IMG/VR virus record: IMGVR_UViG_3300023110_000026
Direction: 5' to 3' (one strand)
DNA from: an uncultured virus (IMG/VR IMGVR_UViG_3300023110_000026)
Lineage: Duplodnaviria; Heunggongvirae; Uroviricota; Caudoviricetes
Length of the DNA stretch: 64,000 nucleotides
This document shows, in pieces, positions 1 to 64,000 of this stretch. How positions within the stretch are numbered: position 1 is the stretch's first letter; the number at the start of each line of letters is the position of its first letter. The notes under the pieces were generated by a model. That model made no database searches, had not been told where the DNA came from, and saw nothing but the letters and a program-made list of their open reading frames with translations. The position numbers were made by a program, and so were the translations under genes.

Positions 1-792
1 ATTTGCTAACGGTCCTGCTTGACAATAGTTGCGATCAGTCACAAAGATTGGAACACCGTTCATTAGTGACGCAACTGTTGGACTACTATTCTTAACAACC
101 ATTGCCCAACACTTATCTAAATCATCCAATAAAGAAACTTTTGTAGTATCGCTTACACGAACACCAAATTCTTTTTCAATTTGTTTTCCGTAATGTAATG
201 CAGTTTTATCTCCCGGATGACAACGAATTTTTATTGGCCTATCAGTATGCTTTCTTAATGTAGATAATGTTTCTCTAAGCCAATCAATTACGTGTTCGCC
301 ACGCATACTCCAACCACCATTTCTTTGCAAACAAATTAAAACGTGTTTTCCTTTATTAGTATATGGAAGTAATTCTAAACCGTATCTATTTCTTAATCTA
401 TCCCAATGTTCTGGTGTTTCAACATCGTAATTACAGTAGTCACCGGTTGCTGGAAATACACCGTCATAACTAAAACGTATTAGTTCACTATCGTTAAACT
501 TTCCAGTAGCATAACTGAACATATTACTATCAATAATAACACAACGTTTAGGTTTTACAGTATTGCGTGTATGTACTAGTTGTCTAAAAGCCAAATGCGG
601 TGCATTTTTTCCGTGCTCGTGTACAAATCCTTGAAGTACTGCAACATCACACTCTTCGTATGTTGTTCCTTCGTGTGCAATGCCCACGTCACCTGCGGCA
701 TTTACACCCTGGACATATGCATGAAGCATTGCTGGTTTTGCTGGATTGTTATTTCGAGGCGGAATACCTCCTAAAAAACTTACTACTTTCAT
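1..792 (-). CDS. Partial (runs off window) GT-B/capsule-biosynthesis-like protein, paralog of 2485..3267
   Basis: Not in ORF track. ATG at 792 overlaps the upstream TAA (TAATG); frame open to base 1: MKVVSFLGGIPPRN...KHVLICLQR...LRKHTDRPIKIRCHPG...SSPTVASLMNGVPIF, matching the TDRPIIVR/SVAATEAILYGVPAF motifs of the paralog. Confidence 0.7.
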   Translation of the reverse strand, partial: MKVVSFLGGIPPRNNNPAKPAMLHAYVQGVNAAGDVGIAHEGTTYEECDVAVLQGFVHEHGKNAPHLAFRQLVHTRNTVKPKRCVIIDSNMFSYATGKFNDSELIRFSYDGVFPATGDYCNYDVETPEHWDRLRNRYGLELLPYTNKGKHVLICLQRNGGWSMRGEHVIDWLRETLSTLRKHTDRPIKIRCHPGDKTALHYGKQIEKEFGVRVSDTTKVSLLDDLDKCWAMVVKNSSPTVASLMNGVPIFVTDRNYCQAGPLAN

Positions 793-1745
793 TATAACAC
801 TGCCTTGACTCTAGTCCAAAAGTCGTTTGTTGCTTGTCTGCATTCAGCAAGAGCATTAGGATGTGTAGACACTTCATCTAACATTTCTTCCCAACCGGCT
901 GGTTTGGCTTTTAAGTAAGGTTTGTGTTTTAATGTGTAGAATTTAGAACTCCACGGCGAAAGTACAATAACTTTTTTACCTAAAAGTGTACCCCAATATG
1001 CTCCGTGATAACTGTTTGTTAAAATAGTATTTGCTGACCCTAGTAATTCAATTGTTTGGTCCATGTTAGCACCAGAATTTACAAATCTTGGTACTGCACC
1101 ATTTCCAAAATCATTACCTTTTATTAGTTGTTTCTTGTGTTCGAACACAATTACATCATTCTTAATTTCATATTTTTTATTAAAAGCCGGATGCATACAA
1201 CTTGCACAAGGCACCCAATCAAAAAGTGGATTTCTTGCTTTCCAAGAATCGTCCCAATAATCTCTAATACCAATCATATCGTAATCTTTGAGTTTTTTAG
1301 GGTATCTTGCATCATCACTTGTGCTTGGATTATAATCTCGTTGATTATGTCCTGCACCCCAAACTATTCTTTTAGTTGAAACGTTTTGTTCAATCTCTCT
1401 AATAGCATTTGTAAGATGATCTTTTAAATTTTTGTTAAATGCTTCGTATAACTTTTGATATTTTGTATTACATAATCTCCATCTATGATCCCACATTTCT
1501 TCTAACTGGTTAATATCTGGATGATTAAAAACTAAATCCATTGATTCACCAAAAAATTCATTGGCTAACAAACCACCACCACCAAATATTACTGGAAGGT
1601 CATCTGGATATTGTTGTCTGCCAATGTTAACAATATCAATTTTTTCATATTCGTCGTCATTTAAAAAATATTGCAACGGATCTGACATAATATCGCCAAT
1701 ATTATTTGGGTCTCTACGATGTATTACAACTGCTTTCTTTTTCAT
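792..1745 (-). CDS. Polysaccharide pyruvyl-transferase-like protein
   Basis: NNIGD, IFGGGG, WGAG, GIRD and TNSYHG motifs typical of this family. Confidence 0.6.
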   Translation of the reverse strand: MKKKAVVIHRRDPNNIGDIMSDPLQYFLNDDEYEKIDIVNIGRQQYPDDLPVIFGGGGLLANEFFGESMDLVFNHPDINQLEEMWDHRWRLCNTKYQKLYEAFNKNLKDHLTNAIREIEQNVSTKRIVWGAGHNQRDYNPSTSDDARYPKKLKDYDMIGIRDYWDDSWKARNPLFDWVPCASCMHPAFNKKYEIKNDVIVFEHKKQLIKGNDFGNGAVPRFVNSGANMDQTIELLGSANTILTNSYHGAYWGTLLGKKVIVLSPWSSKFYTLKHKPYLKAKPAGWEEMLDEVSTHPNALAECRQATNDFWTRVKAVL

Positions 1746-1750
1746 ACTAG

Positions 1751-1756
1751 TAATTA
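1751..1756 (-). promoter_or_regulatory. Variant late promoter TAATTA, 5 nt before ATG 1745
   Basis: TAATTA-CTAGT-ATG, same spacing as the TAAATA sites. Confidence 0.45.
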
Positions 1757-2488
1757 TTTCCTTATCTCAAAGTCTTCGCTTTTCTTGACTTTGCCTTTAT
1801 AGTGGGTCATGTACTCTGCTAGGATTGTGTGCTTAAAAATGGTGTTATGATGACGATTTCCAAGGTCTCTAAAGATCTTCCCATGGCTTTCAAACTCACT
1901 TACTACTGCACCAAACACATCTCCGTCATAAAAACGTCTTAAACTTTCACCATATCCTCTCATATAGTACTCACGGTAGCGATTTATGAAGTCTTCGTAA
2001 TAGTAATGATGTCTATTGATAACATAAAAGCCTGTTTCACCACAAAGAACAGGTTTTATTTTCTTAAATCCTTCGCCTTTTACTTTTTTATGGTCATAAA
2101 CAACAGCCATGTATGTTGCAAGTACATTATCTGGACATAATTTCCATAAAAATTCTTTAGGAATAGGTTTATAGGTAATTACATCACTATCAATCCAAAT
2201 TAAACGATCAGTACCTTCAAATTGACAGGCTCTTAACCAACTAAATGCTTTATAACTAAAAATTTTAACACGTTTTTTGTAATCTTTGGTTTGAAATTCT
2301 CTAAAATCTTCGTCTAGTTCGTCAAAACTGTGATACATTACATTATCGTGATTTTCTAACATAAAGTCTTCAGCAAAAACATGAAGAGTCACATCTTTTG
2401 GCCAATATTTTACAAAAGAGTCAATACTATCCTTACCTAGTTTATCATAGTATGCTTTATTTTGTGTAGTGACCGCTAAAATTTTCAT
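1754..2488 (-). CDS. GT-A fold glycosyltransferase
   Basis: LIWIDSD (DxD), ETGF, RFYDGDVF and HYKG motifs. Confidence 0.65.
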   Translation of the reverse strand: MKILAVTTQNKAYYDKLGKDSIDSFVKYWPKDVTLHVFAEDFMLENHDNVMYHSFDELDEDFREFQTKDYKKRVKIFSYKAFSWLRACQFEGTDRLIWIDSDVITYKPIPKEFLWKLCPDNVLATYMAVVYDHKKVKGEGFKKIKPVLCGETGFYVINRHHYYYEDFINRYREYYMRGYGESLRRFYDGDVFGAVVSEFESHGKIFRDLGNRHHNTIFKHTILAEYMTHYKGKVKKSEDFEIRK

Positions 2489-3267
2489 AATTCTAGTATC
2501 TTTCTTGCTGTACCGTCTTTTAACTCACTATTATGAAACTGTCCATAGGCTAGATGACACGCCCACTTATAAACAAAGTCTGAGTCTGGGTATAACGGGT
2601 GTTCAATACCTTCTAAACTAGACGACGATAATAATGATGCGGCGTTTGGTGCTAGTGTAAACGCAGGAACACCGTAAAGTATGGCTTCAGTAGCGGCTAC
2701 ACTTTGCAAAGTGACCACAGCAAATGCATTATCTAGTTCTTCGTAGATAGATTTACTAAGTCTGACTTTTCTCTTTTCTTTTTCTCGAACAATAATTGGT
2801 CTATCAGTAAACTTTTTTAAATTAGTTAATACAGTGTTCTTCCATTCTTGAAGATTTATATCATAGAATATAGCAGGTTTTTCACTAGGCATAACAACAA
2901 GAATATTACGCCCATCTTTCTTCCATTTTGGAATTTTATACTTTAATGCTTCCCATCTATCACTCGGGCGTTCAACAATGACGTTATGTTGTAAATCATT
3001 TTTTACAATTCTGTGAAAAATTTTATAACCCATAGGATTAATAGGAGATTTATAATTACCCATATATCCACTATCAATGTAATAAAAGTCTCGTTTATCT
3101 TCCCAACACTTTTTCATAATGTCGTGACGAAGAATTCCTCTTAAAACAATAGGATCAGAAGAATTATTATAATCAAAGTTGTCTAAATTTATTGAACCGT
3201 GCTGATCAAAACTTGATGCAAACATATTGACATATTCGTCGGTTCCGCCTTTGCTTATAAACTTCAT
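2485..3267 (-). CDS. GT-B/capsule-biosynthesis-like protein
   Basis: YIDSGY, TDRPIIVR, SVAATEAILYGVPAF; lies within the GT cluster. Confidence 0.5.
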   Translation of the reverse strand: MKFISKGGTDEYVNMFASSFDQHGSINLDNFDYNNSSDPIVLRGILRHDIMKKCWEDKRDFYYIDSGYMGNYKSPINPMGYKIFHRIVKNDLQHNVIVERPSDRWEALKYKIPKWKKDGRNILVVMPSEKPAIFYDINLQEWKNTVLTNLKKFTDRPIIVREKEKRKVRLSKSIYEELDNAFAVVTLQSVAATEAILYGVPAFTLAPNAASLLSSSSLEGIEHPLYPDSDFVYKWACHLAYGQFHNSELKDGTARKILEL

Positions 3268-3959
3268 TAAATTGGTTTCCAGTTAGGATTTACTTTATTT
3301 GCTCTTTCAATCCACTGGTCACCATATTCAACATCTTTACAATTTTCAAACCAAGGACCGCCTTCGGTGTAATGTAATGCTTTAGGTTTGCCGTCTTTTG
3401 ACTCGTTATACCAACCGACTAACCAATTCCACTCGTGACTTACTTCGCCTATTTCTTTATCTTTCAACCAACTAAAGCGATGTAAGAATTGTCCTGTTTC
3501 TTTGTTTACCATACTAGGAATAAGTCGTGCGTTGCTAGGATGTCCGCAATTCCAAAGAATCATCGAACTCCAGTTTTTACGTGGATATGGTAGTTGTGCT
3601 TTACCATCCATCTTTGTTCCCTCTTTTACATTATATTCGTGTTTAGCAACCATAACAGCATACTTGTCATCACGTTGTGCAAATAATTTATCAATATCTT
3701 CTAACCATAAAAAATCACAATCACAAAAAACTGCCCAACCCTTATAGTTCATTAGGAACGGAATAAGAAAACGTGTAAATGTAAATTCAGTTGAACTTAA
3801 TTTGTCAACTGATCGTGTGTAAATTCCTTGATTTCTTAACTCGTGTTGTTTTAAATGCTTAACGTCGATTATTTCTTCAGTGCTATGACATAAACTATAT
3901 TCGCAAACATCACTAGCAATAGGTTCACGGCTATCGTAGCCTATAAACACAGTATTCAT
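3267..3959 (-). CDS. GT8-like glycosyltransferase
   Basis: FIGYD, STEFTFTRF, FCDCDFL, YPRKNWSS, WNWLVG and HYTEGGPW motifs. Confidence 0.8.
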   Translation of the reverse strand: MNTVFIGYDSREPIASDVCEYSLCHSTEEIIDVKHLKQHELRNQGIYTRSVDKLSSTEFTFTRFLIPFLMNYKGWAVFCDCDFLWLEDIDKLFAQRDDKYAVMVAKHEYNVKEGTKMDGKAQLPYPRKNWSSMILWNCGHPSNARLIPSMVNKETGQFLHRFSWLKDKEIGEVSHEWNWLVGWYNESKDGKPKALHYTEGGPWFENCKDVEYGDQWIERANKVNPNWKPI

Positions 3960-3960
3960 G

Positions 3961-4761
3961 TTATTTTCCTTCTTTCCCGTAATCGTCGCTTACACCTATA
4001 CGACTTATATCATCTTCAATACAATTATCACCGTATTGTATTTCAATAATTCTTAACGGCTTTTTTGTTTTATTTTCTAATTGGTGCCATTCCCCAACGC
4101 CTATATTTAATTTATCAAATCTATTAAGCGTATCCATTTCTTCTAAGTCAGTTGAGCCGTCAATAGTATTAACTGTTGCAGTTCCTTCACTTACAAACCA
4201 TAGTTCGTTTCTGTGTTTATGTTTTTGCATACTCAACCGTTTACCCGGATCGACTGTAAGTTCTTTTAATTTAACTTCGTTGCCAACACCAAATAAAACT
4301 CTGTAATATCCCCATGGGCGTTCAGTTTTAGGATACTTATAATCTTCTAGTATCCAACTGCTTGAATTCTTTTTATCACTGCCGCCTACACCAAATTGAA
4401 ATGATAGTCTACTATCGTCAATTAACATCTCAGGAATGTTTGTTTTAGTTCTATCTCCACCATTAGCAAAGATAACACTATCGCTTAAAAAGTTGTGTTC
4501 GTTAAGTACTTGCTGAATAGCATCGTTAGCAGTGTTATCGCTATCGTCAAAATCAATAACTTTGTCAACTACTGAAAGGTTTTCAATAATAGTTGCACGT
4601 TCCTCAAAAGGCATAAATGGCTTGCCTTTTTTACGTGTTAACCAATCATCTGAGTTAACACCAACAACTAGATAATCTCCTAGTTCTTTTGCGGCTTTAA
4701 AATAGGCAATGTGTCCTGAGTGTAAAGGATCAAAGCCTCCTGTGACTAATACTATCTTCAT
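3961..4761 (-). CDS. Cytidylyltransferase-family nucleotidyltransferase fused to a mannose-6-phosphate-isomerase-type cupin
   Basis: N-terminal GGFDPLHSGH (HxGH) and FANGGDR; C-terminal RPWGYY...LSMQKHKHRNELW...WHQLEN...IEIQYG. Confidence 0.8.
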   Translation of the reverse strand: MKIVLVTGGFDPLHSGHIAYFKAAKELGDYLVVGVNSDDWLTRKKGKPFMPFEERATIIENLSVVDKVIDFDDSDNTANDAIQQVLNEHNFLSDSVIFANGGDRTKTNIPEMLIDDSRLSFQFGVGGSDKKNSSSWILEDYKYPKTERPWGYYRVLFGVGNEVKLKELTVDPGKRLSMQKHKHRNELWFVSEGTATVNTIDGSTDLEEMDTLNRFDKLNIGVGEWHQLENKTKKPLRIIEIQYGDNCIEDDISRIGVSDDYGKEGK

Positions 4762-4766
4762 GTTAA

Positions 4767-4772
4767 TATTTA
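4767..4772 (-). promoter_or_regulatory. T4-type late promoter TAAATA, 5 nt before ATG 4761
   Basis: TAAATA-TTAAC-ATG. Confidence 0.65.
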
Positions 4773-5492
4773 TTTGGTATTAGTTTTGCTAAGAGCAATG
4801 CTGATTATGTCTTCAAATATTTCATTTCCGGTCATATTTTTACGTAATTCTTTAGGAGTTTTGCTACCGTAATGCAAAAACCCTGTATCGTAATAATGAA
4901 ACCCTCTTTCACAATCTGTATTTCTTATTTTATATCTTGGATAATCATCAAATAAACTTTCAACAGCATCACCGTCATATGGACGATACAAGTCAAATAT
5001 TTTACCACTGTTCCATAAGTTTTCGTATGTATTGATTAACACTTCTGTGTCTTTGCAGTTAGGATCTAACATAATGAATCCGCTGTCGTGCTTATCTTGT
5101 TTAGATGTGCCACACCCCCATAATAATTTTGATTGCTTAAATTGTTCTATCTCATTATATAGTTTTTCTTCATCAAAATTTATAACTTCTATGTCAGTAT
5201 CTAACAAAATTATGTAATCATACTCTTTTAGATTTCGAAATGCCCATACTTGGCTTTGCATTTTTTTCCAAAAGTTTGTAGACTTCCTTACTGTACGCGG
5301 GTGTTTTAAAAAAGAGCAGTTTCTATCTAAAACAGATTCTAATTCAATTATTTTTGTTTGTTTAAGATTGATCTTATTACTATCATGAATAATAAATTTA
5401 TCTCCAGGCAACTGTTCCCAACTTGGTAAACAATGCTGTGCAATTAGGTTCCAATATCCTTCGTCTGCTAATCCTGACCATGCTATTTTCAT
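4770..5492 (-). CDS. GT-A fold glycosyltransferase, distant paralog of 1754..2488
   Basis: ILLDTD (DxD), DSGF, RPYDGD and HYG motifs parallel those of 1754..2488. Confidence 0.6.
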   Translation of the reverse strand: MKIAWSGLADEGYWNLIAQHCLPSWEQLPGDKFIIHDSNKINLKQTKIIELESVLDRNCSFLKHPRTVRKSTNFWKKMQSQVWAFRNLKEYDYIILLDTDIEVINFDEEKLYNEIEQFKQSKLLWGCGTSKQDKHDSGFIMLDPNCKDTEVLINTYENLWNSGKIFDLYRPYDGDAVESLFDDYPRYKIRNTDCERGFHYYDTGFLHYGSKTPKELRKNMTGNEIFEDIISIALSKTNTK

Positions 5493-6103
5493 TATATAAA
5501 CAATTTCCTTTTAAAATATTTTACGTCAAACAGTACACTATTAAACATAACACGCGGTATCATATAACCATACTTAACAACTATATCTAATGCTTTTTTA
5601 CATCCTAACGGGGTTATTAGATATGCATCAAAGTTAGATAAACTTCTAGGAACAAACCCTGCATTATAGTCGTCATGCTGTCCAATATGCCAGTTATTAT
5701 GATTTTCTAAACTAACAATACTATTTTCAAATTCCCATTCACCTGCACTTAGATTGAGAACTTCTGTATAATGTTCATTTATGTTTCCAGGAATTGGCCA
5801 CTGTTGCCAGCGGTAATCTTCTGTTATTAAAACAGATTTATCTAATTCAATACACTTCTTCCATGCACGAAAGTGATTATAAAACTTTTCAAAATCAGAA
5901 TCTGTCTTGTGTTTAGACATTCTGTAGTTTTTGTACTTTCCGTGTGTACTGCTTATTAGATTTTGTGATAAAGGGTTTAGTGTTATTATGCTTTGAATAT
6001 TATCTCTATTATAACCTAATTCAACAAAGCGATCATAACAATCTTGATATGTTTTTTCAGTAGTTGTGGTATTGTTAAGTATTATAACATCAAATTGATG
6101 CAT
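5492..6103 (-). CDS. GT25-like glycosyltransferase
   Basis: HFRAWKKC...VLITED and AYLITPLG motifs resemble GT25. Confidence 0.5.
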   Translation of the reverse strand: MHQFDVIILNNTTTTEKTYQDCYDRFVELGYNRDNIQSIITLNPLSQNLISSTHGKYKNYRMSKHKTDSDFEKFYNHFRAWKKCIELDKSVLITEDYRWQQWPIPGNINEHYTEVLNLSAGEWEFENSIVSLENHNNWHIGQHDDYNAGFVPRSLSNFDAYLITPLGCKKALDIVVKYGYMIPRVMFNSVLFDVKYFKRKLFI

Positions 6104-6548
6104 CTTCCATTCCTGCTACACGTAGTTTCGTAATATTAGTTATCTGCCATTGCTTTTGATCAAGGCCTTTTAAGATTCCTAACCACTTATTACGTAGCAG
6201 TGCAAACTCGTTGATAATTTTTTCCATATCAACAACGTCTGATTCACCGTCAACATATTTTTCAACGTCGCGGCTACTTAATGCTCTTTGATAAGATTCT
6301 AAATATGTTTTAAAGAATTTTGATCGTGTTCTTCGAAGTTCGATGTTTAGGTATTCAAGGATCGCTTCGATCTCTTGTAGTTGTCCAAAACGCTTTTCTA
6401 CAACACCAGGAAGGTTTCCAGCATTCTTTTCAAGGTTTCCCTTTAAAGAACACTCAATTCTGGCTTCTTGCATTTGTTCCTCATACCATATAATAGCATC
6501 AGGAATGTTAGAAATGTCTTGCGATATCCTTGAATACCAATTTATCAT
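6090..6548 (-). CDS. uvsY: UvsY-like recombination mediator
   Basis: ~150 aa helical protein (YQRALSSRDVEKYVDGE...KGLDQKQWQITNITKLRVAG) downstream of uvsX. Confidence 0.75.
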   Translation of the reverse strand: MINWYSRISQDISNIPDAIIWYEEQMQEARIECSLKGNLEKNAGNLPGVVEKRFGQLQEIEAILEYLNIELRRTRSKFFKTYLESYQRALSSRDVEKYVDGESDVVDMEKIINEFALLRNKWLGILKGLDQKQWQITNITKLRVAGMEDASI

Positions 6549-6812
6549 CTAATAATCTTCCGAATCGTATCTATCATCATAGTCTTCATCATCGTAGTCA
6601 TTATCGTATACACCTTCTGAGCCGTATACTTCTTCTACGGCTTCTTTAAGGTATGGATCCTGGTCGCCCATAGCATACAAAACGGATTCTTCAGCACCGT
6701 TATCTACACACCAGTTTACAAACTTCATAGCACTGTCTTGTTTATTTTTTACGTCTATAAAGTCAGCAAACGAATCCCATAGGTCAATTAACTGTTCTTC
6801 ACTTAGATTCAC
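6549..6812 (-). CDS. Acidic hypothetical protein
   Basis: 87 aa ORF tightly packed between uvsX and uvsY. Confidence 0.7.
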   Translation of the reverse strand: MNLSEEQLIDLWDSFADFIDVKNKQDSAMKFVNWCVDNGAEESVLYAMGDQDPYLKEAVEEVYGSEGVYDNDYDDEDYDDRYDSEDY

Positions 6813-7917
6813 TTAGAGTCTCCTGTTCAACGGGTTCAACATCATCAACTTGCGATTCTTTTTCTGAATCGTTGTCGAGTTCGTTATACTTATCACCGTT
6901 GGCAGAATAATCTTTCATAATGATTTCAAGTTGTTCACCGTCCCAATCTTTACGATAGTGTAAGTGTTCTTCACCTTGTGAATCTACAAATTTAAGTCTA
7001 TTTCCTTGTTGTTTTAATAGTCCTTGTTTTTCAAACAATTCAACTAATCCACTGTAAGGATTCATACCTGTTTCGTATGGAATCTTTACTTGTACACCTT
7101 CAAAAGGTTTTGCGTATCGTGTTTTCATTACCTTACAAGCGGCTCTGATACCACGTACATCTGTGACCTTTTTACCATCTTCATCTTCTTTTAGTTTTAG
7201 TTTTTTCATTGCTACAACAATTGAAGATGCATAGATAAAGCCTTGACCGCCTGAGATTTTGTCATCTGGGTCAAACATATCTTGCGATGCGTAAGTGTGG
7301 TTAGTTGCTACAAGTCCTACGTTATAACTACCAAACATATTAACACAGTTTCTTACAAGTGCAGTTAGTGCCTTAGGCTTACGGCCCATATCACCTTTCA
7401 AATCACCTTTATCAAACTGATCAACATCTGTTGGTGTTAGTAGCATACCAAGTGAATCAACTACAAACAATACTTTAGGACGATCCGCTGGATCCATAGC
7501 ATCGTAATCATCACGATACTCTTTCATAAAGTTTGAAATAGTTTTTGCTACATCATCGATCATACTCATCGATAACTTTAACAATTTTTCTTCACTTGTG
7601 TCAACATTAAGTGCCTGCAACCATTTTTCATCAAGTGCATTTTCACTATCAATTAGCACAACAAAGATACCTTGTTCTTGTGCCGCTTTAACAATGTTAG
7701 CACTTGCGAAGTATGATTTACCTGCACCGGATTCACCTGCAAACACTGTGACCTTACCTAGCGGAACACCCTTATGGAAGTCACCACTAATAAGATAGTT
7801 TAGTGCAAAGTTGCCGGTTGATACCCAATCGGTTGGATCGTTAAAGCCTACACCAAGTCCTTGAATGGACTTGGTCAGACCCTTACGAAACTTTGATACA
7901 TCAAATGGTTTCGCCAT
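6799..7917 (-). CDS. uvsX: UvsX/RecA-like recombinase
   Basis: Walker A GESGAGKS, IDSENA, VVDSLG, TNHTY, ISGGQG. Confidence 0.93.
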   Translation of the reverse strand: MAKPFDVSKFRKGLTKSIQGLGVGFNDPTDWVSTGNFALNYLISGDFHKGVPLGKVTVFAGESGAGKSYFASANIVKAAQEQGIFVVLIDSENALDEKWLQALNVDTSEEKLLKLSMSMIDDVAKTISNFMKEYRDDYDAMDPADRPKVLFVVDSLGMLLTPTDVDQFDKGDLKGDMGRKPKALTALVRNCVNMFGSYNVGLVATNHTYASQDMFDPDDKISGGQGFIYASSIVVAMKKLKLKEDEDGKKVTDVRGIRAACKVMKTRYAKPFEGVQVKIPYETGMNPYSGLVELFEKQGLLKQQGNRLKFVDSQGEEHLHYRKDWDGEQLEIIMKDYSANGDKYNELDNDSEKESQVDDVEPVEQETLSESK

Positions 7918-7926
7918 GATTACTCC

Positions 7927-8934
7927 TTACGATTGACGTGAACGGATCATGTTCAAAATGTCTTGAGCACGTTCACTTGAAGGTTTATCATCAGTATCAG
8001 CAGTTGCAGTTGTTTCAACTGTTCCTGTTTCGTCTCTAGTCACTCCAGCATTAGCATCTTCTTCAGGTGCTGTCATCGGAGCAGGCTTAGACTCTGCTAC
8101 TGGTTGAGTTGGTTTAGCACTATTTGGATCACCAGTTGGAGCACTCATGCCTGGAGCACGAAAGTACTGACCCCATTTATCTGGATCATATGCTTCGCCA
8201 TCAACAGATGCTTCAAACATCTCTTGAATAACCTTAACTTCAACTTCAGTTGGTTTCTTAGGAAGGAAATCATTTAGATTGTACAATCCATGTGAGTCAA
8301 CTGCCGCTTTCTCTTCATCAGTTAAAGCACGTTCTCTACGTGACCATTGTGATGTTGAGTAATCAGCATAACCACCTTTAGAAGTTTTCTTAATGCGGAA
8401 GTCTACACCTCGTGCATAATCAGTTGGCAATTCTTCCATCTCAGGATCCATTAATGCACCCTTAATGATTTGGAAAATTTGTGGTCCAATGATAAAACGT
8501 CTAATTGGATTCTCTGGAGTAGTATCTTCAGAGATAGGATTGTCTGCTACAAAACCTTGGAAGATGTAAGAACGTTTCTTCCAATATTTACGACCTTGGT
8601 CTTCTAGTGAAGGGTCTTTAAACCAACCACGTACTTCTGAAAGTACAGGGCAAGTTTCGCCATACATTTCCATACATGGAACGTTAACTGTCACTGGGCG
8701 TGAGTCAGTTTGGCCTTTGATTCCCGCAAAAGGAAGTTTGATCATTAAACGTTCTTTCCAAAAGAATACGTTTTCAGGATCAGCGTCAGGTAAGAAACGA
8801 AGTACTGCTTCGCTACCTTCTGCCATATTCCAATGTGGGTAAATTGCGTTGTCGCCGCCGCTTGTTTGATTACCGCCGCCTTTACGATCTTCTTGTTCAC
8901 GTAATTTTGCACGGATTTCTGCTAGTGTTGCCAT
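7927..8934 (-). CDS. gp32-like single-stranded DNA-binding protein
   Basis: LRFLP, CxxxxxxxCP, G.DFRIKKT.KGGYADYS motifs and acidic tail; SD AGGAGG; adjacent to uvsX. Confidence 0.88.
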   Translation of the reverse strand: MATLAEIRAKLREQEDRKGGGNQTSGGDNAIYPHWNMAEGSEAVLRFLPDADPENVFFWKERLMIKLPFAGIKGQTDSRPVTVNVPCMEMYGETCPVLSEVRGWFKDPSLEDQGRKYWKKRSYIFQGFVADNPISEDTTPENPIRRFIIGPQIFQIIKGALMDPEMEELPTDYARGVDFRIKKTSKGGYADYSTSQWSRRERALTDEEKAAVDSHGLYNLNDFLPKKPTEVEVKVIQEMFEASVDGEAYDPDKWGQYFRAPGMSAPTGDPNSAKPTQPVAESKPAPMTAPEEDANAGVTRDETGTVETTATADTDDKPSSERAQDILNMIRSRQS

Positions 8935-9002
8935 AATTTAAGCCTCCTATATTTTGCCTTTATGTGCCTGTTGTAGATACGTCTTTCTAACAACATATCT
9001 AT

Positions 9003-9031
9003 ATTATATTTAGTCTTTATCTAAAAGTCAA
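9003..9031 (-). promoter_or_regulatory. Sigma70-type promoter TTGACT-N17-TATAAT (overlapping a TAAATA) driving gp32-uvsX-uvsY
   Basis: Minus strand TTGACT TTTAGATAAAGACTAAA TATAAT. Confidence 0.8.
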
Positions 9032-9679
9032 CTACTTTTTAAGATAAGTTTGCCAAAAATTCCATGCAGGCATCCAAACCATATTGATTACAATACGTCT
9101 TGGTACAACTGTTGGTGTTGCACTTGCATGAAATTGGTTTGATGGAAATAGTATTGCTGATCCTTTTTTTGGAACGTTTGCAATCAGTTCCTTCATATCA
9201 TCTTGAGGACCTAAATGGTCTGGCTTCCCATATGGATTTGCTCCAACATTTTTATCAAAAATTCTTGTTGGTCCATCTGCTTCATTAACATAGTAAACCA
9301 TACTTAATGATTCTTCATATGGTTGATCAATATGTGGCGGATGAAACATTGTCTCATCTGAACCGTCTGGCGTTAATAAATTGGCCTTAATTCGAGTAAG
9401 TTCTTTTACAGGAATTCCCGTTTCTTTTTCAAAAAAGTAAAAGATAGGTTTGATCATTTCAAACGTTTGGCTAGCATGGCCAGTTTGAGGATTTAGTATG
9501 TCATGAACAAACTGTGGACTTTCTTTTATTTTTTCTTTATTTGCTAAGAATTGAAATTCCCAACTAGAAAAGCCACTTGTGTTATCCTGCCAAGTCCAAG
9601 GTAAAGAAGGATCCATAAAGATTGCTTCTAAATGGTCCTGCATACTTTTAGGTATTAAGTCTTCAAATATATGATACAT
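9032..9679 (-). CDS. 2OG-Fe(II) oxygenase superfamily protein
   Basis: HxD (PHID), distal FHAS and RRIVIN motifs. Confidence 0.8.
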   Translation of the reverse strand: MYHIFEDLIPKSMQDHLEAIFMDPSLPWTWQDNTSGFSSWEFQFLANKEKIKESPQFVHDILNPQTGHASQTFEMIKPIFYFFEKETGIPVKELTRIKANLLTPDGSDETMFHPPHIDQPYEESLSMVYYVNEADGPTRIFDKNVGANPYGKPDHLGPQDDMKELIANVPKKGSAILFPSNQFHASATPTVVPRRIVINMVWMPAWNFWQTYLKK

Positions 9680-9684
9680 ACACT

Positions 9685-9690
9685 TACTTA
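9685..9690 (-). promoter_or_regulatory. Variant late promoter TAAGTA, 5 nt before ATG 9679
   Basis: TAAGTA-AGTGT-ATG. Confidence 0.5.
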
Positions 9691-9711
9691 TTAAGTATGT
9701 TTATGAGTCAG

Positions 9712-11778
9712 TTATTTTCTGATTCCAGCAAGTGTTTTGATTCTATTTAGATCTTCGTTTGTCTTACGTAGTGCTTTTTTCACACCAGGGTGATCTGATA
9801 AACCTTTTGCAATTTTTTCAATTGTATCAACAGCACCACTATAATTTCCGCCTTTGTAGCGTTTATCGTTTAGCACACCATAAGCCATTTTAATTTGTTT
9901 ATCGCTAAACCCGTGGTTGTCTTTTTCAGCACCCTTTTCTTCCTCTACTTCGTCGCCAAGTTGTACCTTATTCCCGGTCAGTTTGGATACAAACTTTTCA
10001 ACTAGATCCCCTACGGAATCACCAAAACGCTTACGAGCGGAAATAACCACGCCTGTTTCGCCTTTTGGAAACGCTCCAGTTTCTTTGTCATAGAATGAGC
10101 GAACAAACTCTAATACTTCTTCTGCAGAAGATTTAGTGTCTTTAGGTTCTTCTTCTTGTCCAGCAAGACTCATAGAACCGTCTTTACCAATTACAACATC
10201 TGTTGTATCTGCTTCAGACATATCACCAAAGTCTAAGTCATCCATAGCCTCTGGCATATTGTTTTTAACATAAGAGTAAATCAAAGGTTTAGCATCAGCA
10301 TCAGCATCTTTTTCTGCTAGTGCTTTGATGTCATTTACAAATGTTATATCATCAATGATTCCTTCTAAACTGCTAATTGCGTTTGTTCCATCTGGACCAA
10401 CTGGTAGGTCTCTTTGTAGAAGTTTGTTTAATACAGCAATACGTTGGTTGTCTAAGTTTTCGTCAACAACATCGTTTGCCCATGATTCAAATTCATCAAT
10501 GTCTTCACCGTGTGCGTATTTGTTATCACGGTTTGCCCATCGATCGTCTGCATCTTCTTGTGCCGCGGCCATAAGTTCGTCTGGATCTTGCATTTCAAGA
10601 TCCGTATCAGCATCGTAGCCTAGTTTGCTATTACCGTCCATAGCACAACTTAAATGAAATGACTTTGGATGTACAACTGGTCTGCCGTCAACTATTGTTG
10701 CTGTGTAATAAAGAGTACAGCCTGTAGTTTCACCGTCATCACCTACACCCTCGAAATCAACTTCACCATCAAAATGCTCTGGATCAAATCCTTCGTTAGC
10801 AAGTTTATCAAGATCTACTGTTGTTTCACTAATACGCTTTTGATGAATACTGTGTAGTAATGGGAACATATCAGTTAGGTCCTCATTAAATTGAGGAATA
10901 GTAAATGCATTGGTTAGATCGTTTACAACGTCATCACCCAATTGGTTGTCCATATCAGTTGCGACAAAGTTTTCTTTTTGTTGTGTATAGTATGATTGGG
11001 TTTGTAATTTTTTAATGTGTGTTCTTAGGTTTTCAAGTTCAGCATTACTACCTTCAATAATATCATTTGAAGTTTGATTCATAAAGTCTTTGTTTTGTAC
11101 ATATCTTTTGAACGCTGTTAGTTTAGCAATGTTTGATGAAGTTTCAATAATGTGTTTACCAAACTCATCATGTGGAAGTCCGCCGTTTGCAACGTGACGT
11201 GACATTGCTCTAGCACCTGCTAAGTGATTGTATGGATACTTAAATCTTTCTCCTGCTTCGTTTTCAATAAAAAGTGTTTGAATATTTCTAGCACGAGCAC
11301 CCATTTGCTCTGCATTAATTTCCTTTTTATGTCTAATAATTAATCTTGTTCTATCTAAGTTTTCATAACTAGATTTTGTAGTACCATACATTGCTGACTC
11401 CTGAACTTTATTTCCTAAATATTTATAGTCACGTTTGTCTAAATTACTTTTAGCAATATCCTTAGCATCAAATCCCATCATATGTTTCTTAGAAAAGAAT
11501 CTCATATCTTTTAAGAAATCATACCATGCATCTTCTGTTGCTTCGTTAGCGTTTTCGAGCATTCCCTGGCTAAAATACAGTTTTAATGTATCAGGATCCT
11601 TAATGCTTATGCTTACAGCACCTTGATTCTCTCCATCGACTACATAGTCAAAATCAAAGAATCGTGCCTTGCTCTCCTCGCTAGTAGGAGCACCGTTTTC
11701 GTCACCCATTTCAATGCGTGGAAAACGTGATCTAATTTTCTCAAATAGAGATGATGCTATTGAATCTAAACCCTTCAT
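9712..11778 (-). CDS. Large acidic hypothetical protein, probable internal head/morphogenesis protein (start re-called to ATG 11778)
   Basis: Follows terminase; perfect TATAAATA lies just before ATG 11778; many [LIVF]xE sites; ends RIKTLAGIRK. Confidence 0.65.
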   Translation of the reverse strand: MKGLDSIASSLFEKIRSRFPRIEMGDENGAPTSEESKARFFDFDYVVDGENQGAVSISIKDPDTLKLYFSQGMLENANEATEDAWYDFLKDMRFFSKKHMMGFDAKDIAKSNLDKRDYKYLGNKVQESAMYGTTKSSYENLDRTRLIIRHKKEINAEQMGARARNIQTLFIENEAGERFKYPYNHLAGARAMSRHVANGGLPHDEFGKHIIETSSNIAKLTAFKRYVQNKDFMNQTSNDIIEGSNAELENLRTHIKKLQTQSYYTQQKENFVATDMDNQLGDDVVNDLTNAFTIPQFNEDLTDMFPLLHSIHQKRISETTVDLDKLANEGFDPEHFDGEVDFEGVGDDGETTGCTLYYTATIVDGRPVVHPKSFHLSCAMDGNSKLGYDADTDLEMQDPDELMAAAQEDADDRWANRDNKYAHGEDIDEFESWANDVVDENLDNQRIAVLNKLLQRDLPVGPDGTNAISSLEGIIDDITFVNDIKALAEKDADADAKPLIYSYVKNNMPEAMDDLDFGDMSEADTTDVVIGKDGSMSLAGQEEEPKDTKSSAEEVLEFVRSFYDKETGAFPKGETGVVISARKRFGDSVGDLVEKFVSKLTGNKVQLGDEVEEEKGAEKDNHGFSDKQIKMAYGVLNDKRYKGGNYSGAVDTIEKIAKGLSDHPGVKKALRKTNEDLNRIKTLAGIRK

Positions 11779-11783
11779 ATATG

Positions 11784-11791
11784 TATTTATA
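11784..11791 (-). promoter_or_regulatory. Full T4 late promoter TATAAATA, 5 nt before ATG 11778
   Basis: TATAAATA-CATAT-ATG. Confidence 0.8.
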
Positions 11792-11794
11792 CTA

Positions 11795-13384
11795 TTAGAA
11801 AGAAACAAACACCGGCATTGGTGTTATCATTTCTGTGTCTAAGTCCTTCATTTTCTCGTAAATTGCTGGATCCCAATCCGCTAATATTTGTTGCATTCGA
11901 ACGTTAAGCAATGTAGCACTAACAAGGTCATCGTGTTCCCCTGTCTTAGCACCAAATGTAGTGCCGTGTGCTACATATGCTTTAAGTTCTGAAATAAGCG
12001 GTTTACTTTTAATTTTTAGTTTGCTTGTTTCTAGCAAGTGCTTAAATTTAGCACAAGCACTCATTTTAGTTTTGTGTGTTGTATTAAATCCTTTTCTAAA
12101 CTTTCGCACATGGCCTTTTCTAATAGGCTCACTCAAAAACATACCGTAAATGTTTTCTTCACCGTAGTCATTGATGGTCACTAGTGCGGCTTCGCCTATG
12201 GCGTTATTTTCGACTGAATAATACACCTGAGGCAAACTGCCAGACAGTTCTTCGCATTGTTCTTTTATATTTTTTGTTATATCTGCTAATATCCTGACTT
12301 GCCCTTGGATAGGTGTAGTGTTGTGTTGCCACTCTGCTACTTGTTCAAAAGTAGGTAATTCAAATACTTGAATTGCCGCATAGTCTCCTCCTGTACCTAA
12401 ACTTGGGTCCATACTTACAACATACGTCATCTTAGGATTACAATCTTTATACCACCTAGTCTGACCCATTCTTTTTGAAGGTTCTAAACCTTCAAGTTCT
12501 GCAAGTCGAACACTGTTGATTAATGTTTCGTCAAAGATTAAGAATTCACATTCGTGTTCTCGACGGAAACGTTCTTCACCAATACGTGATTTTTCTTCAG
12601 CCGCCCATTGATCATCTCGATCTGGATGTTCACTCCAATGAGCAGTAAACGCATAAAAGCCATTGATACCAACTTCAGTATCATTACCATGTTCGTCAAA
12701 TCTTTTTGTTGCTTCAGTCCAAATAAGTGCAAATTGATCTTCGTCACTGTTTGGTGTTGAAGTAATAATTGCTTTACCACCTGTTGCTAGTGTAGGTGAA
12801 ATAGCAGTCCAGAATTCTTTAGCAATAGTAGGATTAACGAATGCAAACTCATCACAGTATAGTAAAGATATTGACATACCTCGTCCCGTGTTGTCTGTGG
12901 TTGTTTGTGATACAATACGTGATCCGTTATCAAATTCCATTGATCCCTTGTTATACGATACAACACCGCAACGTATATGATCTGGACAGTCTTCATATGC
13001 ATATCTTATTCTATGCATGATTTCTTGAGCGCCTGCATACTTGTGTGCCGCAATAAGCACAGTCACATCAGGGTTAAACATTGCGTACCATAATAGATAT
13101 CCTGCCGCCGTTGTAGACTTACCTGTCTGTCTTGGTAGCATATTAATATTAAATCTATAACTGTGATATGAATCTACAAGTCTTTCTTGGAATTCAAAAG
13201 GTTGAAACAACAACTTACCTTTAGTAGGATGTTGAATGTAAAAGAAGTTATCCATAAAGTACTTGGGTCCAGTAGTTGGATCCATGCAGGCTTTAAGGTC
13301 TTCAATTTGTTCTTTTGTATATCTTGTCTTACTGTGTGCTTTTTTAACTAGTACACCGTCAAGACTTTTTCCTGTCTGTGCCAT
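11795..13384 (-). CDS. Terminase large subunit (gp17-like)
   Basis: Q-motif FQERL, Walker A PRQTGKS, Walker B LLYCDE, TSTPN, nuclease SMDPSLG..DYA and HDDLV. Confidence 0.96.
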   Translation of the reverse strand: MAQTGKSLDGVLVKKAHSKTRYTKEQIEDLKACMDPTTGPKYFMDNFFYIQHPTKGKLLFQPFEFQERLVDSYHSYRFNINMLPRQTGKSTTAAGYLLWYAMFNPDVTVLIAAHKYAGAQEIMHRIRYAYEDCPDHIRCGVVSYNKGSMEFDNGSRIVSQTTTDNTGRGMSISLLYCDEFAFVNPTIAKEFWTAISPTLATGGKAIITSTPNSDEDQFALIWTEATKRFDEHGNDTEVGINGFYAFTAHWSEHPDRDDQWAAEEKSRIGEERFRREHECEFLIFDETLINSVRLAELEGLEPSKRMGQTRWYKDCNPKMTYVVSMDPSLGTGGDYAAIQVFELPTFEQVAEWQHNTTPIQGQVRILADITKNIKEQCEELSGSLPQVYYSVENNAIGEAALVTINDYGEENIYGMFLSEPIRKGHVRKFRKGFNTTHKTKMSACAKFKHLLETSKLKIKSKPLISELKAYVAHGTTFGAKTGEHDDLVSATLLNVRMQQILADWDPAIYEKMKDLDTEMITPMPVFVSF

Positions 13385-13389
13385 ACTAA

Positions 13390-13395
13390 TATTTA
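13390..13395 (-). promoter_or_regulatory. Late promoter TAAATA, 5 nt before terminase ATG
   Basis: TAAATA-TTAGT-ATG. Confidence 0.7.
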
Positions 13396-13411
13396 GTGAG
13401 GTTTTGTGGGG

Positions 13412-13585
13412 TTAAGAGTTTTTCTTTGCCATCTTAGTTGCAGTAGCATACATTACTGCTTCTGCATCTTTGCCATAGCGGTCTTTAAAATCGCCTTTGG
13501 CTTTTTTCATACCTTTGACGTATTTTTCTTTGGTCTTTTCTTCTTTCTTAGAAAGTTTACGTTCTGTTAGTTCGTATATACGCAT
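13412..13585 (-). CDS. 57 aa basic hypothetical protein (below ORF-track cutoff)
   Basis: ATG overlaps upstream TAA; MRIYELTERKLSKKEEKTKEKYVKGMKKAKGDFKDRYGKDAEAVMYATATKMAKKNS fills the gap. Confidence 0.75.
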   Translation of the reverse strand: MRIYELTERKLSKKEEKTKEKYVKGMKKAKGDFKDRYGKDAEAVMYATATKMAKKNS

Positions 13586-15690
13586 TATGGAACAAGGGTA
13601 ATGCCGCTTGGTGACACTCCTCTACTTGCTCCCGGACCTTTTGCCGCAGTTTGAAGAGCCTTCCAAACAGCAGAAACATCGTCAACTTCTTTTCCAACAT
13701 TTTTAAGAAGATTAATAACTTCTCTATTTTTTGGATCTAAAAATAGTGATTCGCCAGTTTTTAAGTTTTTAACAACAACTTGTCCTACATTATTTAAATC
13801 TACCATTAACTCAGATCCTTTAACAGCCTTGTGTGCTTCTGCCGCTTTTGCAGTAAGTTTTTTAACTTCTGCAAGGATTTCAGCACTTGTTTTTTCTGTT
13901 GCTTGTGTTGCTTGAGCAAGTTTTTTTGAATTAACAAGTTCGTCAACAATACCTTTTCCTAAGTCTTGCATTTCTTTTGCTTTTTTTGCTTTAGCCGATA
14001 ATGCAAGTTTAGAACCAATTTTTATGCCTCCGCCGCCAACAAAAGTTAACCCAACAAAGAAGTAGAAACTATTAAGTTCACTTTCCATTGCTGGATCCGG
14101 ACCGTCGCCATTATCTTGTGTAAATTGACACCAACCTGGTTTAAAGTATTTGTTTTGTTTATAGAATGCACCGCATTGTGCAGATGATTCTCTAGTGCCA
14201 CTAAGTCCAAATGGAATAGCATCAACAAAAATGCTAAAGTCGTTTCCGGCTTGTTCGTACATATTAATTGCTTGATCAACTGTAAGATATACGCCGCCGA
14301 CAAATAATAAAGCGCCAAGGACAAACCAGATCCACTCGGTTAAAATTTCTTCTTCAGTTAAGGTTTCTAGATATTGTTTGTCGTAGCCTGACTCAATTAA
14401 ATTTTTTTTTTGGTCTGCTGTTGACAGTGTTAAACTTTCATTTATGAACGAAATGTAGTCGCTCCTGAGTGCTTCTTCAATATCTTCAAGTGGGTTATCT
14501 CCCTGCTTTGAAAACTTGCGAGGCAATTTCTTAAGTTCTGTCTTACCGTATTCATCTTCTAATTCTTCGTCTGAATACTTTTCGCCTTCTTTCTCATTGC
14601 CCATTGAGTTAGCATAACCTTCTTGTTGTGCAGGATCTTTAACACGTAAGTCTTGTGGATGCTTACTGCCGTTTAGTCCATTAAGTCCTGCTAGTCTAGT
14701 AATGTCTTCAACATCACTGTACTGTTCGTTAGGCTGATTTTCGTATTCTGCTTCTTCTGTGTCTCCACAACCGCAGTTGCCGTTAATGTTGTCATCACCT
14801 TTCATAGTCATGTCAGGTGCATCATCTTGTGGCATCATGTCTTGGCTTACTGGTTTCATTCCAGCAAGTTGCATAATTCTTTGTAGTGCTGGTAAGTCTT
14901 CTGGACTATCAGCAGTAATAGTAATTGCTTCGTTTACTGATTCTTTCATTGCTTTGTTTTTAGCATAGCAATCGCAGTGTTCACAATCTGGACCGCATTT
15001 ACATTCTGTGACTGGCTTACCGCAACAAGCCTTTGGACACATCTCAACGCCTTCTTTAACAGGTCCTTTTTTCTTTTTATCTTTAAGTGCCTTTTTCATA
15101 GGCTCTTTTTTGTCGCCATCTTTATCAAAGTCTAAGTAATCTGGTTTTGCTTTCTTACCTTCTTCAACCGACTCGTGTTCAATGCTTTCAAAGTTCCCTT
15201 GATTTAAGTTCCACTTCAAATACTCTTGTGCATTATTGAACTTAATCTTTTGTCCATTAATGTTCATCTCTTGAGGAAATGGAATTGTTTGATTTTTTCC
15301 TGTTGGAGTTTTAAATGTAATGCGTTTTAAATCATCAGCAATGTCTACAATCTCTCCACTGCCGAACACCTTTTTACCAATAAGTTTAGCAAATCTGCTA
15401 GTAGGTGCTTGTGCTTTCTGTGCGTTAGGGTTAGGTTGTACTGGCTTACCTGGTGTTGTTTGTGTTTGTGGTGTTGTTTGTGTGCGTGTATTGACAGTAG
15501 CCGCATCTAATTCATCAAATGCACCCGCCGCTCTTGCTCTCATTGCATCCGCTTGTTGTTTAGTTAGCGGTGCTTCATTAACACTACCGTTCATGCGTGT
15601 TGTATTATCGATTGCATCCACTACGTTAGGATTCTTTGCATCTAGTTCACGTAATCTTTTTAATACATCATGCATTTCAAATGTTGCCAT
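13585..15690 (-). CDS. Modular hypothetical protein, probable internal head protein with C-terminal hydrophobic segments
   Basis: 701 aa; repeated SVNEA-like sites, two LAG motifs, a Cys cluster, DFDKDGD and two hydrophobic helices. Confidence 0.65.
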   Translation of the reverse strand: MATFEMHDVLKRLRELDAKNPNVVDAIDNTTRMNGSVNEAPLTKQQADAMRARAAGAFDELDAATVNTRTQTTPQTQTTPGKPVQPNPNAQKAQAPTSRFAKLIGKKVFGSGEIVDIADDLKRITFKTPTGKNQTIPFPQEMNINGQKIKFNNAQEYLKWNLNQGNFESIEHESVEEGKKAKPDYLDFDKDGDKKEPMKKALKDKKKKGPVKEGVEMCPKACCGKPVTECKCGPDCEHCDCYAKNKAMKESVNEAITITADSPEDLPALQRIMQLAGMKPVSQDMMPQDDAPDMTMKGDDNINGNCGCGDTEEAEYENQPNEQYSDVEDITRLAGLNGLNGSKHPQDLRVKDPAQQEGYANSMGNEKEGEKYSDEELEDEYGKTELKKLPRKFSKQGDNPLEDIEEALRSDYISFINESLTLSTADQKKNLIESGYDKQYLETLTEEEILTEWIWFVLGALLFVGGVYLTVDQAINMYEQAGNDFSIFVDAIPFGLSGTRESSAQCGAFYKQNKYFKPGWCQFTQDNGDGPDPAMESELNSFYFFVGLTFVGGGGIKIGSKLALSAKAKKAKEMQDLGKGIVDELVNSKKLAQATQATEKTSAEILAEVKKLTAKAAEAHKAVKGSELMVDLNNVGQVVVKNLKTGESLFLDPKNREVINLLKNVGKEVDDVSAVWKALQTAAKGPGASRGVSPSGITLVP

Positions 15691-15692
15691 AA

Positions 15693-16187
15693 TTATTCCC
15701 CTGATTGTCTTTCTTTTGCTTCTTTAGCAAGACTTTGTAAAAACGTTTCTTTACCTTTTTCTGTGACAACTAACTCATCTTTATTAACATCAGGTGCATC
15801 TTTGTATTCTGGATCACCAAGTTTTGCTTCGTATGGCTTATTGTCTGATTCTTTTTGCATTTCCTCATAGTCTTCACCTGGCTTACGAACTCTTAAGTTC
15901 TCAACACTTACATTACAGAAATTTGCAATGTAATGTCTTAGGTGATCCTGTGTTGTAGGATAGTTTAAAGTAGTTTCATAAACTGTGACTTCTGAGTTTG
16001 GATTTTGTGGAAAGTCTAAAGGTAAACTTTGAATAGGAGTTTTTTTACCTGAAGATAGATTAGCAATTTCAAACTTTTTAAGTGCAGTTTCTAAACGGTC
16101 GTCAAACCCTTCAGGTAATTCGCCCGCCAGTTTAATAACAAAATCGTATTGTTTTGATGCTTCTGCAAGATACTTTTTAAAATCCAT
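15693..16187 (-). CDS. Hypothetical protein with capsid-targeting-like N-terminus
   Basis: MDFKKYLAE resembles the T4 CTS MKTYQEFIAE; SD AGGAG; TAAATA at 16210..16215. Confidence 0.6.
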   Translation of the reverse strand: MDFKKYLAEASKQYDFVIKLAGELPEGFDDRLETALKKFEIANLSSGKKTPIQSLPLDFPQNPNSEVTVYETTLNYPTTQDHLRHYIANFCNVSVENLRVRKPGEDYEEMQKESDNKPYEAKLGDPEYKDAPDVNKDELVVTEKGKETFLQSLAKEAKERQSGE

Positions 16188-16208
16188 GTTAACTCCTAAT
16201 ATATACAG

Positions 16209-16700
16209 TTATTTATCTTCTTTCTTATTTAAAATCTCTTCTATGAGCGAGTTGCGATCTATGATAATGCCCTCACTATCAACAGTATTAGCGCCATCGC
16301 CCATTTTTTGGTCTAATGATTGCTTTTTAAGTTGTAATTCAATCATTTTTAACTTTTTATCCATTTTTTGGCTCTTAGCATCAATAGCATTTTTAAGCAT
16401 AGTACCTGCTACTTCAAAAATACGTCCTGCATAGCGGCTTTCTACATTCATACCCAGATCCATTAGATCTTCATATGTAGTTTTGGCTTTATCTGCTAGT
16501 TCATCTAGTTCTTTATCTGCTAATTCACCAAGTCCTTTAACCATAGGAAGTGCCGCCGATATTTTATCAAACTCTGCAATGCTACGTTCCATTTGTTTGG
16601 TTTGTTTAATTGTATTAACGTCTGGAGCAGGTTCTTCAACTTGTTCCATTGTTTCTTTAACTTCTGGAAGTTCTAACAACTCTTCTAGTTTCTTTGTCAT
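16209..16700 (-). CDS. Coiled-coil protein, candidate terminase small subunit (gp16-like)
   Basis: 163 aa, helical, with SRYAGRIFEVAGTMLKNAIDA and terminal IIDRNSLIEEIL; size and context fit, but not proven. Confidence 0.45.
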   Translation of the reverse strand: MTKKLEELLELPEVKETMEQVEEPAPDVNTIKQTKQMERSIAEFDKISAALPMVKGLGELADKELDELADKAKTTYEDLMDLGMNVESRYAGRIFEVAGTMLKNAIDAKSQKMDKKLKMIELQLKKQSLDQKMGDGANTVDSEGIIIDRNSLIEEILNKKEDK

Positions 16701-16705
16701 ACTAT

Positions 16706-16711
16706 TACTTA
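16706..16711 (-). promoter_or_regulatory. Variant late promoter TAAGTA, 5 nt before ATG 16700
   Basis: TAAGTA-ATAGT-ATG. Confidence 0.5.
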
Positions 16712-17149
16712 CCTTCTTTTGCCTTGGTGGAATAAATCTTTTTCTGTCACAATCCTAAAAAACACGCCATTTTGTTTAGCATACTTTGCCGCGGCTTCCC
16801 ATTTTGCTTTATTTTTAATAAACTGTGCTTGATTATATGTATTCTTACCAACACTTTCACGTACAGTTTGATTCTCTGGTTTTATTTCAATTATTTCTGC
16901 TTTTGTTTTTCCTTTTTTATTAGCATACACAATAAAAAAGTCTGGAACATAAATTGTATACTTTCCTGTAAGAGGATCTCTATAAGGTATCTTTATACTT
17001 TCACTTGCCCATTTTGCAATAGCAGGATGTTCGTCACACATTTTCATAAAGTGCCATTCCCAACTACTGCGGTACATTGGTGTTTTTATCCCAACATACT
17101 TGTCGGGATTTTTCATTTCAAATCTGCCTTGAGCAAACTTTAAGGCCAT
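16709..17149 (-). CDS. Head completion nuclease (T4 gp4-like, PD-(D/E)xK)
   Basis: NPDKYVG, YRSSWE, WASE..IPY, YVPDF, EIKP, NKAKWEAA, TEKDL. Confidence 0.9.
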   Translation of the reverse strand: MALKFAQGRFEMKNPDKYVGIKTPMYRSSWEWHFMKMCDEHPAIAKWASESIKIPYRDPLTGKYTIYVPDFFIVYANKKGKTKAEIIEIKPENQTVRESVGKNTYNQAQFIKNKAKWEAAAKYAKQNGVFFRIVTEKDLFHQGKRR

Positions 17150-17151
17150 AA

Positions 17152-17532
17152 CTACTCACCACTATCAATGATGTTTCTTTTTGCACTGTTCCAAACACTT
17201 ACTCGTGCAGTACCTAATGTGCTAGACTTTGGCCTATTAATATTTAAAATTTCTCCTAAGAGATCAGTTAATTCCATATTAGGTGTTTGTCTAATTTCTT
17301 CATAAACTACCATTGGATCAAGTTCATCAATATTACACTGTGTTAAGATAATGTTTGTTGTTTCTTTTGCAGTTTCTTCGCCCATACCTTTTGATTTTAA
17401 AATATTAACAAACGCGGCAACATCTGATGTTTTTAAATTAATTTGCTGTCTATTAAAATTATTAAAAAAGTCAGTTGTTGTATCTGCACTATTGGCTGAA
17501 ACATTATTAGTGTAAATATTTTCTGTTCCCAT
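17152..17532 (-). CDS. Hypothetical protein
   Basis: 126 aa ORF in the structural operon with SD AGGA. Confidence 0.7.
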   Translation of the reverse strand: MGTENIYTNNVSANSADTTTDFFNNFNRQQINLKTSDVAAFVNILKSKGMGEETAKETTNIILTQCNIDELDPMVVYEEIRQTPNMELTDLLGEILNINRPKSSTLGTARVSVWNSAKRNIIDSGE

Positions 17533-17541
17533 AATTTATTC

Positions 17542-18678
17542 CTATTTTACAGATTCTGTACTTGCAGTAGACGAACTGTTATTTGTACCTGCGTTATTAT
17601 TTAATTGTCCGGGTTGAGTTCCTGAAGGATTACCGGCTTCTGCTTTAGTACGTTTTGCTTGATCAAACTTGTCAGCACCTTTTTGATCTAAAGTTTGTCT
17701 TGCAGTATTAGTTAAACTTTGTTCAGTAATAGCAGTGACTTCTCTTTTGATGCCTTCTTTAGTTAAATTTTTAGCATTGTCAATAGTATTTTTTGCTTTA
17801 ATAGCAGTACCAATAAAAGCAAAAGGATCAGCGAATGCAGAACCATCTGAGATACTACCAAAAACATCTAAGCCGCCAGCAAGTACTCCATTAGCACCAA
17901 ACAGTCCTCCACTACCTCCGCCCATTACACTTAATGGACTTGGTGTTCTATCATAATGCAGTGTTGCAAATCCTGTAGGATTATCTGTTGTAATTCTACC
18001 TGTTGCATATTTTACACCTTCATAGATCACAGTCATTTGATTTTCTGCAGGCTGTGAACTTCCAGCACTCATGCTTGGTGGATCCCAACTTTGTATCATT
18101 GGATTAATTAATGTAAATTCAAAAAATCTATGTCTACTTAATTGATAAATGCTTACACCTTCGTTTTGGAAAAAGTTTACATTTCTATCACTGTTTAAAC
18201 CAAACTTAACATATTGTTCTGAATTTTGATAAGGTGTTTGCTTATAAAGTTCCTGCCAATATAAACTGTCGTTGTAGTTTGCTTTAAAATACTGTTGCCA
18301 AAATGCACTTGTTAATCCGTCATTATCATCATGAAAGTTAATTGTGACTGGTGCATATGTGACTGCTGTTTGATAATTTGTTTTTTTACCGTATTGATTT
18401 TTTGTATCTGTTTGTACCTGTATTCCCGGAAGTTTTACATCTTTAACTAGCATACCACATTCAATTTGTGGACTTGCTTTATTAAAAATACCGTCAGGTG
18501 ATCTTAGTGCCGCATTTTGTATATTAAATGTGACATGATATAAAAATTGTACTTTTGGTGCAAGACGCATATAGTCGTCAGTGAACAAACGAGCCGCGTG
18601 TTGATAATCACGCATATCGCCTTCACTACCAAAAATACCTCCGAAAACATTTCCTAAAAATTTTGTTAACTTGGCCAT
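17542..18678 (-). CDS. Tail-tube-fold protein (gp54/gp48-like baseplate-tube junction)
   Basis: VKDVKLPG...NQYG...TYAPVTINFHDD parallels the tube protein motif; adjacent to tube gene. Confidence 0.65.
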   Translation of the reverse strand: MAKLTKFLGNVFGGIFGSEGDMRDYQHAARLFTDDYMRLAPKVQFLYHVTFNIQNAALRSPDGIFNKASPQIECGMLVKDVKLPGIQVQTDTKNQYGKKTNYQTAVTYAPVTINFHDDNDGLTSAFWQQYFKANYNDSLYWQELYKQTPYQNSEQYVKFGLNSDRNVNFFQNEGVSIYQLSRHRFFEFTLINPMIQSWDPPSMSAGSSQPAENQMTVIYEGVKYATGRITTDNPTGFATLHYDRTPSPLSVMGGGSGGLFGANGVLAGGLDVFGSISDGSAFADPFAFIGTAIKAKNTIDNAKNLTKEGIKREVTAITEQSLTNTARQTLDQKGADKFDQAKRTKAEAGNPSGTQPGQLNNNAGTNNSSSTASTESVK

Positions 18679-18683
18679 ACTAT

Positions 18684-18689
18684 TATTTA
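18684..18689 (-). promoter_or_regulatory. Late promoter TAAATA, 5 nt before ATG 18678
   Basis: TAAATA-ATAGT-ATG immediately after the terminator. Confidence 0.7.
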
Positions 18690-18694
18690 GTCGT

Positions 18695-18730
18695 AAAAAA
18701 AGGCCGGCGATTTTTACGTCACCGACCTTA
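18695..18730 (-). terminator. Rho-independent terminator after tail tube gene
   Basis: Minus strand AAGGTCGGTGA-CGTAAAAA-TCGCCGGCCTT followed by a T run. Confidence 0.85.
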
Positions 18731-18747
18731 AATTTTAATTATAGTTA

Positions 18748-19374
18748 TTAACCAGTTGCTAAAGTTCTAATTGTTCTGCCAATTGCGCCGCCTAAGCCGC
18801 TTGGTTGACCAGCACCATTAGTTTGGATAGCATTATCATACTGAATCTGTAGTTGAATATCAACTGGATTTGAATCACTGTATGCTAATTGGTTGTAGTT
18901 AATGTCTTGTACAAAGCAACCTACTAACTCGAAGGTTTCTAATACGCTAGGAGCATTCGCGCCATTACCACCATCAAGTATTTCGATTCTACCTTTAAAT
19001 TTGTAATCAACACCACTTGCCGCACTTGACTGTTCGAAGAAGTCGAACTGCTTCTGTAGTTGCTCACCACACAGTTTGTTAACTGAGTTGTTCACATCGT
19101 CACGTAGTGTAATTGTAATTGGTTGCCATGTATGTTTACCTGCGTAAAACACTTTTGAGTTGTATACGTCAATTGCAACAGACTCAAAGTTTACGTTAGG
19201 TCTTGTGACATCAATTACCTGCTTTGTTAATTCTACTGTTGGACTTCCAGCACCAAAGTTTTCAAGTGATACTCTAAAGCGATACTTTAGTTTTGGCATC
19301 AACAAGCCTTGTGTACTTGCTGATTGGTCACTTGCTAATGGAACTGTAAATCTACTTAAACTTGAAATTGCCAT
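18748..19374 (-). CDS. Tail tube protein (gp19-like)
   Basis: KYRFRV, VTRPNV, YAGKHTWQPITITLRDD, LVGCF..IQYD; directly after sheath; SD AAGGAG; TAAATA at 19397..19402. Confidence 0.88.
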   Translation of the reverse strand: MAISSLSRFTVPLASDQSASTQGLLMPKLKYRFRVSLENFGAGSPTVELTKQVIDVTRPNVNFESVAIDVYNSKVFYAGKHTWQPITITLRDDVNNSVNKLCGEQLQKQFDFFEQSSAASGVDYKFKGRIEILDGGNGANAPSVLETFELVGCFVQDINYNQLAYSDSNPVDIQLQIQYDNAIQTNGAGQPSGLGGAIGRTIRTLATG

Positions 19375-19408
19375 TATCTTGCTCCTTTTACAGTTTTATT
19401 TATCTTCA

Positions 19409-22400
19409 TTATTGAGCCCCCAAAGTTGCAATTTCACCTGTGTTCTTAAGTCTTAGTGGAATGTAAATAAACTCCACAGCCTTAACTGGTTCAATCGCTA
19501 CATCTAAGTATAACTCGTTTCTATCAATTCTTGATGGAGTGTTGTTTGTTTCATCACAAACAACTAAGAAGTCATACAGTGCTCTTTGACCTACTAGTTC
19601 AAGTAATAAACTTTCAGCCGCTTGTTTGATCTCATCACGTGTAATTTTATCGTTTGGTTCAAACAAGAACGGTTTAGCAAGTAGATTTAATTGACGTCTT
19701 AAATATGCAGTTAAACGTGCTACGTTAATTCTATCTAACGCACTTGCATTTCTCGCTCTAGTCACCTGACCAAAGTTAACAATACCACTTCCTGTGATAA
19801 ACGTAATTGGATTCATTTTAGCACTTTGCATTGTATCTCTAACACCGTCGTTTAGTGATACTGGAGTAAACTCGCTTTCGCTGTTAATGTATCCAACACT
19901 TGATGCATTGCTAATACCACCGCGTCTTGTTCCTGCTGGTGCAAACCATGGGAACGATACCTGATCGCTAAGTGCAATAGTACGTAGCATCATGTGACTT
20001 GGTGGAACAACAATGTTGTTTCCATTTAGGTCTGTTGTGAATCCTGATGGATAAAATGTTGCCATATATTCATCGAATGTTAAGAACCCGTCTTCACCGT
20101 CTGCTAGTGCGTTTGCTGAGTTATTACCCCATGCTTGTAATTCTGTTGCACTTGCTTTCAATCTAAACGGAGTATCTGCTACTACAAAGCCTGTGATACC
20201 TCTGTCAATGTTTAGTGATACTAGATTGCTTGTTAACTCTGGATAACCAGGAGCCGATAGCAATGTGTATGCTCTAGTTTCTTCATCTCTAATATCGTCA
20301 TTAGTATCAACAATAGACTTCATTGCCGCGACCACTGTCTTACGTTGTGCTTTTCTACCAAATAAGCCTGAACCATCTTCAGCAGTTGTGTTCCAGCCTA
20401 CCCATCTATTAACTTTATAAGATGCCATTGACTCTTCAGATCCACCATTAAATGTTGAACCTGTACCTTCAAATCTCTTATTCTTACCAGAGTTTTCATT
20501 GATGTCAATGTGTGTAGTTCTAAAGATTTTAACGTTATTTCCAGAACGTCTTGTGTTCCATAGCAACATACCTCTTGGGTAAAGTGCTGGGTCTGGAGCA
20601 TCAGGATCTAAGTAATCTGAAGTTAACATATCTGTAATGTCTGCTTTAGTATCACCTGTTGCACCTGTTTTACCAAAACGTGCATCTGCAAATAAAATAC
20701 CATCTTCTGATGTTTGATCAGTTGTGTCAACTGCCACCCATTCTAGATTTAAGCCATCGTACTTGTAAATTTTCTGACCATATGTTTCAGTATCGCCTGT
20801 GTCAATCCAAAGATCACCGTTTACTAATGAAGTACCATCACTTTGTTGTGTTGGCTCAGTAGCACTAATGATTGGACCTTCAGGATCTGATTCACTGTAA
20901 ACATTAATGTAGCCTCTCCAAGTTGTTCCATTGTGTACCATAATGTCAACTTCATCTAAGTTTGTGTTGTACCATAATGTACCATCTTCTGGATCACTTG
21001 TTGGAGCACCAGCACTTGCTTCATATGATAATGGTTTCCAGTTAGAAATTACAAAATCATCTGAACTTTCAGAGCCAGCGTCGTAAACATTATCTAGTGA
21101 AGAACTAACACCAATCTGTGCAAGTGGTGTACCGCTACCATCTTTTAGTCTAATTTCTCCGCCTAGTGTATGTGAAATTTTAGCCTTACCATCTGCTGTC
21201 ACAGTAGCAGTCACGTTAGTTAAACCTGCTGAACTAATTGCTTCAACAAATGAATCAATATCTGTTCCTGTGAAACTTACACCTGAACTTGTAAATGTGT
21301 CCGAGTTTGCAGTTGTTTCGCTAATTGTAAATGTTTTAGTACCTGCACCAATAGTTGGATTAGCAGTTCCTGTTGTTGCACTTGTAGGACTAGGAACTAG
21401 TCTTCTGTACAATTTAAAGTCTGCTAAAGGTTTAGTATCTTCTGTTGTGTTCGCTAAAACAAAAACTGTTCCTGTTGGAATATTTTGACCACCTTCTGAA
21501 TCAAGTGCTTTAATTGCTTCTGCTCTTGTGTTATAGATTGGTGCTTCAACAGTTGAGAACAAACCAGTTCCTGAACTGTATAATTTAACTTTCCAACTTG
21601 CACCTACGTTAGGCTCAGTTGTTTTAATGTAAAGTGAACCTGTAGGTCTTAAACCACTGTATGAAGAACCTGCAATTTCAACTCTGTCAGTTGCTCTCCA
21701 TAATGGAACTGAACTGTGTGCTGAAATTTGTACTTCAGGTGAGTGATAATAACCAGCATCAATACCTAAGTCAGTTAAAATTGTGCCTGACCCCTCTTCA
21801 ATTAAAATTGCACCGTCAGTTGTTGTACCGTCTGTGCTTGAAGTTCCGTCTGAGTAGATTTTAACTCTATCATTAGAATCAAGTTTAGCACCAACACCTG
21901 GAATACTAGCATCATTAATTGCTTGTACAAATGTTGCTGGTGTTGCACCTGCATTGTTAACTTGTGTATTGTTAATAATAACGTTTGTGCTACCTAATGC
22001 ACTTGGTGTTAGTGTAGCAGTAATTGTTGGCCAACTTGTTTTCCAAGTTGTTGAAGTCCAAGTTGTTGCAGTATCAAAACCAACAGCATCAAATGCTGAT
22101 TCATCGTATGTTCCTGCTTGTACCCAAACATTGTCCTCATTTTTGTACCAAATTTTATTTTCTGTGTTCCATACAACAACAGCATAATCACCAATAGCAC
22201 CTACGCTACCTTTAATGCCTGTGTATGTTGCTCCGCTTACACCTGTTAGATCTGATGAAGAACTAATAACAGTTGGTGTTTTGTTAGCAAAAGTTTGTGT
22301 TGAACCATTCCACTGGAAAAGTCCGTATAATGTATCGTCTGTGTCAAACCAGTATGTACCGTCTGCTGGTGCACCTGCAGGAGCATCTGTATCTCCTTCT

Positions 22401-22756
22401 AGTTGACCTAGGTCTACATCCGCTCTTACTACATACGCTCTGTTAGCCACTCCAAGATATGAATAAGCCGCTTGTAAACCATACTCGTTTAATTCATTTC
22501 CGTGTAGTGGGTTATTAGATGAGTCTGTGTAGAAAGTCGGATTACCAAAAGTTTCTGTCAACTCTCTTTGACTTGTAATTAGGTATACTTTGTTCTTGTT
22601 GGCCGCAGTAGTGCCTGCCGCAGTTCCTGTTCCTGTGCCAGATGGTTTGCTTTCAGCAGTTGCGACAACAATTAAAGGTGTTGTTGCACCGGCGGCAGGG
22701 GTATAGAAACTTTCGTCAATTACACTTACTTCAACGCCTGGTGATGATAGTGCCAT
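19409..22756 (-). CDS. Tail sheath protein (gp18-like), enlarged to 1115 aa
   Basis: N-terminal SPGVEVSVIDES; C-terminal VVPPS, PWFAPAG.RRG, SALDRINVARL, FEPND..TR, DETNNTP..ID, IEPVKAVEFI. Confidence 0.95.
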   Translation of the reverse strand: MALSSPGVEVSVIDESFYTPAAGATTPLIVVATAESKPSGTGTGTAAGTTAANKNKVYLITSQRELTETFGNPTFYTDSSNNPLHGNELNEYGLQAAYSYLGVANRAYVVRADVDLGQLEGDTDAPAGAPADGTYWFDTDDTLYGLFQWNGSTQTFANKTPTVISSSSDLTGVSGATYTGIKGSVGAIGDYAVVVWNTENKIWYKNEDNVWVQAGTYDESAFDAVGFDTATTWTSTTWKTSWPTITATLTPSALGSTNVIINNTQVNNAGATPATFVQAINDASIPGVGAKLDSNDRVKIYSDGTSSTDGTTTDGAILIEEGSGTILTDLGIDAGYYHSPEVQISAHSSVPLWRATDRVEIAGSSYSGLRPTGSLYIKTTEPNVGASWKVKLYSSGTGLFSTVEAPIYNTRAEAIKALDSEGGQNIPTGTVFVLANTTEDTKPLADFKLYRRLVPSPTSATTGTANPTIGAGTKTFTISETTANSDTFTSSGVSFTGTDIDSFVEAISSAGLTNVTATVTADGKAKISHTLGGEIRLKDGSGTPLAQIGVSSSLDNVYDAGSESSDDFVISNWKPLSYEASAGAPTSDPEDGTLWYNTNLDEVDIMVHNGTTWRGYINVYSESDPEGPIISATEPTQQSDGTSLVNGDLWIDTGDTETYGQKIYKYDGLNLEWVAVDTTDQTSEDGILFADARFGKTGATGDTKADITDMLTSDYLDPDAPDPALYPRGMLLWNTRRSGNNVKIFRTTHIDINENSGKNKRFEGTGSTFNGGSEESMASYKVNRWVGWNTTAEDGSGLFGRKAQRKTVVAAMKSIVDTNDDIRDEETRAYTLLSAPGYPELTSNLVSLNIDRGITGFVVADTPFRLKASATELQAWGNNSANALADGEDGFLTFDEYMATFYPSGFTTDLNGNNIVVPPSHMMLRTIALSDQVSFPWFAPAGTRRGGISNASSVGYINSESEFTPVSLNDGVRDTMQSAKMNPITFITGSGIVNFGQVTRARNASALDRINVARLTAYLRRQLNLLAKPFLFEPNDKITRDEIKQAAESLLLELVGQRALYDFLVVCDETNNTPSRIDRNELYLDVAIEPVKAVEFIYIPLRLKNTGEIATLGAQ

Positions 22757-22796
22757 GTTCTATTCTCCTTGTATGGTTTAATTCTATATCTAAATG

Positions 22797-22802
22797 TATT
22801 TA
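22797..22802 (-). promoter_or_regulatory. Late promoter TAAATA of sheath gene (leadered, SD AAGGAG)
   Basis: TAAATA 40 nt upstream of ATG 22756. Confidence 0.65.
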
Positions 22803-22862
22803 TGTATTTGTAGGAAAAAGTACGCTAATAATCACTATCAAAAGGGGTAAAAAAGGGCGTGT

Positions 22863-22868
22863 TAAATA
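22863..22868 (+). promoter_or_regulatory. Late promoter TAAATA, 5 nt before ATG 22874
   Basis: TAAATA-CAGTT-ATG. Confidence 0.65.
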
Positions 22869-22873
22869 CAGTT

Positions 22874-23212
22874 ATGAGTAGACCTTTATGTAAACAATGC
22901 CGGAAACGTCCTGTTGCTATTAACTACTACAAGGGCAAAAAAGCATACTATAGAAGCAAGTGTGACCACTGTGCTAGTGGTAGGGCATCAGGTATACCAC
23001 TTTGGAAACAAGCAGGGTATGAACAAAAAGAAAAATGTGATAAGTGCGGGTTTACTAGTAAGCACAAAGAACAGTTTAACGTGTATCATATAGATGGAAA
23101 CTTATCCAACTGTAGACACAGTAATTTAAAAACTATATGTGCTAATTGTCAAAGATTATTGCAAATGCAGGGTGCTATTTGGAAACAGGGAGACCTAACA
23201 CCTGATTTCTAA
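22874..23212 (+). CDS. Zn-finger HNH endonuclease-like protein (start re-called to ATG 22874)
   Basis: Four CxxC pairs; HIDGNLSNCRHSNLKTICANCQ. Confidence 0.75.
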   Translation: MSRPLCKQCRKRPVAINYYKGKKAYYRSKCDHCASGRASGIPLWKQAGYEQKEKCDKCGFTSKHKEQFNVYHIDGNLSNCRHSNLKTICANCQRLLQMQGAIWKQGDLTPDF

Positions 23213-23837
23213 CTTTGTTATGTAGGTCTTCAAGATCACCGTCGTTTTCAATAACATCGTCAACTTTTTCGCCTACCCAAGCATATTCGCTAATATGTAC
23301 ATCTGGGTGATGTTCTCGCATCTTGTCAACCCATACCATATTTTTAGTAGTTTCTGACATCTTGTTTGCTTCGTTTTGCTTTAATGCATCTTCAAACCAT
23401 TCAGGATCAGACCCACGTTTAACACGGAATACTTTACCACGCAAACGTTTGATCATTTTAATTTCGTTGGGAAAACGTACATCGCTAATAACAGCATCTT
23501 GCTTCATTTGTAATAGTTTGCTTTCTAAACTAGCAATCCATATGTCGTCATGAAATCCTTTACGTAGAACATCTGTACCCCAGTATTGTAATACCCAACG
23601 CGGAGTAAGTTTAGGCATATCTAGTTTTTCTGCCCACCATTCATCTACTTCTTCACGCCAAGCACGTGACTCTTCTGTATTACCTTCTAGTGCTTCGCGA
23701 TCCCAGCCAAATACTGCTGAAACAGCATCTTTAAGAGTAGTAGCAAAACTAACACGTTTAAACCCCCCGTCGCTGACTAGTGTATCAGCACAGGTATCTT
23801 TTCCAGACCCAATCAGGCCTACGAAACCAATAATCAT
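23175..23837 (-). CDS. Deoxynucleoside monophosphate kinase (gp1-like)
   Basis: GLIGSGKDT P-loop, TPRWVLQYWGTD, ISDVRFPNE, HISE. Confidence 0.92.
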   Translation of the reverse strand: MIIGFVGLIGSGKDTCADTLVSDGGFKRVSFATTLKDAVSAVFGWDREALEGNTEESRAWREEVDEWWAEKLDMPKLTPRWVLQYWGTDVLRKGFHDDIWIASLESKLLQMKQDAVISDVRFPNEIKMIKRLRGKVFRVKRGSDPEWFEDALKQNEANKMSETTKNMVWVDKMREHHPDVHISEYAWVGEKVDDVIENDGDLEDLHNKVRNQVLGLPVSK

Positions 23838-23867
23838 AGTAAGTTTATGTATCCCATGTAAAAGTTT

Positions 23868-23896
23868 ATTATATGCTGTTAGAATGAAAAAGTCAA
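23868..23896 (-). promoter_or_regulatory. Sigma70-type promoter TTGACT-N17-TATAAT for dNMP kinase
   Basis: Minus strand TTGACT TTTTCATTCTAACAGCA TATAAT. Confidence 0.8.
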
Positions 23897-23902
23897 GTAC
23901 TT

Positions 23903-24664
23903 TTAGCCAATTATGAACGATAATGGTGTAGAACCATCAACATAATTTGCCAAATCTTGCTCTAATTTTTCAATATCACCTTGTGCATCTGCTTTAAGGG
24001 CATCACCATTTAAACTAGTGCCGCCTTGAGGAGTTGCGATTGTTGCAAATTTACCACGTGCTTCACCAATCATATATTTGCAAGTTGCTAGAGTATAATC
24101 TTTTAACCATTGTCCTGCATAGGGATCACCTAGTAGAACAAAATCTGGTCTTTTATTATACACTGCTAACATCACAGACTCAGCACCCCGTGGTCTTTGC
24201 ATAATTGTTAGTTTGTGGTTTACAGGATCAAATTTAAAGTTAATGAATGAGCCAAACATTTTACCTACAAGTTCTTGATAACCAGCAAAAGCAAAGTATG
24301 TTGCTAGTCCTCCCATTTGTGTTGAACTTAATAGATAGGTATTTGTGTATGCAAGGTTAAATGGTTCAAATACAGTACCACCTTGTCCGCCACCGCTTCT
24401 TGATCCAATACTTCTGCGGAATACTTCTTTTACACTTTGAATCTCATCAGGTAAAATATAGTCATTTGTATCTTCCTGAAGTTCTAAAAATGCGTATGAT
24501 TCTTCTACAGAATTCTCTGCTCTTTGTCTATATTTGCCTAATGCTTTTTCTAATGCAACTTCATAGTGATCAACGTCAAGTTCAACATCAATCATGCCAT
24601 CACCTAGCATTTTGCCAACATAGTTAAAAAGTTTTGCTTTTGCGGTATCTAATTGTGTGCTCAT
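23903..24664 (-). CDS. Neck protein (gp13-like)
   Basis: LGDGMIDVEL, WLKDYTLA..K..IGEARGKF, GGTSLNGD and terminal P.SFIIG. Confidence 0.85.
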   Translation of the reverse strand: MSTQLDTAKAKLFNYVGKMLGDGMIDVELDVDHYEVALEKALGKYRQRAENSVEESYAFLELQEDTNDYILPDEIQSVKEVFRRSIGSRSGGGQGGTVFEPFNLAYTNTYLLSSTQMGGLATYFAFAGYQELVGKMFGSFINFKFDPVNHKLTIMQRPRGAESVMLAVYNKRPDFVLLGDPYAGQWLKDYTLATCKYMIGEARGKFATIATPQGGTSLNGDALKADAQGDIEKLEQDLANYVDGSTPLSFIIG

Positions 24665-24669
24665 GTAAT

Positions 24670-24698
24670 TATTTATTCGATCGCACTTCCAATAAATA
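24670..24698. promoter_or_regulatory. Back-to-back late promoters for gp13 (minus, 24670..24675) and gp14 (plus, 24693..24698)
   Basis: TAAATA-ATTAC-ATG on minus; TAAATA-CATTTGTT-ATG on plus. Confidence 0.7.
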
Positions 24699-24706
24699 CA
24701 TTTGTT

Positions 24707-25822
24707 ATGCCAAGATTGAGTTTATACAAACCAGAGAAATCCGCTGACTATCGCTTTATAGATAAGAACATATATGAAGCATTTCAGATCGGCGGTACAG
24801 ACATATTTGTACACAAATACGAAGGCCCTGTTGAGCCAGGCGTAGGTACACCTGCAGAACCAAAAGGTGTTAGTGATATACCTGAAACAAAAATACAAGA
24901 TTTGCTATTTTTAGAAAATAGAGATAGAAAATATTCCGACGATGTATATACACTTCGTGGAATTTACAATGTGCAAGATTTAGACTTTGATTTATCACAG
25001 TTTGGTTTATTTTTACAAAACGATACTGTGTTTATTACATTTCACTTAAACAAGAGTGTTGAAGCAATTGGTAGAAAACTAATGAGTGGCGATGTTTTAG
25101 AATTGCCTCACTTAGTAGATGATTACGCATTAAACGATTTTCAAGTATCACTAAAACGCTTTTATGTTATTGAAGATATAAGTCGTCCAAGTGAAGGATT
25201 TTCACAAACTTGGTATCCACATTTATTACGTGCAAAATGTAAACCTATTATGGATAGTCAAGAATTTAAAGATATTTTTGACAAAGAATCAGGTGAAGAA
25301 GGTAAGACATTACGTGATGTGCTTTCAACATACGAAAAAGAAATGCAAATCAACGAACAAGTTATTGCACAAGCAGAAGCAGACGCACCAAAAACAGGAT
25401 ACGATACAGAAGAATTTTTTGTTGTTCCAACTGATGATGCAGGTGATGTAAATATTAAAGATGACGGAGTAAACACTCCTACACTACAAACACCGGGCGG
25501 AAATTATTATATTGCATATGGTGGCGGCGATGGTTTACCTGCTAATGGTTCACCATATACATTTGGTACTTCATATCCAAATAGTCCTGCTAAAGGTGCA
25601 TACCATTTAAGAACAGATTACTATCCTAATAGACTGTTTAGATATGATGGCAATCATTGGATTAAAGTTGAAGATGGAGCAAGAATGAGCCTTACAAATA
25701 CAGTTCAAAACAGTTATGTCACTGACTTTGTTAATGAAGATGCAACTAGAACTGAAGATGGACAAACAAAAAATGTACGTACTGCATTAAGTGAAGCACT
25801 TAAACCGGAGGCAGATAATTAA
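24707..25822 (+). CDS. Neck/head-closure protein (gp14-like) with C-terminal extension (start re-called to ATG 24707)
   Basis: DLLFLENRDRKY, DLSQFGLF, GDVLELP; lies between gp13 and gp15. Confidence 0.7.
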   Translation: MPRLSLYKPEKSADYRFIDKNIYEAFQIGGTDIFVHKYEGPVEPGVGTPAEPKGVSDIPETKIQDLLFLENRDRKYSDDVYTLRGIYNVQDLDFDLSQFGLFLQNDTVFITFHLNKSVEAIGRKLMSGDVLELPHLVDDYALNDFQVSLKRFYVIEDISRPSEGFSQTWYPHLLRAKCKPIMDSQEFKDIFDKESGEEGKTLRDVLSTYEKEMQINEQVIAQAEADAPKTGYDTEEFFVVPTDDAGDVNIKDDGVNTPTLQTPGGNYYIAYGGGDGLPANGSPYTFGTSYPNSPAKGAYHLRTDYYPNRLFRYDGNHWIKVEDGARMSLTNTVQNSYVTDFVNEDATRTEDGQTKNVRTALSEALKPEADN

Positions 25823-27243
25823 TGGATCATTTTTATGACGGACAAATAAGAAGATTTGTCACACAGTTTATTCGTGCTTTTTCAAATTTTTCTTATAAAG
25901 ACAATGCTGGTACATTGCGTAAAGTTCCTGCTACATACGGAAACTTAACACGTCAAGTAGCACACATTATTCGTGACAATAGTGAAAACAAAGTTATTAG
26001 TGCACCTCGTATTGCTTGTTATATCACAGGATTAGAGTATGCACGTGAGCGTGTACAAAGTCCGACACACGTTGATAAATTACATTTTAGAAAACGTGAT
26101 TATAACGAAGCAACACAGCAATACGAAGATGTTCAAGGGGTTGGTAATACTGTTGAACGTTTGATGCCTGTACCATTTACACTAAGAATGAAGGCAGATA
26201 TTTGGTCAACTAATACAGATCAAAAATTACAAATTATGGAACAAATACTTGTTCTATATAACCCTGCACTAGAAATACAAACAACAAACAACTATGTTGA
26301 TTGGACTTCACTTAGTTTAATTGAACTAGCAAGTGTAAACTATTCAACTAGAAGTATTCCGCAAGGAACTGAAACAGAAATTGATATAGGTGAAATGGAA
26401 TTTACAATGCCTATATGGATTACACCTCCTGCTAAAGTTAAAAAACTTGGAGTCATTGAAAAAATTATTATGAATATTTTTGATGAGTCAGGAAGTATTA
26501 GTGACGGCTTTATTGATGCAACTATTCCAATGGCAACAGTTGTTAAATCTCCAGGCGATTTTAAATTACTTGTATTAAACAATACTGCTAAACTACTGCA
26601 TACCGGAGAAGGTGTTTCAGAATCAAATACAGGTATCTTTACTAGAACAGGCGATCCTATTAGTTGGTTTAAACTATTAGATCAATATCCAGGGAAATTC
26701 ACTGCCGGTACTAGTAGTATTAGATTACTAAAGAGCGATGGTAATGAAGTTGTTGCTACAATTAGTTTAAACCCTACAGATGACAACGAAATGGTTCTTT
26801 CAATTGATAGTGATACTGTTCCAGAAAACACAGTATTAGCAGACAGTGTTAATAGTAGAGGAACAATAGATGCTATTATTGATCCTACAAAATATGCCCC
26901 AGACTACTCTACAATAAGTGCTGGAACAAGATATCTAATACTAAATCCAATTAATCCAAATGTAAAAGGTGATAGTTCTGACGCAAATGCAAATGCCTGG
27001 CAAAATGCTGATGGTTCTGTATTTAAAGCAGAAGAAAATGACATTATAGTTTGGACTGGAACACAATGGGAAATTGTGTTAGACGCAAGTGGCACAAATA
27101 GCGGAGCCGATTCTGCTTCCTCACCAGACCCAGTGTATATAACTAATACATATACTGGTATTCAGTACAAGTTAGATAATGGTGCTTGGCTGAAGAGTTT
27201 TGAAGGTGAATATGAGGCAGATGAATGGAGACTAGTTCTGTAA
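25822..27243 (+). CDS. Tail terminator/sheath stabiliser (gp15-like) with C-terminal extension
   Basis: HFYDGQIRRF...FSN, VP.TYG, PRI, MPVPF, QIMEQIL..YNP. Confidence 0.85.
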   Translation: MDHFYDGQIRRFVTQFIRAFSNFSYKDNAGTLRKVPATYGNLTRQVAHIIRDNSENKVISAPRIACYITGLEYARERVQSPTHVDKLHFRKRDYNEATQQYEDVQGVGNTVERLMPVPFTLRMKADIWSTNTDQKLQIMEQILVLYNPALEIQTTNNYVDWTSLSLIELASVNYSTRSIPQGTETEIDIGEMEFTMPIWITPPAKVKKLGVIEKIIMNIFDESGSISDGFIDATIPMATVVKSPGDFKLLVLNNTAKLLHTGEGVSESNTGIFTRTGDPISWFKLLDQYPGKFTAGTSSIRLLKSDGNEVVATISLNPTDDNEMVLSIDSDTVPENTVLADSVNSRGTIDAIIDPTKYAPDYSTISAGTRYLILNPINPNVKGDSSDANANAWQNADGSVFKAEENDIIVWTGTQWEIVLDASGTNSGADSASSPDPVYITNTYTGIQYKLDNGAWLKSFEGEYEADEWRLVL

Positions 27244-27671
27244 AAGATATAATTTGTAGTGGTGCATTGTTTTATGCAAAGGACACCAGTCGCTTTTTAT
27301 TCCTACAAAGAACAAAACATAAAACAGCAGGCCAATGGGGTCTTGTTGGTGGCATGAGTGAAGAAGGCGAAACGCCTTGGAAAGCACTTGAAAGAGAAAT
27401 CTTAGAGGAAGTTGGCAAAACTCCAAAATTTGAAAAAATTATTCCTTTAGAATTATATACTTCAAAAGACGAAAAGTTCTTTTTTCACACTTATATTGTT
27501 GTAGTAGAAAAAGAGTTTATTCCTACATTAAACAACGAGCATTCAGGATATGCATGGACATATGCTAAAGATTATCCAAAACCTTTACACGTTGGCTTAC
27601 GTAATACACTTCAAAGCAAAGTAAATCAAACAAAAATTGAAACAATAGTTGAAGTAGTTAAAAGTTTATGA
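27225..27671 (+). CDS. NUDIX hydrolase
   Basis: Nudix box GGMSEEGETPWKALEREILEEVG. Confidence 0.9.
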   Translation: METSSVKDIICSGALFYAKDTSRFLFLQRTKHKTAGQWGLVGGMSEEGETPWKALEREILEEVGKTPKFEKIIPLELYTSKDEKFFFHTYIVVVEKEFIPTLNNEHSGYAWTYAKDYPKPLHVGLRNTLQSKVNQTKIETIVEVVKSL

Positions 27672-28903
27672 TCAAAGTTATTGGCGACATAATGTTAGAT
27701 CGATGGATCTATGGTAATGCTGATCGTGTCAGTCCCGAGGCTCCGGTACCTGTATTAAAAGAAGAAAGTCAAGAATACAGTGTAGGTGGTGCAGGAAATT
27801 TAGCACTTAATCTTGCAAATTTAAATGTAGAACTAGACTTGTACTCAGCACTTTCTCAAGATAAAGAAGGGTTTAAAGTCTTAGAATTATTAAAAAATTA
27901 TACAACGTTAAGCAGTAATATTGTTCTTGATTCTAAAACAACTACAACAAAGACTCGTTTAGTTGGCCAAGGTGGACAACATATAATGAGATGGGATAGA
28001 GAAGAACATTACATTGGCGATTTAAAAAATAGAATAGATTACAATGAAGATTTTTATGTTATAAGCGATTATAATAAAGGTGTTATTGACTTAGAATTAA
28101 TGAGCAAATTAAAGAATAAAAAAGTTTTTGTTGATCCTAAGCAAATGCCACAAATGTATAAAGATGCATTTTTAGTTAAACCAAATATGTTTGAGTTTAG
28201 ATCATGGTTTGGAGATTTTTCAGTTTCAAAAGCAAGACAAAAATTAAATGATTTTTATTGGACTTGGTTAGTAGTGACTGACGGTGCTAACGGTGTTTAC
28301 GTTATCAACGAAACAGATGATTGGCATTTTAAAGAAGAAGTAAGAGAAGTGGCTGACGTCACGGGGGCAGGAGATACATTCCTAGCAGTGTTAGTGTATG
28401 CTTATGCTACAAAAAACATGACTATACCTGATGCTTGTAAACTAGCCTGTTATGCTAGTGCTAGGAATGTTGAAAAAAGAGGTGTGCATTTAGTTTCTTT
28501 TGAAGATTTAAATAGAGGAATTGTTTGGACAAACGGTGTATTTGATATACTACACCCTGGACATTTAGAGTTATTAAAATACTCAAAAAGTCTAGGAAGA
28601 AAACTTATTGTTGGTATTAATGATGATGAAAGTGTAAAAAGATTAAAAGGTCCTACAAGACCTATTAATAACTTTTTAATTAGAAAACGACAATTAGAAA
28701 TGCTACCATGGGTCGATGAAGTTGTTGTTTTTACTGAAGATACTCCGCAACAAATATTAGAAGATATTAGGCCTGATATTATTGTTAAAGGTGGGGACTA
28801 TACAACAGAAACAACAGTTGGACACGAACTTGCTGAAGTTAAAATTTTTCCAACTATTGAAGGTCACAGTACAACAGATATCATTGGAAGGATTAAAGAA
28901 TGA
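27668..28903 (+). CDS. hldE: Bifunctional heptose-7-phosphate kinase / heptose-1-phosphate nucleotidyltransferase
   Basis: GDIMLD, RVSPEAPVPV, GGAGN, SDYNKG, DVTGAGDT; TNGVFDILHPGH, VKGGDY, GHSTT. Confidence 0.93.
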   Translation: MIKVIGDIMLDRWIYGNADRVSPEAPVPVLKEESQEYSVGGAGNLALNLANLNVELDLYSALSQDKEGFKVLELLKNYTTLSSNIVLDSKTTTTKTRLVGQGGQHIMRWDREEHYIGDLKNRIDYNEDFYVISDYNKGVIDLELMSKLKNKKVFVDPKQMPQMYKDAFLVKPNMFEFRSWFGDFSVSKARQKLNDFYWTWLVVTDGANGVYVINETDDWHFKEEVREVADVTGAGDTFLAVLVYAYATKNMTIPDACKLACYASARNVEKRGVHLVSFEDLNRGIVWTNGVFDILHPGHLELLKYSKSLGRKLIVGINDDESVKRLKGPTRPINNFLIRKRQLEMLPWVDEVVVFTEDTPQQILEDIRPDIIVKGGDYTTETTVGHELAEVKIFPTIEGHSTTDIIGRIKE

Positions 28904-29391
28904 TTGTTGAAGCATATTTGCCTAACTGGAAAGACTACGAAGAGATTTATAATGAGTGGTCAAACAAATCTTCTGACAACTGGAAAACACAGTCAACAAC
29001 AGTAGGGTTTGATATTGGCCAACCTGGTATTCCTAATTCTTTTGATGTAAAACTAAAAGAAGATTATAATAAAGCAATACAACAAATTATTCCTAATTGG
29101 TCATTTGGAAAAATATTAAACATTTGGGGTGTTTATTATAGAGATTATGGATATCAAACTGTACATAGGCACAACCAAGACAGTGTAGCAACTATTCTTT
29201 ATTTTGATACACAACCTGAAGAAGATAAGTTGACAACACTTAATGGTTTATTTTATACTATACACGACGATCAACACAAAACAATTAAACCAGAACCAGG
29301 AAAATTATTATTAATTAATTGGGACGTTTGGCACGGAGTGTATCCTGCTAAAGAACCTAGAAGAAGTTTTATGGTGGATTTTGCTACATGA
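28900..29391 (+). CDS. Putative 2OG-Fe(II) oxygenase
   Basis: HRH...ILY, P..G.LL..W..WHGVYP...RRS motifs. Confidence 0.6.
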   Translation: MIVEAYLPNWKDYEEIYNEWSNKSSDNWKTQSTTVGFDIGQPGIPNSFDVKLKEDYNKAIQQIIPNWSFGKILNIWGVYYRDYGYQTVHRHNQDSVATILYFDTQPEEDKLTTLNGLFYTIHDDQHKTIKPEPGKLLLINWDVWHGVYPAKEPRRSFMVDFAT

Positions 29392-30218
29392 ATATTTTAA
29401 TTACAGGAAACGAAGGATTTATAGGACAAAACTTATCAACGTATTTGGTAAGTAAAGGACACACAGTAGAAGGATTTGAATGGAAAGGAGATGGTATTAT
29501 ACCTGACCCAAGTACATATGATTGGGTTATACACCTTGGCGCAATTAGTTCAACAACTGAAACAGATGTTGAAAAGATCATGAAACAAAATTACGAATTT
29601 ACAATGAATCTTTTACAAATTTGTGATAGAATGGGTGTTAATATACAACTTGCAAGTTCAGCAAGTGTGTATGGTCCTGGTTTAGACGGATTTAAAGAAG
29701 AGTCTAACTGTTTACCAAAAAGTCCATATGCTTGGACAAAGTATCTAATTGATCGTTGGTTAAAAGAAGCAGGAGTAAATGACTTTAATATGCTTGTACA
29801 AAGTTTTAGATACTTTAATGTTTACGGACCGCACGAAGATCATAAAGGCGACCAAGCAAGTCCTGTGCATAAATTTACACAGCAAGCCAAAGATAATAAA
29901 GTTATTAAATTATTTGAAAACAGTGACAAGTATGTAAGAGATTTTGTTTGTGTTAGCGATGTATGTCGAGTACATGAAGAAATGTTAACACAAGACACTA
30001 GTGGTATTTTTAATGTAGGCACAGGAACAACTACAAGTTTTAAAGAAGTTGCTGATGTAATTGCAAATAAGTGGGGAGCAAAAGTAGAAACTATTCCTAT
30101 GCCAGAAAATTTAAAAGGACAATATCAAGAATATACTTGTGCAGACTTGACAAATTTAAATAAACATTGTAAAATAAACGATTATATGACAGTAAAGGAA
30201 TATATTAATGCCTACTAA
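29388..30218 (+). CDS. hldD: ADP-L-glycero-D-manno-heptose 6-epimerase
   Basis: TG..GFIG, HLGAISSTTE, ASSASVYG, YAWTK, RYFNVYGPHEDHKG.QAS, RDFV, YQEYT.AD. Confidence 0.92.
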   Translation: MNILITGNEGFIGQNLSTYLVSKGHTVEGFEWKGDGIIPDPSTYDWVIHLGAISSTTETDVEKIMKQNYEFTMNLLQICDRMGVNIQLASSASVYGPGLDGFKEESNCLPKSPYAWTKYLIDRWLKEAGVNDFNMLVQSFRYFNVYGPHEDHKGDQASPVHKFTQQAKDNKVIKLFENSDKYVRDFVCVSDVCRVHEEMLTQDTSGIFNVGTGTTTSFKEVADVIANKWGAKVETIPMPENLKGQYQEYTCADLTNLNKHCKINDYMTVKEYINAY

Positions 30219-30600
30219 TGATGAAAATACACCAGAACGTTTAAACGGTAAAGTTGAAAAAGCGTGGGGGTATGAATTAATTTGGGCAACCAACGACAAG
30301 TATTGTGGCAAAATACTTTTCTTTGAAAAGAAAGGCTCTAAGTTTTCAATGCACTTTCATAAGGAAAAAGACGAAAGTTGGTTTGTTAATAATGGAAAAT
30401 TTCTTTTACGTTATATTGATCCACGCACTGCAACTATGCACACAAAAGAACTTAATCCCGGCGATGTTTGGAGAAACCCGCCATTATTGCCGCATCAATT
30501 AGAAGCATTAGAGGATAACAGTTCAATTACTGAAGTGAGTACTGCTGATAGTGTTGCTGACAACTATAGAATTTTACCAGGCGATTCGCAAACTACTTAG
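30208..30600 (+). CDS. Cupin-fold sugar isomerase-like protein
   Basis: KAWGYE, YCGK, SMHFH..KDE, PH, EVST motifs. Confidence 0.7.
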   Translation: MPTNDENTPERLNGKVEKAWGYELIWATNDKYCGKILFFEKKGSKFSMHFHKEKDESWFVNNGKFLLRYIDPRTATMHTKELNPGDVWRNPPLLPHQLEALEDNSSITEVSTADSVADNYRILPGDSQTT

Positions 30601-30718
30601 TTTTCTTTTTAATCCAACGATAGGCCGTATAGCCTAACAATAGTACAATAATAGTACCAATTCCATCTATCCAAGATGTTTCGTTCATTGCTCTGATTAG
30701 ATCTGCTGTAATTTCCAT
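30593..30718 (-). CDS. 41 aa single-pass membrane protein (below ORF-track cutoff)
   Basis: ATG overlaps upstream TAA; MEITADLIRAMNETSWIDGIGTIIVLLLGYTAYRWIKKKTK. Confidence 0.65.
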   Translation of the reverse strand: MEITADLIRAMNETSWIDGIGTIIVLLLGYTAYRWIKKKTK

Positions 30719-33700
30719 TATGCTTGTGCCTCTGACCAACGTAGAATAAGTTCGCCTGATACAGCACTACCTGATGTTTTATACACGTTAATTGCTAGTA
30801 CGTCTGGACCGTTCGGGAATGTACCTCTACCACCTAGTGTGGTATTAGTTAATTCTTTAATGAACGACAAGTCTAGTGTTGAACGCTCTCCAGGTCTAGC
30901 AACAAAACCAAATATTGTTTCACCTGGTTGTGCATACGGTGGTGCTGTAAAGTCAAATGTCACTGTTGTAGTACCTTTATTAATAGTACTACTATCTGTA
31001 CTTTGTGAGAATGAAACTGCATAATATTCCACGTTGTTCCATTCTTTTAGTTCAACTGTAGAAACAGATGTGTTAGCAGGAAAACGTGTTTCACTTGATG
31101 CTACTGATGTACCTTGTGTTGCGCCTGATGCTTCCCAAGTTGCTTTTGTAAAATACATTTCAGATGTTGGTGCATCTTTGAATGTATTTGTAATTGTAGT
31201 AGTGACTGCTGTATTTTGGCCAACTGTACCGCTTGGTCTTTGACTAATATCCAACCTAACACCATTTACATACTGTCCAGCGACATGGTCATATAAAAAG
31301 TCACCTGTATTAACTCTTGTAATCGTTGTACCTGCGGCAATATTTGTACCAGTAATTGGTTTACCAATTGAATCATTAATTGTCGCTTGATTTGCTAGAT
31401 AGTCAGTTTCTTTAATATACAGTGTTTGTCTTCTATCTGAAACTGATCTCCAATACGATTGGTTAGTATTATATTTTTGCCATACTTGAACGTTAAATGT
31501 AATTGGTGCCTGTGTTGTTGCTGTTGTTGTGACTGTTGAAGCGCCGCCGTTCCAGTTAACAGAACCACCCGGTGCAATCTGTGCGAAACTTGGCTGTCCA
31601 CCTTGTGCAACACCTGTTAGACCCTGCCAACCAATGTCATCTGGATTGACTGGATAGTTTTGCGGATTAAGCACACCTGCAACAACAATGTTTCCTGTTT
31701 GTCCACTAGCGTTTGGTTCTGTAGTAATTTCAAGACCTTCTAGTAGCAACTGTGCTCTGTTAATAAGTTCTCTTTCGCCCAAGTCACCTGTTAGTGCATT
31801 AGATACACTAGGTGCTAGTCTAATTAGGAAAGACGTAAATGGTGTTGTACTAAACTGTGTACCTGTGGAAGTATATGAGAATAAGAATCCTCTATCTGAA
31901 TCAAAACCACCGTCTGTAATAAACGAAGAACCCCAGTGTTGAATAATTGGCGTTGTAGTATTACTTGCTAGTACCATTCCTGTCTTAGCACTGTGCGAAT
32001 CCGCTGGGCCTGCTGTGTATGTTCTGGTTGCACCTGAAGCAAATTGCTGTAATGGTGCTTCACGTGTACACCCGATTAACGTGTTTCCGTCAATACTTGA
32101 ATATGTAATTAATTCGTTGTCAATGTATACTGTACCGCCATCTTCAGGAAAATCACTAGCATCTTCTAACTCAATACTTGTGTCACTAAAACTGATATTT
32201 GATTTTAGTTTACCAATAGCACTTTCGTTAATGACTTCATAACGCACAGGTTGGTTTCCTGTTCTCATATATGCTTCTGTGTTAATATTTGAATTACGCA
32301 TTCTATGAGCCATGATAAAATTACCATCACTGCCTCTAAACATATAATCAATAAATCCAGCACCATACCATGAGTATTGAATTCCAATCATCTGCATATA
32401 TGAAATATCTAAATCATAACCCGATTTGCCTGTTCCATCACACTTATCTCTATTCCAATGATCTTGTCTTGCTTTTTTATCAACAACTTTAGCCATCTTA
32501 GCACCACTAATATTGCTAATACCTCTATAGTCAGGCGATACGTTAATACTTGATTGATTGTTAACTTTTGTCACAACGTGAGTCATACCACGAATAACAA
32601 TTCTATCACCAACACTTAATTGGTCTTGAAATCTAGTATTTGTTCCTGTAATTTCGTTTTGATCTTTATATGCTGTACAAGTACCCGATAACTGGAAAGT
32701 AGCACTTCGTTGTACACAATACAAGTGTTTACCAGTGTATTCAAAGAAGATACCATTTTGATCATCATATGTTCCTGCTCTAACAACAGCACCGTGCCAT
32801 AATCTAGTTTGACACTGTGGATTATCTGTAAGTGTTGCAGTAGTATCACCTAAGATATATTTTGCTCTTACAGTAAAACTACGTTCGTCAATAACACTAT
32901 CTACAGCATACTGCCCGTTATATCCTGCTGTTTCAATACCTTTAATTCGAATAGTTGCTCCAACTTGTAGACCGTGATCTACATCATCTGTTGTGACTGT
33001 AATTGTACTATTAACCGCAGTTCCGTCTGCAGATGCATTTAAAATATCATAACTTGGTGCAAACAAAGCACCAGTTGTGTACATAATACCTTTACCTGAC
33101 TGGTATCTAATATATTTTTTACTTTGACGTATTGCCTGTGCGCCATGTACCGGTGAACCTGTTCCTAATTGTACACCACCGTCAAATGGTCTATGTACAA
33201 AGAATGCATCCGGTCTAGGATAAACTGTTCCTCGAATTGGGTTGTCATTATTTGTTCCAGTATCGATAGCACCAACCGACAGTGCTTGATACGAAATTTG
33301 ATCTAAAGCACTTACTGCCGTTGCAATAAATGATCCTGCCGCTAGGTAGTGATTGTTTCCTGTTCCATCAGTTAAATCATCTCCTGACTCAACACTAACA
33401 ATAAATGTTGAACCTGGTAGTAGACCATGAGGACTACCAAACGCAACACTAATTGTTGCTAGAGCATCAAAATCAACATCACTTCCTTGTGCTAGAGCAC
33501 CTGTTGTTGATTCAGACATCGAAATTGTACTATAAACACTTATTGTATCACCTGCTTTTGCGGAACCTGTTCCACTTGCTGTTGTAAAACCACCAGTACC
33601 GTCAACTGTATCAGCAGACACTATTAAATCATTTGCAGGAGACTCTCCACCTAAATTATTGCCTGCAATAGTAATTCTATTTCCAATCTTATAACCACTA

Positions 33701-36576
33701 CCAGGTGTGTTAATAGCACTAATAGTATAAACACCGTTGTTTCTATTAATGTCAAAACTTGCACCATTTCCTGCCGGAGCATCGTTAAATCCTTCTACGC
33801 TTGTAAATGATCCATTACCACTTACAGCACTACCACTTGCACTTACGTTAATAACGCCACCAATACTGTCAACACTTCCAGTGACTGTTAATGTTGCATC
33901 GTTAACGCCGTTTGTACCTCCAAGATCACTACCTTGAATTACAATTTCGTCATTAACTGCGTAATCTTGGCCAGCGTCAACTACTGTTGCACTGTAATTT
34001 CCGCCGCTTGTTGAAATATTAAATAGAGCACCGCTACCAACTAACAGTTCGTAGTTATTATTATCAACACTTTCATATGTTTGACTGTTTAAACCTGTAC
34101 CACTTTGTGAAAATGTTTGAATTGTTCCATTAACATCAACACTGTCAACTGTTAATGTTAAATCATTTGTAGGACTTGTACCACCTAATTGGTCACCTGA
34201 AATAACTAGTGTATCACTAACAGCAAAGTTTGAACCACCATCTTGTAAAGTGACAATGTATGTTGTTGCATCTTTTTGTACATCAATACCAGCAAGTGTT
34301 CCAGAACCTCCTGTTGTATAACTTAAACCTGTATAATTTACGTTTGCATCAGTTGCAGTACCACTAACACTAACTGTTAAAATATTACCAAAACTGTCAA
34401 CACTAGTCACAGTAATTAAACAGTCATGTGTTCCATCGAGGCCGCCAAGTACACTACCTCTTACATTGATTCTATCGTTTACAATAAAATCAGTAGAAGC
34501 ATTTGGACTAAAAATTTCAACACTGTAAGATCCACTAGTTTTTGTAATATTAAACTGTGCGTTAGTACCATTACCACCTTGTGTTGTACCGCCTAAGTTA
34601 TTATATGTAGCAACACCGTCAAAACCTGTTCCACTAGCAACAAAGTTAATAACAGCGCCTGGAGTATCTGAGTCAGTGACTCTAATTTCAATATCATGTG
34701 TTCCTGACTGGCCGCCAACACTACTTCCGTCAATTATAATATAGTCACCAATTTCATAACCACTACCAGGTTGATTTCCTACGACATTATAAGTTCCATT
34801 AGTTAATGTGACATCAAATGTTGCTCCAAGACCTTGTGGACTAACATTAAAACCTTCAACTCCAGTATAATCAATATTATCACCAGCATAGGTTTTTCGT
34901 GTTCCGTTTGCAAGGTTAACTTGTGTTCCTGCAATACTATTAATAAAGTTTGCTTGGCTGTCATCGTCTATGGCCATATTTTGTAAAAGACCAGTAGCAT
35001 CAGAAACCGTAATTGTTTGGCTTCCTTGCGGAGCATCTTCTGCAATCGTAAGTGTAAGTTCAGGATTACCACCATCACCAATAACACCTGTGACTTGCGT
35101 TCCTGTTGGAATAAATGCTGAGCCAACATCATCTAGAGGAGCACCTAGTTCTGGAACACTACCATAAAATGGCAATCTACTAGAACTAGTTGGTGTTGCT
35201 AGTGCTAGAGTAAATGTTCCTTGGCTACCGTTTGATGTGACTGTAAACGAAGGTGAATCAGAAATATTTGATCCTGTATAAAATCCGCCTTGTCTTAGTT
35301 GAATGTACGGAGTATACAGTGTTTCTGGATCAGTGACACCAACTTTTGCTTTTGCATAATATTCAAATGTACTATCAGATGGTACGCCTGTAATAATAAA
35401 CGAACCTTCTGCTCTGTTAAAACCTTTTACACTTGGTTCTAAACCTTTAATAGTAATTGGTTGTCCAATACTAAATCCATGATTACCTAGTGTTGTGACT
35501 GTAATTTTTGATTGACCAATTCCGCCTGTACCTGACGATACGTCTGAAGTCACGTTTGCAACAGTAGCATCAGTTCCTGGAACTTCATAAATTGAAGGAT
35601 AACCTCTTAGCATTCCAATCGCTTGCCATTTAGTAGGCTGTAGGCCATACTCAAAGTCAGCGTCAAGCATTGATAATGGATTAGCAACACGATTACGTTC
35701 AATAGCATCAGTACCAAAATCAAATGGTCTTGTAATTGTTTCTTGTTTATCTACAAAAATTTGAATGTTATCAGTTGATGCATTTCCTGTTGTATCTGCA
35801 TATAGTTGGATTGTTGTTAAGTAATCTGAAGTTTGTGTATAGTCATAATAATCATCATCGTGTTCAAAGTCTAACTGAGAAAAATCTCTTTCTCCATTAT
35901 CAAACTTTTTAAATTTTGTTTCGGCTAATAGGTTGGTATCAGTAAAGTTATATAATACTTTACCCCTTGTGACGTTTGAAATTAATAGAATATCTTCTAA
36001 ATTAACTTTTCCAAGTATCTTAATTCTTGTATATCCGTTATACTCTGTGTCTGGCAGTTGCCCTAGGCCACTAGTAATAACATTGATGATAATATCAGCA
36101 AGGACTCCAACAGCAGTTGAAGCATCTGCTTCGCCAGTTTCACCTGTTGTGACTTGTGGAACTGCTGATTGATACGGACTGCTTTGAACAGTTTTTGTAA
36201 GAATATTACTTTGAATTAATCCTTTTAAAAACGTATGTGTTTCAATTTCTGGAGTTCTAGAACCGTCTACTTGAGGAGTGTCGCCGTCCCAATATCTATT
36301 AGCAACATATACAGTTTCTTCATTACCGCCATAACGTAAATCGTTTTGATATGCATTGATTACGTATCCAACGTCTCTATCACACTTGGCTGAATCGTAA
36401 GTATATCCATTCCAATCACCCAATCCCTCTGCAACTTTTGCGGAAATAAAGGCTTTGACTTCTGCTTTCATAAAAGCAATGTTAGCATCAAATAATGTCC
36501 AAGCATTTGGATATTTGTTCCCTGCAAAGGATATACCTGGTGTAAATTTATATTCTGTAATTCGGGTTCTTGCCAT
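30718..36576 (-). CDS. 1952 aa virion structural protein (tail fibre/baseplate appendage)
   Basis: G/S/T-rich beta repeats, HG-containing modules and a YDSAKC.RD helical module; TAAATA at 36600..36605. Confidence 0.75.
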   Translation of the reverse strand: MARTRITEYKFTPGISFAGNKYPNAWTLFDANIAFMKAEVKAFISAKVAEGLGDWNGYTYDSAKCDRDVGYVINAYQNDLRYGGNEETVYVANRYWDGDTPQVDGSRTPEIETHTFLKGLIQSNILTKTVQSSPYQSAVPQVTTGETGEADASTAVGVLADIIINVITSGLGQLPDTEYNGYTRIKILGKVNLEDILLISNVTRGKVLYNFTDTNLLAETKFKKFDNGERDFSQLDFEHDDDYYDYTQTSDYLTTIQLYADTTGNASTDNIQIFVDKQETITRPFDFGTDAIERNRVANPLSMLDADFEYGLQPTKWQAIGMLRGYPSIYEVPGTDATVANVTSDVSSGTGGIGQSKITVTTLGNHGFSIGQPITIKGLEPSVKGFNRAEGSFIITGVPSDSTFEYYAKAKVGVTDPETLYTPYIQLRQGGFYTGSNISDSPSFTVTSNGSQGTFTLALATPTSSSRLPFYGSVPELGAPLDDVGSAFIPTGTQVTGVIGDGGNPELTLTIAEDAPQGSQTITVSDATGLLQNMAIDDDSQANFINSIAGTQVNLANGTRKTYAGDNIDYTGVEGFNVSPQGLGATFDVTLTNGTYNVVGNQPGSGYEIGDYIIIDGSSVGGQSGTHDIEIRVTDSDTPGAVINFVASGTGFDGVATYNNLGGTTQGGNGTNAQFNITKTSGSYSVEIFSPNASTDFIVNDRINVRGSVLGGLDGTHDCLITVTSVDSFGNILTVSVSGTATDANVNYTGLSYTTGGSGTLAGIDVQKDATTYIVTLQDGGSNFAVSDTLVISGDQLGGTSPTNDLTLTVDSVDVNGTIQTFSQSGTGLNSQTYESVDNNNYELLVGSGALFNISTSGGNYSATVVDAGQDYAVNDEIVIQGSDLGGTNGVNDATLTVTGSVDSIGGVINVSASGSAVSGNGSFTSVEGFNDAPAGNGASFDINRNNGVYTISAINTPGSGYKIGNRITIAGNNLGGESPANDLIVSADTVDGTGGFTTASGTGSAKAGDTISVYSTISMSESTTGALAQGSDVDFDALATISVAFGSPHGLLPGSTFIVSVESGDDLTDGTGNNHYLAAGSFIATAVSALDQISYQALSVGAIDTGTNNDNPIRGTVYPRPDAFFVHRPFDGGVQLGTGSPVHGAQAIRQSKKYIRYQSGKGIMYTTGALFAPSYDILNASADGTAVNSTITVTTDDVDHGLQVGATIRIKGIETAGYNGQYAVDSVIDERSFTVRAKYILGDTTATLTDNPQCQTRLWHGAVVRAGTYDDQNGIFFEYTGKHLYCVQRSATFQLSGTCTAYKDQNEITGTNTRFQDQLSVGDRIVIRGMTHVVTKVNNQSSINVSPDYRGISNISGAKMAKVVDKKARQDHWNRDKCDGTGKSGYDLDISYMQMIGIQYSWYGAGFIDYMFRGSDGNFIMAHRMRNSNINTEAYMRTGNQPVRYEVINESAIGKLKSNISFSDTSIELEDASDFPEDGGTVYIDNELITYSSIDGNTLIGCTREAPLQQFASGATRTYTAGPADSHSAKTGMVLASNTTTPIIQHWGSSFITDGGFDSDRGFLFSYTSTGTQFSTTPFTSFLIRLAPSVSNALTGDLGERELINRAQLLLEGLEITTEPNASGQTGNIVVAGVLNPQNYPVNPDDIGWQGLTGVAQGGQPSFAQIAPGGSVNWNGGASTVTTTATTQAPITFNVQVWQKYNTNQSYWRSVSDRRQTLYIKETDYLANQATINDSIGKPITGTNIAAGTTITRVNTGDFLYDHVAGQYVNGVRLDISQRPSGTVGQNTAVTTTITNTFKDAPTSEMYFTKATWEASGATQGTSVASSETRFPANTSVSTVELKEWNNVEYYAVSFSQSTDSSTINKGTTTVTFDFTAPPYAQPGETIFGFVARPGERSTLDLSFIKELTNTTLGGRGTFPNGPDVLAINVYKTSGSAVSGELILRWSEAQA
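33560..34850 (-). repeat. About five tandem ~85 aa repeats (G.GA.F.I....Y.....G..Y...D.I.I.G..LGG....D..ITV)
   Basis: Visible in the translation of 30718..36576; boundaries approximate. Confidence 0.7.
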
Positions 36577-36628
36577 GTGTTTTTCCTATTATCTTATACT
36601 ATTTACCTTTATTTTCCATCTTTAAGAA

Positions 36629-38482
36629 TTAATCGGATTTGCCCGACAGTGTTGTTCCATATCTTGAATTAAATTTATTAAACAAAAATCTGTTATTGCC
36701 ACCTAAAAGAGACCTGTTATTTGTATATGAAGCATCATCTCCTGGATTATATATAAGATTTGTTTTTGCATTTCCAGTAATCCAGGCCTTTACTTCTGCC
36801 GGTGTTGCTTCTGGATTAACTTGCAAATATAATGCACACATTCCAGCAACTTGTGGACTGGCCATGCTAGTTCCTGAAATATTTACTTGTTTAAACTCGC
36901 TATTCAAATAATAATCTTGACCGTTGAATCTGTTTGTATTACTACAAGCACTCATAATGTCAGTTCCAGGTGCCCAAACATCTACGCCAGGGCCGCATTC
37001 TGAACTTACATTTTTCTGCTCTTCATCAGAGCCAGCAATTTGAGAGTCAATATTTCCTACAATAATTGCTTCGTCGTCGTATGGAGAAGCACCTCTATGA
37101 TAATACCTAGCACCATAAAATGTTGAATTATAATAGTTGTCATAATCATCTCCTCCAGGAACATCAATTTTTTGGTATGAGTTTCCTGCCGCGACACAAA
37201 TATTAATTCCTTCATCAATCATTTCTTGTATTTCTATATCAACTGAACTTACTCTTGTACCATATCTATAACCTGCTAGGCCGTAATAGGCTCCAACCAT
37301 GCCATATTGTGTTTCTCTACTTGTTCCTGACCATGGTGTACCTCTATAAGTACCACCATTGATATTTGAAAAATAAGTTCCATATCCCCAACTCATATTA
37401 ACAACTGTTGGTCTAAACTTTTTAGTTGTTGAATAAATTGCTCCAGGCAACGCACTTACAAATTTGTGAGTTGTTGTGTCTGAAGAAATTCCGATATTAA
37501 CAGTAATAGTTGTTGACGTAGTTCCGGTGATTGCAACTTCCTTATCATAGTACGGATCGGTTCCAGTACTATTAGGAACACCAACACCCCTTGGATAATC
37601 ATGTACTGACGCATCGTTGTCTTTTGCACACGTAAATCTTAAACTTCCTGCTACAATTCTTATTTTGTCACCTACAACAAACGGGTGTGTTCCTAAAGTT
37701 AAACTCATTACTCCGGTGCTTGGAGTATATGTTGCCGCTGTTGGTGTAAATTTACTTTGTTTTCTTCTGTGCCATTCTTTAATAACATCAAACGCATCTG
37801 CTGTTGGAATTCCTGTTCCGCTATCTCCACTTCCTTCTAAACCACCAAGTTTTACACTGTATATTCTAGCATTTTTTGCCCAACCATAATTTTTACCTGC
37901 TACTGTGCCAGCAACGTGTGTTCCGTGGCCGTCATAATCTCTATAATGATTAGCACTCTGTGTTCCAGTTAGACCACTAGCATCATACCAATCAATTTGT
38001 TGTAAACGAGTATTACCTTGTGCATCTTCCCATTCAGGGTGATCTACTTCTATTCCGCTATCTTGAATTACAACATCTACTCCTGTTCCGTCTAAATGAT
38101 ATGTGTATCCTCCAGATACATCTGAACCATCATAAGGATTAGTTGTAGCATTAACTCTTGGCAATCCCCAATTTTGAAAATCGCCTGCAGATTCGGTTGT
38201 TTTTGTAAAGTTTCCTGTTTGTTCTACTGATAAACCAATTTCAATATCATCTCGTTGATCTGCTGGAAGTTCAACACAGTAGACTCTATTATCAGAACGA
38301 AGTGTTTCTGCTTCGCTGTCTGTAAGCATATAATGAGTTAGTCTTTGTGAAGCAGGTCTAGGGTTTGCAACAGATACTGCTCTATTAGGAATGGCTCCTG
38401 AGCCTGTTATTCTAATCATTTCAGCGTTAAACTGTACAAAGTCTACGCCTCTATTAAGACCTACAATATATTCTCTTTCCAT
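36629..38482 (-). CDS. Subtilisin-family (S8) serine protease (start re-called to ATG 38482)
   Basis: Triad VVIQDSG / HGTHVAG / GTSMASP, oxyanion AAGN, N-terminal prodomain-like segment. Confidence 0.92.
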   Translation of the reverse strand: MEREYIVGLNRGVDFVQFNAEMIRITGSGAIPNRAVSVANPRPASQRLTHYMLTDSEAETLRSDNRVYCVELPADQRDDIEIGLSVEQTGNFTKTTESAGDFQNWGLPRVNATTNPYDGSDVSGGYTYHLDGTGVDVVIQDSGIEVDHPEWEDAQGNTRLQQIDWYDASGLTGTQSANHYRDYDGHGTHVAGTVAGKNYGWAKNARIYSVKLGGLEGSGDSGTGIPTADAFDVIKEWHRRKQSKFTPTAATYTPSTGVMSLTLGTHPFVVGDKIRIVAGSLRFTCAKDNDASVHDYPRGVGVPNSTGTDPYYDKEVAITGTTSTTITVNIGISSDTTTHKFVSALPGAIYSTTKKFRPTVVNMSWGYGTYFSNINGGTYRGTPWSGTSRETQYGMVGAYYGLAGYRYGTRVSSVDIEIQEMIDEGINICVAAGNSYQKIDVPGGDDYDNYYNSTFYGARYYHRGASPYDDEAIIVGNIDSQIAGSDEEQKNVSSECGPGVDVWAPGTDIMSACSNTNRFNGQDYYLNSEFKQVNISGTSMASPQVAGMCALYLQVNPEATPAEVKAWITGNAKTNLIYNPGDDASYTNNRSLLGGNNRFLFNKFNSRYGTTLSGKSD

Positions 38483-38483
38483 A

Positions 38484-39488
38484 CTATGCCCCAAACACTA
38501 TCGAATAAACAATGTCAGCAGAGTCAACATATTCTCTAGTTGTCACTGATTGTGGATCACTTGATCTTGTAATATTCTCTGACATTAATAATTCTGTAAA
38601 TTTTCCTGTAGAAGGTTTACCCGCTCCTATTCTAGTATTTTCAATTGATGTATTCACAACTGGTAAATTGCTACCAGAGGAAGTAATTCTTCCTTGTTCA
38701 ATATCGTTAACAGTAAACACAACAGCATTACCTGCTTTAAATTCTAAATTAGACTGAGATTCTAATGTTGGCTCACCCGCTGAATCAATTTTAAAACTTT
38801 TTGCAATAACATTTCCGCCAACAAATAAGTCTTTTGCAATACCTACGCCGCCAGCAGTAATTAATGATCCAGTAGTAGGACTTGTTGACTGTGTAGTATT
38901 TGTTAGTGTTAATTGTCCACTTTGAGAAATATTTGCATTAACAGCAAGGTCATCTCTAAATTCACTAGTTCCAGTGACTAATAAACTAGTAAAACTACCA
39001 ATACCTGTAATTTCTGGATCTACAAAAACAAAATCGCCTCGAATAGCATTTGCTACATCAGCATAATAATATCCACTTGCAGTTGCAGGAACTACCCATT
39101 CAACATATCCATCTTGTTTATTATGTGCTAAATTACCTGTAGAAACAGTACCGTCTTTAACGTGTTGAATATCTGCTGTGACTAAGTTATCGTTTTCGTC
39201 TCTAATATTAAAACTAATAGATGTTAGATCTAAATTAAAACGATAAGTTCGGCCTTTTGTTAATGTAATATCTGGATTTCCGTCTGTTCCATCAACAGTA
39301 AAGTTTCCATTTGATTCACCTATTGCAATTTCAACTGTTGTGAGTGTATCAGAAACCTGTTGAATAATATCTTCAATTGGTGTTTCACTTGATAAACTTT
39401 TTACAGATACATTACCGTCAGCATCAACCGTAAATCCCGGTCCTTTGAAGCCATATTTACTGAAAAATGGATTTAGTGTGACTGCCAT
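38484..39488 (-). CDS. Virion fibre-like structural protein
   Basis: NPDITLTKGRTYRF module and STSPTTGSLITAGGVGIAKDLFVGG fibre motif; SD AGGAG; TAAATA at 39508..39513. Confidence 0.65.
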   Translation of the reverse strand: MAVTLNPFFSKYGFKGPGFTVDADGNVSVKSLSSETPIEDIIQQVSDTLTTVEIAIGESNGNFTVDGTDGNPDITLTKGRTYRFNLDLTSISFNIRDENDNLVTADIQHVKDGTVSTGNLAHNKQDGYVEWVVPATASGYYYADVANAIRGDFVFVDPEITGIGSFTSLLVTGTSEFRDDLAVNANISQSGQLTLTNTTQSTSPTTGSLITAGGVGIAKDLFVGGNVIAKSFKIDSAGEPTLESQSNLEFKAGNAVVFTVNDIEQGRITSSGSNLPVVNTSIENTRIGAGKPSTGKFTELLMSENITRSSDPQSVTTREYVDSADIVYSIVFGA

Positions 39489-39531
39489 TTAAAATCTCCT
39501 ATACACATATTTACCAAATTGTAGTAAACTG

Positions 39532-39951
39532 TTATACAGGAGGATTAATGGTTTTAAAGTATGTTGCTTGAAATAGCACTTTTGCACCAGCCATATCTGT
39601 GCTATCTTCTTCTTGTGGAGTGACAATTAAGTCTACATAAGAGTTATTGACTGTTGCTTTTACTTCCAAAATATGCTGTCCTAGATTACTACGTCCGTAT
39701 ACGGTTAAATCTGCTGTATTTTTACCTGCTGTGACTATACATTTTATAATTTCTCTATTAAATGTGTCATAGTCAGCAACAATTGAATATTCAACAGCAC
39801 AAAACTCTCCTAAATGCCACCTATCTAATCGTGTTTCAATAGGCAGACCCGCAAGTTTTTGCCACGGGCCTACATATGAAAAATTAGTGCCGTTTTTGAG
39901 AGCAAGTGTGTTTTTTGCACCTTTACTGAAAAAATACTTTAACCATTCCAT
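39532..39951 (-). CDS. Hypothetical beta-rich, probably structural protein
   Basis: 139 aa ORF with its own late promoter. Confidence 0.6.
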   Translation of the reverse strand: MEWLKYFFSKGAKNTLALKNGTNFSYVGPWQKLAGLPIETRLDRWHLGEFCAVEYSIVADYDTFNREIIKCIVTAGKNTADLTVYGRSNLGQHILEVKATVNNSYVDLIVTPQEEDSTDMAGAKVLFQATYFKTINPPV

Positions 39952-39956
39952 GTTAG

Positions 39957-39962
39957 TATTTA
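39957..39962 (-). promoter_or_regulatory. Late promoter TAAATA, 5 nt before ATG 39951
   Basis: TAAATA-CTAAC-ATG. Confidence 0.65.
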
Positions 39963-41777
39963 TTGATTCTTTAACGTAATCAACTTACCATGCTCTGGAA
40001 GATACAAGTATTCAATATCGCTTTGTTGTAGTGTCCAAAAAGCATCTTCTAGGGTTTCTACTAATGGTTCACCACCTAGATTAAAACTAGTATTAAAAAT
40101 AATTGGAACTCCAGTTTTATCTTTAAATGTTTTAATTAAATCATAGTAGTGTTCGTTTTGATCTCTGTTAACACTTTGAATACGGCAAGTACCATCTACG
40201 TGAATAATTGCCGGAATTTTTTGTTCAACTCCTTCTTGGCAATTTACAGCATACATCATACTAGGCGAACTCTCCATGCCACGTAAATCAAACCATTCGT
40301 GTACATCTTCTTCAAGAATTGTACCAGCAAATGGACGGAAATATTCTCTGCGTTTTACTTGATTAACGTGATCTTTACCTTCAGGATCGCGTGGATCATA
40401 AAGAATACTTCTATTACCTAATGCTCTAGGACCATTTTCTGAACGTCCTTGGAACATTGAAACAATATTTTTATCTGTAATTAAATCAATTACTGTTTCG
40501 TGTGTAGCATCACTAACTTCTGCTTCATATTCTTCTGCAAGTTTAGAAATATCTTCATTGGTGTATTCGTATTTAGGACCAAGATAAAGTTTGTGTGTAA
40601 TAGGAGAAACTGTATTGTCCTGTGTAATACTTCTATGAATAAACATTGCCGCACCCATTGCAGTACCTGCATCGTTTGAAACAGGCTCAACATAAATGTT
40701 AATTCCTTCATCTTTTAATGCATCTAAGTAGTGATAGTTTGCAACACAATTGAGTGCATAACCTCCTGAAATAACAATATTCTTTTCACCTGTCATTTCA
40801 ACAGCACGTCTAATTAGATTAACAACTTGATCTTGTGTTTGTGTTTGCACAGCATAAGCCATATCTCTACGGTTTGTTAAATATGTTCTATCTGCCATAT
40901 TAGATTGTGATTTTTGCATATCAATATCTTCTTCTAAGAAATCGTATGCAAGTCTATTAACCATTGCGCCATTTGGATAGTTAGGAATAATCAACTGTCT
41001 ATTAACAGTTGGATGTTTACCTTCATTACTAAACAATGGTGGAATTTTATCATTCTCTTTACCATATGGAAATAGTCCCATAGTCTTACCTGCTTCAATA
41101 GAACTAAATCCGCAATATTCTGTGACTGCTTCATAAGATTTAGTAATACCTGCTCCGTCAGTAATTACACAAGTATGTGTACCATCTTCGTTGTACATTG
41201 AACTATCAAAGTTTGGATTTACTAAGTGTACACTAGGTTGTTGTACACCAATATGTTTCCAAATAGTTTTAAAGTTTCCTGGGTAGTCACAAGTAAAAAT
41301 ACTTTCAGTTTCCCAACCCATAATCATTTCGCCATTAAAGTTTAATGGAATGAAAGTGCCAGCACCGTCAACTACGACTGCTGTTGCTTTTTCAAAACCT
41401 GAACGATAAAACGCCAGTGCCGCGTGTAGTTTGTGGTGAACAAAACTCATGTCAATAACTTGACTATGCTCATATGGGTTATCTTTTCTATTGATTAAAC
41501 CAATTTTTCTTGCAAGACCTGTATAAACATCGTCACCTGTATAATCAACTTTAGGTGCTGTTTCTTTTAGATTTTGCGTATGAGCAACTACAAGATAGTC
41601 AATTTTATCTGTATACTCTTTAATTTTAATCATTGAGGCAAAAGGGCCGCCGTCATACTTTTGTCTAGAAAGTCTTTCTTCTTCTACAGAAAAAACTACT
41701 TCTCCGTCTTTTAACAAGCATACACCAGAATTATGACCTCTGGCAATACCTGCAATCCATACTGGTTTCTTACTCAT
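39960..41777 (-). CDS. O-carbamoyltransferase (NodU/CmcH family)
   Basis: EEERLSR.K, HHKLHA, VVDGAG, GKTMGL, SGGYALNCVAN, NDAG, GPRALGNRS, RE.FRPFA, HVDGT.R, NTSFN.GGEP. Confidence 0.95.
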   Translation of the reverse strand: MSKKPVWIAGIARGHNSGVCLLKDGEVVFSVEEERLSRQKYDGGPFASMIKIKEYTDKIDYLVVAHTQNLKETAPKVDYTGDDVYTGLARKIGLINRKDNPYEHSQVIDMSFVHHKLHAALAFYRSGFEKATAVVVDGAGTFIPLNFNGEMIMGWETESIFTCDYPGNFKTIWKHIGVQQPSVHLVNPNFDSSMYNEDGTHTCVITDGAGITKSYEAVTEYCGFSSIEAGKTMGLFPYGKENDKIPPLFSNEGKHPTVNRQLIIPNYPNGAMVNRLAYDFLEEDIDMQKSQSNMADRTYLTNRRDMAYAVQTQTQDQVVNLIRRAVEMTGEKNIVISGGYALNCVANYHYLDALKDEGINIYVEPVSNDAGTAMGAAMFIHRSITQDNTVSPITHKLYLGPKYEYTNEDISKLAEEYEAEVSDATHETVIDLITDKNIVSMFQGRSENGPRALGNRSILYDPRDPEGKDHVNQVKRREYFRPFAGTILEEDVHEWFDLRGMESSPSMMYAVNCQEGVEQKIPAIIHVDGTCRIQSVNRDQNEHYYDLIKTFKDKTGVPIIFNTSFNLGGEPLVETLEDAFWTLQQSDIEYLYLPEHGKLITLKNQ

Positions 41778-42973
41778 TATTTCTCCTTGGTAGCACTTGG
41801 ATTAAATTTAGGTGGTACAACACCAAACTGTGAACTCATTGCAGTTGATGCCGCCATTGCTTCATTCATAGCCTGCGGAGGAGCCATCATTGGCATACCT
41901 TGCTGTGGCATATGATGTTGATGTCCGTGTTCGTGTACTACGCCATGCACAGGACAAACTTCACCTTGCTGTTGCTGGCCTTCACCTTGCAACTGTGCTT
42001 TCATTTTAATTTCTGTTTGTTTTGCTGGATATTTTTTAAGTCCATTTTGTACACTCTTAACAACTTCTTCAACTCGTGCTTCAGACATCTTCATAATACC
42101 GTCATTGATTCTGTCGCACATTTCGTCAGGTGTAATTCTAATAGGAGCATATTCTCTTTCTTTTTCACCTAGATCAATAATATCAAACTTTTTATGGTTA
42201 ACGTGTGAAATGTTAATAGGATATGTACTTCCTGTAATTACTGTTGCTGGTGTATCAGTAGCATGGGCAATATGTTGTCCAACACTATCACAACCAATAA
42301 AATAATCACAGCCTTTGATTAGACCTGCCCATTGTCTTAGTGTAATTCCTTGCGGAATTGGAACCGGGACTTCGATTTTCGCAACACTAAAATCAATAGG
42401 CATTTCGGCCATAACCATCACTGCGTGATTCTTTTTCTGTAATTTTTTAATTAGATTGACTAGATCTTCATATTCAATACTTCTTGATGTGCTATCATTA
42501 AACACACCATCTCTATAACTAACACCTCTACCAAATGGTTGAATAATAATTACTTTTTCTTTTCCTGTAATTTGTCTTACTTCATTAAGTGTAATTTCAC
42601 CATTAAGAACTTCTTCTCGATTTAACTTAATTGTAGGTATTGATAGTTCTCTTGGTTCATCAAGATTATTAATAATCATATCAAAGGCTTGTCCTAAACT
42701 TGCCTTTTGATTATAATAATACCAATTTCTGTATGGTTCTGGACTTACACAATTTCTATCTTTGATCTTGTCATTGAATAAGTGTTTGTGCCACAAATCG
42801 TATGCACGTTTGTCTAAGTCCGGGTGTCCTTTGTAAAATTCAGTACCACCCTCACAAACGATAATAAAATCATCGTCTGGATTTGCTTCTCTAAATTTTT
42901 CCAATGCTGGAATAGAAGCAATTACACGGCCAGCGCCACCGTTAATAAAAAATGCTGTTGATCTAGTCGTCAT
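41777..42973 (-). CDS. GT9 (heptosyltransferase-like) glycosyltransferase with low-complexity tail
   Basis: GGAGRVI..IPAL, IIIQPFG, LRQWAGLI...DYFIGCDSVGQHIA.A...A.VI.GST; TAAATA at 43006..43011. Confidence 0.75.
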   Translation of the reverse strand: MTTRSTAFFINGGAGRVIASIPALEKFREANPDDDFIIVCEGGTEFYKGHPDLDKRAYDLWHKHLFNDKIKDRNCVSPEPYRNWYYYNQKASLGQAFDMIINNLDEPRELSIPTIKLNREEVLNGEITLNEVRQITGKEKVIIIQPFGRGVSYRDGVFNDSTSRSIEYEDLVNLIKKLQKKNHAVMVMAEMPIDFSVAKIEVPVPIPQGITLRQWAGLIKGCDYFIGCDSVGQHIAHATDTPATVITGSTYPINISHVNHKKFDIIDLGEKEREYAPIRITPDEMCDRINDGIMKMSEARVEEVVKSVQNGLKKYPAKQTEIKMKAQLQGEGQQQQGEVCPVHGVVHEHGHQHHMPQQGMPMMAPPQAMNEAMAASTAMSSQFGVVPPKFNPSATKEK

Positions 42974-43047
42974 TTAAGCCCCTTGTAAATTACTATTCGT
43001 ACGAATATTTACCGGGCATATTTTTTAGTGGATTAGAAAGTGGTTAG

Positions 43048-43806
43048 TTAAAACTTACGTTCTGGATCGTTTGCTTCGTCACGCTCAAAAGGATTACCTT
43101 CTAGGATATCACCTCTTGGGTTATCTGGAAAAGGCACCATCCATGGATCCCATTCATCTACAGGAAACTTGTTGCGTAGATTCTTAAGTTCTGCAATGTG
43201 ATCAACTACCTTTTGTCTGTGTTCTGCATTAGCAGGATCTGACAGGCTTTCATCATTAATTAATTCTTGTTCACAATGCCAAACTAGATTATCGCGGGTT
43301 TGTAAGAATAATTCTTCGTTCATTGAAGGTTTTTCCCACGGAAATGGTTTAACAAATTCTTTTTTATCAAAATCGTATTTGATTTCATCTTGAGCATATG
43401 CTTCATTTGGAATAAGAGGTTCTGATTTCCAATAGTATACAGTATCATCGCCATCAATTTTCCATGTTTTACAAGGATAATTTGCTTCATCCCCCATGTC
43501 CATCCAACATAATGTTGCCAACAAAGGTTCTTTAGTAGCGTCAACTAAAATAGCATCGTGTCCTTGTCCTGCCCAACGTTCAATTTCTTCTTCTTGACTT
43601 TTGTTCTCAGGATCATATGCAAAAGCATCCATGCCCACTTCAAGCAATGATGTTTCTTTGTTAATAAATACCCAAATTTTTTCAGGGCCTTCGTATGTAA
43701 ATGTTCCAGTCTTACCTAAGTCATTAGTTTGATATCCAAACTTATCAGGAACATCATATGTAAATTCAACTTTTACTTTAGGTAGCCATGATGGATGTTC
43801 GCTCAT
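43048..43806 (-). CDS. Acidic protein, paralog of 43806..44537, tail-fibre-assembly-chaperone-like C-terminus
   Basis: Shared F.YD.PDK..YQTN.LG.T.TFTY.GP, KP.PW.KP.M and WDPWMVPFPD.PR motifs. Confidence 0.55.
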   Translation of the reverse strand: MSEHPSWLPKVKVEFTYDVPDKFGYQTNDLGKTGTFTYEGPEKIWVFINKETSLLEVGMDAFAYDPENKSQEEEIERWAGQGHDAILVDATKEPLLATLCWMDMGDEANYPCKTWKIDGDDTVYYWKSEPLIPNEAYAQDEIKYDFDKKEFVKPFPWEKPSMNEELFLQTRDNLVWHCEQELINDESLSDPANAEHRQKVVDHIAELKNLRNKFPVDEWDPWMVPFPDNPRGDILEGNPFERDEANDPERKF

Positions 43807-44537
43807 TATCTATCCTCCTCAGGTACAACACTGTTTTCTGTTGTATCAACTCTTGGATCATCTGGAAATGGAACCATCCATGGATCCCAATGTGTTGATG
43901 GAAATTTTTCTTCAAGTCCATTTAACTCATCAATGTAGTCATTTAAATCAGCAATAACATCGTCAAATTCACCATCAGCATTATCACGTGTTAAATCAGT
44001 AATACTTGATTGTGCTGAAGCAATAATTGCATCTTTACCGCTCCATAATTCATCCCATGTCATGTGCGGTTTTTTCCACGGATATGGTTTATTGAATACT
44101 TTATTAATTGGATCATAAGTAATTTCTCCAATTTCGTATGTATGATCTGGAGTAGGATTAGCCGCTCTTGAATAGTATACTGTTGTATCACTAGCATCTT
44201 GTTGTTCTCTAGTAAATTCTACTTGAGGATAATCTGCTTGATCAATGTTCATACTAAATGCAGAAGCAAGTACAGGATCTGTTTTTGCATCTACTAATAC
44301 TGCATAAGCGCCGGCTCCGGCTTGTAATTCTTGTTGTTCTTGTGTGTTTGGATCACCGTCATCTGCAATCCAGCCATTTTCTGGCATAACTCTATTTGTT
44401 TCTGAATTGCAAACAATCCATAACTTTGCCGGACCAGTATAGGTAAAAGTAGTAGTCAAACCCAACTCGTTTGTTTGATACAAATACTTGTCTGGAATAT
44501 CATATTCAAATGTAAATGTAATTTCTTTAACTGCCAT
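43806..44537 (-). CDS. Acidic protein, paralog of 43048..43806, tail-fibre-assembly-chaperone-like C-terminus
   Basis: Same motifs as the paralog; helical hairpin ending in a Pro/Trp-rich terminus. Confidence 0.55.
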   Translation of the reverse strand: MAVKEITFTFEYDIPDKYLYQTNELGLTTTFTYTGPAKLWIVCNSETNRVMPENGWIADDGDPNTQEQQELQAGAGAYAVLVDAKTDPVLASAFSMNIDQADYPQVEFTREQQDASDTTVYYSRAANPTPDHTYEIGEITYDPINKVFNKPYPWKKPHMTWDELWSGKDAIIASAQSSITDLTRDNADGEFDDVIADLNDYIDELNGLEEKFPSTHWDPWMVPFPDDPRVDTTENSVVPEEDR

Positions 44538-44557
44538 TTTCTATCCTATATCTTTAA

Positions 44558-45406
44558 TTATGATGTATACCATGTAATTCTAATCATTCCTGGAGTTCCA
44601 TATGAACCACAGTGACATCCGCCTGACCATCTTACGTAAGTTGCTCCACCTTGTCCTGGAACATACTGTGAGTGTAGTCTAGCAAAACCTGTATAGTCTG
44701 CCGCCGCACAGTTAACAAATGTACTAAAGCCTCTATCGCCGCCTTGTACACCAACTGTACCACCGCACTTGTTAAATAATCCGCCTGGATATGGGAAGTG
44801 AATCTTGTGACAGCAATGTCCGCCACAGGCTCTGTGTTGCATCCATCCACGTACACCACATACCATAAAGTCACCACCACTTGCTTCAGCAGGGTTATCG
44901 TTAATACAACAATTACAGTTCCAAGCACGGCAACAGCAATAACCTGTCACATAACATCCGCAACCTGGGAAACAGAATGAACAGCCTGGTTTACCACCAC
45001 CTGCACACATATTAACATTACAACCACTAATTCTTGAACGGCATCCTCTAAATCCATTTCTACCGTTGTGACAACAACTTTGTTGTCCTAAACATAAATC
45101 ATAACACCATCCCTGTGATACTGAAATAGTTTTACGTGCATAAGCACCGCCACCACCTGGTGCACCATTCATACAACAACAAGATACACCACCTCCGCCT
45201 CCGCCTCCGAAGGTTTCAAATGTTGCTCTTACTGCATCTGCAGGAACAATAAATGCAAAACAACAATCAAACTGATAGTTATCGTGTGCATTGTCGCCGT
45301 TAAAGCAGTGTCTTTTGTATATAAATGTACATCCATTAGGCAAATCTGTGACTGACTGTCCTTGATTTAACTTTAATTCGCTTACATATGAACTTAGTGT
45401 TGCCAT
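44558..45406 (-). CDS. Cys/Gly-rich protein 3 (glycine-rich fibre-tip/adhesin-like)
   Basis: VP....FE.FGGGGGGG..CCC..G..GGGGAY...G..G.IRITW; 32 Cys by hand count. Confidence 0.7.
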   Translation of the reverse strand: MATLSSYVSELKLNQGQSVTDLPNGCTFIYKRHCFNGDNAHDNYQFDCCFAFIVPADAVRATFETFGGGGGGGVSCCCMNGAPGGGGAYARKTISVSQGWCYDLCLGQQSCCHNGRNGFRGCRSRISGCNVNMCAGGGKPGCSFCFPGCGCYVTGYCCCRAWNCNCCINDNPAEASGGDFMVCGVRGWMQHRACGGHCCHKIHFPYPGGLFNKCGGTVGVQGGDRGFSTFVNCAAADYTGFARLHSQYVPGQGGATYVRWSGGCHCGSYGTPGMIRITWYTS

Positions 45407-45411
45407 GTTAA

Positions 45412-45417
45412 TATTTA
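45412..45417 (-). promoter_or_regulatory. Late promoter TAAATA, 5 nt before ATG 45406
   Basis: TAAATA-TTAAC-ATG. Confidence 0.65.
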
Positions 45418-45421
45418 CCCC

Positions 45422-46282
45422 TTATGTTGTACAATCATTATAAGTTATTCTTACCATACCTGCAGTACCAGGGAAGCCATAACAGCATCCGTCACCACAA
45501 GCAGTAGCAGTTGGTCCACCTAATCCTGGAGTCCAACCAGATGTTCTACCAGTTGTCCATTGTCCAATAACCGGATTACATCTTGCCCATTCCTGATTAC
45601 AAGCATTACCGTTATTTTGTGTACTTGTAAATCCGCCTGTCATGTTGTTTAATCCGCCTGGATAATGATATAAAATTTTCCACCAACACGCACCACAAGT
45701 ACATTGTGCCCATGTAGCACTTGGTCTTCCTGGTGATCCACCGTCAGCACCGTAATAACATCTGCAACACAAACAACACATTCTATCTGTGTAATAGTAT
45801 CCGCAGTTATTACCTAAACAGTTAAATGCACCCCAGTGTACAAAACAGCACGACTGACCGCCATTACCGCCGTCTGCACAGAAATTAGTTAATCCGTTTC
45901 CTGTGATATAACCTTTACATCCTAAAATTCCGCAACAGCATTGGGCACAACAAGTAGCAGGTCCTGGATAAAGATTATAACAATCACCCGGACTAAAATC
46001 TCCGTCACCTGAATTTAAACATTTATATGCCCATGCACCTGAACCGCCTGGAGGTCCGCCTGAACATCCACACGAGCCGCCACCTGAGCCACCGCCGCCC
46101 CATACTTCCATTTTTAGACAGGTCATGCCTTGTGGTACACACCAGTAAAGCATACACGTATCACCGTATGACGAATCACAATAACAAGTACAGAAAGGTC
46201 TGAATGTCATTGTACATTGTTTTTCCATCGGCTTTAAATCTTCTACGGATACTGAGCCAATTAATGATCTTAAAGTTGCCAT
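45422..46282 (-). CDS. Cys/Gly-rich protein 2
   Basis: WCVP...EVWGGGGSGG...TNFCA.GG...GMVRITY; 36 Cys by hand count. Confidence 0.7.
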   Translation of the reverse strand: MATLRSLIGSVSVEDLKPMEKQCTMTFRPFCTCYCDSSYGDTCMLYWCVPQGMTCLKMEVWGGGGSGGGSCGCSGGPPGGSGAWAYKCLNSGDGDFSPGDCYNLYPGPATCCAQCCCGILGCKGYITGNGLTNFCADGGNGGQSCCFVHWGAFNCLGNNCGYYYTDRMCCLCCRCYYGADGGSPGRPSATWAQCTCGACWWKILYHYPGGLNNMTGGFTSTQNNGNACNQEWARCNPVIGQWTTGRTSGWTPGLGGPTATACGDGCCYGFPGTAGMVRITYNDCTT

Positions 46283-46294
46283 TCCATTCCTTCC

Positions 46295-47194
46295 TTACGT
46301 TAAGTTAATCCTTACAAAGCCTGGTCCGCCTGGGCCACCGCAATAACAGTTGCCACCTTGTGCAGATCCTGAAGAACCACCTTTACCTGGTGCCGCGTGG
46401 TGATCATCACCAGCACCCATTAATCCTCGTCCTGTTGCACAACCTGCAAATGAACCATGGTGGTTATATGCACAGAATCTAATAAAGTCATATCTATATC
46501 CGCACTGGTCAAGCATTCCTGGTAGAATGTTTAAGTGCTTATACCAACAAGCGTTGCTATCTTTTTGATGTGTTTGTATTCCGCCTAATCTTCCTGGGAA
46601 GCCGAAGTCAGCGTCGAACCAACAAGCACAACAATTTTCATATCTTGGATCCATAAATGTACCACAACCGCTTGTACCACAAGAACATTGGCTATCTAAA
46701 CATTCAAACATAAAGCATTTAGAATCGCCTGGTTGTCCGCCTTCTGCACAGAAGTTAGTCACTGCTGTAAGTTGATCGTTTCTTGTCATGTATCCATTAT
46801 TAATGTAGGTTTTACAACCTCTGTATCCACAGTCTCTATTTGGTGAACAACAAGCCGGTGGAGCAATACAAATTCTATATTCTGTCTTACAACTCTGTAC
46901 ATTAATACAATCTAATCTAGCATAAGCACCTGATCCAGCACCAAAGCCCCACATACAGCAACAGACGCCAGCACCGCCTCCGCCACCGCCCCACATTTCA
47001 ATTCTTAAAAAACGAATGTCAGGTTCAGGTGTCCAGCAAAACTCGTGTTTACATTCATCTCTAGCATGAGTGATTCCACAAGTTGTAGCAAATGCAACAG
47101 TACAATCGTCGTATTTCCACTTAGGCATCGACGGATTATCAGTATCGAAATCCTCTTTTAATGCTTTGTCTAGTAAACTTTTTAAGTTTGCCAT
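46295..47194 (-). CDS. Cys/Gly-rich protein 1
   Basis: WTP...EMWGGGGGGAGVCCC...TNFCAEGG...GFVRINL; 29 Cys by hand count. Confidence 0.7.
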   Translation of the reverse strand: MANLKSLLDKALKEDFDTDNPSMPKWKYDDCTVAFATTCGITHARDECKHEFCWTPEPDIRFLRIEMWGGGGGGAGVCCCMWGFGAGSGAYARLDCINVQSCKTEYRICIAPPACCSPNRDCGYRGCKTYINNGYMTRNDQLTAVTNFCAEGGQPGDSKCFMFECLDSQCSCGTSGCGTFMDPRYENCCACWFDADFGFPGRLGGIQTHQKDSNACWYKHLNILPGMLDQCGYRYDFIRFCAYNHHGSFAGCATGRGLMGAGDDHHAAPGKGGSSGSAQGGNCYCGGPGGPGFVRINLT

Positions 47195-47229
47195 TTAAAT
47201 CCCCTATACGTTAATCACAAGTCTAAGTA

Positions 47230-47562
47230 TTATGATGATAACAATACCCAACCATAGTTTGCACCAGAGTACATAATTGTCACAACAGCGTTGTTAATGT
47301 TCAAAGTCAAATCTTCTGTTAAGTTTTGAATTTTTGAACCATTACGAGCGATTGTACAGTTGTTTGTACCAAATGAACCAGTGACATCAACTATTTGAAT
47401 AGTATCACCTTTAACTAAACTTGCGTTAGCCGGTAAAGTAATGGTAAATGCCGCACCGCTTGTATCTGCTAAAATACGGTCATTAACTCTTGCAGTTAAC
47501 GCTCCGCTTGCTTCAACAATTACTGCACCGCTTGTACCAGTAGTTGTAATGTATCTTCCCAT
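47230..47562 (-). CDS. Small gp9/gp34-N-like fibre connector domain protein
   Basis: DTSGAAFTITLP...GD.I.IVD..G.F.TNN.TI.RNG..I motif; TAAATA at 47585..47590. Confidence 0.6.
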   Translation of the reverse strand: MGRYITTTGTSGAVIVEASGALTARVNDRILADTSGAAFTITLPANASLVKGDTIQIVDVTGSFGTNNCTIARNGSKIQNLTEDLTLNINNAVVTIMYSGANYGWVLLSS

Positions 47563-47594
47563 TGTAGTTTCCTTTTTCTAATTGTATTTAGCCA

Positions 47595-47912
47595 TTACGC
47601 CGCAGTTTCAATACCCATCACTACTACGGATGTCGCATCCGCACTTGAGTATGCTACGATCTTCTTACCTGCATCTAGCACTAAACCTGTTCTTTCTAGA
47701 ACTCCTTTTGCCATGATCTCAGTGTCATATTCTACCCACTCAGCATCTGTTGGCGTATCTGCCGATGCAACCGCAAGTCTTAGTGACGCGGCTGTGTTAG
47801 ATCTATTACAAAAAGATACCGTGACAACGGCATATGTGCTGGCAGGAACAGTGTAAGCAGTGGTATTAACACCTGCCGCTAACGAGTTTGCACCTAATCT
47901 TCCTGTTGCCAT
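47595..47912 (-). CDS. Small beta-sandwich virion protein, paralog of 61438..61767
   Basis: YTVP...V....N...YD..I...LVLD pattern shared with the paralog. Confidence 0.6.
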   Translation of the reverse strand: MATGRLGANSLAAGVNTTAYTVPASTYAVVTVSFCNRSNTAASLRLAVASADTPTDAEWVEYDTEIMAKGVLERTGLVLDAGKKIVAYSSADATSVVVMGIETAA

Positions 47913-47930
47913 TGTTTTTTTCTCCTTTGT

Positions 47931-50900
47931 TTAACTTAATAAAAACCTTTGTAATGCTACTGCATCACCGTCAATGCCGCCTGTAAAGTTCATTTTGGCT
48001 TTGACTTTAATCTCAACTCCAGTAGTGGTATCAATTTGATCTTCTTTAATTTCAATAACACCTGCTGTCAAGATATTTACGTTCAATTCGGAATTACCGC
48101 CACCAATTTGAGCATTAATAAATGTTCTAATTGCTTTTTGTGTTGGAACAATACTGTCCGAATCTGCCGCAAATGTGCCGTCAGTACTAAATTCAGTAAT
48201 AACAGCGCCTGTTCCACCAAGTTCAACTGAACCTAATGAAAGTTCGTTTAGACCTGCAACGTTAAATGCATCAGCATCTAGTGTTGCAACACCTGTTGAC
48301 TGTTCTACCGAGAACAAGTCACCTACTCTAAAGTTTCCGTCTTGGTCAGTAGATGTAAAGAACACTCTACCGCCGCCACCAACAACTGTTTCATTAGCAG
48401 GAACTGGATTCTGTAATGGAATGCCAGGATAATTAGTTTGTGTATAGTTTCCTGTACCAATGTCTAGGAAGTCATGACCAGTTAGACGTACTTGAGAATA
48501 TCTAATACGCATTTCTACTGGATCAGCGTGTGGTGGTGCAGTGTTTACAGGAATATCCGGAGACACTTGCAATTTACACGCATATAGTCCTTGTGCATTT
48601 GGTCCGGTTAATTCTCTAACAACAACCAGTTTGTAATATTCGCCTGGTAAGTTGTCAAATGTCACGTTTGAACCTGCTTTTGGTGGTTCTGTTAAATTTT
48701 CAACAAATATGTTTGAACCGTTTTGGTACTTGTCAATAGTACCGCTACCTGAAACAGTAGCACTTGCAGTTTCGTACCCTTCACCTCTGTTTAGAATTGT
48801 TGGATTAGCAAGTGCGCCGTCTCCAACTCTAACTTGTACTGGTGCTTCAATTGTGTTGCTTGGATCAGTAATTGTAATGTTTGGTGTTGAAGAATAGCCT
48901 GAACCTGGTTCCCAAATTCTCATTCCTGGAATTTTACCAGTTGCTACTCTTGCTCTAACAAATGCTTGAGCACCTGCTCTTACTAATGCACCGTTTCCTG
49001 AACCACTCTGTAGTGCAAACCATGTAGGTCTACGTCCAGGATTACCAAATGCTAGTGCAGAATATACACCATCTGTTTTACCGTTTGTTTTACCTTTCCA
49101 ACTAATACCGTCTTTTGTTAATGATGTTTGTGAAGTATCAATAATTGTTTCAACATCAAATGTTAAGTCAACGGCTCCACCGCCACCTAACTGTGCATCA
49201 AGAATAGTAATTGTTTCATCAACAACAAATCCTTGTCCTAGTCTGTCAACTGTAATAGTTGCCGCACCTGTTCCATCTACATCAACTGTAAATTCTGCGT
49301 TAGCACCACTACCGTCTGATGTCCAATCACTTGTAGTAATTGTGTAAGAACCTTCTGTTCTAGAAGCGTCTGCGCCACCTACGTTATAAGTTGATTTGAT
49401 TTGACCGTTTGTTGCCGCAAACCAAAGGAATACACCTTGTCCGTATTCTAAGTATCCGTCGCCACCACCAATTGATGAATCAGCAGTAGTATCAATTTCT
49501 GTTTCAACCCAGTTAGAACCATCAAGACTATAATAACCTTGTGTTCCTTTATCGCCAATCATTAAGTAGCGACCATTACCATATGCAATATCTTTTACGT
49601 TTGTGTTTGTGTCAGTAAATGCTGGAAATGCTTTTGAGTTCCAATCAATACCATTGCTCGATTGCAAGTATGTAGCACCATCACCAATTACAATAAATTC
49701 GTCTCTACCGTAAATAATTTTCTTCCAGTTGCCTGTTGATGGTAATGTTGCTGAAGTCCATGTCACACCGTCTGCGGAGTATGCCGCTTGTGTTCCACCT
49801 GATGCAACTGCTACATATACTGCTTTTGCATAGATACTTGCTGACCATGTTGCTGTTGCTGGTAGTGTTGCACTAGACCAACTAGCACCGTCATCTGTTG
49901 AATATGCCGCATCAGTTGAATCTTCTTTAAGAACAACCCAAGTCATTGTACTATCTTCACCAGCACCATAACTTAATCCTACCCATTTTCCAGTAGCAGG
50001 TAGTGTTCCCCCTGCTGACCAACTAGCACCATCTTGTGAATAAACTGTTTGATTGGTGTTATAACCTGCGATAATAAATCTATCATTACCGTATGCCATA
50101 TTATTACGTTTACTTTGTAGACTTACACCATAACTTTGTTGAGCACTTGAGAATGGAGGTTCGCTAATTTCAACTCTTGGTTCAATAACATATTTTGTTG
50201 TTCCGTCTAGTAGTTCTGAAATAGCAGTTCCTGGAATAAAATGATCCCATCCAGGTTGTCCGTCTGATTCTCTAAACACTGTTGCATCTTTATTACCAGC
50301 ATTAAACTGTCCAATAAATCCATACTGTCCAACACCTAAACCACTTGTAAGAATAATTCTCATTCCATCATAGTCACCTGTGTTAGCAGTGTCTGTATTT
50401 GAAATTCTAATTTTAGTAGTATCACCTGTTTGTGCAGTATTATTTGCATAACCATAATCAGCACCACCAAAGTCGCCTTCACCATCTGCGTCAACGTCTG
50501 TGTTTAACATTCTAATATCAAATACTGCTTGGTCTCTATATTCATCACCTAAGATATTAGCATTAACACCGTCGCCAGTGACTGTGTAAGTTGATGTTTC
50601 ATAGTTAATACCAGCATTATCATAGAAGAAAGTTAAAATTTCATTTTGGTCTGTTAGTACATCACCGATTAATGCTTCAGAATATCTATTATTAACTGTA
50701 CCACTAATTACTGTTTCTGTTGCGTCTACCCCTTCTGCTACACAACCATATGTACCATAAGATGAGTTTCCGTTTGTAGCACGGATTTTACCGCCGTTTT
50801 CTGCTAGGTATCCAATGTGTCCGTAGTATGAGAACACGGAAACTAATTCTACCCTTGCTAGGTTAGTGACCCAACAACCAATACCATCACTTAAAATTTG

Positions 50901-53900
50901 TGTAAAGTCGTTAGCAACAATTGAGTCATTGCCGCTATCGTGTAGTTCGCCGTCAACTTTTAATCCAACACACGCTGTACCAAAGTTTGAAACGTTTTGT
51001 ACATAAGGTGACTTAGAAATAATCCATGTTCTATCGTCTGCTGTACCCCAGCCTGGATCAAGCGATACAAACGCACCCGCTGTTGGTCGTTTTGTACCAT
51101 ATGAGTTAGCAGTACCTAGTACACCTGTTAATCCGTTTAATGAACAGTTGCGTAAACCACAACCGTTTCTTAAGTAGAACATATCTTCTGTGACTGAACC
51201 TTCAACTGCGTTTGCATAGAATCTTGCCGCATAATGTGAAGCATATGTGCCACCGTATGTTAAATCATGTATTACAGCGTCGATATAATCTTTAACATCG
51301 TCTTTACAACTTGCAACACTGTAAGTATATGAAGGATATGTTGCTGTAATATAAGCAGTTGCTTCTTCTGCTAGGAAATCTTTGTTTAACGTTAACTGTC
51401 TAACTGCATTATGTACGTTTTGATCTGTACTTCTTACATTACCGTTATAATAAACAGTACCATTAGAAGTGTATTCTTCAAACGTCGAACTATCTAATGC
51501 AATAGTCATTTTATAATCTTCGTATAATGCAAACGTTGTAGTTGTAAGTACATCTACATAGAACATTCTGTCGTTTAGTTCTATCATTCCGTTTACATTT
51601 TTAATGTTTACTAGTGTTCTATCTTGTAAACCGTGTGCTGATGTTGTTTCGATTACACAAGGGTCTGCCTTTGTAATTGAATTAATGCTTAGTGTTGACT
51701 GTCCTGTTGTTAATGTAGGAGCAGTAGAGTCTTGCGAATCATTACCTGCATAGTAAGTGATATAATCAAGTACGTGTTGTAGTTTTGCTACGGCCGCAGT
51801 ACCTTCTGTTGCAGTACCATACGGAAGTGCTTGTACTTGTGATTGTGTGTTAGTACCTGTTTTAGTGACAGCACTACCTTGAATAATATCGCTTAGTAAA
51901 CCTTGTACTCTTGTGATACCTGCTAAACTGTAATCAACATCGCTTCTTGAAACGTAGTCAGTATCTTCACTTGGTCGAATTCTAGTTGAACGCAATTCGT
52001 CACCAACAACTGCTGTATTTGCAGGAACTCTAATAGGAAGAACTTCTTTATATTCTCCTGTTTTAACAAACACAGTTTTTTGTACTTGTTCTTCTGTTGG
52101 AATACCTGATGCACTACCTGCTGTAATAGCATCAGTAATAATTGCAACTAAACTTTCAATAACGCTCTGTGCTTCAGATTCTTCAACAAGAGCAGTATCT
52201 TTTCTTTGTGTAATTGCCGGTGTATAACTGTTTAATGTTTGGTAGTTTGATGCCGGATCAAGACTGCTAATAACAGCATCAATTACTTCAATACCGTAGT
52301 TAATAGAAGCAACTGTTTCTGATTCTTGACCGTTAATATAACTTCCGCCTGCTTTTGTAAAGTAAGCATATGCGGCTTTTCTTGATTCTGTATTGCCACC
52401 ATGTGATAAATCCCAAATAACAGCATCAATAATAATGCCCATGTCTCTATAACATTTTGCACTGTCATATGAGAAAGCACTAGTAAATGGTGCAATGTCA
52501 TTTGCAATTTGATAATCTGTCCATTCAACAATTTCTCTTTGAATAAATTGTCTATTCTCTTTTAATAGTTGTACTGCATTAGGTCTTAGTACACCTTTTT
52601 CAATTGCTTCACAAGCAAATCTTACAGATTTAAAAGGTCTATCAAGTGTAGAACCTCTATTTGGATATGCGCCGTCAACACCATCAGGACCAACATAATA
52701 AACGTGGTCTGTTCTGCCCCAGTATTTCCATGCTGGTAGTCCAGTTGTGTCAACTGTTAATACTTGTCCTTCTTCACCAATTGGTAAACGTGCAGGACCT
52801 GCACCATTGTAAATTAATAGGTCACCGTCTGTTGTTAAGTTAGAACCTTCAGCACCACCTGCTAATAATTTGTAGTAGGTACCTGAAACATCTAAGTCAG
52901 GACGCTTTTGACCAATTGCTTGGTTTGATTGGTGTGCTTGAATTACTACGTATGAGTTCACACCATAGTAAACAACATCACCTAATACATAATCTGTAAT
53001 GTTTGTCCAGTTGCCTTTCCAAGCAAAACCTTCGTTTAATTTTGTCCAAAAAGTTGTTTCACTTGCAGGATTTTTTGCAACACCTTGATGGTCTTGAATA
53101 CACATATAAGTGTATCCACCTAGTCTTACTACATCTCCTACTAGATAATCTTGTAATGAAGAGTCGTCACCATAGTCGCCTCTAAAGTTATAACCTTTTA
53201 GGTATAACTTCCAATCGTTTGCGTTTGCATACGGTGGCTTACCAGTGTTGTTAGTATTTGCAATATAAGAATAACCGCCGTATGTGACAATGTCTCCTGG
53301 TTGATAAACTTCACCATTGCTCCACGAATCTTCGTATTCTAATCCTGGAACAAAAATTGACCAATTGCCTTCATCTGTTGCAAAACTATTAGTTGCTGTA
53401 TGAGCCGCTGTACAAATCCAAATGTTTGCGCCATATTTTACAATGTCATTAATTCTATAACGTGTACCTGTTGACCAAGTTTCTCTGTATTCAATACCTT
53501 TATGAAAGTGTTGCCATTTTGCTTGATCTACTTCTAATCCATCTGCTAAATCTGTTGCAGACTGGTGGCCTTGAATACAAACATAAATTTGACCACCATA
53601 CTTAACAAGGTCATTTAGTTTGTACCTAGTTGAAATTGCCCAGTTGTTTTTCCATTCAAAACCTTCTGTAAAAATATTCCATCTGTCTGCAACTGAAGCA
53701 ATTCTAAATGTCACATTAGGAGCGCCACCACCACCAAGTTGTGCATCAGTAATTGTTAATACATCGCCAACTGCATATCCTGTACCATTGCTTGTTAATG
53801 TAATCGCAACACCACCAATGTTATCAACTGTGGCATCTAAAACTAATCCTGATCCAGAACCGTCTGTTGGTGTAATTCCTGTATATGTTCCCTGACTTCT

Positions 53901-54443
53901 AGAAACGTTTGCCGCTGATATCGAATCAATTGTTAATGCTTTACCATCGTTGTCGTTTTCTAAACCATCACTGTCTGAAGATGCTGTTGCACTTGATGTA
54001 TGATCATCAATACAAACATAAACTGTTCCGCCATACTTGGCAATATCATTAACTTTATATCTTGTGCTAGTTGCCCAAGCGCCGGTATAATTAAAAAATT
54101 CTGCGTATGTGTCCCAGTCGCCTTGGTTAAACTCTAAACCTTTTGTTGTTGTATCGGCTGAAGTGTGGCCATTATTTGCAATATATAGATAACCACCATA
54201 TTTTACAACATCACCTGTTTTATAATAAGTGCTAGTTGCCCAGTCTTCCTTCCATGCAGAACCATCAGCAAACGTATTCCAGTTTGCACTATCTACATAA
54301 AAGTCAGCGTCTGCGGTATGTGCTTCAGTACAAATATATACTTTACCACCGTACCTTACAACATCGTCTTTAACGTATGCTGTACTGGTTGTCCAGTCGC
54401 CTTTCCATACAAATTTAATTCTTCCTAATAGAAATTCAGCCAT
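47931..54443 (-). CDS. 2170 aa multidomain tail fibre/adhesin
   Basis: N-terminal W...Y..GD.V.YGG..Y repeats, beta-helix-like core, YS.DG..W Asp-box repeats, C-terminal STDQDGNFRVG; TAAATA at 54465..54470. Confidence 0.8.
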   Translation of the reverse strand: MAEFLLGRIKFVWKGDWTTSTAYVKDDVVRYGGKVYICTEAHTADADFYVDSANWNTFADGSAWKEDWATSTYYKTGDVVKYGGYLYIANNGHTSADTTTKGLEFNQGDWDTYAEFFNYTGAWATSTRYKVNDIAKYGGTVYVCIDDHTSSATASSDSDGLENDNDGKALTIDSISAANVSRSQGTYTGITPTDGSGSGLVLDATVDNIGGVAITLTSNGTGYAVGDVLTITDAQLGGGGAPNVTFRIASVADRWNIFTEGFEWKNNWAISTRYKLNDLVKYGGQIYVCIQGHQSATDLADGLEVDQAKWQHFHKGIEYRETWSTGTRYRINDIVKYGANIWICTAAHTATNSFATDEGNWSIFVPGLEYEDSWSNGEVYQPGDIVTYGGYSYIANTNNTGKPPYANANDWKLYLKGYNFRGDYGDDSSLQDYLVGDVVRLGGYTYMCIQDHQGVAKNPASETTFWTKLNEGFAWKGNWTNITDYVLGDVVYYGVNSYVVIQAHQSNQAIGQKRPDLDVSGTYYKLLAGGAEGSNLTTDGDLLIYNGAGPARLPIGEEGQVLTVDTTGLPAWKYWGRTDHVYYVGPDGVDGAYPNRGSTLDRPFKSVRFACEAIEKGVLRPNAVQLLKENRQFIQREIVEWTDYQIANDIAPFTSAFSYDSAKCYRDMGIIIDAVIWDLSHGGNTESRKAAYAYFTKAGGSYINGQESETVASINYGIEVIDAVISSLDPASNYQTLNSYTPAITQRKDTALVEESEAQSVIESLVAIITDAITAGSASGIPTEEQVQKTVFVKTGEYKEVLPIRVPANTAVVGDELRSTRIRPSEDTDYVSRSDVDYSLAGITRVQGLLSDIIQGSAVTKTGTNTQSQVQALPYGTATEGTAAVAKLQHVLDYITYYAGNDSQDSTAPTLTTGQSTLSINSITKADPCVIETTSAHGLQDRTLVNIKNVNGMIELNDRMFYVDVLTTTTFALYEDYKMTIALDSSTFEEYTSNGTVYYNGNVRSTDQNVHNAVRQLTLNKDFLAEEATAYITATYPSYTYSVASCKDDVKDYIDAVIHDLTYGGTYASHYAARFYANAVEGSVTEDMFYLRNGCGLRNCSLNGLTGVLGTANSYGTKRPTAGAFVSLDPGWGTADDRTWIISKSPYVQNVSNFGTACVGLKVDGELHDSGNDSIVANDFTQILSDGIGCWVTNLARVELVSVFSYYGHIGYLAENGGKIRATNGNSSYGTYGCVAEGVDATETVISGTVNNRYSEALIGDVLTDQNEILTFFYDNAGINYETSTYTVTGDGVNANILGDEYRDQAVFDIRMLNTDVDADGEGDFGGADYGYANNTAQTGDTTKIRISNTDTANTGDYDGMRIILTSGLGVGQYGFIGQFNAGNKDATVFRESDGQPGWDHFIPGTAISELLDGTTKYVIEPRVEISEPPFSSAQQSYGVSLQSKRNNMAYGNDRFIIAGYNTNQTVYSQDGASWSAGGTLPATGKWVGLSYGAGEDSTMTWVVLKEDSTDAAYSTDDGASWSSATLPATATWSASIYAKAVYVAVASGGTQAAYSADGVTWTSATLPSTGNWKKIIYGRDEFIVIGDGATYLQSSNGIDWNSKAFPAFTDTNTNVKDIAYGNGRYLMIGDKGTQGYYSLDGSNWVETEIDTTADSSIGGGDGYLEYGQGVFLWFAATNGQIKSTYNVGGADASRTEGSYTITTSDWTSDGSGANAEFTVDVDGTGAATITVDRLGQGFVVDETITILDAQLGGGGAVDLTFDVETIIDTSQTSLTKDGISWKGKTNGKTDGVYSALAFGNPGRRPTWFALQSGSGNGALVRAGAQAFVRARVATGKIPGMRIWEPGSGYSSTPNITITDPSNTIEAPVQVRVGDGALANPTILNRGEGYETASATVSGSGTIDKYQNGSNIFVENLTEPPKAGSNVTFDNLPGEYYKLVVVRELTGPNAQGLYACKLQVSPDIPVNTAPPHADPVEMRIRYSQVRLTGHDFLDIGTGNYTQTNYPGIPLQNPVPANETVVGGGGRVFFTSTDQDGNFRVGDLFSVEQSTGVATLDADAFNVAGLNELSLGSVELGGTGAVITEFSTDGTFAADSDSIVPTQKAIRTFINAQIGGGNSELNVNILTAGVIEIKEDQIDTTTGVEIKVKAKMNFTGGIDGDAVALQRFLLS
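52850..54415 (-). repeat. Tandem ~50 aa carbohydrate-binding-module-like (CBM5/12-type) repeats
   Basis: About nine W.T.T.Y..[GN]D.V.YGG..Y.C...H units; boundaries approximate. Confidence 0.65.
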
Positions 54444-54475
54444 GTTTTGCTCCGATATCGTAGTTATTTATTATA

Positions 54476-57400
54476 TTATGCTCCGTAGTTATCATTCGTA
54501 TTCCCTCCGGACTCATCTTGTCCTCCAAAATCATCTGAAATAGCAATGTCAGTACCAAATGCAAAGAACGCTCTAGCCGCCATATCACCGCCTACACCGC
54601 CTTCAAACGATATTTTTGCTTTTGCTTGTATAACACTACCGTCGGTAGTATCTATTTCTTGACCACTATCACCTGATGTAATAACACCAGCAGTGACTTT
54701 GTTAACATTAACACTAGAACCACCACCTGTAATACGTGATTTAACGTATGCCGCTATTGCTTTTTGTGTTGGTACTACGTTATCACTGTTTGCTACAAAC
54801 AGCGGATCAATTGAGAACTCTTTAATTACTGCACCCGTACCACCAAGTGTCACACCACCTAATGATAATTCTGTTAATCCTGATAAATCAAACTGATCAG
54901 CATTAATAGTAATAATACCCGATGCCTGCTCAACTTCAAATAGTTCACCTACTCTAAAGTTTCCATCTTGGTCAGTGGACGAGTAAAACACTCTACCACC
55001 ATCACTAAAGTCTGTTTCGTTTTGTTGTTTTACAGCATCTTCGTCTGCTTCAGTAAATCCTTGTAAGTATCTTACAGGATATCTAGTTGAATTTTTATTA
55101 CCAGTACCAATATCTAGGAAGTCATGGAATGTTAAACGAACCTGACTGTATTGTTCACGCATTACTAGTGCTGTGTTATGATCTGGTGACTCGTCAACTC
55201 CTAATGTTGGACTAATCTGTATTGTTGCTGACAACGTTGGTTCAGATCCTGTAATATCAGTGACTTTTGTGACCAAATATGTTTTTCCGTCAATACCTGT
55301 AATTGATAAGTTAGCACCCGGACCTGGTTCTCTAGTTAAATCAGTGACCTTAATTTTGTTTCCTGTTTGATATACATCAGCATATCCGTCGCCTGTGACA
55401 CTTGCTGTTGCACTTCTAAATTTAGTACCTCTATTTCTAAATGAAGGTTGAGGTAATACACCATTTGCAATTCTTAATTTAACATAAGGATCAACAGTTG
55501 CTAAAGGATCACTAACTGTCATACTCATAGCATCTGTTTCTTCAATTGTAATTGCTGTTGCGCCAGCATCTTCTGTGCTACCATAATACAGACCACTTGG
55601 TGCATCATATTGAATTTCAATTTCAACTGTACGATTTGCATAATCTGCAAAATCTCTAAGGAACACGTCTCTGCTTACAACTGTTGTTCCAAAACGATAT
55701 ACAACATTATCGGACCAAACAATAGTTTTAGCCGCATCTTGATAGATATTCAATGGATGAATGTTATCTTCAACTACACCGTCAACAACTGCACCACCAT
55801 AGTTTTTAAGTGATTCATCACTTAAATCAAAAGTATATCTTCTACCTTCAGTAAATGTTAATGTTGGGTTTTCGCTTCCGTCGATAAAATAAACATCTGC
55901 TGTATCTGCCGCATTTCTACCAAATGTGACAGCAAACGTATTATTAACATTCAATAAATCGCTTTCGTAGTTTGAACCTGGATCATAAATCCAAAACTCG
56001 CCTGCTCTTGTATTTTTAACAAACATTCTAGCAAATGGTTTTCTACCTGCTTGAATTACAACAGCATTTTGTTCGCCTGAACCTTGTAGAGGACTACCAC
56101 TTCCCATTAATACAAATTTACATGAGTTTCCAGGAGTACCAATTCCACAAGTGGTCCAATTAGCAGTAGTTGGAAGAGTTTTTGCTTCCCAAAAAATTCC
56201 ATTTTCTGAAATTGCAAATTCGTCCGTATTAGGTTTAAATGCTACATATACACCTTGGCCGTATCCTAAGAACCAGTTGCCTGTTGATGGTAAAACATTT
56301 TCTTGTCTATACCACGCACCATGGCCGCCTGTTGGATTAATCCATACATCGTCGCTATTTGTTTCTGTTGCAAGGAAAATGTTATTACCATAAACCATGC
56401 TTTCAACATTTGACATATCTCCCATGCTAACAAAGTTTTCAGCCCATTCAGTATTACCAGGTGTTTTTGTATAAATTCTCATTTTAGAAGAATCCCAGTC
56501 ACCCGCTACTGCAACAAACTTGCCGGATCCGTATGCCATTCCTCTAACGCCGCCGTCAAAACTTTCTGCTGACGGTAATTGTCCTGCTGTCCATGTATTG
56601 CCATAATCTAAACTTTGGAAATATTCAGGCGAGCCGTTTGATGTCACTAACCATTCTGAACGCCCATCAACTCTTACAAGTGCATACGAACTATCTGGTT
56701 GTACACCTGATCCTGTACTATTATAGTTTACATAATACATAGGAACACCAACTAACGAGTTGGGTACTGTCCATACTACTTTTCTTGTTTGCGCCGCATT
56801 AAATCCTGATACATAAGCCGCTAAATCTGCAACTTGTTTATTATTAAGATAATATTTTACGCCTTCTGTATATTCGTCGCCGCCGCCATTAATACCTTCC
56901 GGAGTTGAACTAAAATAAATTGGGCAGTTGTTATTTGAGCCATCGTTTTGATTAAACGTATAAGTATTTCCTTCAACAACAGAAATATCTGGAGCAGTAT
57001 TTACTGCGCCATCAAAGTGATAAAGTGGATTGTCTCCAGGTACAGAAACTGTGACTTTAAATGTCTGCTCAATTGTTGGGTTATCACCAAATGCAATATA
57101 TCTTGTTTGAACTCCTGTACTATCGTTAGTGACCTCGTACATTGTCCAGTTTTCGCCGTCGCTTGATACCGCAACAATACCTTCTTTAGCAACAGCAACA
57201 AACTTACCGCCACCGTAATCTAAATCTTGCCAAGACCAACGACCGGTTGATTGTGGAAGATTACTTCCATCCATATTTCCGGCAGTCCAACTAGTACCGT
57301 TTGTAGAATAAACAAACTGATCTGTTCCTGAATTACCAAATTCACTTTGTGCAATAGCAACGTATCTATTATTACCAAACACAACTTTTTTATAGTCTAA

Positions 57401-60400
57401 TGGAGTGTTAACATTGATGCTTTCAGTTGCAAACGGAGGTTTACTAAATTCAACTCTTGGCTCAATTTGATAAAATGCAGTATCGTCAAGACTTGTTTGA
57501 ATTGGAGTCCCTGGAATCCAATGATCCCAACCTGGTAAGTCGTCACTTTCTCTTAGAATATATGCAACTTTACTTGACGGATCGTATGATTGGATATAAC
57601 CGTATTGTCCTTTACCTTTACCCTGCGTAATAAAAATACGCTTTCCATCATAAACACCACTACTATCTTCAACAGTATCAGTTGCACTTAATAAAAGTGT
57701 AGAACCTGTTCCACCTTGTGACTGACCTGTAGTAATACTAAATCCTGAACCACCAGGTGTAGATGAATCACCCGGATCAAGCATTCTAACTTGTGATAGT
57801 GATTTGTTTCTAAATTCTTTAAATTCTGCTTCTAAGTTAGAACCAGTACCTGAAAATGCATCAATATCTGCACTTGTATAATTTTGTCCAGCGTGTGCAT
57901 AACCAAACAAATAAATTTCGTTGTCTAAATCTGTTAATACGTTTGATACTGTTGCGTCATTATCTCTGTTGTTTACATTTGCTGTAATTGGTGTTTCTAA
58001 TAAGTCATACCCTTCAGCAACAGAACCGTAATCACCGTATGAGTTGTTTCCGTTTGTAGCACGAATCTTTCCGCCTGCTTCAGACAAGTATCCAATATGA
58101 CAATAATATGTAAACACTGATACAAGTTCTGATAATGCACCGTTAGTGACCCAAATACCAATACCGCCACTTATTACTTGTGTAAAGTCGTTAGCAACAA
58201 TAGATTTATTACCACCTAAATGCAACCCACCGTCAATTTTCATTCCTACACAATTAGTACCAAATGTTGTGACATTTTGCACATAAGTAGATTTAGATGT
58301 GACCCACACATTACTATCACTTGGACCTGTTCCTGGATCTAAACTAACAAACGCAGGATGTCCTCCTACTGGACGTTTAGTGCCAAACTCGTTAACAGCA
58401 CTCATAGTTCCTACAAGGCCTTGTAGAGTACAATTTCTAATACCACAACCATTCTTTACGTGGAACATATCTGTTCCTTCGTATCCTGCGGCCGGAACAA
58501 TTCTAGTTGATCTTAATTCATCTCCAACTACTGCAACATTAGCAGGAATTTTTAAAGGTAATATTTCTTTAAATTCACCAGTTGAAACAAATACTGTTGC
58601 TGGTGTTCTGTTTACTGTATCACCTGCAATGTGATCTAGTGCATACTTAACAGTTCTAAACGGATTTTGTTTTGTGGCGCCGCGTGTTGCTTCGTCAACA
58701 CCGTCAAGTGCTACATAAAAATTATTTTTAGAATCTCCTAAAAGATCCCATTGTGGACCTTGTCCTAAACTTGAGTCTGCATTTGTTTGTGGTAAACCTT
58801 TAAGTACAGTTCCTAGGTCACCAATTTCTAAACGCTCATTTGATCCTGCACTGTAAGTTTTAATATCGCCAGGTCTTGCAAGTACGTTTGTTCTAATACC
58901 TTGTACGTATACTTTCCAGTATACTGGAATAGTTTTTCTTGTATCTTGATCCGGTCTACTATTAGCACTATTAGCATCATGTCTTCTAATACACTGATAA
59001 GCAGTTCCTGCCCAAAGTACAATGTCGCCTAATTCGTATGCATTAAGTGTAGAGTCTGCATCAAAATCATTCCAAGGTCCTTTAAAAGAAACACCAGGCA
59101 TTAATAAATCCCAATTAGATGTTCCACTAACTGAAATTACTTGAACACCACTTGATCCTGTGTTATTATAATCTGCAAAATAAATTGCATCTGGACAATC
59201 AGGTTCAAGTTTAACAATAACTTGTCTAACTGTTGCTGTATTAAATCCTGAATTATAATCTTCTAAACTTGCTACAATTTCGTCATCTAAAATATAAGTT
59301 GTTTGCACTCCAGTAAATAATTCATTACCACCATCTGCTACATTTAAGAATCCGTCTGTTGTATCTGCTGGATAAATTGGATGAGAATCGTTTGAACTAT
59401 GCGATTGATCTAAAATTAATGTAGTGCCACGTGTATAAGTTTTATTTGGTGTTGTGACTCCGTCCCAATTAAAGGCTGTTCCAAATGTAATACTAACATC
59501 TGTTTTAATACCGCTGTCTGGTTTACTACCAACGTTGTCGATAACTGCCCAGTACAAATAACCGTGATTTCTTACAACATCACCTACTTTATAAGGTTGT
59601 ACCGCAGACCAATCATTTTTAAAATTATACCATTCACTTAAAAGTTCCCAATCATTTACTTCTACTGAAGGAACTTTATTAGTATGGAACGTTTTACAAT
59701 AGTATGTATATCCACCATATTCAACAATATCACCGGGTTGGTAATTTGTATCTGCGTTCCATTGTTCTTCATATGCCATTCCTGCAACATATAAATTCCA
59801 ATAAGATTCTGTGTCTCTAAATAACGGATCATCAGTTTCCTCGTCAGTGCCTGTGACAGTATGTGTAGCATTACAAACATAAATTGCTTGACTATGCCTA
59901 ACCATATCACCAACTTTCCATTTAATTGTGTTTGGTGTTCCGCCTTGAACGTGTGCTGTTGGTGCTGTCCAGAGACCTTTGTATTCAATACCAGGAACAA
60001 CTAAATCCCACCAACCTTCTACGTCTACTTCGTTTTCAAAATTACTTGTTGAAGTGTGTTGAGCATTTGCTCTATAAACATATCCTCCATAACGAACAAT
60101 GTCTTGTGGTTTATAATTTGTTGCAGGTGCCCATTCGTTTAACCAATCATCACCTGTGACTATTCTTTCCCAATATCCTTGATCGCCTGCTAGTCCTTCG
60201 GCATTTGTTCCTGAAGTGTGTGCAGTTGTACATCTCCAAGTTGAACCGCCGGCTCTAACAACATCACCGACTTGATATGGTGTAAATCCAACCCAATCTC
60301 CAGACCAATGAGATCCAAATACGTGAGTTGTCCAAAATCTAATGTTATTTGCGTGACCAAAATCAGCATCTGTTAGTGCCTGGTGTCCTTGTGTACAACG

Positions 60401-61060
60401 GTAAATTATGCCGCCTCGTTCTACTAAATCGTTTATGTAATATAGTTTAGGCGTAATAGTAATAACATTGTTTCCGGTTTCAGGATCAATTGAACTTACT
60501 GAAGTACTGTTTTGCCATGCACCCTGCCAACTATATCCTTCAGACATAATTTCCCATCTAGTAGTAGCAGGAGTACCGCTAACTTCTAAACTTTGAACTA
60601 CACCAGGTACAACTAACGCACCTTCGTATGCATTATCAACTGTGGCTACTGTGACTGTTGCATCATTTACTCCGCGGACGCCGCCTACTTGATCGCCTGG
60701 AATTACAAAATATTCTTTAGCAACATAGTTTCTACCACCAGCAACAAGTGTCACAGAATATTTCTTACCGCTTCGTGTGACTGTAAAGTCAATTCCTGTT
60801 CCGTCTACTGTTGTATTTTGACCGCCAGCATTTGCAGATAGGTTAAATTCGTCATCAACACCGTTTGGTGCACTATATGGCTCTGGATATGTAAAGTCAT
60901 ATAAAAAGTCGCCATAAAAATCATCTTGTGATGTGTGTGCCGCTGTACAGAAGTAAACATTACCATTAACTGTCACAATGTCATCTAGTGCATATGCGAC
61001 ATCAGGCGCCCAATCGCCTCTGTATTTGTAAGTAAATCTGTCTAGTTTAAACTGTGCCAT
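54476..61060 (-). CDS. 2194 aa multidomain tail fibre/adhesin, paralog of 47931..54443
   Basis: Shared blocks VVGDELRSTRI, YVQNV..FGT.CVG.K.DG, SIVANDFTQ, GGKIRATNGN.SYG, YSQVRLT.HDFLDIGTGN; TAAATA at 61075..61080. Confidence 0.8.
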   Translation of the reverse strand: MAQFKLDRFTYKYRGDWAPDVAYALDDIVTVNGNVYFCTAAHTSQDDFYGDFLYDFTYPEPYSAPNGVDDEFNLSANAGGQNTTVDGTGIDFTVTRSGKKYSVTLVAGGRNYVAKEYFVIPGDQVGGVRGVNDATVTVATVDNAYEGALVVPGVVQSLEVSGTPATTRWEIMSEGYSWQGAWQNSTSVSSIDPETGNNVITITPKLYYINDLVERGGIIYRCTQGHQALTDADFGHANNIRFWTTHVFGSHWSGDWVGFTPYQVGDVVRAGGSTWRCTTAHTSGTNAEGLAGDQGYWERIVTGDDWLNEWAPATNYKPQDIVRYGGYVYRANAQHTSTSNFENEVDVEGWWDLVVPGIEYKGLWTAPTAHVQGGTPNTIKWKVGDMVRHSQAIYVCNATHTVTGTDEETDDPLFRDTESYWNLYVAGMAYEEQWNADTNYQPGDIVEYGGYTYYCKTFHTNKVPSVEVNDWELLSEWYNFKNDWSAVQPYKVGDVVRNHGYLYWAVIDNVGSKPDSGIKTDVSITFGTAFNWDGVTTPNKTYTRGTTLILDQSHSSNDSHPIYPADTTDGFLNVADGGNELFTGVQTTYILDDEIVASLEDYNSGFNTATVRQVIVKLEPDCPDAIYFADYNNTGSSGVQVISVSGTSNWDLLMPGVSFKGPWNDFDADSTLNAYELGDIVLWAGTAYQCIRRHDANSANSRPDQDTRKTIPVYWKVYVQGIRTNVLARPGDIKTYSAGSNERLEIGDLGTVLKGLPQTNADSSLGQGPQWDLLGDSKNNFYVALDGVDEATRGATKQNPFRTVKYALDHIAGDTVNRTPATVFVSTGEFKEILPLKIPANVAVVGDELRSTRIVPAAGYEGTDMFHVKNGCGIRNCTLQGLVGTMSAVNEFGTKRPVGGHPAFVSLDPGTGPSDSNVWVTSKSTYVQNVTTFGTNCVGMKIDGGLHLGGNKSIVANDFTQVISGGIGIWVTNGALSELVSVFTYYCHIGYLSEAGGKIRATNGNNSYGDYGSVAEGYDLLETPITANVNNRDNDATVSNVLTDLDNEIYLFGYAHAGQNYTSADIDAFSGTGSNLEAEFKEFRNKSLSQVRMLDPGDSSTPGGSGFSITTGQSQGGTGSTLLLSATDTVEDSSGVYDGKRIFITQGKGKGQYGYIQSYDPSSKVAYILRESDDLPGWDHWIPGTPIQTSLDDTAFYQIEPRVEFSKPPFATESINVNTPLDYKKVVFGNNRYVAIAQSEFGNSGTDQFVYSTNGTSWTAGNMDGSNLPQSTGRWSWQDLDYGGGKFVAVAKEGIVAVSSDGENWTMYEVTNDSTGVQTRYIAFGDNPTIEQTFKVTVSVPGDNPLYHFDGAVNTAPDISVVEGNTYTFNQNDGSNNNCPIYFSSTPEGINGGGDEYTEGVKYYLNNKQVADLAAYVSGFNAAQTRKVVWTVPNSLVGVPMYYVNYNSTGSGVQPDSSYALVRVDGRSEWLVTSNGSPEYFQSLDYGNTWTAGQLPSAESFDGGVRGMAYGSGKFVAVAGDWDSSKMRIYTKTPGNTEWAENFVSMGDMSNVESMVYGNNIFLATETNSDDVWINPTGGHGAWYRQENVLPSTGNWFLGYGQGVYVAFKPNTDEFAISENGIFWEAKTLPTTANWTTCGIGTPGNSCKFVLMGSGSPLQGSGEQNAVVIQAGRKPFARMFVKNTRAGEFWIYDPGSNYESDLLNVNNTFAVTFGRNAADTADVYFIDGSENPTLTFTEGRRYTFDLSDESLKNYGGAVVDGVVEDNIHPLNIYQDAAKTIVWSDNVVYRFGTTVVSRDVFLRDFADYANRTVEIEIQYDAPSGLYYGSTEDAGATAITIEETDAMSMTVSDPLATVDPYVKLRIANGVLPQPSFRNRGTKFRSATASVTGDGYADVYQTGNKIKVTDLTREPGPGANLSITGIDGKTYLVTKVTDITGSEPTLSATIQISPTLGVDESPDHNTALVMREQYSQVRLTFHDFLDIGTGNKNSTRYPVRYLQGFTEADEDAVKQQNETDFSDGGRVFYSSTDQDGNFRVGELFEVEQASGIITINADQFDLSGLTELSLGGVTLGGTGAVIKEFSIDPLFVANSDNVVPTQKAIAAYVKSRITGGGSSVNVNKVTAGVITSGDSGQEIDTTDGSVIQAKAKISFEGGVGGDMAARAFFAFGTDIAISDDFGGQDESGGNTNDNYGA

Positions 61061-61077
61061 TTATTTCTCACCTATAT

Positions 61078-61425
61078 TTAACTGTAATCATATGGTTGAT
61101 TTACTCTTGCGACTAAATTTCCATCTTCGTTGATGTAGTAATTAATCTTTTGGTAATCCCATCTGTATTGTTCATATTTTAAGTTGTTATAAACCTTTTC
61201 GTGGTTTACATCTCTACCTTCAAAAAAGTCTTGTCCAATATCAAAATCGTTATAGTTCTCTGCACTATTACCAGGAACGTTAATTTCAATTTGATCATTT
61301 GGATTTAATTGGTCAACAATAGCAAGGTAAATTGTACCGTCGTCTAGTTTTCTTAAACCATAGAAGTATCTGGTATTCATACCATCTATTAGTTGTTCCA
61401 TATTTCCGCCGATATAATTTGCCAT
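61078..61425 (-). CDS. Hypothetical protein
   Basis: 115 aa ORF with SD AGGAG in the fibre operon. Confidence 0.7.
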   Translation of the reverse strand: MANYIGGNMEQLIDGMNTRYFYGLRKLDDGTIYLAIVDQLNPNDQIEINVPGNSAENYNDFDIGQDFFEGRDVNHEKVYNNLKYEQYRWDYQKINYYINEDGNLVARVNQPYDYS

Positions 61426-61437
61426 CGTTATCTCCTA

Positions 61438-61767
61438 TTAAGTTTGTTCCGCATAACTTATTACTGCGTCAACGCTATCTGCATAACTTGACGAAATTTG
61501 TAAAGTATGATATTCATCTAGTACTAATTTCTCACTACCATTTAATGCTCTTAGTGATCCGTTTGGTGGTATTGGAACATCTTTTGCGTAATATGCTACA
61601 ACACTACCTGCGTCTTTAACCATAACACTTCCTAACACTGTACTATCTTTTGTATTTGCTAGTGAAATGCCCATAATTACAACTTTTCTATTAACAGGAA
61701 CATTGATCGCATCAATTGGTAATTGACCTACGTCTTTTATAATTGCATTTTTTAATATCGTTGCCAT
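61438..61767 (-). CDS. Small beta-sandwich virion protein, paralog of 47595..47912
   Basis: NVP...V...LAN...KDVPIP..GSL...KLVL pattern. Confidence 0.6.
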   Translation of the reverse strand: MATILKNAIIKDVGQLPIDAINVPVNRKVVIMGISLANTKDSTVLGSVMVKDAGSVVAYYAKDVPIPPNGSLRALNGSEKLVLDEYHTLQISSSYADSVDAVISYAEQT

Positions 61768-61776
61768 CTATTTTCT

Positions 61777-63999
61777 CTATCCATATATTAATGCGTTTAA
61801 GAATGATAGTTCTTCCGCTTCTTGGAATGTAATACCACCCTGTTGTCCAACAACAGATGCCCATACACTACCATCCCACACTTCTAATCTACTCTGCTGA
61901 GTGTTATATCTTGTTAAACCTACAGCAAGATTAGACACTGGTCTATTGTTGTTATCACCTACTGGAAACTTAAGACCATATGTTCCATTAAAATCCACAT
62001 ATCCTTCGTCTGTTCCAGCAAAGTTAATCTGTGAATCACTTACTACATTAGTTATCGTATTTGTGCCCTGATCCCACTCTACATCTCCAATTACTACTTT
62101 ACCTGTACCGTTTGGAGCAATAGTTAAATCTGCATCTGTAGCCTCTGTACTAAGTGTATTAACGTGAATTGTGTCAGTATTAAAACGTGTTGCATTTAAA
62201 TCTGCTGTTAGTCCTGCCGCGCCATTATAAAATCTAAATGTATCGTCGTCATTACCTTGTGTTAATTCTGCTGTGATATAAGTGTCTAAGTCTTGGTCAA
62301 CAACACCACTTACACTACCACCAACTGCATTCCAAAATCCGTCTGCATATAATTCAAATACGTTTGAACTTGTGTTATATCTAAACATACCATTAACAGG
62401 TGTGCCCGGTCTTTGAGCAGTTGTACCTGCAGGAAGTTTAATAGCATCATCACTGTTAAAGTCTACATATCCGTCGCCGTGTGCAAAAATTTCTAAATTA
62501 GTATCGTTTCTAAATGTTTGTACAGAGTTGTTAATTAATTTAACTTCGTCTGAAATAAATGATGTTGTTTGTAAACCATCACTATCGATATAAGCAATAG
62601 TTGTTCCTGCAACATCAAAAGTAATAACATCATTGTCTGCACCAAGTGTAGTTTCAACGTTTACTTTAGTATCACCATCTTGGTCACGGATTTCATTAAA
62701 TCCGCCATTAATCACTAAGTTTCCGTCAATTACAACATCTGATGATCCATCTGGATTAATTGTTAAGTCACCGCTTGTAGTAATGATTTGATTACCACTA
62801 ATTCTAATATTTCCTGTTTCAACTCTGCTAGGATCTACAATAGTTGTATTTCCACCGTCAGTAAATGTTAAACCAGATAATGAACTAATATCAAAACTTT
62901 CTGCTTCAAATGTGACGTTTCCTGTTTCTTGGTCAACAGTAAATGCATTACCAACTCTAAAGTCACCGCTTTGGTCAATTGAACTGAATAATACTTTACC
63001 GTTGTTTGTTTCAGTAATTTCGTTTGCTTGAATTACTCTAGAAACATCATTTTCTAAATTCTTTCCAACGCCTACGTATCCAAAGTTATGATTGATCAAT
63101 CTTAGGAGAACACCGTCGCCGTCTGCAATAACACCTTGATTTCCGTAAACGTTTGCACTACCAATTGCTCTTAGTTCAGCACCAAATTGTTTAAGATCAA
63201 TAAATTCAATGCCTGTTGCACTACCACCACTTGAAGAAGAAATATCAACTTGAACTGCTACATCTTCTGTGACTGTTGTACTAGCATTTGCACCATTAAA
63301 GTGTGTTAAAAATACTGTTGTGCTATCTCCAACAAACTCTGCTGTTGGTGTTGAAAAACCTGACAAATATCTTGGTAAACCTTTAGTGACTCTTAGTTCG
63401 TCTACATATCCTGTAAACAAGTTTGTGTTATTATAGTCGCCACCAATACCAAACATTCTTGCTGTACCATAGTTGTTTGTATCACTATATGTTGATCCGT
63501 CTTGATTTCCGTTAACAAACAATTTTGTTCCATCGTTTGATCTAGAAACAGCAATATGGTACCAAGTGTTTGTTAGTAGTACATCTGTTCCAGTAATAAC
63601 ATCACTACCAGCAACAGCAACTCTTACATTAGCACCGTTAGTATAAACACTAATTGCATTATCACTTGCTTCTGTTCTCATATCAAACAAGTATTGTGTT
63701 CCTGTGACTCCGTCAAATCTAAAGAAGCCTTCAACTGTAAAGTTTCCTTCTCCAAATCCAAAATCATTTGAACTAGGCACACTTGCATAATCACCTGTGC
63801 CATCTAGGTATAAACTTGCTGTACCAAACTTTTTCTGTGTAGTACTTAAAGAACTATTTCCTGTTAGGTTAATAGTTTTACTTTTTCTATCAGTTGTTGT
63901 AGACCAACCTGAAACTTTACCATCAAATGTTAATCTTAATCTGCCGTCAACTGTTTCTTTTGATTCAATAGTACCTTGTGCTAGTACTGTTGATCCGTC
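61777..63999 (-). CDS. 5'-truncated large virion structural protein with LamG/ConA-like domain
   Basis: Frame stays open from 63780 to the window end (..TQKKFGTASLYLDGTGDY..); FTVE.F, WYHIAVSR, LFVNG, GYVDELRV; two P.G....RP.....G..RYNT repeats. Confidence 0.8.
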   Translation of the reverse strand, partial: DGSTVLAQGTIESKETVDGRLRLTFDGKVSGWSTTTDRKSKTINLTGNSSLSTTQKKFGTASLYLDGTGDYASVPSSNDFGFGEGNFTVEGFFRFDGVTGTQYLFDMRTEASDNAISVYTNGANVRVAVAGSDVITGTDVLLTNTWYHIAVSRSNDGTKLFVNGNQDGSTYSDTNNYGTARMFGIGGDYNNTNLFTGYVDELRVTKGLPRYLSGFSTPTAEFVGDSTTVFLTHFNGANASTTVTEDVAVQVDISSSSGGSATGIEFIDLKQFGAELRAIGSANVYGNQGVIADGDGVLLRLINHNFGYVGVGKNLENDVSRVIQANEITETNNGKVLFSSIDQSGDFRVGNAFTVDQETGNVTFEAESFDISSLSGLTFTDGGNTTIVDPSRVETGNIRISGNQIITTSGDLTINPDGSSDVVIDGNLVINGGFNEIRDQDGDTKVNVETTLGADNDVITFDVAGTTIAYIDSDGLQTTSFISDEVKLINNSVQTFRNDTNLEIFAHGDGYVDFNSDDAIKLPAGTTAQRPGTPVNGMFRYNTSSNVFELYADGFWNAVGGSVSGVVDQDLDTYITAELTQGNDDDTFRFYNGAAGLTADLNATRFNTDTIHVNTLSTEATDADLTIAPNGTGKVVIGDVEWDQGTNTITNVVSDSQINFAGTDEGYVDFNGTYGLKFPVGDNNNRPVSNLAVGLTRYNTQQSRLEVWDGSVWASVVGQQGGITFQEAEELSFLNALIYG

Positions 64000-64000
64000 T

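What the first reader, a model, noticed from the sequence alone, without database searches (positions are those of the whole stretch)
1..64000. Three palindromic motifs appear completely purged: AGCT, GTWAC and GCWGC
Seen: reading through the window I found no GTAAC/GTTAC, and in extensive spot checks no AGCT or GCAGC/GCTGC. Near neighbours (GTCAC/GTGAC, GTTAAC, GCCGC/GCGGC, GATC, CCGG, GGCC, GANTC) are common. Codon pairs are bent against the AT bias to do this: Val-Thr is GTC ACA or GTG ACT, Ala-Ala is GCG GCA or GCC GCT, Cys-Cys-Cys is TGC TGT TGC, Glu-Ala is GAA GCA. Rough expectation at ~35% GC (estimated by eye) is tens to a couple of hundred sites each. Established: AGCT (AluI) and GCWGC (TseI/ApeKI) are type II restriction sites. 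Inference: long-term selection by host restriction systems, including a W-specific GTWAC specificity distinct from GTNAC (MaeIII) or GTSAC (Tsp45I). This gives a host fingerprint and suggests the DNA is not broadly shielded by hypermodification.
Basis: partly seen in the sequence, partly recalled or inferred. Interest (0 to 1): 0.75.

Follow-up and report, generated by a model that had tools for sequence, protein, structure and literature searches.

The report
Phage purges its own nuclease's site
This uncultured giant phage has erased several short DNA words from its genome, and at least one of them (GTWAC) looks like the target of a restriction enzyme that the phage itself carries without the usual protective methylase, so that having no sites is its self-protection.

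Summary
Confirmed and extended: AGCT, GTWAC and GCWGC are absent from the window and the 182-kb contig (codon-shuffle expectation 515, 370, 167); RCATGY, RCGCGY and HGCGCD are absent too. The phage is an uncultured PA5oct/Paride-related giant myovirus. The host-only reading misses the main point. About 58 kb past the window the phage encodes a 272-aa protein whose model best matches restriction endonuclease BstEII. Its homologs almost always sit directly before a DNA methyltransferase (52 of 59 loci), and DNA carrying them is specifically short of GTWAC (median O/E 0.18, n=18, against 0.98 in 67 family loci). Here and in one sister locus the adjacent methyltransferase is missing and GTWAC is zero; none was found in 227 kb, but the genome is incomplete. 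Best reading: a phage-borne GTWAC nuclease, with immunity by site purge. AGCT and GCWGC are older, clade-wide purges whose enzyme (host or phage) is unidentified. 'Not hypermodified' is contradicted: the phage has a DpdA3/DpdL/FolE/QueE deazaguanine cluster, and palindromes that always contain GA/GG were never purged (0 of 1,204 tests). No enzyme activity was tested.

The parts
1..64000 (.). Structural and replication region of the phage with zero AGCT, GTWAC, GCWGC, RCATGY, RCGCGY, HGCGCD (window = G000:C1:23807-87806). The genes that explain the pattern lie on the same contig OUTSIDE the window, all on the - strand: 272-aa BstEII/Tsp45I-like nuclease C1:146075-146893 (inferred target GTWAC, no adjacent methylase); 191-aa PD-(D/E)XK-like protein C1:145503-146078; DpdA3-type transglycosylase C1:159880-161337; DpdL-motif gene C1:158721-159164; 372-aa weak glycosyltransferase hit C1:157366-158484; FolE C1:156665-157351; QueE C1:151660-152553; YhhQ C1:14869-15489; conserved 143-aa GIY-YIG C1:102687-103118.
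   Evidence: counts; outside genes:
11798..13384 (-). Terminase large subunit used to place the phage (best cultured hits 56-58% to the PA5oct/Paride group) and to fetch relatives
1798..23381 (.). Stretch around the terminase shared with relatives L009-L052; compared with orthologous DNA that keeps GTWAC (e.g. L013 51/49 at 94% terminase identity) but also lacks AGCT and GCWGC

Best explanation
The phage carries its own type IIP-like restriction endonuclease (272 aa, C1:146075-146893) that recognises GTWAC. The family normally travels as an R-M pair; in this lineage the linked methyltransferase is gone and the genome protects itself by having no GTWAC. Inferred path: capture of the R-M pair, gradual loss of sites under imperfect methylation (seen as partial depletion in pair-carrying phages), loss of the methylase once sites reached zero. 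Inferred use: cutting host DNA (shut-off, nucleotides) and/or DNA of co-infecting relatives, which carry hundreds of sites. AGCT and GCWGC are older clade-wide purges against enzymes not identified here (host type II R-M or further phage nucleases; about even odds), on DNA that is probably partly shielded by 7-deazaguanine at G followed by a purine. Shown: counts, gene content, fold, co-occurrence. Inferred: specificity, activity, loss of the methylase genome-wide, function, chemistry.
For: Atlas look-alikes BstEII (0.94) and Tsp45I (0.91). Model pLDDT 94; Foldseek top hit BstEII-DNA 9ibq E 1.5e-4, the only match under 0.001; VIA top rows PspGI Z 8.5 (rmsd 5.2, 171 aligned) and BstEII Z 8.2 (5.1, 214). 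Invariant E133, D179, K192, E208 intact. Next gene is methyltransferase-like in 52 of 59 metagenome loci; 5 have no downstream ORF, 1 a cut ORF, 1 (L375) an unrelated gene; PF01555 confirmed for 3 of 5 such genes scanned, the other 2 only weak Eco57I hits. Codon-null GTWAC O/E in carriers: median 0.18, 15 of 18 below 0.6, vs median 0.98, 3 of 67 below 0.6 in family loci (Mann-Whitney p 9e-8, not corrected for kinship); GTWAC is the most depleted W/S 5-mer palindrome in 13 of 26 dereplicated carriers, GTSAC is not depleted. 18 of 18 relatives whose same gene slot is closed lack the gene and keep GTWAC near expectation (not dereplicated). L375, another phage background (AGCT 19/45), has a 73% identical copy without adjacent methylase and GTWAC 0/18; dN/dS between the two about 0.13. 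At 136 orthologous GTWAC sites of 4 relatives (80-83% nt identity) this phage keeps 0 (87 synonymous, 49 non-synonymous), against 115 of 190 GATC kept. No DNA methyltransferase in Pfam scans of 49+131+53 ORFs, family search of 5 same-species records, or tblastn with 4 methylases over 227 kb.
Against: The contig is rated 50% complete and linear; about 227 kb were seen, so an unlinked methylase is not excluded. The two copies without adjacent methylase are sisters (100/96), so the loss may be one event, and a lone nuclease moving between phage backgrounds needs explaining. 2 carriers show no depletion (G019 1.06, L379 1.04) and L401 only 0.67. Two GTWAC-free relatives (L126, L077) could not be shown to carry the gene (short records). 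Many carriers are related. L375 gives only 0 vs 7 under the codon null. Carriage could track a host that has the same R-M (bacterial-looking homologs, e.g. L395 beside a secG-like gene). No enzyme was assigned to AGCT or GCWGC: G008 purges both without the 191-aa gene in 156 kb. No activity data.
Confidence: 0.68

Rival explanations
1. Host-driven avoidance for all motifs: the host has GTWAC, AGCT and GCWGC type II systems; the phage nuclease is a passenger picked up from that host.
For: Avoidance of orthodox type II sites is common in non-temperate phages (PMC6286503 passages). GTWAC methylation exists in 3 marine prokaryote MAGs, two of them archaeal and also AGCT-modified (PMC8919816 supplement rows). 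Homologous R-M pairs occur on low-GC bacterial-looking contigs. For AGCT and GCWGC no phage enzyme was found.
Against: Host pressure predicts keeping the methylase and losing the nuclease, the reverse of what is seen; the nuclease is intact and under purifying selection. Relatives at 92-94% TerL identity that share the AGCT and GCWGC purge have normal GTWAC (e.g. L013 51/49). The archaeal MAGs are unlikely hosts: the phage has peptide deformylase, ClpA/ClpP and T4-like structure genes.
Confidence: 0.15
2. A complete phage R-M system with the methyltransferase moved to the unassembled part of the genome; the purge is only extra safety.
For: Genome incomplete; pair-carrying phages can reach O/E 0.04-0.07; unlinked R and M genes are reported, though rarely (PMC4176335 passages).
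Against: Methylase is adjacent in 52 of 53 informative loci; none in 227 kb; a methylase with zero target sites has nothing to protect.
Confidence: 0.1
3. The nuclease is inactive, or blocked by deazaguanine, and the zero count is a relic of an earlier R-M phase.
For: DpdA3 enzymes are reported to replace all G in three phages (PMC10516641 passages); 71% of type II enzymes were blocked by dG+ in phage 9g (PMC5567051 section 6).
Against: Not one site has re-arisen in 227 kb at 36% GC, which needs ongoing selection; catalytic residues intact, dN/dS about 0.13; insertion of deazaguanine is post-replicative, leaving new DNA exposed.
Confidence: 0.07

Closest known systems
Restriction-site avoidance in non-temperate dsDNA phages (Rusinov et al. 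2018, PMC6286503, passages read)
   Same: Orthodox type II palindromes driven to zero by synonymous recoding.
   Different: That survey pairs sites with host-encoded enzymes; here the GTWAC enzyme appears to be phage-encoded.
T4 endonuclease II (denA) (PMC2764454, passages read)
   Same: Phage-encoded sequence-selective nuclease that starts host DNA degradation.
   Different: T4 protects itself by hydroxymethylcytosine and the enzyme is a promiscuous GIY-YIG; here a PD-(D/E)XK type IIP-like enzyme, and protection is by absence of the site.
Chlorovirus R-M systems (PMC7019647, passages read)
   Same: Virus-encoded restriction endonucleases thought to degrade host DNA.
   Different: There R and M genes are always adjacent; here the adjacent M is missing and the site count is zero; bacteriophage, not algal virus.
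BstEII / Tsp45I type IIP endonucleases (sites GGTNACC and GTSAC recalled, not from a call)
   Same: Fold (9ibq top hit), PD-(D/E)XK-type residues, GTNAC core, family normally paired with an N6/N4 methylase.
   Different: 11-14% identity in the structural match; inferred site GTWAC; no REBASE check was possible; two searches showed GTWAC as a methylation motif in one methylome paper only and no listed paper with RCGCGY or HGCGCD.
Phage 7-deazaguanine modification, DpdA3/DpdL branch (PMC10516641) and motif-specific CAjan DpdA (GA, GGC; PMC7544227)
   Same: TGT-fold DpdA near DNA polymerase, DpdL motif, FolE, QueE, YhhQ; similar gene order to PA5oct/Paride.
   Different: DpdA3 is described as replacing all G; the purge pattern here suggests a G-purine context instead; QueD and QueC not found in the assembled part.

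Membership tests
Type IIP restriction endonuclease (BstEII/Tsp45I-like) | PD-(D/E)XK restriction-enzyme fold | tested here: met
   pLDDT 94 model; Foldseek BstEII E 1.5e-4; VIA PspGI Z 8.5 (rmsd 5.2, 171 aligned), BstEII Z 8.2 (5.1, 214)
Type IIP restriction endonuclease (BstEII/Tsp45I-like) | Intact conserved acidic/lysine catalytic residues | tested here: met
   E133, D179, K192, E208 invariant in 43 sequences and present here; their roles are inferred
Type II R-M system | Linked cognate methyltransferase | tested here: not met
   Met for the family (52 of 59 loci) but not here: neighbours are a MoxR-type ATPase and a 191-aa nuclease-like gene; none in 227 kb; rest of genome unseen
Type IIP restriction endonuclease (BstEII/Tsp45I-like) | Sequence-specific double-strand cleavage at a short palindrome | not testable with these tools
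   GTWAC inferred from co-occurrence only
Host-driven restriction-site avoidance | Palindromic type II-like site eliminated beyond codon effects | tested here: met
Host-driven restriction-site avoidance | The host encodes the cognate endonuclease | not testable with these tools
   Host unknown; MAG hits of the DpdA gene are scattered over unrelated taxa
DpdA3 7-deazaguanine system | TGT-fold transglycosylase homologous to a listed DpdA3 | tested here: met
   Foldseek matches TGT and DpdA 7ui4 (E 5e-5; model pLDDT only 58); 36% to PA5oct QCG76197.1, listed as DpdA3
DpdA3 7-deazaguanine system | Precursor genes FolE, QueD, QueE, DpdL | tested here: inconclusive
   FolE, QueE, DpdL motif, YhhQ present; QueD not found in G000, genome incomplete
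DpdA3 7-deazaguanine system | Complete replacement of guanine | not testable with these tools
   Needs LC-MS or nanopore; context-dependent purges hint at a partial, motif-based modification

The most novel reading that the evidence does not exclude
This family of giant aquatic phages runs 'restriction without modification': it collects lone sequence-specific nucleases (a hypervariable nuclease slot plus a conserved GIY-YIG) and each all-or-none purge (GTWAC, AGCT, GCWGC, RCATGY, CTAG, HGCGCD, RCGCGY) is self-immunity to one of its own enzymes, used against host DNA and co-infecting kin. Absent words would then predict the specificities of many new restriction enzymes straight from metagenomes, and surviving contexts would give the target of the deazaguanine insertase.
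Probability: 0.35. Interest if true: 0.9.

Novelty: new variant of a known kind. Interest (0 to 1): 0.8.

Why it matters
Site avoidance in phages is routinely read as a footprint of host restriction and used as a host fingerprint; here at least one zero-count word tracks a phage gene, which would mislead such inference. It gives a directly testable new specificity (a GTWAC cutter with its partner methylase in relatives), a natural series from R-M pair with partial depletion to lone nuclease with none, and a route to assign specificities to uncultured enzymes from sequence alone. R-M systems were reported as nearly absent from phages (9 in 831 genomes, 12 solitary endonucleases; PMC4176335 passages).

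Tried and rejected
Archaeal (Poseidoniia) host from the GTWAC+AGCT methylome match: rejected, phage gene content is bacterial. A single rule 'G followed by purine protects any site' as the whole explanation: not enough; CTAG is purged in every flank in 5 loci (0/33, 0/53, 0/28, 0/35) and CATG shows no dose response; RCATGY may simply be an NspI-type site. The 191-aa protein as RCATGY cutter: rejected; RCATGY is 0 in 19 of 22 loci but present in 8 or more further carriers. As AGCT/GCWGC cutter: open (22 of 22 carriers lack both, but so do L286, L289 and G008 without it). PADLOC scan of 81 proteins found no restriction or methylase model for this phage's unannotated ORFs, nor for the 272-aa protein; Pfam missed both nucleases and PDB sequence searches missed DpdA. 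Prospective test on the GTWAC-free L126 lineage: inconclusive, the one further same-lineage contig (L479, 0/14) stops before the slot; profile search of 5 partial records gave nothing. Host from GTDB hits: uninformative. RNA-library contigs of 4 salt-marsh runs cover parts of the nuclease gene at depth about 1-3, with no silent control laid, so transcription is not shown. No bipartite (type I-like) word was near-absent (lowest 7/24). PMC12619734 (moraphages; passages) did not bear on this. Whether the unseen part of the genome holds a methylase stays open. bioRxiv supplements and REBASE could not be consulted and may hold a GTWAC enzyme.
Full report
1. Observation. The claim is exact. In the window AGCT, GTWAC and GCWGC occur 0 times against 148, 127 and 65 expected; in the whole 181,867-base contig 0 against 422, 336 and 182. 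Shuffling synonymous codons over 155 genes gives expectations of 515, 370 and 167, and shows the sinks: GTSAC 1.78x, GCSGC 4.59x. Three more words are at zero: RCATGY (0/101), RCGCGY (0/23), HGCGCD (0/72). Another record of the same phage adds 45.5 kb with the same zeros and a single GCWGC, in the context GGCAGCC.

2. What the DNA is. A T4-like giant myovirus: sheath, portal, gp23, terminase; best cultured terminase hits 56-58% to the PA5oct/Paride group. The record is linear and rated 50% complete. The window is C1:23807-87806. The host was not identified; peptide deformylase, ClpA/ClpP, DksA-type and AlgH genes argue for a bacterium (inference).

3. The purges have different ages. In 80 terminase loci those at 84% identity or more essentially all lack AGCT and GCWGC (L028 is an exception for AGCT, 10/46), whereas GTWAC is normal even at 94% (L013 51/49). 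Under a codon null in 67 dereplicated family loci (37 found by DpdA, 30 by terminase) purges were called for GCWGC 39 times, AGCT 33, RCATGY 13, CTAG 5, GTWAC 2, ACGT 1. At 136 GTWAC sites in orthologous genes of four relatives this phage keeps none (87 synonymous, 49 non-synonymous differences), against 115 of 190 GATC sites kept.

4. A phage gene tracks GTWAC. Between a MoxR-type ATPase and a DUF2201 gene lie two unannotated ORFs (C1:146075-146893, 272 aa; C1:145503-146078, 191 aa). The Atlas gave BstEII and Tsp45I look-alikes for the first and PD-(D/E)XK look-alikes for the second. The 272-aa model (pLDDT 94) has BstEII-DNA as its only Foldseek match under E 0.001; VIA ranks PspGI (Z 8.5, rmsd 5.2, 171 aligned) and BstEII (Z 8.2, 5.1, 214) first. 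E133, D179, K192 and E208 are invariant in 43 sequences. Homologs are followed by a methyltransferase-like gene in 52 of the 59 metagenome loci tabulated (4 of 63 left out: 2 same species, 2 duplicates); five have no downstream ORF, one a cut ORF, and one, L375, an unrelated gene (motif tags, with PF01555 confirmed for 3 of 5 scanned). Thirty carrier loci or records of 5 kb or more were dereplicated to 26; the 18 with GC above 0.36 and at least 5 expected sites have median GTWAC O/E 0.18 (15 below 0.6) against 0.98 in the 67 family loci (3 below 0.6), p 9e-8 without kinship correction; GTWAC ranks lowest among W/S 5-mer palindromes in 13 of 26; exceptions are G019 (1.06) and L379 (1.04). All 18 relatives with the slot closed lack the gene and keep GTWAC. 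The two copies without an adjacent methylase, this phage and L375 (73% identical, different position and background), both have zero sites (L375 0/18 Markov, 0/7 codon null), are sisters nested among paired copies and show dN/dS about 0.13. No DNA methylase was found in about 227 kb.

5. Mechanism. Most likely the enzyme cuts GTWAC, and this lineage went from an R-M pair with partial depletion to a lone nuclease with no sites. Keeping R and losing M is the reverse of what host restriction would select. By analogy with T4 EndoII (PMC2764454, passages) and chlorovirus enzymes (PMC7019647, passages) the use is host-DNA degradation; interference with co-infecting kin is the other candidate, since the slot in relatives holds changing HNH, GIY-YIG-like and PD-(D/E)XK-like genes (the last two labels are by eye). 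Specificity, activity and use are inferred. Weak points: incomplete genome, one probable loss event, related carriers, two GTWAC-free relatives untestable.

6. AGCT and GCWGC. No enzyme assigned. All 22 loci with a 191-aa homolog at 57% or more lack both, and a distant split homolog sits beside two methylases, but L286, L289 and G008 purge both without it in the part seen. Host type II systems remain as likely as phage enzymes.

7. The DNA is probably modified. C1:159880-161337 folds like TGT/DpdA (model pLDDT 58) and is 36% identical to PA5oct QCG76197.1, listed as DpdA3, with a DpdL-motif gene, FolE, QueE and YhhQ; QueD was not found. In the 67 loci, the 24 palindromes that always contain GA or GG on a strand were purged in 0 of 1,204 tests, the 16 other G-containing ones in 93 of 1,030 (7 motifs), A/T-only ones in 0 of 536; DpdA was verified only for the 37 DpdA loci and G001. 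Three cultured T4-like controls with no DpdA3 hit in the DNA sampled do deplete such words: Melnitz GATC 23/454, GGACC 0/110; phiM12 GGCC 21/225, CCAGG 0/91; S-SRM01 GGCC 13/88. CGCG shows a dose response with purines after G (0/100, 0.26-0.38, 1.18), and AGCT survivors have a 5' G in 20 of 31 cases against 32% background, while GTWAC survivors do not (1 of 11). CAjan DpdA targets GA and GGC (PMC7544227, passages). Against: CTAG is purged in all flanks, CATG shows no dose response, and DpdA3 is described as replacing all G (PMC10516641, passages). I put G-purine shielding at about 0.6. Earlier scan notes on other genomes raise the same shielding idea (AI notes, not independent support); none was found on a phage-encoded nuclease.

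8. Novelty. Site avoidance is known (PMC6286503, passages); phage R-M is reported as rare (PMC4176335, passages). The listings of searches showed no paper describing a phage restriction endonuclease made safe by site purge or a GTWAC endonuclease; GTWAC appears as an m6A motif without a known methylase in three marine MAGs (PMC8919816, passages and supplement rows). The library lacks most subscription papers, bioRxiv supplements and REBASE. The ICP1 chimeric nuclease paper (PMC8263062) was seen as a search listing only. The sites of BstEII, Tsp45I and TseI are recalled. Verdict: observation confirmed, first interpretation partly supported, new variant of a known kind, interest 0.8.

Noticed in passing
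G000:C1:102687-103118 (L003:15690-16118 -): RCGCGY is zero across the family (0/100 clade, 0/45 distant, G018 0/73, G008 0/29, G009 0/18) but not in G019 (67/116) or Paride (18/32). A 143-aa GIY-YIG is 70-81% conserved in G008, G009, G018, only distant in G019, absent from Paride and not found in partial G001; its 78% homolog is in Methylophilales phage Melnitz, which has CGCG 1/54.
   Followed up: partly
G000:C1:145446-146996 and L242-L295: The slot between the MoxR-type ATPase and DUF2201 is a hypervariable cassette in relatives (170-aa HNH, 250-aa PD-(D/E)XK-like, 119- and 179-aa GIY-YIG-like, 205-, 199-, 375-aa unknowns).
   Followed up: partly
G008 (L355-L362) and L101, L113, L133, L135-L137, L139-L141: All-or-none CTAG purge (G008 0/392) in a subset of relatives; no gene assigned.
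   Followed up: partly
G000 + G011 extension: Partial depletions left unexplained: AGCCC 16/83, GGGCTA 2/26, GTCTCA 5/37, GCTAGC 4/30, TCCGAA 7/44, CCGA about 0.5; G008 has AAGCCC 0/33, AGCCCT 0/29.
   Followed up: no
L080 (G001), L144, L063, L072, L082: Other lineage-specific depletions: AATT 0.18, TGCA 0.15, ACGT 0.09, GGCC 0.15, TCGA 0.18.
   Followed up: no
window 1-5500, 27668-30600, 39960-42973: Glycan/heptose gene set: glycosyltransferase-like ORFs, HldE-like kinase/nucleotidyltransferase, epimerase, carbamoyltransferase, GT9-like; may decorate virion or DNA.
   Followed up: no
window 47931-61060 (-): Two 2,170- and 2,194-aa tail fibre proteins of the same PHROG family, each with four CBM5/12 matches.
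   Followed up: no
L352:2800-20000 (G011): Cluster of four radical-SAM, several 2OG-Fe(II) oxygenase and tryptophan-halogenase-like genes.
   Followed up: no
L183-L235: DpdA-like homologs at 25-32% identity in many, mostly proteobacterial, genomes, some with two or more copies.
   Followed up: no
L170, L173, L174: Contigs filed in Marinimicrobia, Pacearchaeota and Methanobacteriota MAGs carry 70-83% DpdA homologs and share some of the purges (GCWGC, HGCGCD); probably mis-binned phage DNA.
   Followed up: partly
L270, L276, L392, L429: The same nuclease family is paired with a different methylase class (weak Eco57I hits for L270, L276) in these loci.
   Followed up: no
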